A stretch of DNA of 64,000 bases from Candidatus Bathyarchaeota archaeon (GCA_963782525.1 CAWAKC010000001.1:448001-512000), one strand, 5' to 3'; positions 1 to 64,000 are shown, numbered from the stretch's first letter. Made by a program: numbers and translations. Notes: generated from the sequence alone by a model not told the origin.

Positions 1-411
1 GTTCTAGGGTACATTAAGCGGTTGCAAGATCAGTGGGCTGGCTTTGAGAAAATCCGTGTAGATTTCACTCGTGAAGGACCCAGCTTAATCAAAGACATGG
101 AAAACGCAGGCATACAAAATACCGAAGGCGTAAACTTCAGCGTACCCCGCAAAAGCGAAATAGCAAATGTCCTAAAGCAACGTATGATGAACCATCAGTT
201 TTTCTTTCCACTGTTAACCTGGGAAAAACCCTATCGAAGCGATATTTGTACCGAACTTAACGTCGAAAAATATCAACTACGCAACGATGGCAACATAGGA
301 TACAGCCACCCAACCGGCACCCACGACGACGTATTCTGGAGCATAGCACTAGCTATTTACGCAACTGTTGAAATGGTACCCGAACAATTCGTAGCTGTTG
401 TACCTCGATAG
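1..411 (+). CDS. Phage terminase large subunit, C-terminal nuclease domain (5'-truncated by window edge)
   Basis: Frame is open from base 1. VDFTREG and HPTGTHDDVFWSIALA match the RNase H-like terminase nuclease motifs (D...G; HDD..xA.ALA). Confidence 0.75.
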   Translation, partial: VLGYIKRLQDQWAGFEKIRVDFTREGPSLIKDMENAGIQNTEGVNFSVPRKSEIANVLKQRMMNHQFFFPLLTWEKPYRSDICTELNVEKYQLRNDGNIGYSHPTGTHDDVFWSIALAIYATVEMVPEQFVAVVPR

Positions 412-552
412 ATGAAAATCAGAAAATGGATAAACCAAGAGTCAGGAATTAGAAACCGAAACCGAGTTCAATAACACTTCTTTCTCGATCTAAAAAGTGA
501 GGAGTCTAAACCAAAAAAAGAAAGAGGGGGGTATATTTGTTTTTTTACAGCT

Positions 553-3087
553 TTATGCTCTCTTCTTAATCATCAGCAAGGCCAGTACGATGAAACCTGC
601 GATGACTAAGACGAATAGGCCTGCGATTGCGGGGATAAAGTAGGTGTCGGCGACAGATGCGGGGATAGCTGTTGGAGCTATGGTAGGTGCTGCTTTGTCG
701 TCTACTGTGAATGCTGTTTCTGCGTGTGAGGACCAGTATGATTCTGAGCCGTCAAAGCTTGCGATTACTGTGTATGTGCCAGCAATGTCAGGTGTGTATC
801 GATAGCTAAAGCAGCCGTTTGCATCGCTTGTTGTTTGTCCGATTTGGCGGTAGTTATTGTTGGAGTCTATTGCGTATAGTGTCACTGGTACACCAGTAGT
901 ATTGGTTGGTCGAGGCTTCTGCATGTACACGTAGTCCATCCAGTCGCTCATACTTTCGTCTGAAACGGCTGGTACACCATTTGGAAAACGTCCAGCTTGC
1001 TCAGTCTGTTGAGTGCCTGCAGCGATGTCTGTTACGGTGCCTTCGATGATTACGCTGCTGCCTTGAACTGAAACTTTGGGTGAAGCGGCGACTGTAGTTT
1101 GGCTTGGGCCTTTACCGACAGCATATAACTGCAGATCGTATAAGTTCAGATATACAAAGTAGCCATCTGCAATAGCAAAGCCGTTATTAGAGCCATACCC
1201 ATCGATTGTCCATATTTCAGCTCCAGTAGTTGCGTTTATCCACCTGAATTGAACGCCTTTGAGGTGCGGTGAATTGGCAGAGTGTTCAGTGGTGTACAAG
1301 AAGACTTTTCCATCAGTAATTGCGCCTATGCCTAGTGGGAATCCTGGGTAGCCTGCGTCTAAGCCGGCTGGTGCTGTGTAGTTCCATAGTTGTTGTCCGG
1401 TGTTGAGATCGTAACAGTAGAGTACTCCTGCGTAGCCTGCTGAGTAGAGTTTGCCGTTTGCTACAGCGTATCTTGTTAGACCAAGGTCTGCATAGTAGTT
1501 GAAGTCAACTTCTGATGGAGTTTGCCATAGTTTTGTGCCGTTGTCAACGCTGAAACCAGCCCACTGTATCTCTTCTTTATCATACATTGTAAAGACGCGT
1601 GTGCTTGGATCTATAAAGAGGCTCATGAATACTGGCGCAAAGCTTAAGGTTACGTTGCCGGATGGTGCATCATAGTTTTTCATCCACAACAGGTTGCCGC
1701 GGCTTTCTGGTTTAAGACTTATTGCCCAAACTGTATAGGGACTCCAGCTGCTGCCTGGTGCAGGTAAAGTGCCGTTGCTGCCGATCAATACGTCGTTGTA
1801 GATGAACCCTTGTATGGTTCCGCCCGCCATTAGTGGGACTGATACGTTCCATGAGTATGCTGTGCTAGCGTCGACTGATTTGCCTACAGGTCTCCATTGG
1901 TTGTAGTTTGTGGTTGTGTAATCATTGGGGTCAGTTGAGGCTGTTAAGCCGTGAGCTGCGGTGTTGTTCCATAATGCGAGCCATTTGCCATTTGAGCCTA
2001 GCACGTATCTGAGTATTTCGCCGTTTGGACCGTAAGATGCGGTTCCTGTGGGAACGTTAGTTTCGTTGAATAGCCAGTTTCCGGTCATGGGGTCATATGC
2101 AATTAATGTTGTGCCTTGAGATGCCCATAAGTAGCCGTTTCGGATCATTCCGTGTTGGTTGATTGACTCGTAATCGTAGAGTTGACCAAATGTTGGAGTG
2201 ACTGATGTCCAATTTTGCCACCATAGTTGTTTGCCAGTCATTAAGTCAACACAGACATATCCTGAGCCTTTGGCTGCATCGCTTAGAGGCAGTGGATAAT
2301 AGAGTTTGCCTTGTATGATTAATGGAGCGCCAAAGATGCCTTCGTAAGCGGTTCCATCGTAGTATGTTACGTCTTGGATGCCGGTTTGGGATACATCTCC
2401 ACCTACAACACCTCCAAACGCGTACGGTTGCGTCCACATTATGTGTGCACTGTTAGGCGCTGATCCACCTAGCTGAACTTTTCCCCATATCTGGGGGGAT
2501 GCAAGCCAGTTAGATGCGATACTATACCATTGTGTGTTTTGTCCTTCTATGGGGCGTGTCCAATATTCGGTTGGAAGCGGATAGTTAGGTACTGCTGGTA
2601 TTGCATCTTGTTGAACAGTAATTGTTGTAGTTGCGGTGCTTGCAGCGTAGGTATTGTTGATACCAATGTTATAGTTGTATATGCCTGTTCCATTGCTTCC
2701 AGTTATGACTTGCGGTCCGAAACGAGACGTAAACGTGTACGTTCCAACCATATCAGGGGTGAATAAGTAGTAGCTGCCTCCGACAGGATCGGAAGTGAAC
2801 GGCCCTTGAGTTGTGATCGTGTTGTCAGGTGCTTTAATGTCAAGGAAGAAGAACCATCTGTCTCCGGCTGTGCCGGCTGCAGTAGGCGGGATCTTGTCAA
2901 CCCAAAATACTATGGTTGCAGTTTGACTTACTCCGATTGGGTCAGGTGAAGCCGTGATGTAGGCGTAAGTCGGATATGTCCAAGCAGGATAATGTGCATT
3001 AACACTCGGTAGAGCAAAAAACGGTACAGTAATAGTTAACATTAACAACATTGCAAATAACGTAGCATTTTTTTTGGATATTTTCAA
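553..3087 (-). CDS. Secreted, C-terminally membrane-anchored PQQ-like beta-propeller protein, paralog 1 (844 aa)
   Basis: Signal peptide, Ig-like N-domain (SDPVGG), repeated YCYDLxTGxxLW blades, C-terminal TM + KKRA. TTG start preceded by AGGAG. Confidence 0.85.
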   Translation of the reverse strand: MKISKKNATLFAMLLMLTITVPFFALPSVNAHYPAWTYPTYAYITASPDPIGVSQTATIVFWVDKIPPTAAGTAGDRWFFFLDIKAPDNTITTQGPFTSDPVGGSYYLFTPDMVGTYTFTSRFGPQVITGSNGTGIYNYNIGINNTYAASTATTTITVQQDAIPAVPNYPLPTEYWTRPIEGQNTQWYSIASNWLASPQIWGKVQLGGSAPNSAHIMWTQPYAFGGVVGGDVSQTGIQDVTYYDGTAYEGIFGAPLIIQGKLYYPLPLSDAAKGSGYVCVDLMTGKQLWWQNWTSVTPTFGQLYDYESINQHGMIRNGYLWASQGTTLIAYDPMTGNWLFNETNVPTGTASYGPNGEILRYVLGSNGKWLALWNNTAAHGLTASTDPNDYTTTNYNQWRPVGKSVDASTAYSWNVSVPLMAGGTIQGFIYNDVLIGSNGTLPAPGSSWSPYTVWAISLKPESRGNLLWMKNYDAPSGNVTLSFAPVFMSLFIDPSTRVFTMYDKEEIQWAGFSVDNGTKLWQTPSEVDFNYYADLGLTRYAVANGKLYSAGYAGVLYCYDLNTGQQLWNYTAPAGLDAGYPGFPLGIGAITDGKVFLYTTEHSANSPHLKGVQFRWINATTGAEIWTIDGYGSNNGFAIADGYFVYLNLYDLQLYAVGKGPSQTTVAASPKVSVQGSSVIIEGTVTDIAAGTQQTEQAGRFPNGVPAVSDESMSDWMDYVYMQKPRPTNTTGVPVTLYAIDSNNNYRQIGQTTSDANGCFSYRYTPDIAGTYTVIASFDGSESYWSSHAETAFTVDDKAAPTIAPTAIPASVADTYFIPAIAGLFVLVIAGFIVLALLMIKKRA

Positions 3088-3135
3088 GTTTTTTTATTCT
3101 CCTTTAAAGTTCATGCGTCCACTAACGTGTTAGTG

Positions 3136-3163
3136 TTAATAAGCCTGACTCACTTATCGTGAG
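3136..3163 (-). promoter_or_regulatory. TATA-like box (3136-3142) plus palindrome CTCACTTATCGTGAG (3149-3163)
   Basis: Same motif and 6-bp spacing found at three other propeller promoters. Confidence 0.75.
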
Positions 3164-3562
3164 GAAAAAAAGCTAACTTAAGATACTGCAAACCTTCCAA
3201 ACGGTATCTCAATATAGAACAGTCAATTTGCGAATCCTTAACAGATAGTTTCACAGTTACATTGAAGGACGAGTATTTTTTTGTGCTAAGAATATCACTT
3301 GTTTTAACGTTATTATTAAATCAAAATTCCAGTTAGTCTCGAGGAATAATATCTTTTTTTATCTTTCCTACCTGCAAACACTGGTAATTCTAATTCACAG
3401 AAGTGCATAGCTCAACTTTACTGATTGGATGACTAAAACAAATTTTGATAAAAAGCGTACTTTTGCCTCAAAGGCTGAGAAGCGCGTGGGGCAGTTATAC
3501 AAGGAGAGAAAATCAAATATACACAAACTGCAGCTAATTCGCTAAATAGGAGGCATCCATAA

Positions 3563-4243
3563 ATCTCAGAACAGGTTTTCCTAGTCGCAGAAGAAACTTT
3601 TTCTTCACTCATCTGTTTCATTCTCGTATGGTTCTTAATAAAGCCATATCAGGTTACTAGAGAAAGTCGATATTTGGGGCTCCCCCTTGGATTTGGGTTT
3701 CTTGCCGCCTCCTATGCGTTTTCAGCTTTTGCACATTCGTATCCTACTTTTTCGATCAATCCTTTGGCATGGTTCCAACTCCTCTCACGTCCATTTGCTT
3801 TTGCATTTCTAGCGTTCACATATTATTTTGCCAAGAAAACTTCAACAAACACTCGACTAATCTGGGATGCAACATTAAGTTGTATGATCGTTGTTTTGAC
3901 AACCCTCTTTATTCTGTTTCTTGTCGCGCCAAAACTCGCTCTTGATAATTATCGCCTCTTAAGCATTTATGCCCGGGTTTTTGACATAGTCTGCCTGATC
4001 TACATCACTACCCATACAATCAGAAGTCACTTAGTAAGTCAAGATTCAAAAACAATATTGACGCCATTCGGATACATGCTTCTTGGAATAGGCCAATACT
4101 CATTGTTAATTTGGAATATAGGGGATATGAACAATAAATTTCCATTTTATGGAGGCTTGGCACTTCGTTGGATAGGATTGGTTCTTTTCCTCATAATTGC
4201 ATACCGAACCTTTTATGGGTCACAAAAAAGGATGTCTGAATGA
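3563..4243 (+). CDS. Polytopic (~7 TM) membrane protein, putative sensor, paralog A
   Basis: Homologous to 11432-12097 (LICFILV..IKPY..T.E.RYLGLPLGF). Homology extends upstream of the TTG at 3674 to an in-frame ATC at 3563, which has GGAGG at 3549-3553. Confidence 0.7.
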   Translation: MSEQVFLVAEETFSSLICFILVWFLIKPYQVTRESRYLGLPLGFGFLAASYAFSAFAHSYPTFSINPLAWFQLLSRPFAFAFLAFTYYFAKKTSTNTRLIWDATLSCMIVVLTTLFILFLVAPKLALDNYRLLSIYARVFDIVCLIYITTHTIRSHLVSQDSKTILTPFGYMLLGIGQYSLLIWNIGDMNNKFPFYGGLALRWIGLVLFLIIAYRTFYGSQKRMSE

Positions 4244-4521
4244 AGAAAAAAGCCAGAAGAAACAAAATGAAAATCTACGGAGACCTTTTGTCTATTATTA
4301 AGGCTGAAAAAAAGAGCGCAGACAGGATAGTTTTGACACGCATTCAGGCGAAAATGAATGTTCCCTTCGACCGTTTAAAAAACTACATTTCTGACTTAGA
4401 AGATCTCAAATTAATCGAAGACCAGCTTTCACTCAACCTCACTCAAAAAGGCAAACAATATCTAGATGAATATCAGAAAATCCTTGATTTCATGGAACGT
4501 ATGGGCATAGCCAACCGATAA
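4240..4521 (+). CDS. Small winged-HTH transcription regulator (HTH_45-like), paralog A
   Basis: RRNKMKIYGDLL...LTRIQAKMNVPFDRLKNY...LTQKGKQYL. ATGA overlap with the upstream gene. Confidence 0.8.
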   Translation: MKKKARRNKMKIYGDLLSIIKAEKKSADRIVLTRIQAKMNVPFDRLKNYISDLEDLKLIEDQLSLNLTQKGKQYLDEYQKILDFMERMGIANR

Positions 4522-5059
4522 AAACAATCGATAGTCTTGCATTGAAAGAATAATCACCGCATCTTTGCTATTAAAAAAGAGGGGCTGCTGAATCATTTCT
4601 CCGACTGAAGTGGATTAATTATCCCCTATGGTGCTGTGATAATCTCAGTGAAAATTGACCAAAATTGCTGGTTATTGAGGAAAATGGAAAAGGAAGATGA
4701 TTTTATAGCGCTAGAATAAGTTAGTCAATACGCGATTTTTTTTGGAGGCAGTTTCATAGTTCGATTTCAGGAAAAAGGGTTCGTTTTTTAAGATAACGCT
4801 ATTTTTTAATTCACGTTATTCTTGAATTATAATTAAAGCGGGAAATTTGACAACTTCATTTTATCCATTCTGATGGCAGATAATTTGAATTTTAAGTCAA
4901 AAAACAACTTCAGTGAAATTTTTCAAATGGATCGTGTCGCTAAATATTTATATACTTATTAAATAAAAATTAGAGCAATAGTACGCAATTAAATATACTT
5001 AAAGAATCTAAAAATAGTTTTACTTTTAAGCGATAAAGAGCTCACTTACAAATCTGCAG

Positions 5060-5338
5060 TTACTCAATAGTGTAAAGTGGTTGGGAAGGGTAGTTCTGTG
5101 TTTCAAAAGGCATTGATTTTGTTACACGAAGAATGCTAGTTGCAGGACCAGTAGTGATATATACGATTTCGACTTTAGGGAACTGCGTTTCTATTAATTC
5201 TTTAAGCTTATTAAGATCCTTTTCGTTCGCTTTAAGAATTAGTGCTCTCGGCTTGATCTTGTAAGAAGCTAAATCCAAACTAACTACTTGCGAAACGTCA
5301 CTATTTTGGGTACTTTCTTTGAGGTTTGACTCAACCAT
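5060..5338 (-). CDS. Small unknown protein, KIKPRA family, copy 1
   Basis: Paralogous to 14505-14810 and 20409-20714. Lies directly downstream of a propeller gene. Confidence 0.75.
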   Translation of the reverse strand: MVESNLKESTQNSDVSQVVSLDLASYKIKPRALILKANEKDLNKLKELIETQFPKVEIVYITTGPATSILRVTKSMPFETQNYPSQPLYTIE

Positions 5339-5409
5339 TTTCTTCCAGATCCTTTAATTTTTTGTTTTTTCCCATCAAAAAAAGGGATAAGGATGTTGTT
5401 TTTTGTTGT

Positions 5410-8070
5410 TTATGGCCGTTTTCTTAGGACAAGTATCGTAACAGCGAATCCAACGACGACTGCGAGGATTATGGCTATTCCGACGCCCATGATGTAGGTT
5501 TCAGTTGGTGGTAGAATAATTTCTGGGTACGGTGATGCTGTGGGCGCTGCGTTGCTGACACTCATGTAGGTTTGGGCTAAGGATGCACCGTAGGATGTTG
5601 AGCCGTGGAAGGTTGCGATGATCTTGTATGTTCCTGGAACTTGTGGTGTCCAGTCAAGACCGTAGACGCCTGTTAGGTCGCTTGTTGTGTCTCCAATGTG
5701 GATGTAGTTGCCGTTTGGATCGTATGCGTCTAAGGATACTGGTACTCCAGTTGCGTTTGTTGGCTTTGGTTGCTGTTTGAATAAGTATTCCATCCATGCT
5801 TGCATGCTGCCTTCGGACACTGCGGGTGTGCCTTTGAGTACAAAGTCTTCGCCGACGCCTTGGGCTTGAGTTAATGAGGGTACGGCGTAGTTTTCGTTCA
5901 GTTTACCTGAGGGGGTCTGGTCAGTAACAGTTCCGGTTAGGGTGACGCTGTTTCCGAGGGGTATGTCGATTTGTGGTGCTGATACTGTGGTTCCGGATTT
6001 TCCTTGTCCGTAGCAGTATAGGCAGTTGTCGTAGCTGTCTAAGCTTAGAACACGTCCGTCTGCGATGTATACGCCGGTACCTGCTGCCATGCCTGCTGAC
6101 CAATGGAGGATCTTCCATACTTCTGTTCCATCAGTTGCATTGATGCATCGTAGGTCTGATCCTCGCCAGAGTGGCTGGGTAGGTGAGTGTTCGCTGCTGG
6201 TACAATAGAGTTTGCCATCGGCGATTGCTGCGATACCGACTGGATAGTTTCCGTATGGTGATTCAAAGCCTTGGTCTTGTGCTGTGTACTGCCAAATGAT
6301 CTGTCCTGTGGTTATGTTATAGGCTGTGACTTGGCCACCGTAGCCGTAGCTGAAGAACATATGGTTATAGATGGCAGTGTCGTCTGCTGAACTTAAGCCG
6401 TAGAATTGCATTTGCGTTTCAGGTTGGCTTTCCCAGAGTTGTTGACCGGTTTTCAGGTCAAAGCCCCAGTACTGTCGGGTCATGTCTTGTCTGTAGATGA
6501 AGACGCCATCTTCAACGCTCATCGATTCGTACATCATGCCTGGTCTGGAACCGGCATATACCAAAGTGCTTGCTGCTTCTGGAGGAGTATAAGTTTCGTT
6601 CCATAGCAATGAGCCGATGGTTCCTTTGGTGGGGTCTAAGTTGAGTGCCCAGAAGTTGCCTTGCACTATTGTTGTTCCGTTGTTGCTGCCTGTTGTTCCG
6701 CCGACTACGTCTATGCCTTCTCGTACCCATCTGATGGTTCCTTGTACAGGAAGTGATCTTCCGCCTTGGCCGTCAAGGGTTACGTTCAGTGAGAAAGCTT
6801 GTCGTCCGTCATGTACTGCGTATTGTTGTGGTCGCCATTGCCAATAGTTGGTTCCGGTTGTGCCCAAGAGTTCAGAGGGGATAGCTGATGAGTTCCAGCA
6901 AGTTAGATACATTTTGCCGCCTGAGACCGAGTTGTTGTAGTATAGTATGCTTCCGTCGTGGCCGTAGACTTGCATTCCGCCAGTTGAAACGTTAGCGATT
7001 TTTGTGATTGTGTCAAAGGTGTAGCCGTCGAGACATTCCCAAGTTGACATTCCTGATCCAGTTGTAGAGCCCGTTGGGAGTGTTACGCCTGAAGTTCGCC
7101 AAAGGTAACTAAAACCGCCGTGCTGGTTAGGTGACTCATAATTGTATATTGATGCGAATGAGGGCATGACAGTGTTGTTGTATTGAGCCATTGTTTTTCC
7201 AGAGTACAGGTCGATGACCCACCAACCGTTGTTTCCATGTGCAGTGTTTCGGTCAGAAACAATGATTTTTCCGTTGAGGATAATCATGTTGCTGATGGAA
7301 AGTCCGCCGTAGTGCATTGTTTCATAGCCTATGTTGCCGTAGGCCTCATCCATGAGGCCGCCTGCGAAGTAGGGTCGTGACCACAAAATGTGTGGACTTT
7401 CTGGTCCAGGACCCATATTGTACTTTGTGTTTGGGGCGAGGTTGATTTGTGCGCCAGCTAGCCAGTTGGCTGAAAGTGTGTACCAGTCCCTGTTTGCACT
7501 GTAGATTGGTCGTGTCCAATAGTCATTTGGAAGCGGGGTTTCTGTCCATGCAGCGATTGGGTCTCGTTGTGCTTTAAGATTAACTGGGTCGCTAGTAGCT
7601 GGTCCGTAGGTATCATTGACATTATCATTTGCTATTGGAACTCCGTTCGCTGAAGGAAGCCCTGTCAATGTATATGCAGGCATGCGTGCTACAATGGTGT
7701 AGTTGCCCTCCTCAGTTGGAGTGAACATTGTATATGAACCGCCTACTGGATCGGAAGTCAATGGTCCTAAGGTTTGGTTGACACCGCTAGGTGAGGTAAT
7801 GTCTAAGTAGAAAATCCATCTGTCGCCATAACGGCTATCGGTGGATGCTGTGGGCATGACTGTGCCGCACCAGAAGGTGATTAGTGTTTCTTGTCCAACG
7901 CCTATGACATCTGGTGCAGCGGCTGCATAAACCCATACTTTATAGTTCACTGATGGATTGTGTGCTGCCGCATTTGGTAGAGCCGCAATTGGAATAATCA
8001 TAGCTAACATTAGAAACAACGCAATTATAGAGTAGGTTTTCTTTTTTGTCAGGTTGTTAGATAGTTTCAT
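5410..8070 (-). CDS. PQQ-like beta-propeller surface protein, paralog 2
   Basis: Same architecture as paralog 1 (YESPNQHG, SEHS, TM + LRKRP). Start moved from 8112 to 8070 because the TATA-like box lies at 8120-8126. Confidence 0.85.
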   Translation of the reverse strand: MKLSNNLTKKKTYSIIALFLMLAMIIPIAALPNAAAHNPSVNYKVWVYAAAAPDVIGVGQETLITFWCGTVMPTASTDSRYGDRWIFYLDITSPSGVNQTLGPLTSDPVGGSYTMFTPTEEGNYTIVARMPAYTLTGLPSANGVPIANDNVNDTYGPATSDPVNLKAQRDPIAAWTETPLPNDYWTRPIYSANRDWYTLSANWLAGAQINLAPNTKYNMGPGPESPHILWSRPYFAGGLMDEAYGNIGYETMHYGGLSISNMIILNGKIIVSDRNTAHGNNGWWVIDLYSGKTMAQYNNTVMPSFASIYNYESPNQHGGFSYLWRTSGVTLPTGSTTGSGMSTWECLDGYTFDTITKIANVSTGGMQVYGHDGSILYYNNSVSGGKMYLTCWNSSAIPSELLGTTGTNYWQWRPQQYAVHDGRQAFSLNVTLDGQGGRSLPVQGTIRWVREGIDVVGGTTGSNNGTTIVQGNFWALNLDPTKGTIGSLLWNETYTPPEAASTLVYAGSRPGMMYESMSVEDGVFIYRQDMTRQYWGFDLKTGQQLWESQPETQMQFYGLSSADDTAIYNHMFFSYGYGGQVTAYNITTGQIIWQYTAQDQGFESPYGNYPVGIAAIADGKLYCTSSEHSPTQPLWRGSDLRCINATDGTEVWKILHWSAGMAAGTGVYIADGRVLSLDSYDNCLYCYGQGKSGTTVSAPQIDIPLGNSVTLTGTVTDQTPSGKLNENYAVPSLTQAQGVGEDFVLKGTPAVSEGSMQAWMEYLFKQQPKPTNATGVPVSLDAYDPNGNYIHIGDTTSDLTGVYGLDWTPQVPGTYKIIATFHGSTSYGASLAQTYMSVSNAAPTASPYPEIILPPTETYIMGVGIAIILAVVVGFAVTILVLRKRP

Positions 8071-8119
8071 TTTTCTTTTTTCCTTTTTAGTTTGTGAACT
8101 ATCATTGCTCATGTTACAT

Positions 8120-8148
8120 CTAATAAGCTGAACTCACCGATCGTGAGT
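8120..8148 (-). promoter_or_regulatory. TATA-like box plus palindrome CTCACCGATCGTGAG (8133-8147)
   Basis: Conserved motif with the 6-bp spacer. Confidence 0.75.
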
Positions 8149-8488
8149 GCAAAAAAGTGCAAATTATTTCGAATTTTGTATTTGACTGATTTAATATAAT
8201 TAAATAAATAAGACAAAAAAAGAAGCAACTATTTTAGGAATTACGCGAGTAAAGTCCATGGCCTTATTCAAATAAGAACGAAAAGGATATTCTGAATGTG
8301 ATGAGTAGCTTAAGGGTTTGCTGGAGCTTTATTTAGGAACAGGAAAGAAAATGAAAGTACAAACCTACAAATCTAAATTGAACAATTTCCTGATATTTTC
8401 AACCCAATTTTCTACCTTTATTCTAAAATAATACGATTTTTTAACTAAAAATAAAAAAAGGGATGTAATTTTTTAGTTTACTTTAGCA

Positions 8489-11251
8489 TTATGGCCTTTT
8501 CCTCAGCAATAGCAGACCGACTATGGCTATTGAAATGATTATAGCAATCACTCCAACTGCCAAGTACATGATTATGTCTGTTGTTGTTGCAAGGTTTGTT
8601 TGGGGTGTAGTTGTTGGTGCATTTGTTGGTGCTGCTTCTACAACGCTCAGGTAGGTTTGCGCTAATGAACTGCTGTAGGCTTTGGAGCCATGGAATGTGG
8701 CGATTATCTGGTATGTTCCTGATATTTCGGGTTTCCAGTTGCATCCGTATGCGCCGGTTAAATCGCTTGTGACGCTGCCGATTTGAATATAGTTGCCGTT
8801 TGGATCAATAGCAGTTAATTCTACTGGGACACCGGTAGCGTTTGTTGGCTTTGCTTGGTTCTCGTATAGGTATTCCATCCATGGACCCATGCTTTCGTCG
8901 GATATCGCAGGTGTACCTTCAAGCGTGAAGTCATAGAGATTATTCATGTTGCGTCTGCCTGATTTTGTTTGATCAGTTACTGTACCGGTGATGGTTACGC
9001 TAGAGCCTAGTGTTGGATCAGCCTGCGGCGCGTTAACTGTTGTAGCACTTGTGCCTGGACCTATGCAGTATATTTGGTTGTCAAAGTAGTTTAGACCTAC
9101 AACTTTGCCATCGCCAAATTGCATGTATTGACCTGTGAGATGTGCACCGTTGTCAGCGCCCATGCCTAAAAGTGACCAGATTTCTGTTCCATCAGCTGCA
9201 CTGATGCAGCGTATGTTTGGTCCTCTGTACAAGGGTTGAGTAATTGAGTGCTCGCCTGTAAGAGTGTAGATTTTGTCATCGCAAATGGCAAAGATGTTAA
9301 TCGGGTAGTTGCCATAGGGTGATTCGCCGCCTTCGTTTGTAGCTGTGAAGTTCCATGCCTGTTGACCAGTGGATATATTGTAGGCAATGCATACTCCGCC
9401 ATATCCTGTTGTTAGAAGCAAGCCTTTGTAGTAGTTGATTTGAGTGCTGTAGTAGTTTTGGTCAGGTTCTCTTGCACTTTCCCAGAGCAATGCGCCTGTC
9501 TTCATGTCATAACCCCAGTATTTCAGTTGCTTTGTAGAGTGGAATAGTATTATGCCGTCTTCGGGATAAACGCCGCTTAAGGATAGGGTTGTGTCGTTTT
9601 GTGCAACTGATGCGTATGGCGCTGAAAATGGTGTAGTCCACAATTGTGTGCCTTCTTTGCCTCTTTCCAAGCTATAGCACCATAGTTGACCTTGTACATT
9701 TCCGAGTTCGTTGTTTTGTCCTTGTGTACCGACGATTACAAAGCCGCCTACACCGTTTGTGTCACCTACACGAACAGTTCTAATTGTACCGTTTTGGTTA
9801 AGGGGGCTTGGTCCCATTGGCGTGGCTATTGAGGCGTTCACTGAGAATCCGGTTGAACCATCCCAAACGTATGCATTGCTTAGTGCTGGTCCTCCTCCGA
9901 ATCCTCCGCCTTCAGGTCTCCATTGCCAGTAAGTTGTACCAGTGTTGGGTCCTGTTGCGGTTTCGCCGAGAACGTTAGTGTTGTTCCAGCATGTTAAGTA
10001 ATATTTTGGATTTGCGTTTGTTCCTTTGTTAACAAGGTTGTACCAGAGTAAGTCACCATTGTTGCCGACGACGTTTGTACCTGATGCGGATGCGTTAGCT
10101 ATGTAACATATGTGACGAAGCGGCAGTGAGTATCCATCAAGCATTTCTAAGACTGAGCCGTTAGCAGTACCAAGACTTGGACCAGCTCTCCACAAGAGTG
10201 GGTATATTCCGTGTTGGTTAGGTGACTCATATTTGTAGAGTTGACCATAAGATGGCATAGTATCGTTGAAGTATCCTAGTAACTCACCTGTGTTTAAGTC
10301 AACAACGTTAAAGCCAATTGATCTATAGGCGTCCGCGCGATCTGCATAGTAAACTCTGCCATTTAGAATTATCGAGTTGAAGTCCATTCCTTGATAGTGT
10401 CCAGTTATATAGCCGTAATCTCCGAATCGAGCTTCAACGTCGCCGCCGGCATATAGGCTTCTTGTCCATAGAATGTGGGATGTTTCTGTCCCAAGACCAT
10501 AAACAAAACGGGTCGTGGTACCGCCGGATTGTCCTGTAGGTTGATTCCAAGCGCCATTAAGCCAGTTTCCTCCAAGTTGGAAGCCCCAATTTCTTGCAGC
10601 GTTGTTTATTGGGCGTGTCCAGTAATCTTGCGGAACAGGGGATTCATTCCATGCCGGTATTGGATCTTGCTGTACAGTAAAAGTTACATCTTCGCTATTT
10701 CCTGCGGTGTACAATTGGCTTGTCGGAGTTGGGTAACCATATTGTTTTGGGGTCGACACGTAAGTTCCGTTAGCTGCCTGTATTAGAGTGCTGTTTTTCC
10801 ATTGTTCAGGGAAAATAGCTTTGACAGTGTATTGACCAACTTCTGTGGGTGAATATATCATGTATCCACCGCCAATTGAGTCTTGTTGACCCACTGCGAC
10901 CGGAACATTAGTAGTCACTCCACTTGGCGTTGTGATGTTAAATGATACACCACTCCACACGGCTCTATTGAAGGCACCTGCAGTTATGAGTTCAGTTTCT
11001 CCAGTGTCTGGCGGAATGTCAGCAGTCCAGTAAGCAAAGACTTCGTCCTGTCCAACGCCAATCAAATTACTAGATACACTGCAATATACGTAAGAGGTAT
11101 GAGTAATTACATTAGTAGGGTAAGCTTGAGCAGCATCAACAGTTGGCGCAAATGCGAGTGCACCAGCCATAGATGCTATTAGCAAAAGAATGATTACCGT
11201 AGCTGATATTTTGTTTTTTGAGAGTTTTGCTGTTTTATTTATAGAAGTCAT
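8489..11251 (-). CDS. PQQ-like beta-propeller surface protein, paralog 3
   Basis: Same architecture. Start placed at ATG 11251 (MTSINK), since the ORF-track start at 11317 overlaps the promoter. Confidence 0.85.
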   Translation of the reverse strand: MTSINKTAKLSKNKISATVIILLLIASMAGALAFAPTVDAAQAYPTNVITHTSYVYCSVSSNLIGVGQDEVFAYWTADIPPDTGETELITAGAFNRAVWSGVSFNITTPSGVTTNVPVAVGQQDSIGGGYMIYSPTEVGQYTVKAIFPEQWKNSTLIQAANGTYVSTPKQYGYPTPTSQLYTAGNSEDVTFTVQQDPIPAWNESPVPQDYWTRPINNAARNWGFQLGGNWLNGAWNQPTGQSGGTTTRFVYGLGTETSHILWTRSLYAGGDVEARFGDYGYITGHYQGMDFNSIILNGRVYYADRADAYRSIGFNVVDLNTGELLGYFNDTMPSYGQLYKYESPNQHGIYPLLWRAGPSLGTANGSVLEMLDGYSLPLRHICYIANASASGTNVVGNNGDLLWYNLVNKGTNANPKYYLTCWNNTNVLGETATGPNTGTTYWQWRPEGGGFGGGPALSNAYVWDGSTGFSVNASIATPMGPSPLNQNGTIRTVRVGDTNGVGGFVIVGTQGQNNELGNVQGQLWCYSLERGKEGTQLWTTPFSAPYASVAQNDTTLSLSGVYPEDGIILFHSTKQLKYWGYDMKTGALLWESAREPDQNYYSTQINYYKGLLLTTGYGGVCIAYNISTGQQAWNFTATNEGGESPYGNYPINIFAICDDKIYTLTGEHSITQPLYRGPNIRCISAADGTEIWSLLGMGADNGAHLTGQYMQFGDGKVVGLNYFDNQIYCIGPGTSATTVNAPQADPTLGSSVTITGTVTDQTKSGRRNMNNLYDFTLEGTPAISDESMGPWMEYLYENQAKPTNATGVPVELTAIDPNGNYIQIGSVTSDLTGAYGCNWKPEISGTYQIIATFHGSKAYSSSLAQTYLSVVEAAPTNAPTTTPQTNLATTTDIIMYLAVGVIAIIISIAIVGLLLLRKRP

Positions 11252-11303
11252 TTTGTTTTTTTCTCTTCCTTTTAATTTGTAATAACAAACCCAGGAGTTA
11301 GAG

Positions 11304-11332
11304 CTAATAAACCACACTCACCTATCGTGAGT
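11304..11332 (-). promoter_or_regulatory. TATA-like box plus palindrome CTCACCTATCGTGAG (11317-11331)
   Basis: Conserved motif with the 6-bp spacer. Confidence 0.75.
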
Positions 11333-11431
11333 ACCAAAAAATGAAAACGTTTCTCTTTGAATTGAAAGATTACAATTTAGTCATTTCTCAAGAGAAAACA
11401 AAATAAACACAAGTTGAAGTAGATTAGAATT

Positions 11432-12097
11432 ATGTACCAAGAAGCGCGGGTCATAGTAGAAGTTGTATCGGCAATCATTTGCTTCATTCTTGTAAGATAC
11501 ATGATAAAACCATATTCGTTTACAAAAGAAGGCCGCTATCTTGGTTTACCTTTGGGGTTTACTTTTCTTGGTGCATCATACATTATTTCAGCCCTTGCAT
11601 ACACCGAACTTTATCATTTCTCTGACTTCCTATGGATTCAACTACTTGTAAGGACATTCGCATTTGTGTTCCTAGCAGTGACGTATTACTTTTCTAAGAA
11701 ACCTTCAAAAAATACCCGGCAGTTATGGGATATAACTCTTAGTTTGTTAATCGTTAGTGTATTTGCTTTGTTTCTGGTGACTTTTATATTTCCGCAAATT
11801 GCGTCAGATGCATATCTTGAAAGCCAAGTGTATATTAGAGTTTTTATCGTAATTTGCCTCTCTTACATCGCTATCCATACACTTAGAGGTCACATAAAGA
11901 ATCCAGATCCAACAACAATTTGGGTTCCAATGGGTTATATTCTTCTGGCAATAAGCCAATATTCACTTTTATTCTGGTATCTTGACAATAGCTTAGCTGC
12001 CTTTACAGGTTCCTTGGTACTTCGTTTAATGGCGTTAGTAATTTTTCTGGTAGTAACCTATCTTTCATTCAAAGAAAATAAAAGGAAGGGAAAATGA
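11432..12097 (+). CDS. Polytopic (~7 TM) membrane protein, putative sensor, paralog B
   Basis: About 7 hydrophobic segments, no kinase domain. Paralog of 3563-4243. Confidence 0.8.
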   Translation: MYQEARVIVEVVSAIICFILVRYMIKPYSFTKEGRYLGLPLGFTFLGASYIISALAYTELYHFSDFLWIQLLVRTFAFVFLAVTYYFSKKPSKNTRQLWDITLSLLIVSVFALFLVTFIFPQIASDAYLESQVYIRVFIVICLSYIAIHTLRGHIKNPDPTTIWVPMGYILLAISQYSLLFWYLDNSLAAFTGSLVLRLMALVIFLVVTYLSFKENKRKGK

Positions 12098-12372
12098 AAA
12101 AGATTTCACGGAGAGATAAACTGAAGATTTATGGCGACCTATTGTCTGTTCTTAAGGATAAAGCTAACAATGAAAACATAGTGTTAACTCAAGTTCAGGT
12201 ACGAATTAATGTGCCTTTCGATCGCTTAAAAAAATACATTTCTGAGATTAAGGAACTGGGATTAATTCAAGATGAGACCACACTTGTACTTACCGAAAAA
12301 GGCAAACAATACCTAAGTGAATACGAGAGCGTTCTCGAGTTTATGAAGCGTATGGGTATTACTTACCAATAG
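12094..12372 (+). CDS. Small winged-HTH regulator (HTH_45-like), paralog B
   Basis: RRDKLKIYGDLL...NVPFDRLKKY...LTEKGKQYL. 4-bp overlap with the upstream gene. Confidence 0.8.
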   Translation: MKKISRRDKLKIYGDLLSVLKDKANNENIVLTQVQVRINVPFDRLKKYISEIKELGLIQDETTLVLTEKGKQYLSEYESVLEFMKRMGITYQ

Positions 12373-12523
12373 AGAAAACATAACCAAACAGATAATCAAC
12401 ATTGTTTTTCATCATCGATGAATTTTTCAAGTTGGAGCAGAAAAAACTAAAATCACTTTTTTAATTAAAGTATATTGCCGTTCAGTCAAAGAAAAACAGT
12501 TTAGAAAAAGTAAGTTTGGTGGT

Positions 12524-12829
12524 TTATGGGAAGAATCCCATGCATCGACCATATCCAGAGGGCCCTTGATATACCGTTGTTGTGTTGGTATATGGGTTTG
12601 TTACAGTTATGTTTGATGGTAGACCTTGATCGACTAATGTTTCTGTTCCATCGTATTGCGCTCCTCTAAATCCGAAGCATCTGCCCATCCAGCCGAAAAA
12701 GCCATTGGTTGTTTCACTGTTTGCTGTTCCGTTAGGCGCTTTAGTAGCTATCTGCGCTGAAACCAATCCAACTACTACAACTGCTAATACTCCAACAATG
12801 ACCAATGCTGCTATTAGTTTGGTGTTCAT
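12524..12829 (-). CDS. Small exported hypothetical protein
   Basis: GAGGTGA RBS before ATG 12829, signal peptide, Gly-rich GFFGWMGRCFG segment. Confidence 0.65.
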   Translation of the reverse strand: MNTKLIAALVIVGVLAVVVVGLVSAQIATKAPNGTANSETTNGFFGWMGRCFGFRGAQYDGTETLVDQGLPSNITVTNPYTNTTTVYQGPSGYGRCMGFFP

Positions 12830-13116
12830 GTTCTTTTTCACCTCAACATACAATAGCTCTTCGAATGGTAAGATAGTTCGCTGAAACAATTATGAAACAT
12901 TTTTTTGAAACGTTTTCTTTCATAAAAAAAGGGTTATTTTGTGTGTTTAGTCACAGACTCTTTGTTGCAAGAATGTTCCCATCTAGGAGTTATAAAGAAG
13001 CAAAGTATTTTTTGGAAGACCAAGTTAACCCAGATAAAAAGTACACTGATTGAGCAACAGAAAACCACGTTTCTGGATTGTCAGAACCCTTTTATAGTTA
13101 ACTTTTCAGAGTAATA

Positions 13117-13422
13117 TTGGTGATATTTTTGTCGAATTTTATTGTTCTAGGAAACTGGACCGAACAGGGCATAAAAAATGTCGCAGAGGTCCCGGAAAGA
13201 GTTAAGCAAAGCAGAAAAATGGTTGAAAAAGCTGGCGGAAAAATGCAGTTCTTCACAACTATGGGAAAATACGATTTTGTGCTTTTAGTTGAAATTCCCA
13301 AAGATGAAGATATGGCGGCGATTTCTTTGTGCGTAGGCAGCATGGGAAACATCCGCACCGTAACGATGAAGGCATGGACAGAAGCCGAAGTCACTAAAAT
13401 ACTCACAGCATCTCACGTTTAG
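13117..13422 (+). CDS. GYD domain protein
   Basis: WTEQG...GG...TMGKYD...GNIRTVTMKA pattern. Confidence 0.8.
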   Translation: MVIFLSNFIVLGNWTEQGIKNVAEVPERVKQSRKMVEKAGGKMQFFTTMGKYDFVLLVEIPKDEDMAAISLCVGSMGNIRTVTMKAWTEAEVTKILTASHV

Positions 13423-13691
13423 CCTCAAAACCCGCTCAAACTTTTTCAACAACTCACTTTTTTTCGTTTATTTGAAATTGCGACTATACTCCATACTTTG
13501 TACCGGCAAAAGACCCTCAGAAATTGGCGGCTAAAAGTAATAGAAATCAAAATAATATTTCATATTTTTAATACGTTCTTATAGAGGAGGTAAACAACCC
13601 ATTTTTTCTTAATCCAAATAATTGGAAGATTGTTTTCCAATAATAGAGAAATTATGCAAAATTATTTAAACCAATTCAGTTGAATAAGTTT

Positions 13692-13766
13692 GGGGTTGAG
13701 GGTTGGGCAGTTGGGTTTACTAGACATTTACCCATCTTTTCTCCTAAAAGCTACCCCTCAACCTTT
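13692..13766 (+). ncRNA. Candidate structured sRNA with an anti-SD loop
   Basis: TATA at 13662-13670, terminal stem GGTTGAGGG/CCCTCAACC, inner hairpin CTTTT-CTCCT-AAAAG. Confidence 0.4.
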
Positions 13767-14005
13767 CTACATACAAAATAAAATGGAGAAATAAATTAAG
13801 ATTGCCCTTGCCATTTTAAAAGCTGCACAAGTATTTAGTTTGTTTTGAACCAAGAATCATTTGTTGCGTTTTATATTTTCTGAAGATAAAATTGAATCCA
13901 ACATTATTCCGCCTTTTATCAACGGATTTGATATCCCTTGATTCAGTTCAGTATCTGCAAATAACAATTTTTATATAGCAAATATTACGATACAACGCAC
14001 ACGAG

Positions 14006-14257
14006 ATGCCACGCACATTGCAGAATTTCAACCAAACATCTTTTTCTCTAGCTCTTATAGCCATGGTTCTCTTGACGTTAGGAACGGTTTCAATCTCATC
14101 AGCCGCAGATCAGACAGCTACATTGCCGCCCCGCACATTAATCGACAAATGGACAATCATAGGCATCATATCGGCATTAAGCTTGGCTGTTGCAGGGATA
14201 TTGATAGTTTCTGTCTTCTTTGTTAGGCAAAGAAAAATGCCGCCACCTCCAAAATAA
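14006..14257 (+). CDS. Small membrane protein (signal/TM + TM + basic tail)
   Basis: Two hydrophobic segments. TTTATATA box upstream. Confidence 0.55.
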   Translation: MPRTLQNFNQTSFSLALIAMVLLTLGTVSISSAADQTATLPPRTLIDKWTIIGIISALSLAVAGILIVSVFFVRQRKMPPPPK

Positions 14258-14504
14258 GGTGGAGCCTTCAAAAAATTGTACGATATAGAAACATATTTTA
14301 TCCAAGAAAAAAAATACGCAGTCACTCTGCAACCAAAAAAATCGATTATGCCCGCTTGGATATCTCAAAGCGATATAACCGAACAACAGATTGGAACCCA
14401 GAATCGTGCTTCTATAGTCAAATTTAAGCTTTCGCAGAATTCTTCTATATCAGTAAAAAATGCTCTTGAAAGTTCTGCAATCGAGATACTTTAAAAAATC
14501 CCAC

Positions 14505-14810
14505 CTATTCAATGGTGTACAGTGAATGCGCAGAAAAGTTCTGATTTTCGAAAGGTACCGATTTAGTAACGTGAAGGATGCCCGCATTAGGACCTGTTGT
14601 AACGTAGATGATTTCAACTTCGGGAAATTGAGTTTTTATTAATTCTTGAATTTTAAATAGATCGCTATTGGTCGCTTTAAATATAATTGCCCTGGGTTTG
14701 ATTCTTTTTGAAAAAATATCTGACTCTGAAATAACTTTTAGTGTGTTTTTCGTAGTATCTTCTACCGTGGTTGACTCTTCTATGGAAGATTCTATAATGA
14801 TTTTTTCCAC
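14505..14810 (-). CDS. Small unknown protein, KIKPRA family, copy 2
   Basis: RIKPRAIIFKA...ELIKTQFPEVEIIYVTTGP...LYTIE. Confidence 0.75.
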   Translation of the reverse strand: MEKIIIESSIEESTTVEDTTKNTLKVISESDIFSKRIKPRAIIFKATNSDLFKIQELIKTQFPEVEIIYVTTGPNAGILHVTKSVPFENQNFSAHSLYTIE

Positions 14811-14886
14811 GCCCCTTCGCCCTCACACTTTTTCTTGATTCTTTTTAAAAATTAAAAAAAGGGAAATGGGTTTGATTGTATGTTTT

Positions 14887-17508
14887 TTATGGTCGTTTTC
14901 GGAGCAGTAGTAATCCGACTATTGCTATTGCAATTATTATGGCGACTGTTGAGAGGGCGATGTATGTTTCGGTGGGTGGCATCGTAAGTACTGGGTATGG
15001 GGATGGTGTAGGTGCTGAATCGGTGACTGCCATGGCGGTTTCTGCATGTGAGGCAAAGTACGAGTTGGTTCCGTAGAATGAGGTGATGATTGTGTATTTG
15101 CCTGAAATCTCTGGAGTGAACACGTAGCTGTATTGGCCGTTAATGTCGCTTGTGGTGTTGCCGATGTGTACTAAGTTGCTGTTTGGATCGATTGCATCTA
15201 TGCTGACTTGGACACCTTTTGCGTCTGTGGGTATTGGTCTTTCATGGTAGGTGTATTCCATCCATGCGGTCATGAAATCATCCGATATTGCTGGTGTTCC
15301 TTTAGCGCCTGGAGATTGATCAGTGACACTTCCTCGTATGACTGCACTGGATCCAAGTGAGAGAACTGTATCTGGAGCTGTCACGGTTGTTTCAGTTTGT
15401 CCCTTACCGAAGCAATAGATCGAATTGTCCATCTGGTCATAGTTTACGAGGTAACCATCGGCTATTGCCATGCCATTTGATAAGCTGGTGATGTTCCACA
15501 AGCCCGCTCCTGTATCAGCATCGAAGCAGTATATTGTCCAACCTCTGAGTAATGGTTGAGTGTGTGAGTGCTCGCCGGTGGTTACGTAGACTTTGTGGTC
15601 AGCGATGTATGTTTGTGCTGCGGGCCAATTGGGGTATGGACCTTCAAGTTTTCCTGGATTGAGGCTTGAGTTCCAGAGTAATTCACCTGTCTTTATGTCG
15701 TAGCAATAGAGTATACCTGCGTATCCTGCTGAGTAGATTTTGCCGTAGGCTGTTTGTCCGTTTAAGCCATACATGTCGTATTGGTCTTGGGAAGCTGAGG
15801 GACCCCAGACTTGTGCTCCTGTGTCTAAGCTGTAGCCGTACCATTGTCTGGTTTCTTTTAGTTTCATGGTAAAGATTCCAGCTTGTTCGTCAATGACTCC
15901 CATGATCATGGTGCCGTTGGTAATTGGTGCTCCATTGTAGTCTTTCTGCCACATCAGCGTTCCCATTGAACCTGGCTTCAAGCTTAATGCCCAAATGCTG
16001 TATGCGCCGACTCCGTACTGGAAGCTGGCTAATCCTTTTACGCCTATGAGTCTGTCGCTGAGGATGTTGTTGACGCTGCCTAAGTTTTTGGGCACAGTTA
16101 TGTTCCAGGAATAGCCATTGCTGCCGTCGATAGTTTCGCCTATGGGTTCTCTTAGCATCCAATAGAAAGCTTCTGCACTTTGGTAGGCTGAATATGGTAC
16201 GCCTAGGTTGTTGTTGGGGAAAGATATAGCTACTGTTGAATTCCAGAGTGCCAGCCAGCCGTTTACTTGGTCGTATACGTAGATCAGTTCTTCGCCATTC
16301 GGTCCGACTACGCGTGTTGAAGCTGCAAACTGTGCTCCACTTGACGGCACGTTAGCGATGTTACATATCCATTTACCAGTGTATGCATCATACATCTGCC
16401 ACACTGGGGAGTTTGCCGCTGCACTGAAAGAATAGACAGAGCCATTATTTCTCGTGTAGGAGTAGGTAATTGCTTTAGGCTGAGAGTAAGTTGACCATAG
16501 GTATGCGCTTGCTCCATGTTGGTTGCCAGTGTCGTATTCAAGTATTTGACCGAAGGAAAGTACAGGATACGTATAAGGTATTTCAGTAGCTCCTATGTGT
16601 GCGCCTGTTTGTGAGCCGACTTGGATGGGCCCAGTGCCATTGTTGTAGAATATTGGGTCGCCTGTCCGCAAATCAACGCAATACCAACCGTATCGTGGTG
16701 ATCTAGGTTCATTGTAGTAAAGTCTTCCGTCAATGATGATACCTGCAGTCCACATGCCTTCATAAGCGCTTCCCGTGAAGAAACTGTAATCGTCATATGG
16801 TTGTCCGACGATGCCGCCGGTAGCTGTTGGTTTTGACCATACTATATGGGCAGTGCTTGGTGCTGTTGTAGCTGTATTGAAGTTATATGAGGGAGTACCT
16901 CCGCCTAGCCAGTTGCCAGAAATCGCAGACCATTCTCTGTTGGTTGCATAAATTGGGCGTGACCAGTAATCTGTTGGAAGAGGAGTTCCTTGATATTCAG
17001 CTATGGGGTCGTGTTGTACAACGACATACACTGGATCGCTGGTGCTTGGTTGCAAAGTATCGTTAATGTACGCTCCGTAGGCTGCGGTGTAACCACCTGG
17101 GGGAGGATTAGCGCCTGCGTATTTGATCCCTGGAAATTTAGCGACAAATGTGTAAGTACCCTCTTGAGTGGGTGTGTAGTTAGTCCAGCCGCCTCCGACA
17201 GGATCAGAGGTGATTGGTCCTAAGGTCTCGGTTGTATTGTCAGGCCTTGTTATAGTTACAGTAAAGTTGAAGCGGTCACCATATTGTCCAGATGCTGTCT
17301 GCGGAAGTGTATCAAGCCAGAAGACAACTAAGGCATTCTGACCGACACCAACGGGGCTTGGAGTAACAGCGATGTAGGTCCAACTAGCTTTGTCCCATGG
17401 AGGACTATGCGCGGATGCTGTGGGCAAAGTAATGAAGGTTGTTGCGATAGATAGAATCAAAAGAAAGGCAATTGCAAAAGCAAAGGTTTTATTTTTATAG
17501 TTTTTCAT
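14887..17508 (-). CDS. PQQ-like beta-propeller surface protein, paralog 4 (873 aa)
   Basis: Same architecture. GNQHG, GEHS, TM + LRKRP. Confidence 0.85.
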   Translation of the reverse strand: MKNYKNKTFAFAIAFLLILSIATTFITLPTASAHSPPWDKASWTYIAVTPSPVGVGQNALVVFWLDTLPQTASGQYGDRFNFTVTITRPDNTTETLGPITSDPVGGGWTNYTPTQEGTYTFVAKFPGIKYAGANPPPGGYTAAYGAYINDTLQPSTSDPVYVVVQHDPIAEYQGTPLPTDYWSRPIYATNREWSAISGNWLGGGTPSYNFNTATTAPSTAHIVWSKPTATGGIVGQPYDDYSFFTGSAYEGMWTAGIIIDGRLYYNEPRSPRYGWYCVDLRTGDPIFYNNGTGPIQVGSQTGAHIGATEIPYTYPVLSFGQILEYDTGNQHGASAYLWSTYSQPKAITYSYTRNNGSVYSFSAAANSPVWQMYDAYTGKWICNIANVPSSGAQFAASTRVVGPNGEELIYVYDQVNGWLALWNSTVAISFPNNNLGVPYSAYQSAEAFYWMLREPIGETIDGSNGYSWNITVPKNLGSVNNILSDRLIGVKGLASFQYGVGAYSIWALSLKPGSMGTLMWQKDYNGAPITNGTMIMGVIDEQAGIFTMKLKETRQWYGYSLDTGAQVWGPSASQDQYDMYGLNGQTAYGKIYSAGYAGILYCYDIKTGELLWNSSLNPGKLEGPYPNWPAAQTYIADHKVYVTTGEHSHTQPLLRGWTIYCFDADTGAGLWNITSLSNGMAIADGYLVNYDQMDNSIYCFGKGQTETTVTAPDTVLSLGSSAVIRGSVTDQSPGAKGTPAISDDFMTAWMEYTYHERPIPTDAKGVQVSIDAIDPNSNLVHIGNTTSDINGQYSYVFTPEISGKYTIITSFYGTNSYFASHAETAMAVTDSAPTPSPYPVLTMPPTETYIALSTVAIIIAIAIVGLLLLRKRP

Positions 17509-17763
17509 TTTTATTCTCTTTCCTTTTGTTTATGACGCCATTGAGGCGTCGAACCTCCATTATCCTATTTTTTTATTTATTAGTTTTTTGGTAGTCTTCA
17601 CATTTTGAAAAAAGAAATAAAAAAAATTCTAGCAATCAGGTCTTAAAAATAATAATATTTCCTAACATTCATAGTAATCATGGCCAAGATGATAATTTTT
17701 GAATTGTATCATCAGTTGATCGTTTATGGGCCAGATTACGAAGAAACTTTCTTTGGAAATGGT

Positions 17764-17984
17764 TTATCCAAAGAAGCCGCCGAGATGTGATTGCTTAACT
17801 TTGGTCTTTTCTGTTGCCTTCTTCTGGCCTGGGAAAGATACCCAACCGCTCCACAGTTGTAGGCATTTTTCTGGGGCATAGCCGTGATAGTGATTGTTGA
17901 AGTACCCGTAGACCTTCTTGACTTTTCTGGCTGCTTCCTCAACCTTTGGAACCCTTGGCTCAGGTCTTCTTTGTTATAGCGGTA
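17764..17984 (-). pseudogene. DUF72 (YecE-like) C-terminal remnant
   Basis: YRYNKED, then a frameshift, then VPKVEEAARKVKKVYGYFNNHYHGYAPE. No N-terminal part is present. Confidence 0.6.
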
Positions 17985-18076
17985 TTAAAAAAAGGAAAAC
18001 TTATTTCATGTATCGTTAACAGATATAAACAAAAAAAGACCCTATTTCTCGTAAAGGAATACTGTATATGTGAAAT

Positions 18077-18178
18077 TTACCAGCCGGTGGGTTTCATGTC
18101 CGCCAGCGTTTGAGCTTTAAAGATGTAGTCACCGTCAAAACTGTCTAATATTGCATCAAAAATTTCTTTATCCATCAT
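18077..18178 (-). CDS. 33-aa small protein MMDKEIFDAILDSFDGDYIFKAQTLADMKPTGW
   Basis: GAGGTAA RBS immediately upstream. Below the ORF-track size cutoff. Confidence 0.4.
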   Translation of the reverse strand: MMDKEIFDAILDSFDGDYIFKAQTLADMKPTGW

Positions 18179-18338
18179 TCTTACCTCAACGGTTTTTTAT
18201 TTGAATGAAGAGCTCTCCTTTCTCCTCAAATATCAAGCTGTATGCCTGCCTTAAGAAGGATATTTCATAAACGGGAATATGTCAAGAAAGCTCAGTCTCT
18301 ATCGATATAATCGAAAAAATCAGATAAACAGCCGCTTC

Positions 18339-18425
18339 AAGAAACAATTCTAATATTAACTAATGCTGTCCTTTATTCAAACGCGTGTGGGCCGGTCGTC
18401 TAGCTTGGTTAGAACGTTGGCTTTA
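18339..18425 (+). repeat. Degenerate copy of the tRNA-Val promoter and 5' half
   Basis: Aligns with 20234-20324 and ends inside the anticodon loop. Confidence 0.8.
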
Positions 18426-18543
18426 TGGAGTTTTAAAGATATTGACCGACTCAGCCATTGTTATCGCTTGGTCTGTTTGTATAACTCTAATCTGATATCA
18501 AAAAAGTGATTGTGGATAAGCATTTAAACTGTTTCAATAGTAT

Positions 18544-18972
18544 GTGGATGAAATGGAGTGGAATTGTAAATTGGAATTATCACTAGAAGATGCAAAGAAG
18601 ATAATAAAGGATGCAGAAGCAAAGGCAAAAGAGATTGGAGTGAAGATGAACATTGCAGTTGCAGATGTTGGAGGAAACCTTGTAGCTTTTGAAAGAATGG
18701 ACAATGCATGGATGGGTAGCATAAACATCGCCCAAAGCAAAGCTTTCACAGCAGTTGCCTTCAACATGACAACTGAAGATTTAGGCAAAGAATCTCAAGC
18801 TGGCAAATCATTGTTCGGTATACACACGACAAATAACGGAAAAATAGTGATTTTTGGCGGCGGCATCCCTCTGACAAGAAACGGCGTTTTAGTCGGTGCG
18901 ATTGGCGTGAGTGGAGGAGCTGTACCTCAAGATATAGAAGTTGCAAAAGCAGGCGCAAAAAACTTCAAGTAA
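18544..18972 (+). CDS. GlcG/HbpS (DUF336) heme-binding family protein
   Basis: IAVADVGG...RMDNA...IAQSKAFTA...GGGIPL...GAIGVSGG...QD. Confidence 0.85.
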   Translation: MDEMEWNCKLELSLEDAKKIIKDAEAKAKEIGVKMNIAVADVGGNLVAFERMDNAWMGSINIAQSKAFTAVAFNMTTEDLGKESQAGKSLFGIHTTNNGKIVIFGGGIPLTRNGVLVGAIGVSGGAVPQDIEVAKAGAKNFK

Positions 18973-19009
18973 GGGGAAACCTCAAAAAATTTTCTTTTTT
19001 TAATTAAGG

Positions 19010-19791
19010 ATGATTTACGTTTTGACAGAACCTAGCCTAACTAGAAAATGTGTTGCAGAGTTTATTGGAACATTCATTTTAGTTTATGTTGGTGCAGGAG
19101 CAGCGGCAATAACAATTTTGCTCGCAAACGGAGAATCATCCAAATCCAGCTTCATGTCAAGCGGCATAGGCGCTCTTGGAGGCTTAGCCGATTGGCTCTC
19201 AATAGGCTTAGCTTTTGCTTTTGCAATCGCCGGAGCATTCTACATTTTTGGGCACATATCAGGATGCCACATTAACCCAGCCGTAACCATCGCGTTGTGG
19301 TCGGTGAAAAGGCTGCCTGGAAGAGATGTTGGTCCCTACATTATTTCTCAGATAGCAGGCGCTACAGTAGCAAGCATATCCTTTGTTGGCATTGTTGGTA
19401 CCCGTGCAGCAATGATTGGGGGAAGTGGTGCAACTGCTCTATTACCGGGCATAAGCTATTTGCAGGGACTTTTTAATGAAATAGTAATTTCGTTTATCCT
19501 TATGCTTGTCATAATGGCTTTAGCGGTTTATGAACGGGGATCAAAACCGGCTTAATCATTGGTCTAGTAGTAGCTGCGGGAATAACGACCACTGGCAACA
19601 TTTCAGGTGCCTCGTTTAACCCCGCAAGAACTTTTGGGCCTTATGTTGCAAATTCCTTGTTTGGTGGACCGAATTTTTGGATCCAGTTTCCCATTTATGT
19701 TATTGGACCGATAATTGGAGCGTTACTTGCAGCGTTTGCATATACTTTCTTGACTCAATCAAAAACAGACAAACATACACAACTTTTTTGA
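19010..19791 (+). pseudogene. aqpM: Frameshifted MIP-family aquaporin (AqpM-like)
   Basis: First NPA (SGCHINPA) is in the annotated ORF. After a shift near 19550, GLIIGLVV...SFNPARTFGPY continues in another frame to TGA 19791. Confidence 0.85.
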
Positions 19792-20287
19792 TGTACATTT
19801 AACCATGATTCAAATCCCATTTCATTAATAGTTCGTGATTTTCACCTGAGTTAAAATAGCGTACTTGAGTGTGCGTTTTTTGGATGAGAATTCCACTTAT
19901 TTACAACTCAACAGGATTCTATCAGGAACTAACATTTCTATCGTTTCAGCGTAGGTTTTTTTAGTTTGGTTTTTTCTTTGATACTGAAGTGTTTTCAAAT
20001 CCTGAGGTTGGTAATTTGGTAAAGTGCACATAACCACAACTTTGAAGCTTTATCTAATTAGGTTTTATGAATTATTAGTTCACTCCAAAAGAAAAATGGG
20101 TAACGAATGAAATCTCTTGCAAGGCGCAGAATCAATCCCCGCCGCCTCAACATTGCCAAAAAAACCTTTTTGCAAAACCTGTATATGCTAATTCCTTTTG
20201 TTTAGGCCAAAAATTCTAATAAGTAGTCTCTCTAAGAAACAAAATTCTAATATTAACCAATGTAGTCCTTTTATCAAACACGCGTGT

Positions 20288-20365
20288 GGGCCGGTCGTCT
20301 AGCCTGGTTAGGACGTTGGCTTTACGAGCCAAAGGTCGCCGGTCCGAGTCCGGCTCGGCCCACCA
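20288..20365 (+). tRNA. tRNA-Val(TAC), intronless, encoded CCA
   Basis: Acceptor stem GGGCCGG/TCGGCCC, anticodon arm TTGGC-TTTACGA-GCCAA, T arm GCCGG-TCCGAGT-CCGGC (atypical T-loop). Confidence 0.85.
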
Positions 20366-20408
20366 CAAATTAATAATTGACATTAACAATTAGGCTTAAA
20401 AAATTTAG

Positions 20409-20714
20409 TTATTCAACAGTGTAAAGTGGTTGTGCGGAAGGTTTCTGAGTTTTGAAGGGCATTTATTTGGTTACGCGAAGGATACTTGCTGTTGGACCGC
20501 TAGTAACATAGATGATTTCGACCTTGGGAAATTGTGTTTCTATTAATTCTTTAATTTGATGAAGGTCCTTGTCGTTTGCCTTAAGTATGATTGCTCTCGG
20601 CTTGATCTTTTTTGAACAAGCCATTTCCGAACACAGGGGAACCTCTTGAGTTTTTGACATGACTTCAAATTTGGTTACCTCACCGAAAGACGGTTCAACC
20701 TTGATTTTGTCCAT
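20409..20714 (-). pseudogene. KIKPRA family copy 3 with a premature TAA (20463-20465)
   Basis: Reads LRVTK*MPFKTQKPSAQPLYTVE, versus LRVTKSMPFETQNYPSQPLYTIE in copy 1. Could still be a functional truncated protein. Confidence 0.7.
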
Positions 20715-20792
20715 GGAGTTCAGCCTTTTTTCAGTGTTAATTTACAAACATTATGAAAAAAAATAAAAAGGGAATGGATTTTTTACTGATTC

Positions 20793-23714
20793 TTATCGTT
20801 GCTTTCTAAGCATTAGAATTGCTAGTACAGCGCCGACGATGATGATGACGACGATTATGGTTATTCCGACGGTCATGAGGTCTGAAGAGGTCAGTGATGC
20901 TGGTGCCGTTGTTGGTGCAACTGTGGCATGCGATTCCATGATGTTGAAGGTGGTTTCAGTGTGTGATGGCCAGTAACCGTTTGTTCCTGCAAATGTTGCC
21001 AAGACTGTGAAGTCGCCTGGAACGGTTGGTGTGTATGTGAGACTATAGGTGCCTGTTTCATCGGTTGTTGCGCTGCCAATGGAGTATTGATTTCCGTTTG
21101 AATCGACAACGCTCAGGTCGACTTTAACGCCGGTGAAATTAGTCGGTTTTGCTGCTTGCTGGTAGACATAGCTCATCCAATCACTCATACTTGAATCAGA
21201 TGCGCATGGGACGCCAGCTGGGAAGTTTGCTGCTTGCTGTGTTTGCTTTGTTCCAGCTGAAGTGTCAGTAACAGTGCCGCGTATTACCACTGGGGCTCCG
21301 AATGCTGAAACTGCAGGTTCTGCTGAAACTGTAGTAGCGCTGCTTCCTCGACCAACACTGTAGATTTGGTTGTCGTAGCCGTTTGTGAACACGCTAAAAC
21401 CGTCTGCGATAGCATAGCTCATTTGGCTGAATTCGCCGGTGTAATCTGAGAGTGTCCAGATTTCTTGTCCTGTAGTGGCATTTACTGCGCGGGCTAAAGC
21501 TCCTTTATAGATTGGGTCTGTAATTGTGTGTTCTGTAGTGACTAAGTAGATGACGCCGTTGCCAACTGCGTTGAGGAAGGTCGGGTAATCGCCGTAGGGT
21601 GTGCTTAAGGTTTTAGTTGTGTTTCCTGCTCCTCCGTTTCCGTATGTCCAATCAAGGTGTCCGGTTGTATCATCGTAGCAGTAGAGTATGCCCGAGAATG
21701 AGCAGTCGTAGAGTTTGCCGTATGCAATTTGGCTTGGTTGCCAGATGAAGTATGGTGCACCGTAGTAGTCAAAAGCTGTTTGAGCTGGAGTTGGACCCCA
21801 TATTTGGGCTCCGGTTGTTAAACTGTAGCCGTAGTATTGTTGTGTTTCTTGATATGACATCATGAAGACGTTGGTTGTTGGGTCTGCACCTGCAAATTTG
21901 AGGGTAAGGTTTCCCGTTGGTGGATCATAGGTCTTGGACCAAAGTACTTGGCCTATTGCACCGTTTGAGGCGTTGAGGTTTACTGCGAAGAGTGTGTAGG
22001 GGAGCTGTGGGTAGCCTGCACCGCTTGCGGCATAACCAGTTGGTAAGGATCCATTTCCGCAGAGCATCATGTTACCTGTGAATGCAGCGTAGACTGTAAC
22101 GGGGTTTGTTCCAGCAGCCGGTGTTGAGTATACTCCTGTAGCAGCGTTGTAGGTTTGTTGCAGTGGCATCGTGTTAAGCCAAGGCACAGAAATGTTCCAA
22201 TCATAGGTGGCTAATGAAGCATTTCCTGCGCCCGTTTGGTAAACACCACCGGTTGAAGCTGGCAGAGGTATGTTCCCGTTGACGATTAGGCTTGAGCCGT
22301 ATGGTGCAAGGAAGCTTGTACCGTTGGGTAGTGTTCCGCTTGTGCCTGTAAGGGCGATTGGAACAGCGGTGATTAGTAAGCCGTTGCTTGCGTTAACGAT
22401 TGATGGTGAGGTGCTGCCGCTGAAAGTGTATGGGTTAATGTCGTATTGCCAAAGTTTAGATGAATTCCACTGTGCTAAGTACCATTGAGGATTTGTTGGT
22501 GTGCCTGCGTTAGCAAAGACGTATCTTAATTGCTCACCATTTGGACCCATAGTTGTCGCTGAACCGCCGGGAACGCCAGTTACATTGAACAAAGCAGTAC
22601 TTGTGAATGCATCGAAAACTTGTGCCCAGTTAGCTGTTACTAGCATTGGTGGGAAAACGCCGTGTTGGTCAGGGTCCCACAGGTTGTAAATGTAGCCGAA
22701 AGATAGCGCTGGGATGCTGTTTGAAGACCAAGCGAGCTGTCCTGTTCGTAGGTCAACGCATTTGAGTGGTCCGTTATTTGGAGCTGTGAAGCCTACTGGT
22801 TCAGTGTAGTAGAGGTAGCCGTTGATTACTATCGGGTTAGTGAATCTTTGATTGTATGCAGAGCCTTCAAAGTATCCGACGCCTTGACCAGAGTAATCGT
22901 TTCCTCCGACTACTCCGCCGAACTGAATGGGTTTTGTCCACATTACGTGAGGGGTTTGGGAACCGACTGCGTCTCCTGGGTATCGTTGAATGTATGCTTG
23001 CGCTGTGAAACCGGTGAGTGTGTTAAAGCCAGTTGTCGATATAACGCCTGAACCTGTTCCTAGCCAGTTTGAAGAAATAGACCACCAGTCACTATTTTGA
23101 CCGTAGATTGGTCGTGTCCAGTATTCAGTTGGCATGGGAACACCAGATAGGGGTTGAGGAATAGGTTCTTGTTGAACTGTAAGTGTTGTTGATGCTGTGC
23201 TTGGCAGATAAGTGTCATTGATAAGTTGTGATCCAGAGTAACCGTTGCCGTTTGCTCCATAGACTTGTCCTAGGTAAGTGAAGTTGAGAGTATAAGTACC
23301 AACCATGGTGGGAGTAAAAGTATATCCTTGAGCGCTGTCTGAGCTTGTGATGACGGGGAAGAGTTGTGTTGTTGCTGTGCCGTTGGGTGGTGTTATAGTA
23401 AGCTGATAGTTTATGAATCTCCAGCTGTTTGAGAGTAATGCTCCACTGGATGTAGAACCGTTGGTTCCTAGAGTTGCTCCAGAGCCGCCTGCTGAACCGT
23501 AAAGTGCGTCAAGCCACATGTATACGTTGATTGATTGACCGACACCCACAGGGTTCGGCTCTGCAACAATGTAGGCATATGTTGGAATTTGCCAAGATGG
23601 TGTGTGGGCGTTAGCTGAGGGCAAAAGTACAAGCGAAGCGGAAATACTCAGCATTAGAATGATTGCGATTGTAGAAGCCATAATTTTTGTTTTTTTATTT
23701 GTAAAAGATAGCAT
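20793..23714 (-). CDS. PQQ-like beta-propeller surface protein, paralog 5 (973 aa)
   Basis: Same architecture. DPDQHG, TEHT, TM + LRKQR. Confidence 0.85.
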   Translation of the reverse strand: MLSFTNKKTKIMASTIAIILMLSISASLVLLPSANAHTPSWQIPTYAYIVAEPNPVGVGQSINVYMWLDALYGSAGGSGATLGTNGSTSSGALLSNSWRFINYQLTITPPNGTATTQLFPVITSSDSAQGYTFTPTMVGTYTLNFTYLGQVYGANGNGYSGSQLINDTYLPSTASTTLTVQQEPIPQPLSGVPMPTEYWTRPIYGQNSDWWSISSNWLGTGSGVISTTGFNTLTGFTAQAYIQRYPGDAVGSQTPHVMWTKPIQFGGVVGGNDYSGQGVGYFEGSAYNQRFTNPIVINGYLYYTEPVGFTAPNNGPLKCVDLRTGQLAWSSNSIPALSFGYIYNLWDPDQHGVFPPMLVTANWAQVFDAFTSTALFNVTGVPGGSATTMGPNGEQLRYVFANAGTPTNPQWYLAQWNSSKLWQYDINPYTFSGSTSPSIVNASNGLLITAVPIALTGTSGTLPNGTSFLAPYGSSLIVNGNIPLPASTGGVYQTGAGNASLATYDWNISVPWLNTMPLQQTYNAATGVYSTPAAGTNPVTVYAAFTGNMMLCGNGSLPTGYAASGAGYPQLPYTLFAVNLNASNGAIGQVLWSKTYDPPTGNLTLKFAGADPTTNVFMMSYQETQQYYGYSLTTGAQIWGPTPAQTAFDYYGAPYFIWQPSQIAYGKLYDCSFSGILYCYDDTTGHLDWTYGNGGAGNTTKTLSTPYGDYPTFLNAVGNGVIYLVTTEHTITDPIYKGALARAVNATTGQEIWTLSDYTGEFSQMSYAIADGFSVFTNGYDNQIYSVGRGSSATTVSAEPAVSAFGAPVVIRGTVTDTSAGTKQTQQAANFPAGVPCASDSSMSDWMSYVYQQAAKPTNFTGVKVDLSVVDSNGNQYSIGSATTDETGTYSLTYTPTVPGDFTVLATFAGTNGYWPSHTETTFNIMESHATVAPTTAPASLTSSDLMTVGITIIVVIIIVGAVLAILMLRKQR

Positions 23715-23821
23715 TTGTTTTTTTCTCCTTTTAACCTATTCTCTCACATAAGTCTTGCTCATATATAATATTTTTTAATTTTGGCTTCAAAGCTCAAATA
23801 TTTTTTAAATAGTGCATTAAC

Positions 23822-23836
23822 GTGGAAATATTCCAC
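23822..23836. promoter_or_regulatory. Palindrome GTGGAA-ATA-TTCCAC between divergent genes
   Basis: Perfect 6-bp inverted repeat between paralog 5 and the Lrp/AsnC gene. Confidence 0.45.
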
Positions 23837-23975
23837 TACAAACGTTATCAAAACGTATTCAATAACTCAATCACAGCCACAAATAAAACAGATAATGCTG
23901 TTAAATTTATGACGATAGTTTACTTGGCAATTACAAGATAATGATATTAACAACAAACAAGTAAAAAGACCGAAG

Positions 23976-24950
23976 ATGACAACTAAAATAGATTCACTAA
24001 ATCTCAAAATTCTTAAAGATTTACTCAGTGAAGGAAGAAAACCATTTGCTGAAATTGCTGAGGAAAACAATGTCTCTAAAGAAGTTGTTTCAAAAAGGTT
24101 CAAGCAACTAAAAGCGAAGGGAATAATTTTAGGATTCACCACACAAAATAGTGTCAGATGCTATGGCGCCAGCTTTGTTTCAAACATTTTTATTCACGTT
24201 GAACATGGCGGAGTGGAAAATGTCATCAAAGAGTTGAAGAAAATACATAACGTGACCCAGGCTTATCCCTTGGCAGTGGAACAAAAAGTAATAACCGACG
24301 TTACTTTTAAAAACATAGAGGAAGTAGAATCTACTAAAAAAATAATACAGAGAATATCAGGCGTTCTGAGAACTGACATTACAATTTGGACTGGATTCAG
24401 AAACACTCCAGAAAACTTATCTTTTTTCAACCATGAAGATGTAGTCGGCACAGAAACAGTTGAAAAAAGTGACTTCATTAAAAGAAAAACAGGCATAGAA
24501 ATCGATGCGATTGACAAAGTCATCGTAGACAAGCTGTCGTTAAATGGCCGTATGCCCTTTGCAGATATTGCTAACCCGCTTGGAGTATCAATTGAAACCA
24601 TAGCACGAAGGTATGAAAAACTCAAGCAAAACGGCGACCTAAAAGTGGTTGTCCAAATAGACCCCACCAAACTAGGATATTATGCCTTTGGTAGATTCAC
24701 CTTTTCTTTTCGCCAGGAAGCTTTAGAGGGCAACCTGAAAATAATCTCCAAGCTTCTTGATGTGAATAGAATTACCAAATCTGCTGGCTTTCATGATTTA
24801 AGATTCACGTTAATGATAAGAGATATCAATCATTTCATAAAAGTGCAAGATGAGATGCTTCTTTTGCCCAATGTAACTAAAATAGAGACTAGTATAACAA
24901 AAATGCTTTGTCCTTGGCCTATGCAAAGAGAATTTATTTCAACATTTTAG
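23976..24950 (+). CDS. Tandem-duplicated Lrp/AsnC-family regulator
   Basis: Two HTH + RAM units (IDSLNLKIL..EGRKPFAEIA; IDAIDKVIV..NGRMPFADIA). Confidence 0.85.
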   Translation: MTTKIDSLNLKILKDLLSEGRKPFAEIAEENNVSKEVVSKRFKQLKAKGIILGFTTQNSVRCYGASFVSNIFIHVEHGGVENVIKELKKIHNVTQAYPLAVEQKVITDVTFKNIEEVESTKKIIQRISGVLRTDITIWTGFRNTPENLSFFNHEDVVGTETVEKSDFIKRKTGIEIDAIDKVIVDKLSLNGRMPFADIANPLGVSIETIARRYEKLKQNGDLKVVVQIDPTKLGYYAFGRFTFSFRQEALEGNLKIISKLLDVNRITKSAGFHDLRFTLMIRDINHFIKVQDEMLLLPNVTKIETSITKMLCPWPMQREFISTF

Positions 24951-25053
24951 TACTTCAATATGCTCCAATTTTCAACTAGCTATCATTCATTGAATAACGA
25001 CCACTTTTTTCTTCTACAAACAGTCCATGAATTCATCTAAAATCAGCCTATCC

Positions 25054-25092
25054 GCCAAAAATCGCCCATCCGAGCCCGCCTCACCCACCACA
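25054..25092 (+). repeat. Degenerate 3' half of tRNA-Val (att-like remnant)
   Basis: gccaaaaatcgcccatccgagcccgcctcacccaccaca versus tRNA gccaaaggtcgccggtccgagtccggctcggcccaccaca. Confidence 0.65.
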
Positions 25093-25149
25093 TTTTAACT
25101 AAAGGAGCTTGATTTTGAACTTATTTGGGGGTAATGATGTATTTGCTCA

Positions 25150-25287
25150 CAAGGACGAAGGGTTTGCTGGGCTCTGTTAAGGGAAAAAGAGGAAGAATAG
25201 GAACAAACCCCTGCTCCACGCAGCAGCTTCGATCTACGTTGAGGTTTAACAGAGCACTCTCAGCCCCTCATAGACTTCTTCGTTTGT
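25150..25287. ncRNA. Candidate structured RNA / nested inverted-repeat element
   Basis: Nested stems: ACGAAG/CTTCGT, GCTCTGTTAA (25171-80)/TTAACAGAGC (25246-55), CTGCT/AGCAG. Confidence 0.35.
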
Positions 25288-25343
25288 TGTTAATTTGAAA
25301 AAAATAAGAAAAAAGGAAGATTGATGTTGGTTTTTTGGTTTTC

Positions 25344-27842
25344 TTATGGTCGCTTTCTAAGCATCAATGCAATCAGTACAATCCCGATTATGATCACTAT
25401 CAGGATTAATGCAATTGATACCGGCAGGAAGTATGTGTCAGCCATCGATGCGGGTGGTTGTTGTGTGGGTGTCGGCGTTGATATTGGGTTGGCAATCGTG
25501 AAGCTTGTTCCACCGCTTGAGGAATAGTATGATTCAGTTCCGCCAAAGGTAGCTGTGACTCTGTATAGACCGGATATTGCTGGTGCGGGCCATGAGAATG
25601 CATAATTGCCTAGGCTGTCACTTGTCGTTGTTCCTATTGGGATTATGTTTCCGTTAGGGTCAATTGCGGTTAAGGTTACGGTAACGCCTGTTGCATTGGT
25701 TGGCTTTGGTTGTTGCATATAGAGGTATTGCATCCATGCTGTCATGCTATCATCGGATACTGCGGGAGTACCTGCTGCGGGAGTATTGAAGGCGGTTTGT
25801 CCGGGTGACTGATCAGTTACTGTACCTTGAATGAGAACATCAGAACCGATGGTTGAAGGCAGTGTTGGCGCAGTCACGGTTGTTGCTGTTTGTCCTTTAC
25901 TGAAACAGTAGAGTTTTCCGTCGTAATTGTTGTAGGTTACTAAACTATTGTAGGCGACGATTGGAGCGGGCATGAATCCTTCTATGCTCCATATCTGGGT
26001 TCCATTCATTGCGTCAAAGCAGTAGAGTCGTTCGTTTGGATACAAGGCTGAGTTTGGACTGTGCTCGTTAGTAGCGGCATATACTTTTCCGTCGGCGACG
26101 ATTGGTGCTCCGTAGAATGGCGATTGACCATATGGTTCCGTAAAGCCAGTGCTTCCAGTAGACCCAAACCACATCAAGTTTCCGTTTGTCATGTTATACG
26201 CATGGACACCATCGTATCCTGAACTGTATAGTACACCGTTAGCAACTGTTGGGTTTCCGGCGCCTGCACCCATGTAACTTTGACTGTAAAAGCCCCATGA
26301 ATTGTTGTAGGCTGCGGTTGGTCCCCAGATTTTCTGTCCTGTCAGAGCATTGTAGCCGTACCATTGTGTTGTGGCTTGGTTAAAGTATGCAAAGACGCCG
26401 TTTTGGATTGGGCTGAAATTGTATTGTGGACGACTGGTGAAGAATGGACTAATCGTGTAATTCCACATTTGATGCCCATCTTTTGCGCTGTAACCCATAA
26501 CTACGACGTATGGTGTAGATGCAGTGGCGTTAGCTACTGCGGTTAATAAAACGTCAGGGCTGATGGTTATCAAGGATTGCCCAGCTACTGTAGGTATTGT
26601 TGTGTTCCATTGAATGCCCTTTCGCCACTCGTATGTTCCAGCTAGGGGTCGCCATTCACCGTTTTTGTTTCCCGGTTCACTGTAGATTTGCATGCCGTTA
26701 GCGACAAAGGCCTGTGTTGAATTCCACATAGCGATATAACTGGCAGTTACCAGATAGACCAGCATTTCACCATGTCCACCCATTATTATTCTACCTGATG
26801 ATGCGTTAGCGAAACTTGTTATTAGGTTGCCTGAGAATGGGTCATAACATCGGTAAGTTGATCCTGTTTGCCATAAGTACGGAATGACTCCTGCTTGGTT
26901 AGGTGATTCGTAGTCGTAGAGTTGACCCAAAGTTAGAGTGATGTTTTGCCACCATACCTGTTTGCCAGTAGCTAAATTAACGCATACAGCGCCTGCACCG
27001 TTCACATTGTTTGAGAGCGGCAAGTTGTAGAATAAGAGTCCGTCCATGATGATTCCAACGCCATTCCATTTTGGTTCGTATGAAAGGCCTGTGTAGTAGT
27101 CCGTGTCGTTAAATACTCCGCCCACCATACCTGCAATTGCCAGAGGTTGAGTCCAAGCAATATGAGCACTATTGGGTGCTATTGTGTACGGGTTGAAGGC
27201 TCCAAGATCAGCTGCATAACCGGTTCCAAACTGCAGTGGTATGCTAAGCCAGTTTCCTGAAATGGTGTTCCAAAAACTGTTTGCGCCTTGTATAGGTGCT
27301 GACCAATAGTCACCAGGCATGGGCAACGCTGTCTCTGGGTAGAAGGGTATAGGTTCTTGCTGTACTGTGACAGATACGCTTTGAGATAAGCTTGGTTGAT
27401 AATAGACTGAAAATGAGGTTGCGCTAGGCCCGGTTACTGTTGAGCTCACGTTTATGTATTGACCCGGGAAGCTGAATTGGAAGGAATAAACTCCTGCTGT
27501 CGTTGGGGTAAACGCTGAGTAGGCTGTTCCAATATCATCTGAACTTAATGGACCTATTGTTTGGTTGCTTCCATCAGGCAGGGTTACTGTCACTTGATAG
27601 CCTTGAAAATCTACGCTTGTTCCTGTTTTGTCAAATGGAGGTATTTCGGCAAGCCACATTACAACAAATAGTTGTTGGCCAACTCCAATTGGACTTGGGG
27701 TTGCACTGACAAATGCATGGGTAGCTGCGGGAACTGAACTTTGTTGAGCTTGAACACTTGTCGTTAGAGGCAAGGCAATTGCCAATATCAGAAGGAAAGT
27801 GATCATAGTAGCCATAGTTTTGGTTTTTCGCATTTCAATCAT
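25344..27842 (-). CDS. PQQ-like beta-propeller surface protein, paralog 6 (832 aa)
   Basis: Same architecture. YESPNQAG, NEHS, TM + LRKRP. Confidence 0.85.
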   Translation of the reverse strand: MIEMRKTKTMATMITFLLILAIALPLTTSVQAQQSSVPAATHAFVSATPSPIGVGQQLFVVMWLAEIPPFDKTGTSVDFQGYQVTVTLPDGSNQTIGPLSSDDIGTAYSAFTPTTAGVYSFQFSFPGQYINVSSTVTGPSATSFSVYYQPSLSQSVSVTVQQEPIPFYPETALPMPGDYWSAPIQGANSFWNTISGNWLSIPLQFGTGYAADLGAFNPYTIAPNSAHIAWTQPLAIAGMVGGVFNDTDYYTGLSYEPKWNGVGIIMDGLLFYNLPLSNNVNGAGAVCVNLATGKQVWWQNITLTLGQLYDYESPNQAGVIPYLWQTGSTYRCYDPFSGNLITSFANASSGRIIMGGHGEMLVYLVTASYIAMWNSTQAFVANGMQIYSEPGNKNGEWRPLAGTYEWRKGIQWNTTIPTVAGQSLITISPDVLLTAVANATASTPYVVVMGYSAKDGHQMWNYTISPFFTSRPQYNFSPIQNGVFAYFNQATTQWYGYNALTGQKIWGPTAAYNNSWGFYSQSYMGAGAGNPTVANGVLYSSGYDGVHAYNMTNGNLMWFGSTGSTGFTEPYGQSPFYGAPIVADGKVYAATNEHSPNSALYPNERLYCFDAMNGTQIWSIEGFMPAPIVAYNSLVTYNNYDGKLYCFSKGQTATTVTAPTLPSTIGSDVLIQGTVTDQSPGQTAFNTPAAGTPAVSDDSMTAWMQYLYMQQPKPTNATGVTVTLTAIDPNGNIIPIGTTTSDSLGNYAFSWPAPAISGLYRVTATFGGTESYYSSSGGTSFTIANPISTPTPTQQPPASMADTYFLPVSIALILIVIIIGIVLIALMLRKRP

Positions 27843-27910
27843 TTTTTTTTCTCCATTAGATATTTTTCTTTTTCTCCAATTTCATGGATAAAGTAAACAG
27901 CCCCAAACCG

Positions 27911-27939
27911 CTATTAAGACTTTCTCACCTATTGCGAGT
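27911..27939 (-). promoter_or_regulatory. TATA-like box plus palindrome CTCACCTATTGCGAG (27924-27938)
   Basis: Conserved motif (one arm mismatch) with the 6-bp spacer. Confidence 0.7.
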
Positions 27940-28129
27940 GCAAGAAAGCGGTTTCTCTTTTGTATCGTAAGCAAGATTTCTATAGAGCATCTGTCAAAAA
28001 GAGTTGGAGGTGTTGTAAGATTAGCTCGTAAGCATCGATGACGGGTTGGTTTGAAAAAGCAAGTTTACATTTTTTTATAAAAAAGAGTAAATATGCCGTT
28101 CTATAGCTTAAGAAACGTTTGATATACCT

Positions 28130-29023
28130 ATGAGAAAGGGAAAGGGGACTTCCACAAGCAAATTCGGCACCTCAAAAAGAGAGAATCATGATTCATCCCT
28201 TTTCTACAACTCAAAGCTGTATCAGGGAAGAACCCCAAAAAATCAACCGACTAATGTCGTTGAGAATCAAATAAATGCAGACGTCTTAGACAGAATATAT
28301 TGTTCAAGCAGCGAAAAAATGACTGAATTACCCGATAACAGTGTTCATCTAATGGTCACTTCGCCACCGTATAATGTCTCTAAGGAGTACGATCAAAATC
28401 TTAGTTTGGATGAGTACCGCACTCTACTTCTCAATGTGTTTAAAGAAGTTTACCGTGTGCTCGTTTGCGGTGGAAGGGCATGTATAAACGTAGCGAACGT
28501 TGGAAGAAAACCCTACATTCCACTGCATAGCTATATTATTCAAGATTTGCTCTGCCACGAAGTCGGCTTTCATATGCGTGGGGAGGTAATCTGGGATAAG
28601 TCTGCGAGTTCGGGAACTTCAACAGCATGGGGAAGCTGGAAATCAGCGACTAACCCAACCTTAAGAGATACGCATGAATACATTTTGATTTTTTCAAAGG
28701 ATACCTATTCAAGAAGCGGAAGAGGAAAGAAGAATACCATATCTGCCCAAGAATTCTTATCATTCACCAAGAGCGTTTGGACGTTTCCTACGGAATCCGC
28801 TAAAAGGGTTGGTCATCCCGCTCCTTTTCCCGTGGAGTTACCATATAGGCTAATTCAGTTGTATACTTTTGAAGACGATATAGTTCTCGACCCGTTTATG
28901 GGGAGTGGCGCAACCGCACTTGCGTCACTTAGAACCAATCGCCACTTTATTGGCTATGACACTAAACCCGAATATGTGAAGTTAGCGGAAAAGAGAATTA
29001 AAGCTGAAGTAGCCGACTTGTAG
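28130..29023 (+). CDS. Site-specific DNA methyltransferase, beta class (N4-C/N6-A)
   Basis: TSPPY catalytic motif precedes HPAPFP and the SAM-binding motif DPFMGSG. Confidence 0.9.
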   Translation: MRKGKGTSTSKFGTSKRENHDSSLFYNSKLYQGRTPKNQPTNVVENQINADVLDRIYCSSSEKMTELPDNSVHLMVTSPPYNVSKEYDQNLSLDEYRTLLLNVFKEVYRVLVCGGRACINVANVGRKPYIPLHSYIIQDLLCHEVGFHMRGEVIWDKSASSGTSTAWGSWKSATNPTLRDTHEYILIFSKDTYSRSGRGKKNTISAQEFLSFTKSVWTFPTESAKRVGHPAPFPVELPYRLIQLYTFEDDIVLDPFMGSGATALASLRTNRHFIGYDTKPEYVKLAEKRIKAEVADL

Positions 29024-29069
29024 GCTAAGCAAGAACAAACAAAACTATCAAATAGAAACGTAGTAATTT

Positions 29070-29412
29070 TTACCTTAAAAAATTTTGAAACCAAGAGAGC
29101 GCATTAGCCCTTTTAACCTTCAATAAACTAACAAATTTCATTAATTGCCTTTCTTCGGTTACATCAAAGATACCGTCGATATCTCTGTCCTTGTAATCTA
29201 TCAATTCATCAGAGCATAACGTTTGTTGCGATGTAGAAATAAGAGCCCACTTTTTTTCTTTTAAATTCTTCAGCATTACTGAAAGCTTTCTTCTCAGTAT
29301 CACTTCTGAGCATTCATGCTCTGCACAGCTGGCAGATAGTTCCATCTGGATTCTACACGTAAGTTGCTGAGCCTTTTGCCTCTATTCCAATTATTCTAGG
29401 TATACCAAAATC
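29070..29412 (-). pseudogene. Decayed PD-(D/E)xK restriction endonuclease-like gene
   Basis: One frame reads IIGIEAKGSATYV*NPDGTICQLCRA*MLRSDTEKKAFSNA...FYIATN, with stops at 29353-55 and 29314-16 and a later frameshift. Convergent with the MTase. Confidence 0.5.
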
Positions 29413-29568
29413 GATTAACCGTGAAACATACAAACTGCATCATTTTTCCAAACCAATTTTGAAGATTGGTCGGTTTAGATTTGGATAAGATTTTGAAAAA
29501 CCGTTAAAAGCGATGTTGCTACGTCCCAATATTAAGTTCGTTATTTAGGACCATAACCAAAAATTTCC

Positions 29569-30957
29569 GTGCCACCGGTGAAAAAAATATTTCATTTAAC
29601 AATAAACAAAAAAACAATACCCATGGTTGTAGCAATTACTGGGTTAATTCTGATGCTTTCCAGTTTTTCGTCAATAGTCAATGGTGAGACTAACAGTAAC
29701 TTTACTTTACCCTGCACAATCAACACGTACGGAAACGCTTGGAACGGCACAATAGCCTTTGACTTAGCAGGAACAATCAATGCTTTAGTGGTTATGAACA
29801 CTAACGGCACAATAGTAAACATGCGCCAATCCTCAACCAGTTACGACGGAGCAACCTACAACATAGCACCTGACACTATAATGTTCGAGGGCGAACCGAG
29901 CTTAAATTTGACTGGAACCGCTTGGTCAACTTGCGCCACACATATCTGGAACCTGGACACCAACACGACCGAAGACTTCCCAAACGTTCTTAGCGAACAT
30001 GACATTCAATACGACCCAGCAAACAACACTTTTCTGACCTTACAGGATTACGTACGCCAAATAGGGAACAACTCGTTTCTCTTTGACAAGATAGTGCAGG
30101 TTGATGCAAACGGCAACATCCTTTGGACTTGGGATACCTACAACTACATACCTCTAAGCGAGGCTTCTCCATTCAACGAGACAGTTAAACTCAAAATAAC
30201 AGCACAAACAGAAGAAGATTTCACGCATGCAAACACCCTCGACTGGGACTACAACAACGGCATTATTTACCTAAACTTACGCAACACCAACACATTCTAC
30301 AAGATTAATCAAACCACAGGAGACATAGTTTGGGCGTGCGGCGAATTCGGCAACTTCACCCTTCTTGATACAAATAACAACCCAGTTTCAAGTTTATGGT
30401 ACCACAGTCACGACCTCAAAGAAGTAGCTCCAGACGTATTCACCATGTTTGATAACGACTTCGACAACAACACTAACCCCGACAACTGCCACAGTCAACT
30501 CATGGAGGTTACTTTAAACGAAACAAGCATGACCGCCTATGTAAACTGGAGTTGGGAAGCCCCAAAACAATATTGGAACAACTACGGAGGAGCAACAGTG
30601 ATTCTTCCAAACGGAGACTACCTCGGCGATTTTGGGGACCCAACACACCAATTAACGCAAAACCAACCTTGGAACTTCAATAACACAGGAGCGGTATTTG
30701 TTGAAGTGAACCCAGCTGGACAAATAATGAGAACTTGGACGTTTCCAGTAGGATGGTTCAGCTACCGAGTTGAAGCATTAACCCAGCAAGCATCTGCCTC
30801 TCCAACGGAGACGCCAACCCCAACAAACTCGGGCTTTTCACAAACAACAATTGTCAGCATTGCACTTGCAGTGGTTTTAATAGTGGTCGCGGTATTAGCG
30901 CTCTCAGTCTATTTTAGAAAAAAAGCTAAAACAAAATTCAGCATTGAACACCAATAG
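29569..30957 (+). CDS. Arylsulfotransferase (ASST)-family protein, secreted and membrane-anchored
   Basis: EHD, DFTHANTLD, HSHD and FDN motifs. Signal peptide and C-terminal TM. Confidence 0.75.
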   Translation: MPPVKKIFHLTINKKTIPMVVAITGLILMLSSFSSIVNGETNSNFTLPCTINTYGNAWNGTIAFDLAGTINALVVMNTNGTIVNMRQSSTSYDGATYNIAPDTIMFEGEPSLNLTGTAWSTCATHIWNLDTNTTEDFPNVLSEHDIQYDPANNTFLTLQDYVRQIGNNSFLFDKIVQVDANGNILWTWDTYNYIPLSEASPFNETVKLKITAQTEEDFTHANTLDWDYNNGIIYLNLRNTNTFYKINQTTGDIVWACGEFGNFTLLDTNNNPVSSLWYHSHDLKEVAPDVFTMFDNDFDNNTNPDNCHSQLMEVTLNETSMTAYVNWSWEAPKQYWNNYGGATVILPNGDYLGDFGDPTHQLTQNQPWNFNNTGAVFVEVNPAGQIMRTWTFPVGWFSYRVEALTQQASASPTETPTPTNSGFSQTTIVSIALAVVLIVVAVLALSVYFRKKAKTKFSIEHQ

Positions 30958-30959
30958 CA

Positions 30960-31799
30960 TCAGCTTAGTGCAGGAGCTAGCATTGGCGGGTACGTTGCAG
31001 CAGGATGTTCAACGTACAGCAATATCATGAGTGCTGAAATTGAAGGGTGCCAATTTGTGTTGTAAGGTGTATCTTGTATGGTAGACCAGCCGCCGTCGGT
31101 ATACTGAGCTGATAAGATGTTTTGCACGAAGACAGGGTTAACCAGGTTACCTTGCCCTGCCTGGTAGAGGAAAGCAGCGGCTTCAAGTTCAATGTCATCG
31201 ACTCGTGAGCCATCGCCTATTAATGCGGCGTTGTCTTGGTAGAGGGTACTTTTGAAGTCTTTTGGTAGTTGGAGGCTACAGTTGTTATTTTGCAGCCAGA
31301 TGGTCGCTAACAACGTGTGGGTCAGTAAGTTGCCTCCGCCATTAACTGAGTCTGTGAGCTGGGAAAGGTAATCGTCAGGCAGAGTGATTCGGTCGCAGTA
31401 GAGAGCTGGAACCGTGAGGCGATCAAGCTGGTTTGTCACCGAAAGGAAATCCTTGGGTGAAACCACATTGTTATAGTCTGCAATGCGTCGGAATATTCGG
31501 GATATTGGGTCTGGGTTAGAAGCAAACTGCTCGTCGAATTGTTGCAATGAATCGTTGAATTCTGCTATGCCGAACTGTCGGTACATCACGTTAAGCATCA
31601 ACAAACCCATAGGTTCCTTTACCTGCCTCAAATAAGCAATGCCACGGCTTATTGCTTGCTGTAACGCCTTATCGTTCGGTTGCAAGGAAGTTTGAGGTTC
31701 ATCATCAGAAGGCGCTGAGGGCCACTTTAGAAGTAGCGAAACCGTCAATAGACTGCATATTACGAGAAAAACGCAGAGCGCTATTAGCGGTTTCTTCAT
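30960..31799 (-). CDS. Membrane-anchored hypothetical protein with a QW (prenyltransferase-like) repeat
   Basis: N-terminal TM, AISRGIAYL and ILSAQYTDGGW. Confidence 0.6.
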   Translation of the reverse strand: MKKPLIALCVFLVICSLLTVSLLLKWPSAPSDDEPQTSLQPNDKALQQAISRGIAYLRQVKEPMGLLMLNVMYRQFGIAEFNDSLQQFDEQFASNPDPISRIFRRIADYNNVVSPKDFLSVTNQLDRLTVPALYCDRITLPDDYLSQLTDSVNGGGNLLTHTLLATIWLQNNNCSLQLPKDFKSTLYQDNAALIGDGSRVDDIELEAAAFLYQAGQGNLVNPVFVQNILSAQYTDGGWSTIQDTPYNTNWHPSISALMILLYVEHPAATYPPMLAPALS

Positions 31800-32045
31800 A
31801 CTTTATCTAATCAGTTGAATAGTTTTTAATCTTATATAATTTCATCATTTCAATGAACAAAAATACAACTAACAGAATCGAGAGTTTGCTTTTTTGTTTC
31901 TTTACACCTTCGACAACAAGAAATTGAACTCTTTTTAAATTTTGATCCAAAGGTCCTGAGAACCTCTTCCCAGAAAAAATCAGAAACCTTGAAAAGAAGC
32001 AAGATTAAAAAGAAAAAAAGAGGATTTTGTTTTGTTTTTGTTGGC

Positions 32046-34937
32046 TTATGCTCGTTTCCTAAGTAACAATACTACCAGCATTATGAGGACTATGATGATT
32101 AAGACAAATAGTCCTGCGGCTACGGGAACAAAGTACATGTCAGCGGCAGAAGCGGTTGGCTCTGTTGATACCGGCGTAGGAGATGTTGATACTTCGCGTA
32201 CTGACATGTAAGTTGAATCAGAAGAGGGTCCGTACGCTTTGGAGCCTGCAAAGGTTGCGATTATCTGGTATTGGCCTGGAACTTCGGGAGTGAATTGTGT
32301 ACCGTATTTTCCGTATATGTCGCTTGTCACAGTGCCGATTGGGATTGTGTTGCCGTTTGGATCAATAGCTGTTAATGTTACTGGAACTCCTGTTGCGTTT
32401 GATGGCTTAATTTGGTTCTCAAACATGTATTCCATCCATCGTCCCATGCTAGCATCGGATATTGCTGGTGTGCCTTGTAGTGTGAAGTCGAATTGGTAGT
32501 TGTCATTGCGTCTTCCAGTAGGAGTCTGATCCGTCATTGTACCTGTAATCTCTACGCTGGAGCCAAGTGTTGGAACCACTTCTGGTGCGGAAACTGTGGT
32601 TGCGCTAGGTCCTAGACCGATGCAGTAGATTTGGTTGTCCATGTAGTTGAGGCCTACGACTTTTCCGTCTCCCATTTGAATGTATTGCCCTGTGAGGTGC
32701 GCTCCGTTATCAGCTCCCATACCCAGTAAGTTCCATATTTCTGTTCCGTCAGTTGCATTAACGCAACGAATGTTAGGTCCTCGCCAAAGGGGATTAGTGA
32801 CTGAATGCTCACCTGTCAATGTGTAGATTTTTCCATCGCAAATGGCAAAGATGTTGATTGGGTAGTTGCCGTAAGGAGATTCACCACCGATGTTGGTTGC
32901 AGTGAAGTTCCATTCTTGTTTTCCTGTTGTAATGTTATATGCGATTACTACTCCGCCGTATCCTGAGGTGATGAAGAGACCCTGGTAGTAATTGTACTGG
33001 GTGCTGTAGTAGTTTTCATCGGGTTCCGATGCAGATTGCCAAAGTTCCGCTCCCGTCTTCATGTCATAGCCCCAATAGGTCAGTTTCTTAGTGGAGTGGA
33101 AGATAATGACTCCGTCTTCAGGATAAATGCCTATCAAGCCTACTGAAAGAAAAGTGCCTACAGTTTCGTTTTGAGCAAGCGACACAAAAGGTGGTGTGAA
33201 AGTTGATGTCCACAATTGTTTACCCTCTTGTCCTCTGTCTAGACTGAGTGCCCACAATTGACCATTCACGACTCCTAGTTCATTGTTTGATCCGCCAGTT
33301 CCGACGATGACATAGCCGCCTACGTTATCTGAGAATCCTGTGTTTGGAGCATTATCTGTTCCGACACGAACGCATTGTATTGTGCCTGTTTGGTTGACTA
33401 TGGCATTTATTGGTCCGTTAATGTTTGGTATCGAAACGTTGAATGACCACGCAGTGCTTCCGTCAAATACTAGACCATTGCTGTATGCTGGTCCTCCACC
33501 AAAACCGCCTCCTTCGGGCCTAAATTGCCAATAAGAAGTTCCGGTTCCTGGCGGTGTCGCAGTTAATCCTTGTACGTTAGTGTTGTTCCAGCAGCTTAAG
33601 TAGTAACTGGGGTTGTCAGTGGTTCCTTTGTTGACAATGTTGTAATATAGTATTTCTCCATTATTGCCAATGACCTGTGTTCCTACAGCAGTTACGTTAC
33701 CGATGTAGCATATGTGGCGCAGTGGCAGTGTATATCCGTCCAGCATTTCCCAGTTAGGTGATGGTGGTCCAGCAAAGAAGAAACCGCCACCGACAGGTTG
33801 CTGTTGTGCAGCGCTCGTATAACCAGCTGGCAAAGTAACGCCTGATGTCCGCCACAAGAATGAATAGGCTCCGTGTTGGTTGGGCGAGTTGTACATGTAG
33901 ATTTGGCCAAGATTCGGCATCGTCTTGTTTTCGTACTCTATTAAGTTACCAGTGTATAGATCAATGACGTTAAAGCCCGTCGCTGAAGCTTCTTGCGTGT
34001 AGGCATCTGCGCGATCCGCATAAAACACTCTTCCATTCAGGATTATCGAGTCGAATTCCAAGCCTTGATAGTGTCCTGTCATGTACCCTTCGTCACCAAA
34101 CCGGGCGTCAGCGTAGCCTCCGACATATTGCGGTCTTGTCCAAAGTATATGGCTAGTATCTGTCCCTGCACCATAAACAAAACGTGTGGTTGTGCCGCCA
34201 GCTTGTCCTGTAGGTTGATTCCAAGCACCATTAAGCCAGTTTCCTGGTAATACACTCCATTGCCTAGCTGCGTTGTTTATGGGTCGTGTCCAATAGTCAC
34301 TCGGAAGCGGAGATTCAGTCCATAGAGGTACTGGATTCTCCTGGCAGTAGAATGTCGCTGGATTACTCTTAGCGGCGAGATAGTGCTGGTTTTGTGAAAC
34401 AGCAAGATTTGGATTGACGTTATAGCCAACTTCATGTGGACCTAGAGTCTGAGTTCCATTGGGCAATGTAACGATAGTGGTGTTTTTCCATGTGTCAGGG
34501 AAGATAGAAACAACCGAATATGTACCGATTTTGGTTGGAACATATGTCGCATATCCTCCGCCTACTGGGTCGCTATCTCCAAGAGTAATGATTGTTGAAT
34601 TTCCATCGGGGTCTGTGACATTGAATTGTTGACCTGTCCATGCAGCTCTATGCAGTGGAGCATTAACTAAGCCGTCTGTTTCGCCGATATCTGGGGGTAT
34701 ATCTGCAGTCCAGAGAACGAGCAGATTCTGTTGACCTACACCTATAACGTTACTTCCGACACTAACGTATGAGTACTCGAAATATGAGCTTACGAGGGGA
34801 CTGTTTGGGGCAAGAGCGCTAGTAGATGGCAAACTTGTAAGGGCAGCAGATGAAGAAAGCAGTAGCAGCATAATTATTGCAGTTGTTGTTGTATTATTTT
34901 TCGAGAATTTCACAGTTTTATTTTTCAAAATTTTCAT
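32046..34937 (-). CDS. PQQ-like beta-propeller surface protein, paralog 7 (963 aa)
   Basis: Same architecture. Closest to paralog 3. Confidence 0.85.
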   Translation of the reverse strand: MKILKNKTVKFSKNNTTTTAIIMLLLLSSSAALTSLPSTSALAPNSPLVSSYFEYSYVSVGSNVIGVGQQNLLVLWTADIPPDIGETDGLVNAPLHRAAWTGQQFNVTDPDGNSTIITLGDSDPVGGGYATYVPTKIGTYSVVSIFPDTWKNTTIVTLPNGTQTLGPHEVGYNVNPNLAVSQNQHYLAAKSNPATFYCQENPVPLWTESPLPSDYWTRPINNAARQWSVLPGNWLNGAWNQPTGQAGGTTTRFVYGAGTDTSHILWTRPQYVGGYADARFGDEGYMTGHYQGLEFDSIILNGRVFYADRADAYTQEASATGFNVIDLYTGNLIEYENKTMPNLGQIYMYNSPNQHGAYSFLWRTSGVTLPAGYTSAAQQQPVGGGFFFAGPPSPNWEMLDGYTLPLRHICYIGNVTAVGTQVIGNNGEILYYNIVNKGTTDNPSYYLSCWNNTNVQGLTATPPGTGTSYWQFRPEGGGFGGGPAYSNGLVFDGSTAWSFNVSIPNINGPINAIVNQTGTIQCVRVGTDNAPNTGFSDNVGGYVIVGTGGSNNELGVVNGQLWALSLDRGQEGKQLWTSTFTPPFVSLAQNETVGTFLSVGLIGIYPEDGVIIFHSTKKLTYWGYDMKTGAELWQSASEPDENYYSTQYNYYQGLFITSGYGGVVIAYNITTGKQEWNFTATNIGGESPYGNYPINIFAICDGKIYTLTGEHSVTNPLWRGPNIRCVNATDGTEIWNLLGMGADNGAHLTGQYIQMGDGKVVGLNYMDNQIYCIGLGPSATTVSAPEVVPTLGSSVEITGTMTDQTPTGRRNDNYQFDFTLQGTPAISDASMGRWMEYMFENQIKPSNATGVPVTLTAIDPNGNTIPIGTVTSDIYGKYGTQFTPEVPGQYQIIATFAGSKAYGPSSDSTYMSVREVSTSPTPVSTEPTASAADMYFVPVAAGLFVLIIIVLIMLVVLLLRKRA

Positions 34938-35167
34938 TCTCCTAAAAAATTTTGGAGAACTATTACTAGTTATGCAAGTACTCTCTTATAAAATTTTCAA
35001 AGGGTTCATAGCTAAGAAGCTGGACTCCGAAGAAGTTTTATTATTGAATCCATATTTTTCATTGTAAGGCATTTCATTTTTAATGGTTCCAGAAACTGGA
35101 CGGTTTGTTCGTGTGCTTGGTGCTAAATAATCCAGTATTCTTAGTGTAGAGCAAGCAAGGGATGTAA

Positions 35168-35545
35168 ATGAAAAACAAAAACCTAATAGTCATAACCCTC
35201 TTGGCAACTGTTCTTCTCAGCGGAGCCTTCGTTTCTTTGGCTGCCGCAGACGATAACGTTTCCGACGTACCGACTCCTGAACCAATAACTGCACCACCTG
35301 ACGCTTCAGCAGCAGATTCAAGTGACAATTCAACCGCAAATCAAGGAGACAACGTGCTATACACAATACAAGACAACAGCACAGCCACAAACGATATCCA
35401 AGTACCCGGTGAAGCGCAACCAGATCTTATAGCAGCAAAAACAAGCACACCTGACAACACTTTACTGATTGCAGCAATCGCAACAGTTTTGGCAATTGCC
35501 GTCGGTGGTGTTATTGGAGTTTTCTTTTACCGCAAAAAGGTTTAA
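35168..35545 (+). CDS. Small acidic surface protein
   Basis: Signal peptide, D/T/P-rich linker, TM + RKKV. Confidence 0.7.
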   Translation: MKNKNLIVITLLATVLLSGAFVSLAAADDNVSDVPTPEPITAPPDASAADSSDNSTANQGDNVLYTIQDNSTATNDIQVPGEAQPDLIAAKTSTPDNTLLIAAIATVLAIAVGGVIGVFFYRKKV

Positions 35546-35780
35546 CACAGCTTAAACAAAGCTTTAATTTTTCTCTTTTTCTGTTTTTGAAAAAAATTGG
35601 GAGATAAATTGGTTGGTTGTTGGGTGGATGCAATCAAATATTTTTAATAAGTATCCAATCGCTAAGAGACTTGTTTTAAACTTTGCCGATTTTAAGTCGG
35701 AGGTGAAATATTTGCCTAAAAAGAAGTAAGAATCTGACCTGAAAAGGACCGCGCCACGTGTTACAATTCCCAAACCTGAA

Positions 35781-35882
35781 ATGACTGATGATAAGAAATT
35801 CAAGTGCCCTATTGACCCAGAGGTTTATGGTAACCGCAAGGATTACGATGCGCACTGTAAAGAAGAACATGACGTCCTATAA
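35781..35882 (+). CDS. Micro zinc-finger-like protein (KFKCPID...HCKEEH)
   Basis: C2H2-like spacing with Asp at the second ligand position. In frame with an RBS-TTG at 35712 that is interrupted by TAA 35727. Confidence 0.45.
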   Translation: MTDDKKFKCPIDPEVYGNRKDYDAHCKEEHDVL

Positions 35883-35937
35883 AGTAAGCTACAATTTGCC
35901 TGATTTGGGATTATTTCAGTGGAATTGAAGGTTGCTT

Positions 35938-36093
35938 TTAGCGGATTGCTTCGTCTATTTTTTGGTCACGTTTTGTTCGTGTGACTTCTTTGAATAGTTC
36001 CAAGCATTCTTCTTTTGTTGGAGCTTCAATTCCGATGCTGCCATAAGCGCCTATGTCGATTCTATATTTTCTTTTATCTTCGTTTTGACTCAT
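35938..36093 (-). CDS. 51-aa hypothetical protein (MSQNEDKRKYRIDIGAYG...)
   Basis: GGAGG RBS upstream. Continues the tfe operon direction. Confidence 0.55.
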   Translation of the reverse strand: MSQNEDKRKYRIDIGAYGSIGIEAPTKEECLELFKEVTRTKRDQKIDEAIR

Positions 36094-36141
36094 TTGAGCC
36101 CCTCCCCCGTACAATCAAATTTCAAGTATCTATGTACGCTA

Positions 36142-36924
36142 TTATAAGGTTAATGTATGTTCACTCATTAATTCGAGGCTTTTCTTAGCGTTAAAAACCA
36201 CAAAAACCGAGTTCCTCAGGTACCGACCTATTATCCCCACCAAACCCGCTGCGTAAGTCCCAAGCTTACAGGTCAAAGCATACTCAAACATACCCAAAGT
36301 TTCGACATCAATTACATCCCGATTCAACCGAGTCCGCTCGAGCACTTCATCTATTTTTTCTTTAGAAGCACCCAAAATAATCAGCCTATCCAGCAAAGAC
36401 TGTTGCCAAGCATGAAGCTTCTCAACTTGTTCCAGCGCCAATTCCGCATGCAATCCTTCAGCTTCTTCAGTCATAGAAGAAATTGGTTTAATGCTCAGAG
36501 GTAAACGTTCGGCTAAGCTGTACATTTCTGCGATGTTCTTCAAATCCACCGCTCTACCGTTCACAAGTTGCGATTGCAAATTTGCCACAGGTATGATAGC
36601 TGGAATCGTTTTGGGTTCAAAAATTCCGACGTCCACGAGTAACTCTTGCCTGTTGAAATCAATTTTTTCAACGAACCCTTTTAAGAGGGGCAGGTTTTTG
36701 GCGTTTTCGAGGTTTGTGGGGCATGTGCCTATTTTTTTGTTGATGTAGCTTGTGGCTATGGCTTCGTCTTCGCCTGAAAGTGAAACCTGGACCCATCTGT
36801 TGGCGGTGCTGGTTAAGACTTTTACTTCAACATCTAACTCTTCGAACTGGGTTTTTAACAGTTCATCTATTTGTTTGACTTGCCCAAGGTTTGAGGCTTT
36901 AACTAATAATGTTAAGTTGGTCAT
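36142..36924 (-). CDS. DUF2110-family protein
   Basis: DRLIILG and CKLGT.AAGLV...G motifs. Usual archaeal position downstream of tfe. Confidence 0.7.
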   Translation of the reverse strand: MTNLTLLVKASNLGQVKQIDELLKTQFEELDVEVKVLTSTANRWVQVSLSGEDEAIATSYINKKIGTCPTNLENAKNLPLLKGFVEKIDFNRQELLVDVGIFEPKTIPAIIPVANLQSQLVNGRAVDLKNIAEMYSLAERLPLSIKPISSMTEEAEGLHAELALEQVEKLHAWQQSLLDRLIILGASKEKIDEVLERTRLNRDVIDVETLGMFEYALTCKLGTYAAGLVGIIGRYLRNSVFVVFNAKKSLELMSEHTLTL

Positions 36925-37451
36925 GGTTTGTTGCCTAGTAAGGTGGTTATTTCATCGTATAGCTTTCTAACTCTTTCTGCTGCTTCCCTCTTATTTTCTT
37001 TCTGCAGCTTAGTAATTTCTGTTTCAACCGGCTTTCTTTTTCCGTGATCAATCAATTTGTCGGCGTAGCAGACAACTTTCTCCTCCAGCGTTTGGGGTAT
37101 GTAGGTGTCTTTTGGCCAACCCAGTTTTGCTGCTTCATTAGCTGAGATTCCTGCGCCAACATGCCGCTTAATTATTCTAATAATGGATTCCGGTAAGCCT
37201 AGTGCCTGTGCCATTTGGGCTCCGATTATTGCGTGGTCAACTGTGTGGTTTTTTGAGCGACCAAGGTCATGCAAAAGTGCACCTGCGTTAACCAAATCAA
37301 CGTCAATAGTTAGTCCTTTCTCTTGAAGTTTCTTTGCCGTTTCCACAGCTAAATCTGCAACGGCTTCACAGTGGTGGATGACTTGAAGTGGACACTTGTT
37401 GATGCGGAGAAGTTCTATAGCTTGCTCCCTACTCGGAAGCAGGCTATTCAC
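36921..37451 (-). CDS. HD-superfamily (HDIG) metal-dependent hydrolase
   Basis: HCEAV, LLHDLG, RHVGAG and EEKVVCYADK motifs. Confidence 0.85.
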   Translation of the reverse strand: MNSLLPSREQAIELLRINKCPLQVIHHCEAVADLAVETAKKLQEKGLTIDVDLVNAGALLHDLGRSKNHTVDHAIIGAQMAQALGLPESIIRIIKRHVGAGISANEAAKLGWPKDTYIPQTLEEKVVCYADKLIDHGKRKPVETEITKLQKENKREAAERVRKLYDEITTLLGNKP

Positions 37452-37956
37452 CCAGTTCCTTCCTTAAGATCTCAACTTTCTCTGAAAGCTTGCTTATCAT
37501 CAGCTCGTTTCCAAAATGTACGAGGTTTTTGCCGCATGTGGAACAGTGAAAAACTAGTTCAACTGCTTCTTCGAAAGGAACCCGTTTACATTCGAGACTG
37601 TCACAGTAGTAGAAGTCATGGTTTTTTTCGTATTCCAACCTTACATTGAGTTTTTCTAAAACACGCCTTTTCTGACTTAAAATAAAGCCTTCAAGTTGGT
37701 CTGGTTGAAGTTTCCAGTGAAAAATAAACCAGCCAGTCTTTGGGTCTCGTGTCCTTCTTAGGCTTACGAGCGAGTGGTCGTAGAGTTTATAGAGGATTTT
37801 GCGGACTGAATTGAGGCGAATACCTGTTTTGTTTGCGATTTCATCGTCAGTTATCTCTTCCACGCCTTTTAAGTGAGCTATAAGTTGAACTGCTTCTTCT
37901 CCACCTAACGCCAACGCTACTTTCGTTAAGGTTGAATCATCAATAGTCGCTAACAT
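37444..37956 (-). CDS. tfe: Transcription factor E (alpha)
   Basis: TDDEIA..VRKILYKL..TGWFIFHW, plus a C-terminal Zn ribbon. Confidence 0.95.
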   Translation of the reverse strand: MLATIDDSTLTKVALALGGEEAVQLIAHLKGVEEITDDEIANKTGIRLNSVRKILYKLYDHSLVSLRRTRDPKTGWFIFHWKLQPDQLEGFILSQKRRVLEKLNVRLEYEKNHDFYYCDSLECKRVPFEEAVELVFHCSTCGKNLVHFGNELMISKLSEKVEILRKELGE

Positions 37957-38023
37957 ACACTAATGTTCCTTTTTGAATACCCTAATAATTGAAACTTGAG
38001 GTAATAAAACCCTTCCCAAAACA

Positions 38024-38614
38024 TTAAGGAAAATCCACGTTGTTCGCATGACTTCTGATTTCTTTTCCCCGCTCTTTTGGAACTATCTCAATTTTGGCTT
38101 TTTCGAAGGGCTGAGCTAATTCTTTGCCTCCGAAGTAGCGATCCAAAAAAATGGCAAGCGAAGAACACTCTGAATGCGGTTGATTCCCAACAGCCACGTT
38201 AAAATCTGAGACTTCGTTTGAGTAAAACTCACCTGGAACCTTCTGGCTCCCCACAAGAAGCATCACATCTTTGTTTGCTGACTTAATTCTGCTCATGACA
38301 TCACTTGACTGAATGTTTTCGCCATAAGCCGTCAAATGCACCACGATGCCATCCTTAGCTTTCCATTCACGAAGTGCCCTTTTCCAAGGCGTTCCCATTT
38401 CAAAGTAAAAGTTTCCTCCCCACGCTCTGGTGATTTTGGCTACGGTTTCTTGTATATGGGTGTCTTTTGTGTCGGAGAGTATGAAGCCTGAAGCACATAG
38501 CGCCCGAGCAGTCAAAGCCACATGTGTAGTTAAACGCACATCACGTTGTGGTCTGTGTCCCCAACGCAACACGCAAATCTTAGGCAGATCACTCGAGGGT
38601 TTGGAATTTTCCAT
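38024..38614 (-). CDS. trm56: tRNA (cytidine56-2'-O)-methyltransferase
   Basis: GHRPQRDVRLTTHVALTARA, HLTAYG, NQPHSE. Confidence 0.95.
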   Translation of the reverse strand: MENSKPSSDLPKICVLRWGHRPQRDVRLTTHVALTARALCASGFILSDTKDTHIQETVAKITRAWGGNFYFEMGTPWKRALREWKAKDGIVVHLTAYGENIQSSDVMSRIKSANKDVMLLVGSQKVPGEFYSNEVSDFNVAVGNQPHSECSSLAIFLDRYFGGKELAQPFEKAKIEIVPKERGKEIRSHANNVDFP

Positions 38615-39851
38615 TTAAATCTTCCACTTTCCTTCTAACTTGCTCAGCTATACTTGGAGCAGCTTCAAAAACAACATCCACCGAATCGTTGGTAAAGTTT
38701 TCTTTTTCGATATGTGTTTTTTCATGAACCCACGAAATAAACGGCATCGCCTTACCTGTAAGTGGCACTGAAAACTGGGCTTGAACGTAGTTTTCGAGAA
38801 CACGCAAAATATGTTTTCTTAGCGCATCGAGATTGGTTTGGCATTTTGCAGACAGCAGGATTGGGTTTCTGACTTTGTCTTTGAGGGCTTCGAATTTTTG
38901 TTGTCTTTCCTCTTCTGTTAGTTTATCAATTTTGTTTAGGGCAGTTATGGTTGGTATGCCACATGCCCCGAGGCGCTCGATTGTTTCGAGGCAAACCTTG
39001 TTTTTCTTCTCGATGGTTTCTAAGGGCTCGTTTAAGTCGATAACCAATATTATGAGGTCGGAGAAGATGGTTTCCTCGAGAGTTGAATTGAAAGCTTCGA
39101 TAAGTGCTAGCGGTAGGCGGTCGATGAACCCGACAGTGTCAGTTAAGAGGAATTTGCGGTTAGAAAACTCCACCATACGAGTCGTTGTAGAAAGCGTCGT
39201 GAATAGAGCGTTATCTACTTTGACGGTGTCTTCCGTTAAAGCGTTGAAGAGGGAACTTTTTCCAGCGTTAGTGTATCCAGCAAGCGAAACAGTGAGAAAG
39301 CCAAGCTCGGTTCTCCTTTCCCGCTGCAAAACCCTTTTTTCCCGCACTCTTTCAAGTTTTTTTAAGATTGTTTGGACCTGCCGTTTGATGGCATCCCGAT
39401 AAACGTCTGCTTCATAAGCCCCAAGCCCCATAAACCCAGGTTGTTCGCTTCCTTTGGATAACCGTACTTTTTCTCTGGCATGTTTTAGTTCATTTCGCAC
39501 CAATGCAAGCTGAATTTGCAGTTGAGCTTCAGTTGTCGTGGCTCGTTTGGTAAAGATTTCTAGGATAAGCTGGAAGCGATCGATGACTTCGACTTTGGTC
39601 GCTTTGGCAAGGTTGTAGGTTTGAATTGTGCGGAGCTGGTTGTCAAAAATTATTTTGCCAGCGCCAGTTTCCTCGACCATTCGTGAGAGTTCTTCAACTT
39701 TTCCAGCGCCAATTTGGTAGCGTGAGTCAGGCGGGCGGGTCTGCTCCATCGTTCCAACAACAGTGTAGCCGGCAGCTTGCGCTAACGCTTTAAGCTCATC
39801 TAAACTTGATTCTTCACGGTTCAACCTGCGCTGTGCTATGATAGCTTTCGT
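38589..39851 (-). CDS. hflX: GTPase HflX
   Basis: GYTNAGKS, LFTTL, DTVGF, NKID. Start is either TTG 39824 or ACG 39851. Confidence 0.92.
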   Translation of the reverse strand, partial: TKAIIAQRRLNREESSLDELKALAQAAGYTVVGTMEQTRPPDSRYQIGAGKVEELSRMVEETGAGKIIFDNQLRTIQTYNLAKATKVEVIDRFQLILEIFTKRATTTEAQLQIQLALVRNELKHAREKVRLSKGSEQPGFMGLGAYEADVYRDAIKRQVQTILKKLERVREKRVLQRERRTELGFLTVSLAGYTNAGKSSLFNALTEDTVKVDNALFTTLSTTTRMVEFSNRKFLLTDTVGFIDRLPLALIEAFNSTLEETIFSDLIILVIDLNEPLETIEKKNKVCLETIERLGACGIPTITALNKIDKLTEEERQQKFEALKDKVRNPILLSAKCQTNLDALRKHILRVLENYVQAQFSVPLTGKAMPFISWVHEKTHIEKENFTNDSVDVVFEAAPSIAEQVRRKVEDLNGKFQTLE

Positions 39852-40414
39852 TTCGTGGGTTCCTCCCCGCTTTTCTCCTTGAACTCGACGAGGTCCCCTA
39901 AAGTCATCTCCTCACTTGCAACCCTACCCACATGAACATTAGCTTTTTCGTCAGCGATAGGAACCATCAACTGGATCCTCAAAGCATGCTCCAGTTTGCT
40001 GGCTAATTGGTTGTTAGGAGCAACTTTGCCAGTCTCGATATGTCTCAGCAAAGAGGCTTTTTCATTGATTTTTTTGCCCAAATCCTCGTGACTCAAAACA
40101 AGTTTTTCTCTTGCAACTCGAATCTTGTTGGCGTACCCTTCAACGAGTTCTGTGGTTAACTGCACTTGGGCAATAGGAGGTTTTTTCTGGATTGTTGGGA
40201 GATGCATCGTTGATTTAGTCGAGGACGATGAAGGTGAGGTTGGGGATGGGCGTGAGAAAGGCATTTTCTGTGGAGCAGCAGGCAGGTCCGGCTGTTCACG
40301 TATTATTACTTGTCCATGCTTGGAGCATTCTAAACAAACTGTTAGTTTGGCTCCTTCGATAACTGCCCGTACGGGTTCATCGTGTATTTTGCGTCCACAA
40401 ACCTCACATCTCAA
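39836..40414 (-). CDS. mbf1: Archaeal multiprotein bridging factor 1
   Basis: CEVCG...CLEC Zn ribbon, HTH and TLGD motif. Confidence 0.92.
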   Translation of the reverse strand: MRCEVCGRKIHDEPVRAVIEGAKLTVCLECSKHGQVIIREQPDLPAAPQKMPFSRPSPTSPSSSSTKSTMHLPTIQKKPPIAQVQLTTELVEGYANKIRVAREKLVLSHEDLGKKINEKASLLRHIETGKVAPNNQLASKLEHALRIQLMVPIADEKANVHVGRVASEEMTLGDLVEFKEKSGEEPTKRKLS

Positions 40415-40490
40415 GAAACGTTCACCTTTTAACTGTCTTTATAATCTTGTTATGTTTATACTTGTCGAAACAACTTCGCCGGGATGACTC

Positions 40491-40958
40491 ATGGAGAATT
40501 CACTTGCAAAAGTAAGGTCCATAGCTGACTACCAATTCGGAAAGGGAGTAGGCTTAGAGCTTTTTCCCAACACCGTAGAAATCCAGTATTCGCCGCGAAC
40601 GGGCAGAATACGCTACATTAATCTAGACGGCGAGCGGTTAGCTACATTGCGCCCGACCGATGGCGTACTTTCTTTAAGCATCAAAGCCGCCGTTTTTATG
40701 GCTGAAAAAACACCTTTCGCTAAATGTTTTGTTACAGTGAAAAATGATGTTTCCAAATTCATCGCTGAAGGAGGAGACGTCTTCGCGGTCCACGTTCTTA
40801 AGGTTGATGGGGAGGTGGGGGCAAGAGACGAAGTTATCGTGATTGATGAGGATGGGCAGGTTTTAGCGGTTGGACGCACCTTGCTCTCCAGCGAAGAGAT
40901 GAAGGCTTTCAAGACGGGCGTAGCAGTCAAGGTTCGTCATGGAATTAGGGAAAGGTAG
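40491..40958 (+). CDS. PUA-domain protein (archaeosine TGT C-terminal-like)
   Basis: IADYQFG, TGRIR, LATLRP.DG, GVAVKVRHG. Confidence 0.85.
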   Translation: MENSLAKVRSIADYQFGKGVGLELFPNTVEIQYSPRTGRIRYINLDGERLATLRPTDGVLSLSIKAAVFMAEKTPFAKCFVTVKNDVSKFIAEGGDVFAVHVLKVDGEVGARDEVIVIDEDGQVLAVGRTLLSSEEMKAFKTGVAVKVRHGIRER

Positions 40959-40961
40959 GGT

Positions 40962-41900
40962 TTAATGTATTTGCATAACTTGTGTTGAAGAGTTCCAGGT
41001 GTCTTCTACAATCTGCGCTACTTCCCGTAACAACGAAGCTAACTTTTTACCTTTACCAGTTAACGCGTAGAGTTTTGGCGTTCTTCGAAGGAAAATTAGT
41101 TTTTTTCCCTTCAAAATACGAATGCACTTGTAAGTTCTTCTCACTGAAAGCCCTGTTTCTTTAGCAAGCTTTCCTGCCGAAGACCCTTCATCCGTTAGGG
41201 CATCGTAAACTTTTCGTTCAGAAACTGTAATCGTTTCTTTGTTTGGGTCACGTATTGTTTTGAAGTAAAACACGTAATCTCTTTCATCCGGGGTCTCTAT
41301 CAAGCCAACAGAGCGTAATCGTTTGAGGGTCCGCGAAGTACTCTTTGACGGAATAAGGGTTTCAATTTCTTCAAAGCTTTTGGGTGCTCCAAGCAGGTTT
41401 TGCAATAGGACTTCTTCGTAACATTCTGAGCGAGCGGGAAGTTTTTCGACAAATTCAGAGAAACCTTGCAACAACTCAGCTAATCGCCTCCCAAACATCG
41501 TGGTGCCGTATTCTTCTCGCACTTCCGTTGCTAAACCAACTCTGATTAAAGGCAGTAAATATTCTTCCCGGAAGCCTTGCGAACTATAGTTATAGCCTGT
41601 TTTTTTAAGAACACGCCGCAGTTGGGTAACTGAACATTTATCGTTCACAATTGTCTCCAGAACATAAAACCGTGTCTCATTTTTCAGAACATTGAAAAGT
41701 TCCTTCATGTAGTATGGGTTATTCATCGTTTCGCGCAGGTTTCTTAATTCGTTTTTTAGCTTGTACACTTGGCATCTGCTTATGCATTCAAGGGGTGTTG
41801 TTGGAGCACAGTTTTTGCATTCATCTTCAAGGGATTTCATCATTCCAGCTAAGGTCTGGGTGTTTTCTCCTTTCGGGCTTGATATTTGTACAGTTCCCAT
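40962..41900 (-). CDS. Multi-wHTH protein with an N-terminal Cys cluster
   Basis: CKNCAPTTPLECISRC followed by repeated wHTH-like segments. Confidence 0.65.
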   Translation of the reverse strand: MGTVQISSPKGENTQTLAGMMKSLEDECKNCAPTTPLECISRCQVYKLKNELRNLRETMNNPYYMKELFNVLKNETRFYVLETIVNDKCSVTQLRRVLKKTGYNYSSQGFREEYLLPLIRVGLATEVREEYGTTMFGRRLAELLQGFSEFVEKLPARSECYEEVLLQNLLGAPKSFEEIETLIPSKSTSRTLKRLRSVGLIETPDERDYVFYFKTIRDPNKETITVSERKVYDALTDEGSSAGKLAKETGLSVRRTYKCIRILKGKKLIFLRRTPKLYALTGKGKKLASLLREVAQIVEDTWNSSTQVMQIH

Positions 41901-42016
41901 TTTTTTGTTCTCCTGCTTTTGTTTGCCCGTCCTGCTTTCTCTTTAAGCCTACATTGAATGAACCTAATTTCCAATACTGTGATTTCGAAGTGCAGGCGCA
42001 AGCAACTAATGTCCAA

Positions 42017-42403
42017 CTACGTTGAACACCTGCCCAGCCTCCGCAACCGGAAAGATAAGTTGGGAAGCTGGGCGTGTCCGAAGTTACTTTTAGTCTGGGG
42101 TTCTTTTGTTTGGGAGGAAACTATTGGGTCAAAATGGTTTTTCAAGCAATTCTTGTCTTTGGTTTTACTAGAAATTTTTGACGGCTGAGCCATCTGCTTG
42201 TACTTGAGGATGCCTATGTCAAACTGTTCAAATTCTGGTCGGCCGTTTGGAAGCCAAACTTCAAGGGTGTTCTTCTGGAATAAATCCCGTAGGTGCTGAG
42301 TGTCTTGCCCTCGTATTATTGGCTGGATAATCGTTTTTCCGTTCTCTTCGAAAACCATGACTGTTACGCATTTCAGTTTGGTTTCAGATACTGCAGAATT
42401 CAT
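42017..42403 (-). CDS. Hypothetical protein
   Basis: ATG ORF with an upstream GAGG and a TTTATGG box. No recognisable family. Confidence 0.45.
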   Translation of the reverse strand: MNSAVSETKLKCVTVMVFEENGKTIIQPIIRGQDTQHLRDLFQKNTLEVWLPNGRPEFEQFDIGILKYKQMAQPSKISSKTKDKNCLKNHFDPIVSSQTKEPQTKSNFGHAQLPNLSFRLRRLGRCST

Positions 42404-42598
42404 TTGAAGAGCCTCAGACAGTTACATCTAAAGCACCTAAACCCATAAAACGGTTCTTGTAAAGATTTCTTGACACAAAAAAAATTGACAAAAAAAAATT
42501 TATTTTTTCCTGCTAAAGTCCATTAACAATCTTTTCTGTGGTTTTTTCCAGATAACTTATAATCTAATGAATTATATTTGTTGAATAGGCGTATTTGG

Positions 42599-43921
42599 GT
42601 GTCGGATTCAGAGGAAGAAATCTACTCCGTAATGTTCAGTTCACTTAGGCATCCAGCCCGCCGCAAAATCCTCCGTATGCTTTCAGAAAGAAAAGTAACT
42701 TATTCTCAGATGCTTGAAGAGCTTGCCATAACGAGTTCTCATTTAACTTATCATTTAGAGAACCTTGGTGACCTGGTCATAAAGGATGAAAGCGGAAGAT
42801 ACGAACTTTCCAGCTTTGGCAAAGCAGCGCTTATCATGATGAGGGGCGCCGAAGAAGTCCCAGATACACAGTCCAAACATTTTTCAGCTTTACCCCTAAG
42901 ATGGAAGAGCCTCTACGCTTTTTTCACCATAGCCATCGTGCTATTGGCAAGTCTTTCAGTAATTGAATTTTCTTCATTCAACAAGCTATCAACCGACTAC
43001 AGTACTCTGCAAACCAACTATAACAGCATACAAGCACAGAACCAAAAGCTACTTCTGTCGAATACCTCAAATGACGCCGAACAAGCCAAAACCCTAATGA
43101 ACAGTGTACTACAAATTGATACTTCAAAGTATCAGATGACCCTAAAAGGTGATACCGTACAACATAGGACAGATTTAGGCGGCGTCATCGAAGAAATCTT
43201 GCAGTATTCATTAGTAAACAACTACAGCCGAATCGATTTAACCGTAAGGTTTAGGAACGGTCACTTTTCGTTGATTCAGATAAACCAGCTTGAAGGCGCA
43301 CCAAACTTCCCCTTGATTTACACTCAGCCACAGCCAACAGACGTCTTCCAAGCTTGCCAAGGATTACTTGACAGATACAAAGCAGCTTTCAAAGATTCCT
43401 ACATGGACCAGATTGATACTCTCATGGCCTCGGCGAACAGCAATTCAAGCGGCCAAACTTTTGGAGATGCGAAGCTTCAGTTTTCAGCCTACAACAATTA
43501 CGCCGATGTTCTATTGATGTACTCATATAACGGAACTGATTTCCAAGCAAAAAGCCTCCATCTTTCATATCAAAACAAAATACTAACTGAATTCAGCGAC
43601 GACTGGTTCCTATTCAAAGTTGGAAGCACCCAAATTAACATCTCTAAAGACCAAGCTGTGTTAATAGCGAAAAACGCGGCAAAAAGCTATTCTTGGACCG
43701 CAGACGGAATGCAAGTAACCAACTTCCAAGTGTTAGATAACCCAGTATCAGCGCAGTTTTATCCAAAACCCAGTGACACCGACGTTTTTACATTGTACCC
43801 ATACTGGTATGTAACATTGTATCTGGATAAAACTTATCCTAATGGAGTTACCCAAATAGCTGTAGGAGTTTGGGCAGACTCAGGACAAGTTTCAAGCATT
43901 CAAGCCCTAGCAACATCATAG
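42599..43921 (+). CDS. Membrane-anchored ArsR-type wHTH regulator with an extracellular domain
   Basis: SLRHPARRKILRML...HLTYHLENL, a single TM, a coiled coil and a ~300-aa C-domain. Start GTG 42599 or TTG 42578. Confidence 0.8.
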   Translation: MSDSEEEIYSVMFSSLRHPARRKILRMLSERKVTYSQMLEELAITSSHLTYHLENLGDLVIKDESGRYELSSFGKAALIMMRGAEEVPDTQSKHFSALPLRWKSLYAFFTIAIVLLASLSVIEFSSFNKLSTDYSTLQTNYNSIQAQNQKLLLSNTSNDAEQAKTLMNSVLQIDTSKYQMTLKGDTVQHRTDLGGVIEEILQYSLVNNYSRIDLTVRFRNGHFSLIQINQLEGAPNFPLIYTQPQPTDVFQACQGLLDRYKAAFKDSYMDQIDTLMASANSNSSGQTFGDAKLQFSAYNNYADVLLMYSYNGTDFQAKSLHLSYQNKILTEFSDDWFLFKVGSTQINISKDQAVLIAKNAAKSYSWTADGMQVTNFQVLDNPVSAQFYPKPSDTDVFTLYPYWYVTLYLDKTYPNGVTQIAVGVWADSGQVSSIQALATS

Positions 43922-43999
43922 GACTATAATCGACGTCGGGATGAGTGAAGTTAAGTTTATATCACGTTATAATGCAGTACTTCTTAGATGTGAAATTCA

Positions 44000-44365
44000 T
44001 TGAATAGACGTATGAATCCTCGAGAGCAAAAACGCATGATGCAGCGTATGGGCATGAACATGGACTCTGTCGCAGATGTCCAACAAGTCATAATCCGAAC
44101 CGCAAACAAAGACATTGTTATAGATGAACCCGAGGTTGCTATTCTCCAAGTTCAAGGACAAAAGATGTATCAGGTTATCGGCGGCCAAGTCAGCGAGCAA
44201 GCGCCATCACAGAGGGGAGCAGCAGCGGTTGCAGCGCCATTATTCTCCGAAGAAGACGTGCAGTTGGTGGCTGATCAAACGGGCAAAAGCTTGGAAAAAG
44301 CAAAAGAAGCCCTCCAAGAATGCGGTGGCGACCTAGCAAAAGCTATTTTGTTGCTCCAATCCTAA
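44000..44365 (+). CDS. nac: Nascent polypeptide-associated complex protein
   Basis: MNPR..MMQRMG, EDVQLVADQTG, GDLAKAIL. Confidence 0.93.
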   Translation: MNRRMNPREQKRMMQRMGMNMDSVADVQQVIIRTANKDIVIDEPEVAILQVQGQKMYQVIGGQVSEQAPSQRGAAAVAAPLFSEEDVQLVADQTGKSLEKAKEALQECGGDLAKAILLLQS

Positions 44366-44541
44366 TTTTTCAATTATTTTTTTAACTCATTTTTCTTGAA
44401 CAAAATGCTTACGGCGGGAGCTTTGTAAGCAAAAGAGTTTGGTCACATTCAACAGCGACTTGGCTGTTTCTTTAGAAAAAGTTATAGCGTAGGCACACAT
44501 TAAGCCATAACTAAATCAATTAATTGGATGGTTAACGTTTA

Positions 44542-45627
44542 ATGACTGAAATTCGCGTAGCACTCATAGGCGTTGGCAACAGCGCATCAGCCCTCATTCA
44601 AGGAACCCAATACTACAAGAACGCTAAAGAAACTGAAACTGTTCCCGGGCTCATGCATGTGAACTACGGCGGCTACCACATCAGCGACATAAAATTCGTT
44701 GCTGCATTTGAAGTTAACAAAGACAAAATCGGCAAAGACCTCTCCGAAGCCATCTGGGTAAAACCGAACTGCTGCGAAAAATTCGCCGACGTTCCCAACC
44801 TCGGCGTCAAAGTTTCACCCGCCCCAATCATGGACGGCGCCGCACCCCATATGCGGGAAACCTTCAATGTCTATGACGACAGCAAAACCCCCAAAGACAG
44901 CGTCGTCAAAATCCTCAAGGAAGCCAAAGCACAAATTCTCGTCAACTACCTTCCAGTCGGCAGCCACGACGCAGTACGCTTCTACGCCCAATGCGCCATC
45001 GACGCGGGATGTGCGTTTGTGAATTGCATGCCTGAATTCATCGGGTCCGACGCCTCCAAAGAATGGCCCAAAAAATTCGAAGCTGCAGGGTTGCCAGTTT
45101 TGGGCGATGACATCAAAAGCCAAGTTGGCGCAACGATTTTACACCGTACACTTATCAGACTTTGCCTAGACCGCGGCGCCATCGTGGATGAAACTTACCA
45201 GTTAAACCTCGGTGGAGACACAGACTTCCAGAACATGACAGTCGAAAACCGCCTAACATCTAAACGTATCAGCAAAACCGAAGCAGTCACAAGCCTCGTT
45301 CCCTACGCTCTGCCAACAAGAATCGGACCCTCAGATTTCGTGCCTTTCCTAAAGAACAAGAAAATATGCTACTTATCAATCAAAACCCGAGCGTTCGGCG
45401 ACCGGCCCATAACCATCAGTGCAAAACTCGAAGTGGAAGACTCACCCAACAGCGCTGGCGTAGTCATAGACCTTATCCGCGCCGCCAAAATCGCCCTAGA
45501 CCGCAAAATCTCAGGCACACTCATAAGCATGCCCAGTTACGCGTTTAAGCATCCGCCTGTTCAGGTGCCAGACTCAGAAGCCAGACAATGGACAGAAGAT
45601 TGGATAGCCGGCAAACGCGAACGCTAA
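44542..45627 (+). CDS. ino1: myo-Inositol-1-phosphate synthase
   Basis: GVGNSAS, NYLPVGS, GDDIKSQVGAT, DSPNSAG. Confidence 0.95.
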   Translation: MTEIRVALIGVGNSASALIQGTQYYKNAKETETVPGLMHVNYGGYHISDIKFVAAFEVNKDKIGKDLSEAIWVKPNCCEKFADVPNLGVKVSPAPIMDGAAPHMRETFNVYDDSKTPKDSVVKILKEAKAQILVNYLPVGSHDAVRFYAQCAIDAGCAFVNCMPEFIGSDASKEWPKKFEAAGLPVLGDDIKSQVGATILHRTLIRLCLDRGAIVDETYQLNLGGDTDFQNMTVENRLTSKRISKTEAVTSLVPYALPTRIGPSDFVPFLKNKKICYLSIKTRAFGDRPITISAKLEVEDSPNSAGVVIDLIRAAKIALDRKISGTLISMPSYAFKHPPVQVPDSEARQWTEDWIAGKRER

Positions 45628-45708
45628 AAAACTTTTTTTCTCTTCATTAATCCTTTTATGTATGATTCCATTCTGGATACTAGTCTAAATTAAAGAAGGT
45701 TCAAGTGC

Positions 45709-46125
45709 ATGGTAAAAGTTGAAGCATACGAAGTGCCTGAAGGCCTTTATTACTCTAAAGATTTTGAATGGATAAAAATTGAAGGAGACAAAATCCGCAT
45801 GGGCATCACCGACTACGCCCAAAAATCCCTGCGCGAAATCGTCTACGCCGAGTTGCCGAGCGCCGGCTCCGAGGTAAAGCAGAATGAGCCCTATGGAACC
45901 CTTGAATCCGTCAAAGCTGTCTCAGACCTCGTCGCTCCAATAAGCGGGTCCATAGAGGAAGTCAACGATGAAGTCCAATCTAAACCTGAAACCTTAAACG
46001 AAGACCCCTACGGAAAAGGCTGGTTAATCATCGTCAAACCCTCCAACCTGCAAGCGGAACTTGCCAACCTAATGGACTTTAACAAAGCCGTTGAATGGCA
46101 TAAAGCCCAATCACAATCCAAATAA
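45709..46125 (+). CDS. gcvH: Glycine cleavage system H / lipoyl carrier protein
   Basis: GITDYAQ, ESVKAVSD (lipoyl-Lys), DPYGKGW. Confidence 0.93.
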   Translation: MVKVEAYEVPEGLYYSKDFEWIKIEGDKIRMGITDYAQKSLREIVYAELPSAGSEVKQNEPYGTLESVKAVSDLVAPISGSIEEVNDEVQSKPETLNEDPYGKGWLIIVKPSNLQAELANLMDFNKAVEWHKAQSQSK

Positions 46126-46135
46126 GGTGACTTAG

Positions 46136-47482
46136 ATGGCGCGACGCGTAATCGTTATAGGCGCAAACGCTGCAGGTGTAGAAGCTGCCTCAGCCGCACG
46201 CAAAAAAGACCGCACAGCCGAAATCACCCTCATAACCAACGAGAAAAACGCAGGATACTCCCGATGTGGCTTACCTTTTGTCATTGGTGGGCAGATTGCG
46301 AATTTTAAGGACCTGATTGTTTATCCACCTGCTTATTTCCAGATGCTCAAGCTTAACTTGCGCAGCGAAACCAAAGCTACGGCAATTAACACCAAAGAAA
46401 AAACCGTAACCATCGCCACCAAAGAAGGCACAACCGAGGTTTTACCCTTCGACAGCCTCGTAATTGCCACAGGCGCAGACTCGTTCATGCCACCGATTAA
46501 GGGCAAAGAAAAACCCGGCATCCTCAGCCTCCGAGGCATAGAAGATGGCGAAAAAATTGACGCCGCCGTTAAGGCAGGCTCCAAATCAGCCGTCATAATG
46601 GGTGCAGGATTAATCGGTTTAGAAGTTGGCGTCGGCTTGATGGAAAGAGGCTTGAAAGTAACAATCGTAGAAATGTTGCCCCAGATACTGCCCCAACTTC
46701 TTGATGCGGACATGGCAAAAATGGTTCAAGAGCACCTGCAAGAAAAAGGCATGACCATACTCACAAGCAAAGGAGTCGAAGAATTCCTAGGTGAAAACAA
46801 AGTTACTGCGGTTATGGCTGGCGGAGAAAAAATTGGAGCCGACTTATTCATCAGCGCCTTCGGAGTCCGAGCTAACACCAAACTCGCCGTCAACGCAGGC
46901 ATACCCTTGGGTGAAACCCACGCAATCAAGACCAACGGCAGAATGGAAACCGACATAAAAGACATCTATGCGGTCGGCGACTGTGCTGAAACCCCAAACA
47001 TCATAACCCACAAACCCACCTGCGCACAACTCGGCACCATCGCTGTTCGCCAGGGTAAGGTTGCAGGTGCAAATGCGGGAGGCGACTACAGCCAGTTCAG
47101 CGGCGTTTTAGCTTCAGCGGTGACCATGCTCTTTGAGATCCAAGCTGGCAACACAGGCTTAACCGAAACCGCTGCAGCACGCAATCGCATAGAGGTTGTT
47201 ACAGGAACGATAAGCAGCAAGACAAAAGCAGATTATTTCCCAGGCGCCAAACCCATCAAAGTCAAACTCGTCGTTGAAAAAGAATCTCAACGCATAGTCG
47301 GTGGACAAGTCATCGGTGGAGAAGAAGTCACCCAACGCATAAACTGTCTATCCTTCGCCATCCAAAAAGGCATGACCGTCCGCGAACTCGCCAAAGCCGA
47401 CACCGCATATGCGCCACCACTTTGCGAAACATGGGAACCTATGGTCTTAGCAGCTGAAATGGTCCTCATGAAACTGCGTTAA
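46136..47482 (+). CDS. FAD-dependent NADH oxidase / CoA-disulfide reductase family protein
   Basis: GANAAG, single-Cys YSRCGLP, GAGLIGLE, YAVGD, YAPP. Confidence 0.88.
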   Translation: MARRVIVIGANAAGVEAASAARKKDRTAEITLITNEKNAGYSRCGLPFVIGGQIANFKDLIVYPPAYFQMLKLNLRSETKATAINTKEKTVTIATKEGTTEVLPFDSLVIATGADSFMPPIKGKEKPGILSLRGIEDGEKIDAAVKAGSKSAVIMGAGLIGLEVGVGLMERGLKVTIVEMLPQILPQLLDADMAKMVQEHLQEKGMTILTSKGVEEFLGENKVTAVMAGGEKIGADLFISAFGVRANTKLAVNAGIPLGETHAIKTNGRMETDIKDIYAVGDCAETPNIITHKPTCAQLGTIAVRQGKVAGANAGGDYSQFSGVLASAVTMLFEIQAGNTGLTETAAARNRIEVVTGTISSKTKADYFPGAKPIKVKLVVEKESQRIVGGQVIGGEEVTQRINCLSFAIQKGMTVRELAKADTAYAPPLCETWEPMVLAAEMVLMKLR

Positions 47483-47639
47483 GCAGTTCCCAAACCTTTC
47501 TTCTTTCTTTAACTTTTAAGCACTAAAAAGCAACATACTAATTACCGGTTTTTCGCCAATTCTGACTTATCACTCTTAGGGTGTAGCAAAATTATAAGAG
47601 GAACTGCAGGTACATTTACTTGGTTATCGGTGAAGTGTT

Positions 47640-48002
47640 ATGGACGTAGCTGTCTCTTATGAGCCATTTCAAGAAATTGTGATTATGGAGAAAACCCGTT
47701 TCAACAGCCCTGAAGAAATTGCGCGGTTCACCTCAGTGATTGCGGGCGGCAAGTTGGCTGGGTTGTATTGGGTTGATGGCGTGGTTTTTCTGTATTTTCC
47801 GTTGACGGCTTCGACGACGATTGTTGCGAAGGAGCTACTCGAGAAGCACAAGGTTTACTGGACGTTTGTTGGGTTTGCGATGATGCCTAAGTATATGCAG
47901 ATTATCGAGACGAAGGAGAAGATGATTGTGCCCGTCGTTGAGATCACGTCGGATCCGATTCTCAAGTCGGTTGCTCACTGGTTGAAAGAACTCAAAGAGT
48001 AA
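47640..48002 (+). CDS. Conserved archaeal hypothetical protein
   Basis: GGTGA RBS, LYWVDGVVF motif. Confidence 0.65.
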   Translation: MDVAVSYEPFQEIVIMEKTRFNSPEEIARFTSVIAGGKLAGLYWVDGVVFLYFPLTASTTIVAKELLEKHKVYWTFVGFAMMPKYMQIIETKEKMIVPVVEITSDPILKSVAHWLKELKE

Positions 48003-48024
48003 GCCCATTTTTGAAGGCACAGTT

Positions 48025-48411
48025 TTGCCGCCAATAGTTTTTGTGGGCACAGTTTTTTCTGGCAAAGGCGAAGGAAAAAAATTCATCGGTTTACCCTGGG
48101 TTAAAAGCCAAATCAAAGAAAAACTCGGTTTTTCTCCTTATGCAGGAACCTTGAACATTCGCTTGAATTTGGAGAGCGTTGGAAAAAAAATTTTGCTTGG
48201 AAATGAAGGGGCAATTTGGATTGAGCCTCAAACGGGTTATTGCCCAGGTGTAATGTTCAAAGCGCAAAAAGGCGATTTAGATGTTGCAGTTGTGGTTCCG
48301 AAAATTCCCAATTATCCAAGCGATGTGTTGGAGGTTATCGCATCAGTTTGTCTGCGGGAGCGGCTGAAGTTGGTGGACGGCTGCGAAGTAGCTGTTTCGG
48401 TTAGTGTTTAG
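48025..48411 (+). CDS. ribK: CTP-dependent riboflavin kinase
   Basis: G.VFSGKGEG, LGFSPYAGTLN, LEVIA...LR..L.L.DG. Confidence 0.88.
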   Translation: MPPIVFVGTVFSGKGEGKKFIGLPWVKSQIKEKLGFSPYAGTLNIRLNLESVGKKILLGNEGAIWIEPQTGYCPGVMFKAQKGDLDVAVVVPKIPNYPSDVLEVIASVCLRERLKLVDGCEVAVSVSV

Positions 48412-49900
48412 GGCCAGTTGTTTTTTTGAAGTTTTCCATGTATTCGGTTTCGCAGCCGGATTTTTTGAGGTAGGCGCCGTATGCTGAGAGTGCTTTCATG
48501 GCGCGTGCTGCGTCTTCGGGTGAGGAAAATGAGGGGACGCCGAGTTTGTCGAAGCGTGCGCGGGTGTAGAGGGCCATTTCTGTTTCGCCGATGTCGCACA
48601 TGACGATGGGTTTATGGTAGTTTTCGGCGACTTTGACTATGCCGTCGATATAGACTTCTCTTAGTCCGGGCATATGGTGGAGCCCAAGCAAGATTATACC
48701 GTTTACGGCGGGGTCTTGGAACATTAGATCCGCTGCCATGACGAACATGTCGTCGATTACGGATCCAGTGAGGTCTACGGGGTTTGAGGTAGCTGCGATT
48801 TTTAGAATGATATTTTGGTCTTTGAGTTCCTGGAACTTCTGCAACGTTTCCTCAGAGAAGCGGTCCACTGTTAGGCCCAAGGCTTCGCATTCGTCCACGG
48901 TCATAACACCGGGTCCGCCTGCGTCAGTTAAAATGCCGATGTTCTTGCCCATAGCTGGAGGCTGCATGGCTAAGGCTTTGCCGATGTCAAAGAACTCCTC
49001 CATGTCGCGTGCCCTGATGATTCCGCCCTGCTGGAACGCTGCATCGTAGATTTTGTCAGAGCCAGCAATGGCGCCTGTGTGGGATGCTGCAGCTCTTGCA
49101 CCTGCCGCACTTCTACCTGACTTGATGATGACTATGGGTTTTTTGCATGTAACCTTCTTTGCGATTTTAAGGAATTCTCGTCCTCTGGTAACATCTTCCA
49201 GATAGACAAGAATAACTTTGGTTTCTTTGTCATGGAGCAGGTAGTGGAGGATGTCGGATTCGGTTACGTCGCATTTGTTGCCGAAACTCACGAATTTGCT
49301 GACACCCATCTGGCGCCCAGTCAAGTAGTCTAATGCGGCGACGCCGAAGGCTCCGCTCTGCGTAATCATAGCAATGTTGCCTGGCATTGGTCGGGGTGTA
49401 GCAATGACTTCTTCGCCGGTGGTCAACACTTTGGTTTCGGGCAAAAACAAGGTGTCGATCCCCGTTTTTGAGTAGTAAACTCCAAGGCAGTTGGGTCCTA
49501 AAACTCGGATTCCGCCCTTCGCTGCGGCGGCGACGACTTGGTCTTCGAGTTCTTTGTTGCCCACTTCCTTAAAGCCTGAACTGATGATGATGGCTGTCTT
49601 CACTTTCTTAGTCACTGCCTCCTCCATAATCGAAGGCACAACCTTGGCGGGCACAATAACGACAATTAATTCAACATCGCCGGGAATTTGCGTGATGGAT
49701 TGGAAGCATTTGAAACCAAGGATGGAGTCTTCGCCCGGGTTAACGGGGTACAAATCACCTTTAAAGACGCCTCGGTCCTTGTTTACAGCGAAGTTCTTGA
49801 AGATGACATGTCCAGCTTTGTCGACTTTTTTTGTGGCGCCGACTACCGCGACTGAGTGAGGGTTGAAGAATGCATCCATCTTCTGAAGTGTCTCTTCCAT
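48401..49900 (-). CDS. acdA: ADP-forming acetate/acyl-CoA ligase, alpha subunit
   Basis: GPNCLG, QSGAFG, SFGNKCD, SHTGA (phospho-His), NPVDLTG. Confidence 0.9.
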   Translation of the reverse strand: MEETLQKMDAFFNPHSVAVVGATKKVDKAGHVIFKNFAVNKDRGVFKGDLYPVNPGEDSILGFKCFQSITQIPGDVELIVVIVPAKVVPSIMEEAVTKKVKTAIIISSGFKEVGNKELEDQVVAAAAKGGIRVLGPNCLGVYYSKTGIDTLFLPETKVLTTGEEVIATPRPMPGNIAMITQSGAFGVAALDYLTGRQMGVSKFVSFGNKCDVTESDILHYLLHDKETKVILVYLEDVTRGREFLKIAKKVTCKKPIVIIKSGRSAAGARAAASHTGAIAGSDKIYDAAFQQGGIIRARDMEEFFDIGKALAMQPPAMGKNIGILTDAGGPGVMTVDECEALGLTVDRFSEETLQKFQELKDQNIILKIAATSNPVDLTGSVIDDMFVMAADLMFQDPAVNGIILLGLHHMPGLREVYIDGIVKVAENYHKPIVMCDIGETEMALYTRARFDKLGVPSFSSPEDAARAMKALSAYGAYLKKSGCETEYMENFKKTTGPKH

Positions 49901-50010
49901 AACTTATCCATCCATTCCGCTAAAGGCTACAAACCCCGTTTTTATGTGTTGCTACCCAGATAGGCCCGTTTTGTTTAACTGATTATTTATTTTCTGCTGT
50001 ATTAACCTTG

Positions 50011-50853
50011 TTAACGTATTTTTCGCACGATAACTATGGGTTTATGGCGTATTGCCTCCAACATCTCCCAGGTCACATCGTTGACTTCTACACCGAACCT
50101 TGCTGCCATATCCCAAACCGTGGCGCCTGAACCTGGACCCCGCGCTTTGTCAGCAATGTTAGTTATTGTTAACGCTGTAGCCGCTGAAAGATTACAACCC
50201 GCCGCTGATAGGGGGGTGGAGCTTTTCTTGAGCTTGAGGATTCTGCCTACAAGATAAGTGGCGGTTGCTCCGAAAGAGTGGATGCCTTTGAGTGGATTGG
50301 GTCTTGGCGTGAAAAAGAAGTTGTGGAACTTGTAGGTTTTGTCGGTGTCTGCGATGATTACGCACACATTTTTCTGCAATCGCTGTCGGATTTGGGTTTG
50401 AATTTTCTGCGCGGGCTCATCTGGCTTGTTCAACGGTAAGCTAACGTATGAGTAGGGCAGGTTGGAGCCGTCGATTCCACCTTCTGAACCAAACATAAGC
50501 GCCTGCCAAAACCCAGCGTACTGCAGGGCGACCTGTTTGTGTCGGCTACCAGACTCTAAAGGATAATTTTGCAGTCTTTTCAGGAGACGCGGACCAAAAT
50601 TACAAAGAATTCCAAGGGGGTAACCCCAGATAGCGCGCATCCAGAAGCTTACCAGAACTTTCGCGGTCAAACCCGGCTTTACTTCGCTTTCGTCAACCAT
50701 GCAGCCCAGCGCTGTTGAAACCGCTTTTTCTGAAACCACAACGAAATCATTATCCAGAAGCTTCCCTTCGGCGGCAAAAAGGATCTTGCTGGTATAGTCG
50801 CTGTGGGGCTTCCAGTAATTGGTTGTGATTGCCAACGCTGTGTACTTGGTCAT
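50011..50853 (-). CDS. Coenzyme F420:L-glutamate ligase (CofE)-like protein
   Basis: VVSEKAVS, GIDGSN, VIIADTD. Confidence 0.75.
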   Translation of the reverse strand: MTKYTALAITTNYWKPHSDYTSKILFAAEGKLLDNDFVVVSEKAVSTALGCMVDESEVKPGLTAKVLVSFWMRAIWGYPLGILCNFGPRLLKRLQNYPLESGSRHKQVALQYAGFWQALMFGSEGGIDGSNLPYSYVSLPLNKPDEPAQKIQTQIRQRLQKNVCVIIADTDKTYKFHNFFFTPRPNPLKGIHSFGATATYLVGRILKLKKSSTPLSAAGCNLSAATALTITNIADKARGPGSGATVWDMAARFGVEVNDVTWEMLEAIRHKPIVIVRKIR

Positions 50854-50950
50854 TGATTAGGGCACGCTACAACTGCAAGGTTGGGTTTTGACCTAATAAA
50901 GGCTTAAGCCTAAATCACAAACCAACCAATTGAACAGAAGTTAGAGATAG

Positions 50951-52006
50951 CTAGAATAGTGCGTAGGGGAAGCCTTGGTTGTTCTGGTGGAGTTTGCCTT
51001 TTATTGGGATTTGCTGTCCGCAAACGGGGCATTTCATGTCGCTTGTTAGGTTCCAATTGGTGATGTCGAAGCTGTTACGTTTGATGACGGCTGTGTCGCA
51101 GTTGGGGCAGTATGTGTTTTCGCCTGGGTGACCTGGAACATTGCCCATGTAAACATAATTTAAGCCTTGATTTTTAGCTGTGAGATAGGCGCGTTCCATC
51201 TCCTGAACACTTGTCGCTGGAGTAGTCGTTAATTTGTATTCAGGATGGAAACGCAAAAGATGAAAAGGTGTGTCTGCCCCCAAATAGTTTTTTATCCACT
51301 TTGCCATTTCCCGGATTCTATCCATCGAATCCCCTATCTTTGGAACCACCAAATTGGTAATTTCAACGTGTACTCCTTGCAGCTTGAGTTCTTTTAGGGT
51401 TTCGTAGATTGGTTCAACGTTTGGCACTGACATGACGGATTTATAGAATTCGGGGTCTCCGCCGCCCTTGAAATCAACGGTTGCTGCATCAAGGTAGGGC
51501 GCGATGGTTTTTACGGCTTCAGGCGTCATGTAACCATTAGTTACGAACGTGTTGAATAAGCCTGCTTCATGCGCCAACTTCGCGCTGTCGTAAGCGTATT
51601 CCATGAATATGGTGGGTTCAGTGTAGGTGTAGCTGATTCCTTGGCAACCAGCGTTCTTGGCGGATTTGACTACTTCTTCGGGTGGAAAGAGGTTGCCTGC
51701 GACTTCGTGGTCTTGACTTATCATCCAGTTGTCGCAGAATTGGCAGCGGAAATTGCAGCCAGCCGCAGCAACTGACAACACCAGTGCGCCCGGGTTGAAG
51801 TGGCTTAGGGGTTTTTTGCTGATAGGATCTACGCCTACAGAAACGGCTTTGCCATAGTTGAGGGTGTAGAGGGTGCCTCCTCGGTTTTTTCGAACTAAAC
51901 AGAAGCCAGTTGTGTCGTCACTAATCAGGCAGCGCCTTGCACATAGTGCACATTTTACTTTGCCTTCAGGCTGCCTCTCATACAACATCGCTTCATGTAA
52001 AGACAT
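50951..52006 (-). CDS. amrS: AmmeMemoRadiSam system radical SAM enzyme
   Basis: CALCARRC, DPISKKPL, GCNFRCQFCDNW, YTYTEP, TYCPNC. Confidence 0.9.
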   Translation of the reverse strand: MSLHEAMLYERQPEGKVKCALCARRCLISDDTTGFCLVRKNRGGTLYTLNYGKAVSVGVDPISKKPLSHFNPGALVLSVAAAGCNFRCQFCDNWMISQDHEVAGNLFPPEEVVKSAKNAGCQGISYTYTEPTIFMEYAYDSAKLAHEAGLFNTFVTNGYMTPEAVKTIAPYLDAATVDFKGGGDPEFYKSVMSVPNVEPIYETLKELKLQGVHVEITNLVVPKIGDSMDRIREMAKWIKNYLGADTPFHLLRFHPEYKLTTTPATSVQEMERAYLTAKNQGLNYVYMGNVPGHPGENTYCPNCDTAVIKRNSFDITNWNLTSDMKCPVCGQQIPIKGKLHQNNQGFPYALF

Positions 52007-52332
52007 AACAAATCCACAAAAGACTAGAGATAGTTTTTGTTTAAAAGTGTTGACCTCTTCACTGCTCTAACGACGTTTTTGGAAGTCAAATAGGTTTTAA
52101 ATAAAGGGCTTAAAGAAATAGATTAGGTGGATAAAAATGGTCAAATACGCCAATATCGCGGTTCCCAGTTGAAGTAAAGAAATATTTGTAGTTAATGAAG
52201 GGTAGCAGAGCATGGGGCGAGTTTTTATCAGAATGCAATGAGCACCAACAACTTGACAAGAAAATTAAACTCACCTAACTACAAAATTAAGAAATTTAGG
52301 AAAATTTTTCATTTAAAACGAAAAATGGTTTC

Positions 52333-52668
52333 CTACAGTAACTTGTTAAAAAAGCAACTGTATTCGCCGGTGTGGCATGCAGGACCCGTCTGTTCAACAA
52401 TGTAGAGTATTGAGTCGTAGTCGCAGTCAGTTGCGACAGAAATGACTTTTTGGGTGTGTCCCGAAGTTTCACCTTTAACCCAGAGTTCATTTCGGCTGCG
52501 GCTCCAATAGGTGGCTTTACGGGTTTTGAGGGTAAGCTCAACTGCTTCTTTGTTGGCGTAAGCTTGCATCAGGATTTCCTTTGTTTTTGCATCCTGCACA
52601 ATGACTGGAATGAGCCCATTACCTTTTTTGAAATCTAATTTTTCTAGCAATTCTTGTTGTTTAGTCAT
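52333..52668 (-). CDS. hisI: Phosphoribosyl-AMP cyclohydrolase (monofunctional)
   Basis: [27 protein letters not shown]. Confidence 0.95.
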
Positions 52669-53468
52669 GTTCGTATTGTCACCCCCATTTTACGAAGGTA
52701 ATCCTTCACAACTGGAACAGGGTAATTGTTATAGTGAAAAATCGATGCAGCCAACGCCGCGTCTGCCTTGCCTTCGGTTAAGACCTCTAAAAGGTGTTTG
52801 GGTACTCCTGCTCCACCGCTTGCAATGATGGGCACGTTGACGCGTTCAGATATGGCTCGGGTTAATTCGATGTCGTACCCGTCTTTTGTGCCGTCTTTAT
52901 CCATCGAGGTTACGAGGAATTCGCCTGCACCAAGCTTCTCAGCCTGCATCGCCCACGCTAAAGCATCGATACCCGTGGGTTTTCTGCCACCATAAGTGAC
53001 TACTTCAAACCAAACCTTGCCCTCGCCCGTTTCGACCATTATTTCGCCATTGGTGGGCGTTCGGTTGCGTTTAGCATCGATGGCACACACGACACATTGT
53101 CTGCCGAAAACGTCGGCTAATTCGGTTATGACTTTGGGATTTTCCACTGCTGCTGTGTTAACCGACACTTTGTCCGCGCCACTGCATAAAACTAGTCGTG
53201 CGTCCGACACGTTGCGAACGCCTCCGCCGACAGTGAAAGGTATACTGATCGCTTTAGCGACACCCTCAACGACACCACGCAAGATATCCCGCTTCTCAGA
53301 AGACGCCGTTATATCCAAGAAGACCAGTTCGTCAGCACCCTCGTCAGAGTAGCGTTTAGCCATTTCAACTGGGTCGCCTGCACATTTTGGATTCAAGAAG
53401 TTAACGCACTTAACCACTTTCCCATGGTCAACGTCTAAGCAGGGTATGATTCGTTTTGCAAGCGGCAT
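52665..53468 (-). CDS. hisF: Imidazole glycerol phosphate synthase, cyclase subunit
   Basis: [29 protein letters not shown]. Confidence 0.96.
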
Positions 53469-53470
53469 CT

Positions 53471-54205
53471 TTAGGCTCCTATTTTTTGTATGGCTTCCTT
53501 TAACGTGAAGCGTCCTTCATAAAGGGCTTTCCCGATGACCGCGCCTTCAACGCCGATTTCTTTTAGAGCAGCTAAATCGCCGATACTTCCGATTCCTCCT
53601 GCCGCTATGATTTTGGCGTTGGGGTATAATGCGGCTTGGCTGAGCGTTTGTAAGTCTGGACCGCTGAGCATGCCATCTTGGGCTATGGATGTTATCAGGA
53701 AACGCCGAACACTTAACTCGGTGTATTTCTCGAGTGCACCATCTACAGTCATAGCAGTTTGGGTTTTCCATCCTTCAACCATAACGAGCCCCTCCTTGTT
53801 GTCCAATGCTACAATGACGGATTCTAAGCCGAATTTTTTTCGGATTTTACCAATTGCCGAAGGGTCATTAAACGCTAAGGCGCCAAGGATGACTTGGGAT
53901 ATGCCTGTTTGGAAGAGTTTTTCTGCCGCTTCGTAGCTGCGTATGCCGCCGCCGACTTGTATGGGTAAATCTACGTTTTTTGCAACTTCAACGATGACAG
54001 CATGGTTGTTGCCAAGCGCAAAAGCCGCGTCTAAATCTATGATGTGAAGTTTGGCGGCGCCTTCGTCTCGCCAGCGTTTTGCGGCTTCAAGTGGGGTGCC
54101 GAATTCGCCTTCGTAGAATTTTGCGGTTTTTGCTTCGCCGCGGGTTAAGCGGACGATTTTGCCGTTCATTAAATCGATTGCTGGAATCAACTGCATATTG
54201 GTCAC
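53471..54205 (-). CDS. hisA: ProFAR isomerase
   Basis: IPAIDL, DLDAA, QVGGGIR, GKALYEG. Confidence 0.95.
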
Positions 54206-54807
54206 TTCACGACTGTTTTGACGAAGTTTTGAAGGATTTTAAGTCCGATATCGCCTGATTTTTCTGGGTGGAACTGGGTACCGTAGATGTTTTTTTGGGC
54301 GACTGCAGATGTGAAGGTTGTTCCGTATTCGGTTTTTGTGCAAACGATGGTTTTGTCTTCGGGCACGGGATAGAGCGAGTGGACAAAGTAAACGTAAGTA
54401 CCTTCTGCTACGCCGTCGAACAACTCGTTTGGCTTCACGATATTTAAGGTGTTCCAACCCATATGGGGAACCTTAACGGTTTTGGGCAACGTGACGTTTC
54501 TGCCCTTGAACAGTGCTAATCCTGTGCCTGGTCCTTCTTCGCTGGATTCAAAGAAAAGCTGCAAACCCAAGCAAATGCCAAGTAGCGGAGTACCTTCTTG
54601 GATTTTGTTTTGGAGGGTTTCTTTGACTGCGTCGAGTTTGTCGGATGCGGCGGTGAAGCTTCCGACACCCGGCAATGCGATTGCGTCGGCTTTTGCTAAG
54701 TCTTTTGCTGTGGTGCCGATTGACGAGGTTAACCCTGCTTTTTCTAACGCTGTTTTGAGGCTGAGGAGGTTGCCGACGCCGTAGTCGAATATGACTGCTT
54801 GCGGCAT
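54202..54807 (-). CDS. hisH: IGP synthase glutaminase subunit
   Basis: DYGVGN, GICLG, PHMGWN, QFHPEKS. Confidence 0.96.
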   Translation of the reverse strand: MPQAVIFDYGVGNLLSLKTALEKAGLTSSIGTTAKDLAKADAIALPGVGSFTAASDKLDAVKETLQNKIQEGTPLLGICLGLQLFFESSEEGPGTGLALFKGRNVTLPKTVKVPHMGWNTLNIVKPNELFDGVAEGTYVYFVHSLYPVPEDKTIVCTKTEYGTTFTSAVAQKNIYGTQFHPEKSGDIGLKILQNFVKTVVK

Positions 54808-55382
54808 TAGATAACTCCCTTGGAGCTGGGCACGCCTTTGCGTCTTGTATCCATGGCTATGGCTTGGCGGAGTGAAAGTGCGAGGGCTTTGGTTGCGGCT
54901 TCAGCTTTGTGGTGGTCGTTGCTGCCGTACTCAACGAACATGTGCACGTTCGCCTGTAACGATTGGGCTAAGGATTCGAAGAAGTGATTAATGTCTTCGG
55001 TGGGCATTTCTTCTACTTTTTTGCCGCGGAGTTTGAGGTCGATTTTGAAGTAAGGACGCTTGACGAGGTCAACGGCGGCGAATGCAAGAGAACAGTCCAT
55101 CGGTGCGGCGGCGTTGCCGAACCGTGTGATGCCTTCACGTGTGCCTAACGCTTTGTTTAGGGCTTCACCCAAGCCTATGGCTAGGTCTTCGACGCTGTGA
55201 TGCACTAAGTCGCCCTTGACGGAAGCGGTTATGTCGATTAAGCTGTGGGTGGCAAGGGAAGTAATCATGTGATTGAGGAACGGCACGGCTGAGCAAACCG
55301 ACACTTTTCCATCCCCGTCTAAGTTCACGGATACTTTAACTTCGGTTTCCTTGGTCTTGCGGTAGACTTCTTCGGTTCTCAT
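54807..55382 (-). CDS. hisB: Imidazoleglycerol-phosphate dehydratase
   Basis: RKTKET, HHSVED, NDHHKAEA, PSSKG. Confidence 0.96.
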   Translation of the reverse strand: MRTEEVYRKTKETEVKVSVNLDGDGKVSVCSAVPFLNHMITSLATHSLIDITASVKGDLVHHSVEDLAIGLGEALNKALGTREGITRFGNAAAPMDCSLAFAAVDLVKRPYFKIDLKLRGKKVEEMPTEDINHFFESLAQSLQANVHMFVEYGSNDHHKAEAATKALALSLRQAIAMDTRRKGVPSSKGVI

Positions 55383-56503
55383 TCATCTTCTCCTTCAATC
55401 TCTTTTAGTGCTTCGATTAGTTTTGCGTTCATTTCTGGCAAGCCAACGGTGACGCGGAAGCAGTTCTCGTACTTGAGGATTTTGCCGCATTTCTTAACCA
55501 TGATACCCTTCCAAAGCAACTTCTGGTTGACGATGTCGGTGGGCTTTTGGGTGTTCATCAGCACGAAGTTTGCTTGCGAGTCGAAGGCTTGTACTCCTTC
55601 TATTTCGTTGAGTGACTTTATCAGTTTTACCCGTTCATTCTTCACCTGCTTGACAGAATCCATCATTAAATCGACGTTGTCGAGCATTTTGGAGCCCATC
55701 CTAAGTGTAAAACCGCTAACAGGGTAGGGAAGGGGGGCTTTTTCGGTCAGAAGCTTAGCTAACTCTGGGTTTGCAACGGCGTAGCCGAGCCGAAGTGCTG
55801 CTAAACCGAACGCTTTGGAGAAAGTCCGTAGAATAATCATGTTCTCGAATTCCCTTATCCTGGGCACAAACGAGTAGTCAGCGAATTCGCCATAAGCCTC
55901 ATCCAAAATGACTATGCCGGGGAACGCGTGTGCTAAGGCTTCGATGTCTTTTGCTTTGTATTGTGTGCCGGTTGGGCTGTTGGGCGAACAGAGGTAAAGG
56001 AGTCTTGTTTTATCTGAGAACTTAGCTAACACTCCTTTAACGTCGAGCTGCAGATCTTTTTTGAGCGGTACTTGGAGGTATTCGCCTTCTTGGCGTTTAA
56101 CACAAAGCCTTGGAATACTGAAGGTTGGTGTAAACGAGACCGCCATGTCACCCTTCTCTACAAAAAGTCTGATAATGCGGTCGATTAATTCATCACTTGC
56201 GTTACCAACAACAAGGAATTCTTTTGGAACTTTCATGTAGCCCACGATTTTTTCTCGCAGTTTAATCTCCTCTTCCTCGGGGTACATTCGTAAATCGATT
56301 TCATCAGCCAACTCTTTCACAAGTTTAGCCTGTTTTACTCTAGGCATGAACAAGTTCTCGTTGAAGTCTAACTTGATTATCTGTTTTGTTGTGACGCCCA
56401 GCTGCTTCGCCACTGTTTCGGGTGTTACTCCAGCGGAGTAGCAGTCTATTGCTTGAAGTTTTTCGAGTTTCTGTTTTATCCATTTCTTGTATGATTCGCT
56501 CAT
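55379..56503 (-). CDS. hisC: Histidinol-phosphate aminotransferase
   Basis: NEN, PNSPTG, DEAY, RTFSKAFGLAALRLG. Confidence 0.94.
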   Translation of the reverse strand: MSESYKKWIKQKLEKLQAIDCYSAGVTPETVAKQLGVTTKQIIKLDFNENLFMPRVKQAKLVKELADEIDLRMYPEEEEIKLREKIVGYMKVPKEFLVVGNASDELIDRIIRLFVEKGDMAVSFTPTFSIPRLCVKRQEGEYLQVPLKKDLQLDVKGVLAKFSDKTRLLYLCSPNSPTGTQYKAKDIEALAHAFPGIVILDEAYGEFADYSFVPRIREFENMIILRTFSKAFGLAALRLGYAVANPELAKLLTEKAPLPYPVSGFTLRMGSKMLDNVDLMMDSVKQVKNERVKLIKSLNEIEGVQAFDSQANFVLMNTQKPTDIVNQKLLWKGIMVKKCGKILKYENCFRVTVGLPEMNAKLIEALKEIEGEDE

Positions 56504-57801
56504 TTTTCTAACCTTGCCTGAATTGCTTTGTAGTGATTGGGAAGATTTTCAGTTTCCGAAATAACCTTGATGCTGTCCTTGACTCTTTCGAGGCCCACTC
56601 TTGTGCTTTCGACTATACTTACGCGTCGCATAAAGTCAAAGACTGACAAACCTGAGAACGACTGAGCGAAACCGCCTGTGGGCAAGACGTGGTTGGTTCC
56701 GCTTCCATAGTCGCTTAATGCAACAGGGCTATAGGGACCTAACAGTATGAGTCCAGCAGTGAGTTTCTCTGCAACCTCCTTGGGGCAGGCTGTCATGACT
56801 TCTAAGTGTTCCGCAGCAAACTGATTTACCAGTCCGATTGCCTCGTCAATGCTGCTGCAGATTATGATGAAACCATATTTGGCTAGTGACTCAGAGATTT
56901 TTTCGCTTCTTTCTGCAGAAGCGACGACTTTTGCCAGATTTTCCTGCACTTTCAGAGCGAGCTCCTCAGAAGTTGTAATGAGTCCAGCAACGCTATCTAC
57001 TCCATGCTCAGCCTGCGAAACCATATCAAACGCAATCAACCGTGCATCAGCCGACTCGTCCGCCAACACGAGCACTTCGCTTGGACCAGCAGGCATATCA
57101 ATCGCAACATCCGTCGAAACCAGAACTTTCGCTGCTGTCACGTACTTGCTGCCGGGACCCACGATTTTTCGGACGGGCGCAATGGTTCTTGTGCCGTAAG
57201 CTAAAGCAGCTATGGATTGGGCACCGCCTATTTTGTAGACTTCGTCGACTCCGCAAATGTCTGCGGCAACTAAAACTAATGGATTAACTTTCCCTTGGGT
57301 ATCTGAGGGCGAACACACGACAACTCGAGGGACACCTGCAACTTTGGCTGGAACAACCGTCATGACAAGTGTGCTTGGGTAAACGGCTTGTCCGCCTGGA
57401 ACGTAGCATCCGACACTTACAATCGGACGCAGAACAGTCTGCACCGATATTCCGTCACTGACGGTTTTGATGTCGGTTTGAGTAAGCAGTTGCTTTTGGA
57501 ATTTGCTGACTTTTTCTTGTACAAATTTTATTGCGGAGATTTGTTGGGGAGTGGTTTTTGTGTATGCTTCTTTGATTTCTGCAGGTTTAACTCTGAGAGC
57601 ACGCGAAGACAATTCAGCCCGGTCAAATTTTAAGGCAAACTCCACAAGCGCCGTATCGCCGTCTGCTTTTACCTGGTTTATTATCGCTTGGACGCTAGTT
57701 TGAAGCTCTTGTGTTGCTTTCTGGTCTGCCTGCTGCCTTCTAAACCAGTCGGCTGGCAGCTCTTTAGAGTTCCAGACTTTTATGTTGAATCCTGTTTGCA
57801 T
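56500..57801 (-). CDS. hisD: Histidinol dehydrogenase
   Basis: YVPGG, DMPAGPSE, QAEH, AEHLE, GTNHVLPT. Confidence 0.96.
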   Translation of the reverse strand: MQTGFNIKVWNSKELPADWFRRQQADQKATQELQTSVQAIINQVKADGDTALVEFALKFDRAELSSRALRVKPAEIKEAYTKTTPQQISAIKFVQEKVSKFQKQLLTQTDIKTVSDGISVQTVLRPIVSVGCYVPGGQAVYPSTLVMTVVPAKVAGVPRVVVCSPSDTQGKVNPLVLVAADICGVDEVYKIGGAQSIAALAYGTRTIAPVRKIVGPGSKYVTAAKVLVSTDVAIDMPAGPSEVLVLADESADARLIAFDMVSQAEHGVDSVAGLITTSEELALKVQENLAKVVASAERSEKISESLAKYGFIIICSSIDEAIGLVNQFAAEHLEVMTACPKEVAEKLTAGLILLGPYSPVALSDYGSGTNHVLPTGGFAQSFSGLSVFDFMRRVSIVESTRVGLERVKDSIKVISETENLPNHYKAIQARLEK

Positions 57802-58781
57802 TGACCTTCGTTTCTCCGTGCAATCTCGTCGAGCGCTAGGACCTGTCTTGGCTCATAAACGACTAAGCCCTGAGCTAATTTGCGGATCTTAGGTAGCAAC
57901 TCGATTAAGCAGTCTTTTTCGATTACAGTGTTTACGCTAACCCATGTGTCGTCAGCCAACGGTGCGATGGTGGGGTTCTTTAATGCGGGCAATTCAGTGA
58001 GCAGTCTTTGCAGGTTTGCTTTCTTGACGTTGACGAATATGTGGATTCTCTTTGAACCGTCCACGACACCTTTGAGCAAAGCAACTATGTCGTAGATTTT
58101 TTCACGTTTCTCTGGGTCTTCAAGGCTTTTCTTGTTAGCAATCAGCACTGCTGACGATTTTAGGACAGTCTCTATGATTCGCAGGTTGTTAGCTTCTATT
58201 GTTGTGCCTGTTTCGGTTACATCCATGATGCAGTCAGAGTCTTCTGGCGGCTTAGCCTCGGTTGCACCGAAGGAAAGGAAAATTTTGGCTCGTGCGTTGT
58301 CACCTTTTCTCCACCACGGGGTAACAAGCATCGGTTCGGCATTGCCAAACCTCTTCTTGTACTGGGGTGTGCTCTTTAGGTATTCTGAGGCGATGTTGAG
58401 GTATTCAGTGCTGATTCGGAAATTTTTGCCCTGACTCCAAATCGACTCCATAAACTCGCCTACTGTACTCTTTTCAGGGACACTTTTAGGCACGGCTATT
58501 ACGAGTTTGATTTTTCCGTATTCGAGATTCTGGAGGATTTCGACGTCGGCTTTGTTTTCTTTAACCCAATCTTCCCCTGTGATGCCGAGGTCTTGGAGGC
58601 CTTCGTTGACAAAGACAGGGATTTCTTGGGGGCGAAGAACCTTCATTTCGATTTGGGGGTCGTTTATGCTGGGACGGTAAGTGCGTTCTGTTCCGCCGAT
58701 TTTGAATCCTGATTTAGAGAAGAATTCCGCTGTGGCTTTTTCTAGTGAGCCTTTTGGTATTGCAAATTTTATTTTATCCAT
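57780..58781 (-). CDS. hisG: ATP phosphoribosyltransferase (long form)
   Basis: AIPKGSL, RPQEIP, GATEAK, DVTETGTT and a C-terminal regulatory domain. Confidence 0.95.
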   Translation of the reverse strand: MDKIKFAIPKGSLEKATAEFFSKSGFKIGGTERTYRPSINDPQIEMKVLRPQEIPVFVNEGLQDLGITGEDWVKENKADVEILQNLEYGKIKLVIAVPKSVPEKSTVGEFMESIWSQGKNFRISTEYLNIASEYLKSTPQYKKRFGNAEPMLVTPWWRKGDNARAKIFLSFGATEAKPPEDSDCIMDVTETGTTIEANNLRIIETVLKSSAVLIANKKSLEDPEKREKIYDIVALLKGVVDGSKRIHIFVNVKKANLQRLLTELPALKNPTIAPLADDTWVSVNTVIEKDCLIELLPKIRKLAQGLVVYEPRQVLALDEIARRNEGQCKQDST

Positions 58782-58942
58782 AAATTTTTTTCTCCTGAAC
58801 TTTTAGAGAGGTATCTAACGGGATTTTGTCTGCACAAAACGGGTCTTTGGGGGTTGCGCCTAATTCTAAATAGCTAACTGTTGTTACGCTTTCAATGAAG
58901 GCAATCGCCTTGTATGAACGCAATCCCTCATCATATACCACT

Positions 58943-58975
58943 GGAAGACACCTGAACTCCTGTCTTCCTAATAAA
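58943..58975 (-). promoter_or_regulatory. his operon promoter: TTTATTA box abutting the inverted repeat GGAAGACA-N10-TGTCTTCC
   Basis: Perfect 8-bp inverted repeat at 58943-58968 directly downstream of the TATA at 58969-58975. Confidence 0.55.
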
Positions 58976-59015
58976 TCTGTTTCCCAATATTTAACTGTCG
59001 GACACCAAATAAGCG

Positions 59016-59600
59016 TTAAACAGAAGTGGATTTGGGGTTTTTAATCTCAAAAACCATGGGCGCCACAGAATTGCGTATCTCCAACTCGATGTCGAGCAGC
59101 CCTTGCAATAGTCCCTTCCAAATCTCGCAGTCATGAATGAACGGAGATTTGAGCAACAAGAACTTGTCTTTCAAGTAAAAGTCACCGAACCCCTGAACTT
59201 TTAGCCGTTTGAAGATGGCTTCCCAATTTTCCTGCTTGCCTGCATCTACCCCAAGGGTGGATTGTATTGAAACTTTTAGGGCATCACCCATCTTTTCGCC
59301 GACTGCAGGCCATCTCTCTTTGGGGATCTGTTGAGTAAGTATGTTGAGCAATTCGACGTTGACGAAGGCGGTTCGGCTTATTCCACAGTAGTATTCGCCT
59401 GGGAAGTGCCAATCGTAAATCATCATGTTCTTGTAGATGTCGAGCATTTTTGAGATGAGCGGTTTGATGCCGGGTTCTTTGCCTTCTTTAATTAGCGACT
59501 CGATGAATTCACGTTCAGCTTTCTCGAGGATGATGGTTGTTCTTTTTGCTTCATCATTCTTCTCTGATGGCGCTTCAGAGATGTTTCGTCTATCAGGCAT
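59016..59600 (-). CDS. Putative regulator: ribbon-helix-helix N-terminus plus V4R-like domain
   Basis: KRTTIIL...EFIESLIKEG (RHH-like). VGEKMG...QGFGDF...KGLLQGLL (V4R-like). Confidence 0.55.
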   Translation of the reverse strand: MPDRRNISEAPSEKNDEAKRTTIILEKAEREFIESLIKEGKEPGIKPLISKMLDIYKNMMIYDWHFPGEYYCGISRTAFVNVELLNILTQQIPKERWPAVGEKMGDALKVSIQSTLGVDAGKQENWEAIFKRLKVQGFGDFYLKDKFLLLKSPFIHDCEIWKGLLQGLLDIELEIRNSVAPMVFEIKNPKSTSV

Positions 59601-59896
59601 AGCCCCTATTCTTCTAGGAATATTTAATATGTCTTATGTATTCAGTAAGCATATTCAAACTCTGCAATTACATGCGTTTACTTTCCGGTTGTGCGAGCTG
59701 ACAAAGCAGAACCCTAAAAATATAATTTAGCCGGAAGTTTTCAGGGTTTATTTTCTTCAGTTTTGGGAAGAGTGCACCCGCCTTTTTTATTTGAACCTGC
59801 CTTTATCGAGGTAATCGTTTAGAGTTCAGTTTAAATTCTTTCCAAGGAATTACACCATGAGCCGGTGGAGAATCAACAGGGTTTTTGGTTCAACTT

Positions 59897-60307
59897 CTAA
59901 GTATTTTTCTTGGTTAACATCGGAGAAGTCTCCATGTCTTTCATGAAAACACCCCAAATTTGTCCAATTGTATCCGCAAACTTGCGATGAACTTTGTATA
60001 AAGTTTTGAAGTAAAGTTTGGTTGCCTGTTCGTATTCTGCTTGCGCCATTCTCTCTCCATGTTCAGGCAAGCATAATTTGTATGCTTCGTCTATTGCTGA
60101 GTCAAGAGTCTTCTTTGCTTCCTTTACTAACAGGTTGTCTTGGGTGTAAATGTCCCATGCTTTTTTGATTCCATCTCGATAAGCTCTTCTTGATTCTCTT
60201 ACTTTCTCTTCGTCTTTAGTCAGCGGCTTCCTTTCCCTTATCAAATGTCCCCAACTTGCGCTAACTTCGATTCTGAAGAACTGCTTTGCGTTCATGTTTA
60301 TCGCCAC
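59897..60307 (-). CDS. Hypothetical helical protein
   Basis: 136-aa ORF, no family recognised. Confidence 0.5.
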   Translation of the reverse strand: MAINMNAKQFFRIEVSASWGHLIRERKPLTKDEEKVRESRRAYRDGIKKAWDIYTQDNLLVKEAKKTLDSAIDEAYKLCLPEHGERMAQAEYEQATKLYFKTLYKVHRKFADTIGQIWGVFMKDMETSPMLTKKNT

Positions 60308-60876
60308 CCTACAATTAGAGAGCAGACGGCAACATAAACTTGTTAATGAAGGGTGGAGAAGATGGAGATGTCACCCGCATTTCCCATTTTTTTAATTTGT
60401 TCTAACCAATAATCAAGACTAAAATAATCCTAAAACGTTAACCCGCAATCGTCAATGCCATTGCAAGTAGTCAAAAGTTCGATGTCACACATCTTCGGCT
60501 GAACTTCAATTATTACTACTTCATCATCCATATCAAACCCATAAAATAATATCACCAATTTGGAGTTTTAAGAGCTCCCTCCACAAAAACAGCAATCTAA
60601 GTCACTTAAACTGCACTAATGAACAGAAAAGTTAGCCATTAAACTGTTCTTTTCAGTTTAAGTCACCATTAAATTCATGCAAGAATTCACAAACATCCAC
60701 GATTGTTTCAGGAAGAAGGAACGAAAAGATTGTTTTCTTAGTTTGATTCATAAGTGACATAAGAATCAATGGGCGCGTGCAAAAACGCTTGGAGTTTTAA
60801 GAGATTTCTTAACTATTACAGAAAAGCAATAACTATTATATTGAAAGGCGCTTTATCCGATAAGATAGGTGATTTC

Positions 60877-61569
60877 ATGGTTACATTTGATCCTGACTTT
60901 ACGGAAGTTGTCTTTTTTGATATTGAATGTTACGTACCTCCCGAAGACCAAGAAAAACAGGGTAAAAGTTCATTAGTTTTTAATGCCGCCAAATCCAGCC
61001 ACTTCATTCTTGGCGGTGTGTTTCGTCAAATGTTTCCTTGCAAAGGTAAGAGGGAACCTGAGCCGGCTTCTCATATTTGGAATTTTCGAAGGGATGATGA
61101 AAAATCAACGTTAATAGATATTTACGAATACTTTAACAGATGTTGGGAAGCAATAGATAAGCGAAGCAGAAGAGATAATCCTGACTTAATTCTTGTGGGT
61201 ACTGGAATTTCATGTCATGATATTCCAGCGCTTTATGTGCGGTCTGTAAAACACAATATTGCCACAAAAGAGGAGTTATACGAAACTTACTTCAAAGCAA
61301 AAGTTGTTGATTTAGGAGAAGCGGCAATTCCGTTATTCAATAAAAACGCGAACGTTTATCCGCTTTACCCCAAAACTGACGACGAATTACTAAAGGAACT
61401 TGGCATAAAAAGTACAAAATCATCTGGAAAAAAAGTGTGGAACATGTATGAGGCTAATGATTTTGAGGGAATCAAAGCCAGAACAACCGCAGAAGTTGAG
61501 GATGCAATAGCGATGGCTGCTGCGATAATTAAAAGGTGTCCAGAATCTCCAAAATCGAAGTCACCTTAG
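60877..61569 (+). CDS. RNase H-like 3'-5' exonuclease (DEDD) family protein
   Basis: FFDIECY ExoI motif, G.GI..HDIP, VDL. AGGTGA RBS before ATG 60877. Confidence 0.65.
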   Translation: MVTFDPDFTEVVFFDIECYVPPEDQEKQGKSSLVFNAAKSSHFILGGVFRQMFPCKGKREPEPASHIWNFRRDDEKSTLIDIYEYFNRCWEAIDKRSRRDNPDLILVGTGISCHDIPALYVRSVKHNIATKEELYETYFKAKVVDLGEAAIPLFNKNANVYPLYPKTDDELLKELGIKSTKSSGKKVWNMYEANDFEGIKARTTAEVEDAIAMAAAIIKRCPESPKSKSP

Positions 61570-61639
61570 AATACATAGGTTCCCAGAAAAACTGTCATTT
61601 CACTTGTGGGAATCATTGACGTTTTAGAGACCTAGTTCT

Positions 61640-62374
61640 AATCAAGGAAGCTTTTTTCTGAAGAAATTAAGTTCTACAGCTACAGCCTTGATGTATTGAA
61701 TGAGTCTGCAACAGAAATATCGAATCAGTTTAGAAACAAGAAACTCCAAGACAATGTTACGAGGGATTGGGCTGTTCTTACCATATCCAATAAGATTATG
61801 GATACAGCCAAAGCTCACCTTGATTTGGTTTCTAAGGGATATCACTTCGATTCTCAAATTCTCTTATGCTGCATGTTGGAAAATGTCTGGGTGATGGATT
61901 AGTTATTCAAAAAAGAGAATAACGTGTAAGAATGGATAGGAGACATACACGGAAATTTGAAACCTAGTAACATAAGAAAACAACTCGGATTGCCCGATTT
62001 TACTAAATATTATTATGGCTTCCTCAGCGAACATGTACACTCAAGCTCTTCAGCGATTTCTCATTTTGGCAATTTTTGGTCTCGCGGCAGCAAATATAAC
62101 TTTCGCGAAATGGAGGAAAGCGATTTCACGAAAAATTGAACATTTGGAAGCATCACGCGTAAACAAGCACTCGTTTAGCCCAGATGTTGAGACGTACGCT
62201 TTGAACATCCTGTACAACCACTACAACAACTTTTTTGAGCCAAAAACCAAAGTGATGATTGAAGAAATTACAAAACAAATGAATGAGAATTCGGAAAAAG
62301 CTTTAGCCGAATTCGAGAAGACCAAGAATAGAAAATCGGCAATTAACCTCCGAAAAACAGGAGAGAACAGATAA
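61640..62374 (+). pseudogene. Fragmented gene (DUF5677/HEPN-like)
   Basis: Consecutive + strand fragments with stops and frameshifts. YYGFLSEHVHSS motif. Confidence 0.45.
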
Positions 62375-62561
62375 GATGATGTCGCACCTTGTCTAAATGC
62401 TTTGATTCATAATACCCAATCAATTTTCAGGCTCAATTTCTAGTCAATTGTTAAATTTTGACAAGAACCAGCCGCCATCCAAGGCATCGAATATTCAAAA
62501 CTACTTTTGTAAACCCTAATTTTTACAGGCAAAATAGATTTGTAAAAAAAATAAAAGAGGT

Positions 62562-63128
62562 TTAGAGTTTTTTGGTCAGCTCGTGGCGTATCCACCAGAC
62601 GACTCCTACTATTGCAGGAATTGCAAAGATTGCAACTATCCAGAGCAGTATCGTCACCATTGAACCCACGACGTAGTCTAAAGTGTAAGTTGAGATGGCA
62701 ACATTCCAATTTCCGTCAACATAGACTTTGATTGCGAAGGCAATAAAGAGCAACGGCGAAATAGCTCCTCCAGCACTGCTTGACCGTGACCGCTTCCAAG
62801 AGAGGCCGCTCTTTTCTGCATCAGGTACTCTTTTCCACCATTGCCAACCCAGTGTTGCACCGATAGCTACGGGGATTCCGATTAAGACAAGCTCCCAGAA
62901 GATTGCATGCAGAATAAAAGATATCGAGTTACCCATCGTCCACATGCCAAGAGTTGAAGGGACTAACCCTGTTGACTGGGCATTTCCAGTGAACCAGACA
63001 AACACGTAAATTAAGCCTGCAAACGCCAAAATGGCTGCTGTAATAAAAAGGGCAAAGGCTGGCCAGTGCTTTCTTAGGAACAGCTGCCAGCCATAGCTTG
63101 TTTGGGTTTCAACTTGTTCAGTTGTCAT
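62562..63128 (-). CDS. Polytopic membrane protein
   Basis: About 4 TM segments, Trp-rich. Confidence 0.7.
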   Translation of the reverse strand: MTTEQVETQTSYGWQLFLRKHWPAFALFITAAILAFAGLIYVFVWFTGNAQSTGLVPSTLGMWTMGNSISFILHAIFWELVLIGIPVAIGATLGWQWWKRVPDAEKSGLSWKRSRSSSAGGAISPLLFIAFAIKVYVDGNWNVAISTYTLDYVVGSMVTILLWIVAIFAIPAIVGVVWWIRHELTKKL

Positions 63129-63152
63129 GTTCTTCGCCGTTTAGAGTCGGTT

Positions 63153-63779
63153 TTAGTTGGCTTGTGTTGTTTGGTTCGGCTGGGTAGGTGGCTGCTGTGA
63201 GAATCCGTATCCGTTGGCGTAGGGTTGGTAGTCTTTGGGCTTCATGCTAAAGAAGCCAATTGTGGCAAAGATCCATGCGACGAGTATCAGTATTAAGCCT
63301 ATGCCGATGATTGTTAATGCGGCACCAACTATGAACAACGTGCCTGCGGTAGTGAAGGATGATTCGCCTGTTTTCTGTCCCATTGTTTCAAAGACTTTTC
63401 TTAGGTGTATTGCAGCAAGCAAGTAGAACACAAATGCGACTACGAGTCCAACTAAGATTGCAACGACGCCTCCTACGAAGCCTAAAGCAAGCGATGGAGC
63501 AACACCAGAGAATAACCCAAAGCTGGCAAAGCTTATCACGCCAACGCCGATGGCCACTGCTGCCGCGATTAGGGCAACTATGTAGTATTTTAGACCTGCC
63601 AAAGTGTTCCGATAGATGCTTTCATCCTTGTAGTAATAGGATAGTTCTTTCATTGCTTTAAGTAGTAGGACTATGCCAACTATGCCAAGGACCCATCCTA
63701 CGGTTGGAACTAAGCCAAGTAAAAGCAGGATTCCGCCTTCGCCGGCCAATGTTTTGCTATACTGAAAGTTCACATTCAT
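63153..63779 (-). CDS. DUF996-family membrane protein
   Basis: K.L.G.G.ILL...IVG.VL...LS..Y....I..N...TGESSF.TAG.L..GA.L.IIGIG. GGAGG RBS. Confidence 0.75.
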   Translation of the reverse strand: MNVNFQYSKTLAGEGGILLLLGLVPTVGWVLGIVGIVLLLKAMKELSYYYKDESIYRNTLAGLKYYIVALIAAAVAIGVGVISFASFGLFSGVAPSLALGFVGGVVAILVGLVVAFVFYLLAAIHLRKVFETMGQKTGESSFTTAGTLFIVGAALTIIGIGLILILVAWIFATIGFFSMKPKDYQPYANGYGFSQQPPTQPNQTTQAN

Positions 63780-64000
63780 TTTGTTTTTCCTCCGAATTTT
63801 TTTCCGCTGAAATCCCTATAGCGACCTCGGGATATAGCCCTAACATTTGGAACTGCGTATCTGAACTTTAGAGGAAGGACTCTAAGGGTTAGAGTCATAA
63901 GCAAAAGACCAAAAACATGGAAAAACTACAGTTAAAAAGAGTTTAATTTATCTGCGCCTTCCCCAAATATCACTGCAGGGCTAAGCATTGGCGAAATCCC

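Follow-up and report, generated by a model that had tools for sequence, protein, structure and literature searches.

Four promoters in the 64,000-nucleotide window, by which we mean the whole stretch of Candidatus Bathyarchaeota DNA analysed here, carry the palindrome CTCAC-N5-G(T/C)GAG beside a TATA-like box, which raises the question of what reads this element and to what effect. The first-pass annotation had placed the motif at four sites, and these are confirmed: the pattern CTCACNNNNNGYGAG gives seven strand-matches at exactly four places in the window, whereas shuffled sequence averages 0.14 matches with never more than 2 (0 of 100 shuffles reach 7). The genome-wide search proposed there finds CTCAC-N5-G(T/C)GAG at only six places in 2,867,851 bases (2.87 Mb), all with the same promoter geometry; the two outside the window, C1:316900 and C3:130335, were absent from that annotation. 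Compared with CTCACGATAGGTGAG, the genome has two places with no mismatch, three with one and four with two, one of the last being operator copy 4 of the window and the other three lacking T-tract or TATA context. The window elements are as follows.

3149..3163, minus strand, operator copy 1, CTCACGATAAGTGAG, in the promoter of propeller paralog 1
3143-3148, minus strand, spacer tcaggc between operator 1 and the TATA-like box, at the BRE position
3137..3142, minus strand, TATA-like box TTATTA, 6 bp downstream of operator 1
3165..3171, minus strand, T-tract directly upstream of operator 1, at a position conserved in the 55-site logo
8133..8147, minus strand, operator copy 2, CTCACGATCGGTGAG
8121..8126, minus strand, TATA-like box TTATTA, promoter 2
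8151-8156, minus strand, T-run upstream of operator 2
11317..11331, minus strand, operator copy 3, CTCACGATAGGTGAG, in the intergenic region that separates paralog 3 from a divergent 7TM-wHTH operon
11305..11310, minus strand, TATA-like box TTATTA, promoter 3
11336-11341, minus strand, T-run upstream of operator 3
27924..27938, minus strand, operator copy 4, variant CTCGCAATAGGTGAG
27912..27917, minus strand, TATA-like box TTAATA, promoter 4
27941-27949, minus strand, weaker T-run upstream of operator 4

On the minus strand, each window copy has a T-run before it and, after a 6-bp gap, TTATTA (three copies) or TTAATA (one), as had been described. The distance from the operator end to a TTATTA-like box is 6 bp at six of six genome sites, counting TTAAAT at C1:316900 as such a box, and of 28 distinct sites sampled without regard to a TATA box, 18 match TTATTA in at least five of six positions at this offset. 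The earlier claim that the motif is selected within otherwise dissimilar DNA also holds, since between pairs of the six genome sites (15 pairs) the core is 0.90 identical, the T-tract 0.63 and the spacer plus TATA box 0.53, vs 0.32 and 0.35 for the flanks, where composition predicts 0.29. The conserved island measures 36 bp, comprising the T-tract, the core CTCACGATAGGTGAG, TGAGGC and TTATTA, with flanks at background identity. Because the spacer G-A-T-A-G/A/C is conserved, the putative site is a 15-bp oriented near-palindrome, not two bare half-sites. The asymmetry of this spacer and the conservation of the T-tract are unaccounted for by a reading as wHTH operator.

All six genome operators lie 60-110 nt upstream of a gene for a PQQ_2 beta-propeller with a signal peptide, four of them in the window.

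553..3087, minus strand, paralog 1, PQQ_2 propeller with signal peptide and Ig-like C-terminus, 844 aa
5410..8070, minus strand, paralog 2, PQQ_2 propeller, likely start ATG at 8070
8489..11251, minus strand, paralog 3, PQQ_2 propeller, likely start ATG at 11251
25344..27842, minus strand, paralog 6, PQQ_2 propeller, 832 aa

The longest ORF of paralog 2 extends to 8112, leaving just 9 nt to the TATA box, and that of paralog 3 starts at a GTG at 11317, overlapping the operator; the ATGs at 8070 and 11251, each preceded by a Shine-Dalgarno-like AGGA, are the likely starts. The six window paralogs scanned score 30.7-54.9 bits with PQQ_2 (PF13360; cut-off 27.6), and a seventh (32046-34937) matches paralog 1 at E 3e-111. 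The K-rich and hydrophobic N-terminal leaders of the propeller paralogs were judged by eye to be signal peptides. RNA-library contigs match coding parts of paralogs 2 and 3 (those of paralog 2 at 100% identity); they cover the coding parts of these two target genes only and cannot show transcription starts. Expansions of secreted PQQ_2-type proteins are reported in Bathy-6 genomes (PMC11697101, in excerpt).

The propeller family has 32 full-length paralogs in the genome, six of which bear the operator; paralogs 4, 5 and 7 (14887-17508, 20793-23714 and 32046-34937) have no upstream match at up to 3 mismatches, in line with the first-pass annotation. As these genes are paralogs in tandem arrays, and relatives often have sites spaced at about 3 kb along a single contig, the block could be a functionless promoter remnant of duplicated genes, inherited passively or spread by gene conversion. 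We consider this extremely improbable, given the highly identical core between background flanks, and also because the operator is kept across genera and in a second family before unrelated genes, and five genome places lie within one mismatch of the 15-mer, where by our own estimate about 0.25 are expected. The bearers, moreover, are scattered on the paralog tree, with 5 changes needed for 6 rows (158 of 500 shuffles score as low) and protein branch lengths of 0.15-0.8, and therefore the site is not a leftover of one recent duplication. Occurrence on a scattered 6 of 32 paralogs at a fixed 6-bp TATA offset supports the regulon that had been proposed.

Two of the six operators in this genome adjoin an operon coding for a seven-helix membrane protein (7TM) and a wHTH regulator.

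3674..4243, plus strand, 7TM membrane protein of regulator operon 1, 189-aa ORF from the first canonical start
4240..4521, plus strand, wHTH regulator 1, 93 aa, HTH_45
11392..11407, plus strand, GAGAAAACAAAATAAA, consensus-like BRE/TATA that precedes the 7TM start codon by about 25 nt (coordinates obtained by counting)
11432..12097, plus strand, 7TM membrane protein, 221 aa, first gene of regulator operon 2
12094..12372, plus strand, wHTH regulator 2, 92 aa, HTH_45, Sso10a/AF1382-like

The two regulators are 58% identical, have the same recognition helix and match Pfam HTH_45 (PF14947) at 42.1 and 45.2 bits (gathering cut-off 25.5), and the distant wHTH partners at loci L077 and L080 match it at 33.3 and 28.1 bits. 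Membership in the NCBIfam Sso10a_fam (NF053610) was rejected, at 38.1 and 31.7 bits vs a curated cut-off of 60; judged by sequence, the wHTH is related to this subfamily and lies outside it. A profile search matches 1r7j at E 0.058, and the AF2 model (pLDDT 75.6; helices 9-24, 31-38, 42-54 and 68-87) finds 2qvo, 1r7j and 4hw0 with Foldseek at TM 0.66-0.69 and E 0.02-0.06. The predicted fold is Sso10a-like, a wHTH plus a long C-terminal helix, and the Sso10a/AF1382 proteins (1r7j, 4hw0, 2qvo) share with it a length of about 90-95 aa, this helix and a TM of about 0.69 over the full length. Work on Sso10a proteins has dealt mainly with their role as architectural chromatin proteins (PMC4941522, in excerpt), and this role of the nearest solved relatives counts against reading the wHTH as a specific-operator protein. 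Unlike them, the wHTH here appears to recognise a putative specific site, to serve a local regulon and to be encoded invariably next to a membrane-protein gene.

The partner gene of operon 2 overlaps the wHTH start by 4 bp, and its 221-aa product is modelled with seven helices (pLDDT 82.9). In operon 1, homology to helix 1 runs in frame upstream to about 3575 without ATG, GTG or TTG, and the 189-aa form is also found in relatives. MASE3 (PF17159) membership of the 221-aa protein was rejected (24.7 bits; gathering cut-off 31), MASE3 gave no match for the 189-aa ORF, NF047874 scored 24.9 bits against a cut-off of 560 (E 8e-6), and the Atlas lead was HisKA_7TM at 0.81. The protein resembles the MASE3/HisKA_7TM sensor domains of histidine kinases in being a seven-helix membrane domain, but it falls below every curated cut-off of models of this type and, unlike those kinases, stands alone, with no kinase or output domain; a search for longer fused relatives found none, a weak indication. 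The predicted 7TM-wHTH complex scores 0.53 (best control 0.00), with runs agreeing in at least 78% of contacts and a partner pLDDT of at least 68. Among 80 solved complexes 58 attained this mark, as did 2 of 110 mismatched pairs; at or below 0.60, however, only 7 of the 80 solved complexes passed, together with both mismatches that passed at all; the model lends weak support to the pairing.

Comparison with relatives, which the annotation had suggested, finds the motif co-occurring with the wHTH operon in two Bathyarchaeia families. Throughout the genus the 7TM gene adjoins the wHTH gene in 30 of 30 wHTH loci; that every such operon is led by the 7TM gene, with the wHTH gene in second place, was absent from the annotation. 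The operator lies directly upstream of the operon at 25 of these 30 loci (admitting up to one half-site mismatch), two more having degenerate remnants, and at 9 of 9 wHTH loci from four other genera and the second family. Among 120 genomes of the genus, 58 have both motif and wHTH, 2 the motif only, 14 the wHTH only and 46 neither, counted with a pattern that required the 6-bp spacing and gave 1 control hit; genomes within the genus are kin, and such 2x2 counts overstate independence. The 14 have no strict site, some of them having variant sites, and 119 of the 120 genomes encode the propeller family. In the second family (60 genomes) the corresponding numbers are 5, 1, 1 and 53, and the genes behind the operator encode a Kelch propeller, AIM24-like, MscS-like and other signal-peptide proteins, so that the operator follows the regulator and not the propeller gene. 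In relatives, operator-6 bp-TATA precedes the 7TM-wHTH operon itself, and some loci read TATA-6-operator-6-TATA in both directions, an arrangement that the annotation had not recorded.

A real operator might nevertheless be read by another, unlinked transcription factor, the 7TM-wHTH operon being one more member of its regulon. Three genomes with promoter-like sites would suit this, namely G103 (91% complete; no wHTH by profile at E 0.001), G129 (64% complete; only a weak paralog match) and G429 (93% complete; wHTH not detected), as would the operon adjoining just two of six sites in this genome. We nonetheless find it improbable in view of the patchy co-occurrence in both families, of an operator that keeps adjoining the operon while the target genes change, and of the recognition helix VPFDRLKxY, invariant in 28 wHTH sequences, just as the half-sites are invariant. 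No other regulator gene was seen consistently in the loci, with ORFs listed for L073-L076 only and just three families annotated in the wHTH loci compared. Co-occurrence and adjacency thus favour the earlier assignment to the wHTH, and the site, its geometry, the selection on it and its linkage to the operon are borne out by sequence and comparison.

The centres of the two 5-bp half-sites are separated by 10 bp, a spacing suited to a single dimer on one DNA face, and with the operator stopping 6 bp short of the TATA box a bound dimer would abut the place where TFB reads the BRE. At that position the site logo reads T-G-A-G-G/T-C. By inspection this looks like a non-consensus BRE, TGAGGC instead of the GAAA type: tRNA promoters of the same genome have TTATTA/TTTAAAT-type boxes behind GAAA-type BREs, and the regulator operon's proximal promoter likewise has a GAAA-type BRE. 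In operon 2 this promoter is, on its predicted elements, GAGAAAACAAAATAAA, a block kept in relatives (L029-L033, L082, L051 and L043). The regulator operons here seem to use their own proximal promoters, at about 60 nt (operon 2) and more than 400 nt (operon 1) from the operator, and therefore autoregulation is not evident in this genome.

With fixed TATA spacing and a BRE position semi-conserved as TGAGGC, the block might instead be a specialised core-promoter element, an extended unusual BRE read by one of the TFB paralogs, of which the genome has about four (nine matched cyclin-repeat stretches). This seems very improbable, as the single HTH of TFB does not fit a 15-bp palindrome whose half-sites are spaced by 10 bp, whereas a dimer does, the block is found facing either way and also flanked by two divergent TATA boxes, and the co-occurrence with the wHTH operon would be left unexplained.

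If the wHTH is the reader, it could instead act as a MarR/TetR-like local repressor with negative autoregulation. Its dimer would keep TFB off the BRE, on both sides where the site has two flanking TATA boxes, until a signal relayed by the 7TM protein lifts the block. Repressors classically have a divergent regulator operon with their palindrome placed between the two promoters, and the symmetric loci, the contact of the BRE position with the proximal half-site, the many MarR-type repressors among the wHTH fold matches and the known repressors that hinder TFB or TBP at promoters (PMC5512572, in excerpt) point the same way. We regard repression as rather doubtful, since an operator wholly upstream of BRE/TATA occupies the usual activator position (PMC5512572, excerpted text), and a promoter that is only repressed would be expected to be strong, whereas the BRE here looks non-consensus beside those of the tRNA and operon proximal promoters. 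The exact 6-bp spacing at more than 100 sites hints weakly at contact over occlusion, as the spacing was preset in that pattern and the unbiased figure is the 18 of 28. Of the two, activation by recruiting TFB has a modest edge.

We found no description of this operator/regulator system in the literature searched. A specific site at a fixed distance upstream of BRE/TATA, the mark of an archaeal upstream activating site, is present here. Excerpts of PMC5512572 describe TFB-RF1 (PF1088), the ara-box factor and Ptr2 as binding directly upstream of the BRE and recruiting TFB or TBP to sub-optimal core promoters, activation being lost when a strong BRE is put in; these belong to protein families other than the wHTH, none of them is known to act on the operator described here, and activation here is suggested by position only. 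The EarA sites of archaellum promoters (Methanococcus, Thermococcales) are also short and specific and lie directly upstream of, or at a fixed distance from, the BRE, and EarA is an activator thought to aid TFB at a weak BRE (PMC5512572; PMC10665913, both in excerpt). Its sites, however, are 6-8-bp direct repeats of the TACATA type instead of a 15-bp palindrome, its target is the archaellum operon instead of propeller genes, and the excerpts of these two papers describe no membrane partner, whereas the wHTH here has a 7TM partner gene.

MarR/TetR-style regulators share the dimeric wHTH (presumed here), the palindromic operator and the divergent intergenic region, and their own-operon control is paralleled in relatives' 7TM-wHTH loci. 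They differ in having their own ligand pocket, where the wHTH is co-translated with a 7TM protein, and an operator over the start site instead of upstream of BRE/TATA; MarR Pfam models match neither wHTH at E 0.01, so the likeness is at fold level only. Bacterial ECF sigma/anti-sigma pairs likewise combine a small DNA-binding specificity factor with a membrane protein encoded on the same transcript; the factor is often under its own control and governs envelope or secreted-protein genes close by. This is a functional analogy to the 7TM-wHTH pair with no homology, and an ECF sigma factor reads the promoter -35/-10, whereas the archaeal wHTH would read a putative upstream operator in a TBP/TFB host.

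Taken together, we think it reasonably probable that the near-palindrome is the operator of a wHTH dimer that likely activates a subset of PQQ propeller genes, with the 7TM protein as sensor. An Sso10a/HTH_45-type dimer from 4240-4521 and 12094-12372 would read the operator and, to judge from its position, most likely help TFB and TBP onto weak promoters, switching on a chosen 6 of 32 secreted PQQ-type propeller genes and, in relatives, its own operon as well; the 7TM protein would probably sense an extracellular cue and control the wHTH.

The putative operator, the near-palindrome CTCAC-N5-G(T/C)GAG, occurs in the window at exactly the four places reported in the first-pass annotation (3149-3163, 8133-8147, 11317-11331 and 27924-27938) and at no others. 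The pattern gives seven strand-matches, because the half-sites of three copies are perfectly palindromic and match on both strands; dinucleotide-preserving shuffles (n = 100) gave a mean of 0.14 and a maximum of 2, none of the 100 reaching seven. The layout described there was also recovered: on the - strand each of the four copies is preceded by a run of T and followed, after 6 bp, by a TATA-like box.

3137-3142, - strand: TATA-like box TTATTA, 6 bp after an operator copy
8121-8126, - strand: TATA-like box TTATTA, 6 bp after an operator copy
11305-11310, - strand: TATA-like box TTATTA, 6 bp after an operator copy
27912-27917, - strand: TATA-like box TTAATA, 6 bp after an operator copy

The 5-bp centre is likewise conserved (GATAA, GATCG, GATAG and AATAG in the window copies), so that the operator can be described as an oriented 15-mer with the consensus CTCACGATAGGTGAG. 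In the whole genome (2.87 Mb, 12 contigs; the window is C1:448001-512000), the degenerate pattern is found at only six places, those outside the window being at positions 316900 of contig C1 and 130335 of contig C3. The 15-mer consensus occurs without mismatch at two places, with one mismatch at three and with two mismatches at four, one of the last being the fourth window site and the other three having no T-tract or TATA context. All six genomic sites face a paralog of the secreted PQQ_2 beta-propeller family and lie 60-110 nt 5' of its start codon. A TATA-like box follows 6 bp further on; at C1:316900 it can be read either as TTAAAT (offset 6) or as ATATTA (offset 3). The three window paralogs said to be devoid of the motif do lack it.

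Among the six promoters of the genome (15 pairs), mean pairwise identity is 0.90 in the core, 0.63 in the T-tract and 0.53 in the spacer plus TATA box, falling to 0.32 in the upstream flank and 0.35 in the downstream flank, with 0.29 expected from composition. In a logo of 55 distinct sites from loci of many species, where the half-site columns were the selection criterion and the other columns were not, information is confined to positions -8 to +28 and is about zero on either side, in the order TTTTTTG(T/C)A, core, T-G-A-G-G/T-C and TTATTA(G). The motif-bearing paralogs are unclustered on a quick maximum-likelihood tree (IQ-TREE) of the 32 paralogs, the six bearers requiring five changes against a shuffled mean of 5.6, with 158 of 500 shuffles as low. 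Judged from these alignments, the conservation of the operator points to selection and not to common descent. Within the genus, the T-tract TTTTTTG(T/C)A (3164-3172, 8148-8156 and 11332-11341 in the window) is conserved; in a second family of the order it is absent.

The spacing was assessed without circularity by means of a strict core pattern that is silent on the TATA box. Of 41 related genomes, 13 contain this pattern, 11 of them belonging to the 24 other genomes of the genus, and a control pattern gave one match. Eighteen of the 28 distinct sites in those loci have at least five of the six positions of TTATTA at exactly offset 6 (15 of them exact), one orthologous group of four sites has ATATTA at offset 3, and the sole strict-core match outside the family lies in a coding-like context with no box. 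By inspection, regions upstream of tRNA genes in the source genome carry TTATTA-type boxes behind GAAA-type BREs; the box type being common to tRNA promoters, it is credible that the operator-linked box is a TATA box. Where a BRE would lie, the 6 bp separating operator and box have a non-consensus sequence. Were the T-tract the true TATA box, the operator would lie between TATA and start site, an arrangement we judged unlikely, since CTTATTAG agrees with the TATA boxes of tRNA promoters and the second family keeps the 6-bp offset with varied TATA-like boxes and no T-tract.

The genes behind the four window sites encode products of 830-940 aa with a lysine-rich and hydrophobic N-terminal leader, a PQQ_2 beta-propeller match of 30.7-54.9 bits (cut-off 27.6) and, at the C-terminus, Ig-like matches. 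Besides fragments, 32 full-length members of the family (at least 800 aa) are encoded in the genome. Secreted PQQ-domain propellers are described as the most expanded gene family of the Bathyarchaeia, with expansions known in Bathy-6 genomes and a proposed role in electron transfer with lignin or humic substances (PMC11697101); that paper contains neither 'promoter' nor 'transcription factor', and the choice among paralogs is not addressed in it. For paralogs 2 and 3, the longest ORF runs into the promoter (8071-8112 and 11252-11317, the latter overlapping the operator). Translation more probably starts at the ATGs at 8070 and 11251, each preceded by an AGGA-rich leader, and thus automatic gene calls there may be too long. 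Public metatranscriptome contigs (Logan) compared with positions 2600-12400 gave matches in four RNA-library runs, which cover only coding parts of the genes at 5410-8070 and 8489-11251 (paralogs 2 and 3); the promoters and the regulator operon have no contig coverage in these four runs. Two runs (X6 and X7) match at 100% identity with identical pieces and are probably one data set, and the two others (X9 and X11) are 92-97% alike and therefore come from relatives; such contigs are blind to starts, strand and level.

Several propeller paralogs have a hairpin in the 5' leader, directly before a Shine-Dalgarno-like AGGAG. The one at C1:316944-317011, outside the window (L007:1545-1612 in our locus set), has the stem UUGGCAAAUAA...UUAUUUGUCAA and a minimum free energy of -14 kcal/mol (z -3.04, 1 of 200 shuffles as good); it is kept in three orthologues (L012, L021 and L022), and comparable stems lie 5' of the paralogs at C3:378878 and C9:79233. 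It could act on translation or stability, independently of the operator. Other genes in the window include the following.

19010-19555, + strand: short MIP (aquaporin-family) ORF, matching profile positions 3-156 of 222 only
23976-24950, + strand: tandem double AsnC/Lrp-type regulator, 324 aa
28130-29023, + strand: N6/N4 DNA methyltransferase gene (PF01555, E 1.3e-47), divergent from the fourth operator copy

The candidate regulators are the winged-helix (wHTH) proteins encoded at 4240-4521 and 12094-12372, which match Pfam HTH_45 at 42.1 and 45.2 bits (cut-off 25.5). Both genes stand second in a pair: there is a 4-bp overlap between the wHTH start and the stop of the preceding gene, which encodes a membrane protein (7TM; 3674-4243 and 11432-12097). 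Against NCBIfam Sso10a_fam the wHTH scores 38.1 bits, under the cut-off of 60, so that its family is related to Sso10a yet falls below the cut-off of that subfamily. A plain PDB sequence search with one wHTH returned nothing useful; a profile match to 1r7j was obtained at E 0.058, and the AF2 model (pLDDT 75.6) aligns over its full length with AF1382, Sso10a and Sso10a-2 at a TM-score of about 0.69 with weak E-values. The predicted recognition helix, VPFDRLKxY, does not vary in an alignment of 28 wHTH sequences, and the half-sites are likewise invariant.

The 7TM protein has seven predicted helices (AF2 pLDDT 82.9), shows only sub-threshold likeness to MASE3-type sensor domains and falls in unnamed archaeal clusters of the ESM Atlas. 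Foldseek with its model returned only generic seven-helix bundles (GPCRs and rhodopsins; E 0.019 or higher, TM 0.4-0.6), which we do not take as kinship, and a weak search for fused forms among longer proteins gave none. A 197-codon frame at C3:196620-197200, outside the window, joins the C-terminal half of a 7TM in frame to a wHTH, but the C-terminus of the wHTH is frameshifted and the frame was rejected as a natural fusion; it is a decayed third copy of the module, with no operator nearby (best half-site match with two mismatches, ~600 nt upstream). The 189-aa 7TM ORF starts at a TTG (3674) and is preceded by about 30 in-frame codons (3575-3674) that show homology to helix 1 in the 221-aa paralog and contain no ATG, GTG or TTG. 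The same 189-aa form is found in three relatives (L018, L025 and L033). Either translation initiates at a non-canonical codon or the protein no longer has helix 1.

The operator is linked to this gene pair. Thirty loci surrounding wHTH relatives, drawn from various species of the genus, were compared. The 7TM gene adjoins the wHTH in all 30, and most have a divergent propeller gene. In 25, the operon is immediately preceded by a site with no more than one half-site mismatch; the remaining five comprise two degenerate remnants, one locus cut by a contig end and two with none. Among 120 genomes of the genus, the wHTH was detected in 72 (E 1e-10), the motif plus TATA-like box in 60 (control, one match) and the propeller family in 119. 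A hand tally of these genomes, which are kin and thus do not give independent events, has 58 with both wHTH and motif, 14 with the wHTH only, two with the motif only and 46 with neither. Variant sites are present in several genomes of the wHTH-only group; in the motif-only genomes, a wHTH profile search was negative for G103 (91% complete) and gave no more than a weak paralog match for G129 (64% complete).

The 7TM-wHTH pair extends to four further genera of the family and to the second family, and all nine loci examined there have a site directly upstream of the operon. Of 60 genomes of the second family, six have the wHTH and six the strict motif (control pattern, one match): five have both, one (73% complete) the wHTH only, one (G429) the motif only, in a good promoter-like context, and 53 neither. 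The genes behind these sites are not PQQ propellers; they encode a secreted Kelch propeller, AIM24-like proteins, an MscS-like membrane protein and other signal-peptide proteins. The targets change and the site stays with the operon, which is the strongest argument that the wHTH, rather than an unlinked factor, would be the reader of the operator. Upstream of five distant pairs from a third family (L077-L081), CTCAC-N5-GTGAG was found in none, and no shared alternative palindrome was seen by eye.

Three promoter arrangements occur in the relatives. That of the window has the operator, 6 bp and TATA box towards the target gene only; the second has them towards the 7TM-wHTH operon (for example at L043:1442, L051:1822 and in the second family); and in the third, TATA-like boxes lie 6 bp off both sides of an operator between divergent genes (L004, L015, L054, L058 and L075). 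The orientation of the spacer is independent of the direction in which the site acts, which is what a symmetric dimer would predict. Although the site works in both directions, its asymmetric centre G-A-T-A-G is strongly conserved. The second operon of the window has a proximal, consensus-like promoter of its own, GAGAAAACAAAATAAA (11392-11407), ~25 nt before the 7TM ATG and 60 nt from the operator, a block conserved at the same place in L029-L033, L082, L051 and L043. It looks like a consensus BRE plus TATA box giving a leaderless or near-leaderless regulator mRNA, in contrast with the non-consensus BRE of the operator-bearing promoters. Given this promoter, and the more than 400 nt that separate the first operon from the nearest operator site, autoregulation is not evident in the source genome. 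This genome has about four TFB-like genes with nine TFIIB cyclin-repeat matches (C1:539212, C11:26299, C11:153094, C3:333305 and C3:53556), one of them apparently split over two frames (C3:333305-333854).

The half-sites, 10 bp apart, would fit one wHTH dimer on one face of the DNA, whose end would then lie 6 bp from the TATA box, beside the place where TFB reads the BRE. Archaeal activators are typically described as binding upstream of the BRE and recruiting TFB or TBP, and repressors as binding over the promoter or downstream; sites of EarA in Thermococcales are reported at a fixed distance from the BRE (PMC10665913). On the position of the operator upstream of a non-consensus BRE, we consider activation somewhat the more probable outcome of binding. 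Repression by the same wHTH at the same site has a smaller though substantial chance of being correct, and an arrangement of divergent operons is just as characteristic of local repressors. The 7TM may be the sensor and controller of the wHTH, as suggested by the strict gene pairing, the translational coupling and a weak complex score. The predicted 7TM-wHTH complex scored 0.53 against 0.00 for the best control. Of 80 solved complexes, 58 reached the mark, as did 2 of 110 mismatched pairs; at scores up to 0.60, however, only seven of the 80 solved complexes passed, along with both passing mismatches. With at least 78% contact agreement between runs and a partner pLDDT of at least 68, the prediction lends the pairing weak backing.

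Taken jointly, the 7TM and the 92-aa wHTH could form a kinase-free transmembrane signalling device that chooses among the propeller paralogs, a reading we regard as speculative and on balance improbable. In it, the 7TM would hold or modify the wHTH until an extracellular cue arrives (e.g., lignin- or humic-derived substrates), and the dimer, once freed, would bring TFB to the BRE-poor promoters that flank one palindrome on both sides. Several sensor-regulator pairs per genome would share one common operator and jointly decide which few of ~30 secreted PQQ-type paralogs are made, so that in logic the device would be an archaeal counterpart of the ECF sigma/anti-sigma pairs.

An archaeal operator beside the BRE and TATA box with a local regulator is already known; what is new is the regulon, its regulator pair and a geometry that serves both directions. 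A literature search with four variants of the 15-mer returned no occurrence, one on a Bathyarchaeia regulon or TATA box gave, among the matches listed, none with the word Bathyarchaeia, and HTH_45 was met only in an unrelated context in the literature searched. The Bathyarchaeia are abundant and almost uncultured, and the operator, the candidate regulator and the candidate membrane sensor together provide a testable set. Proteins of the Sso10a/HTH_45 type thereby gain a plausible role as sequence-specific regulators, possibly within an archaeal signalling scheme that would need no kinase.
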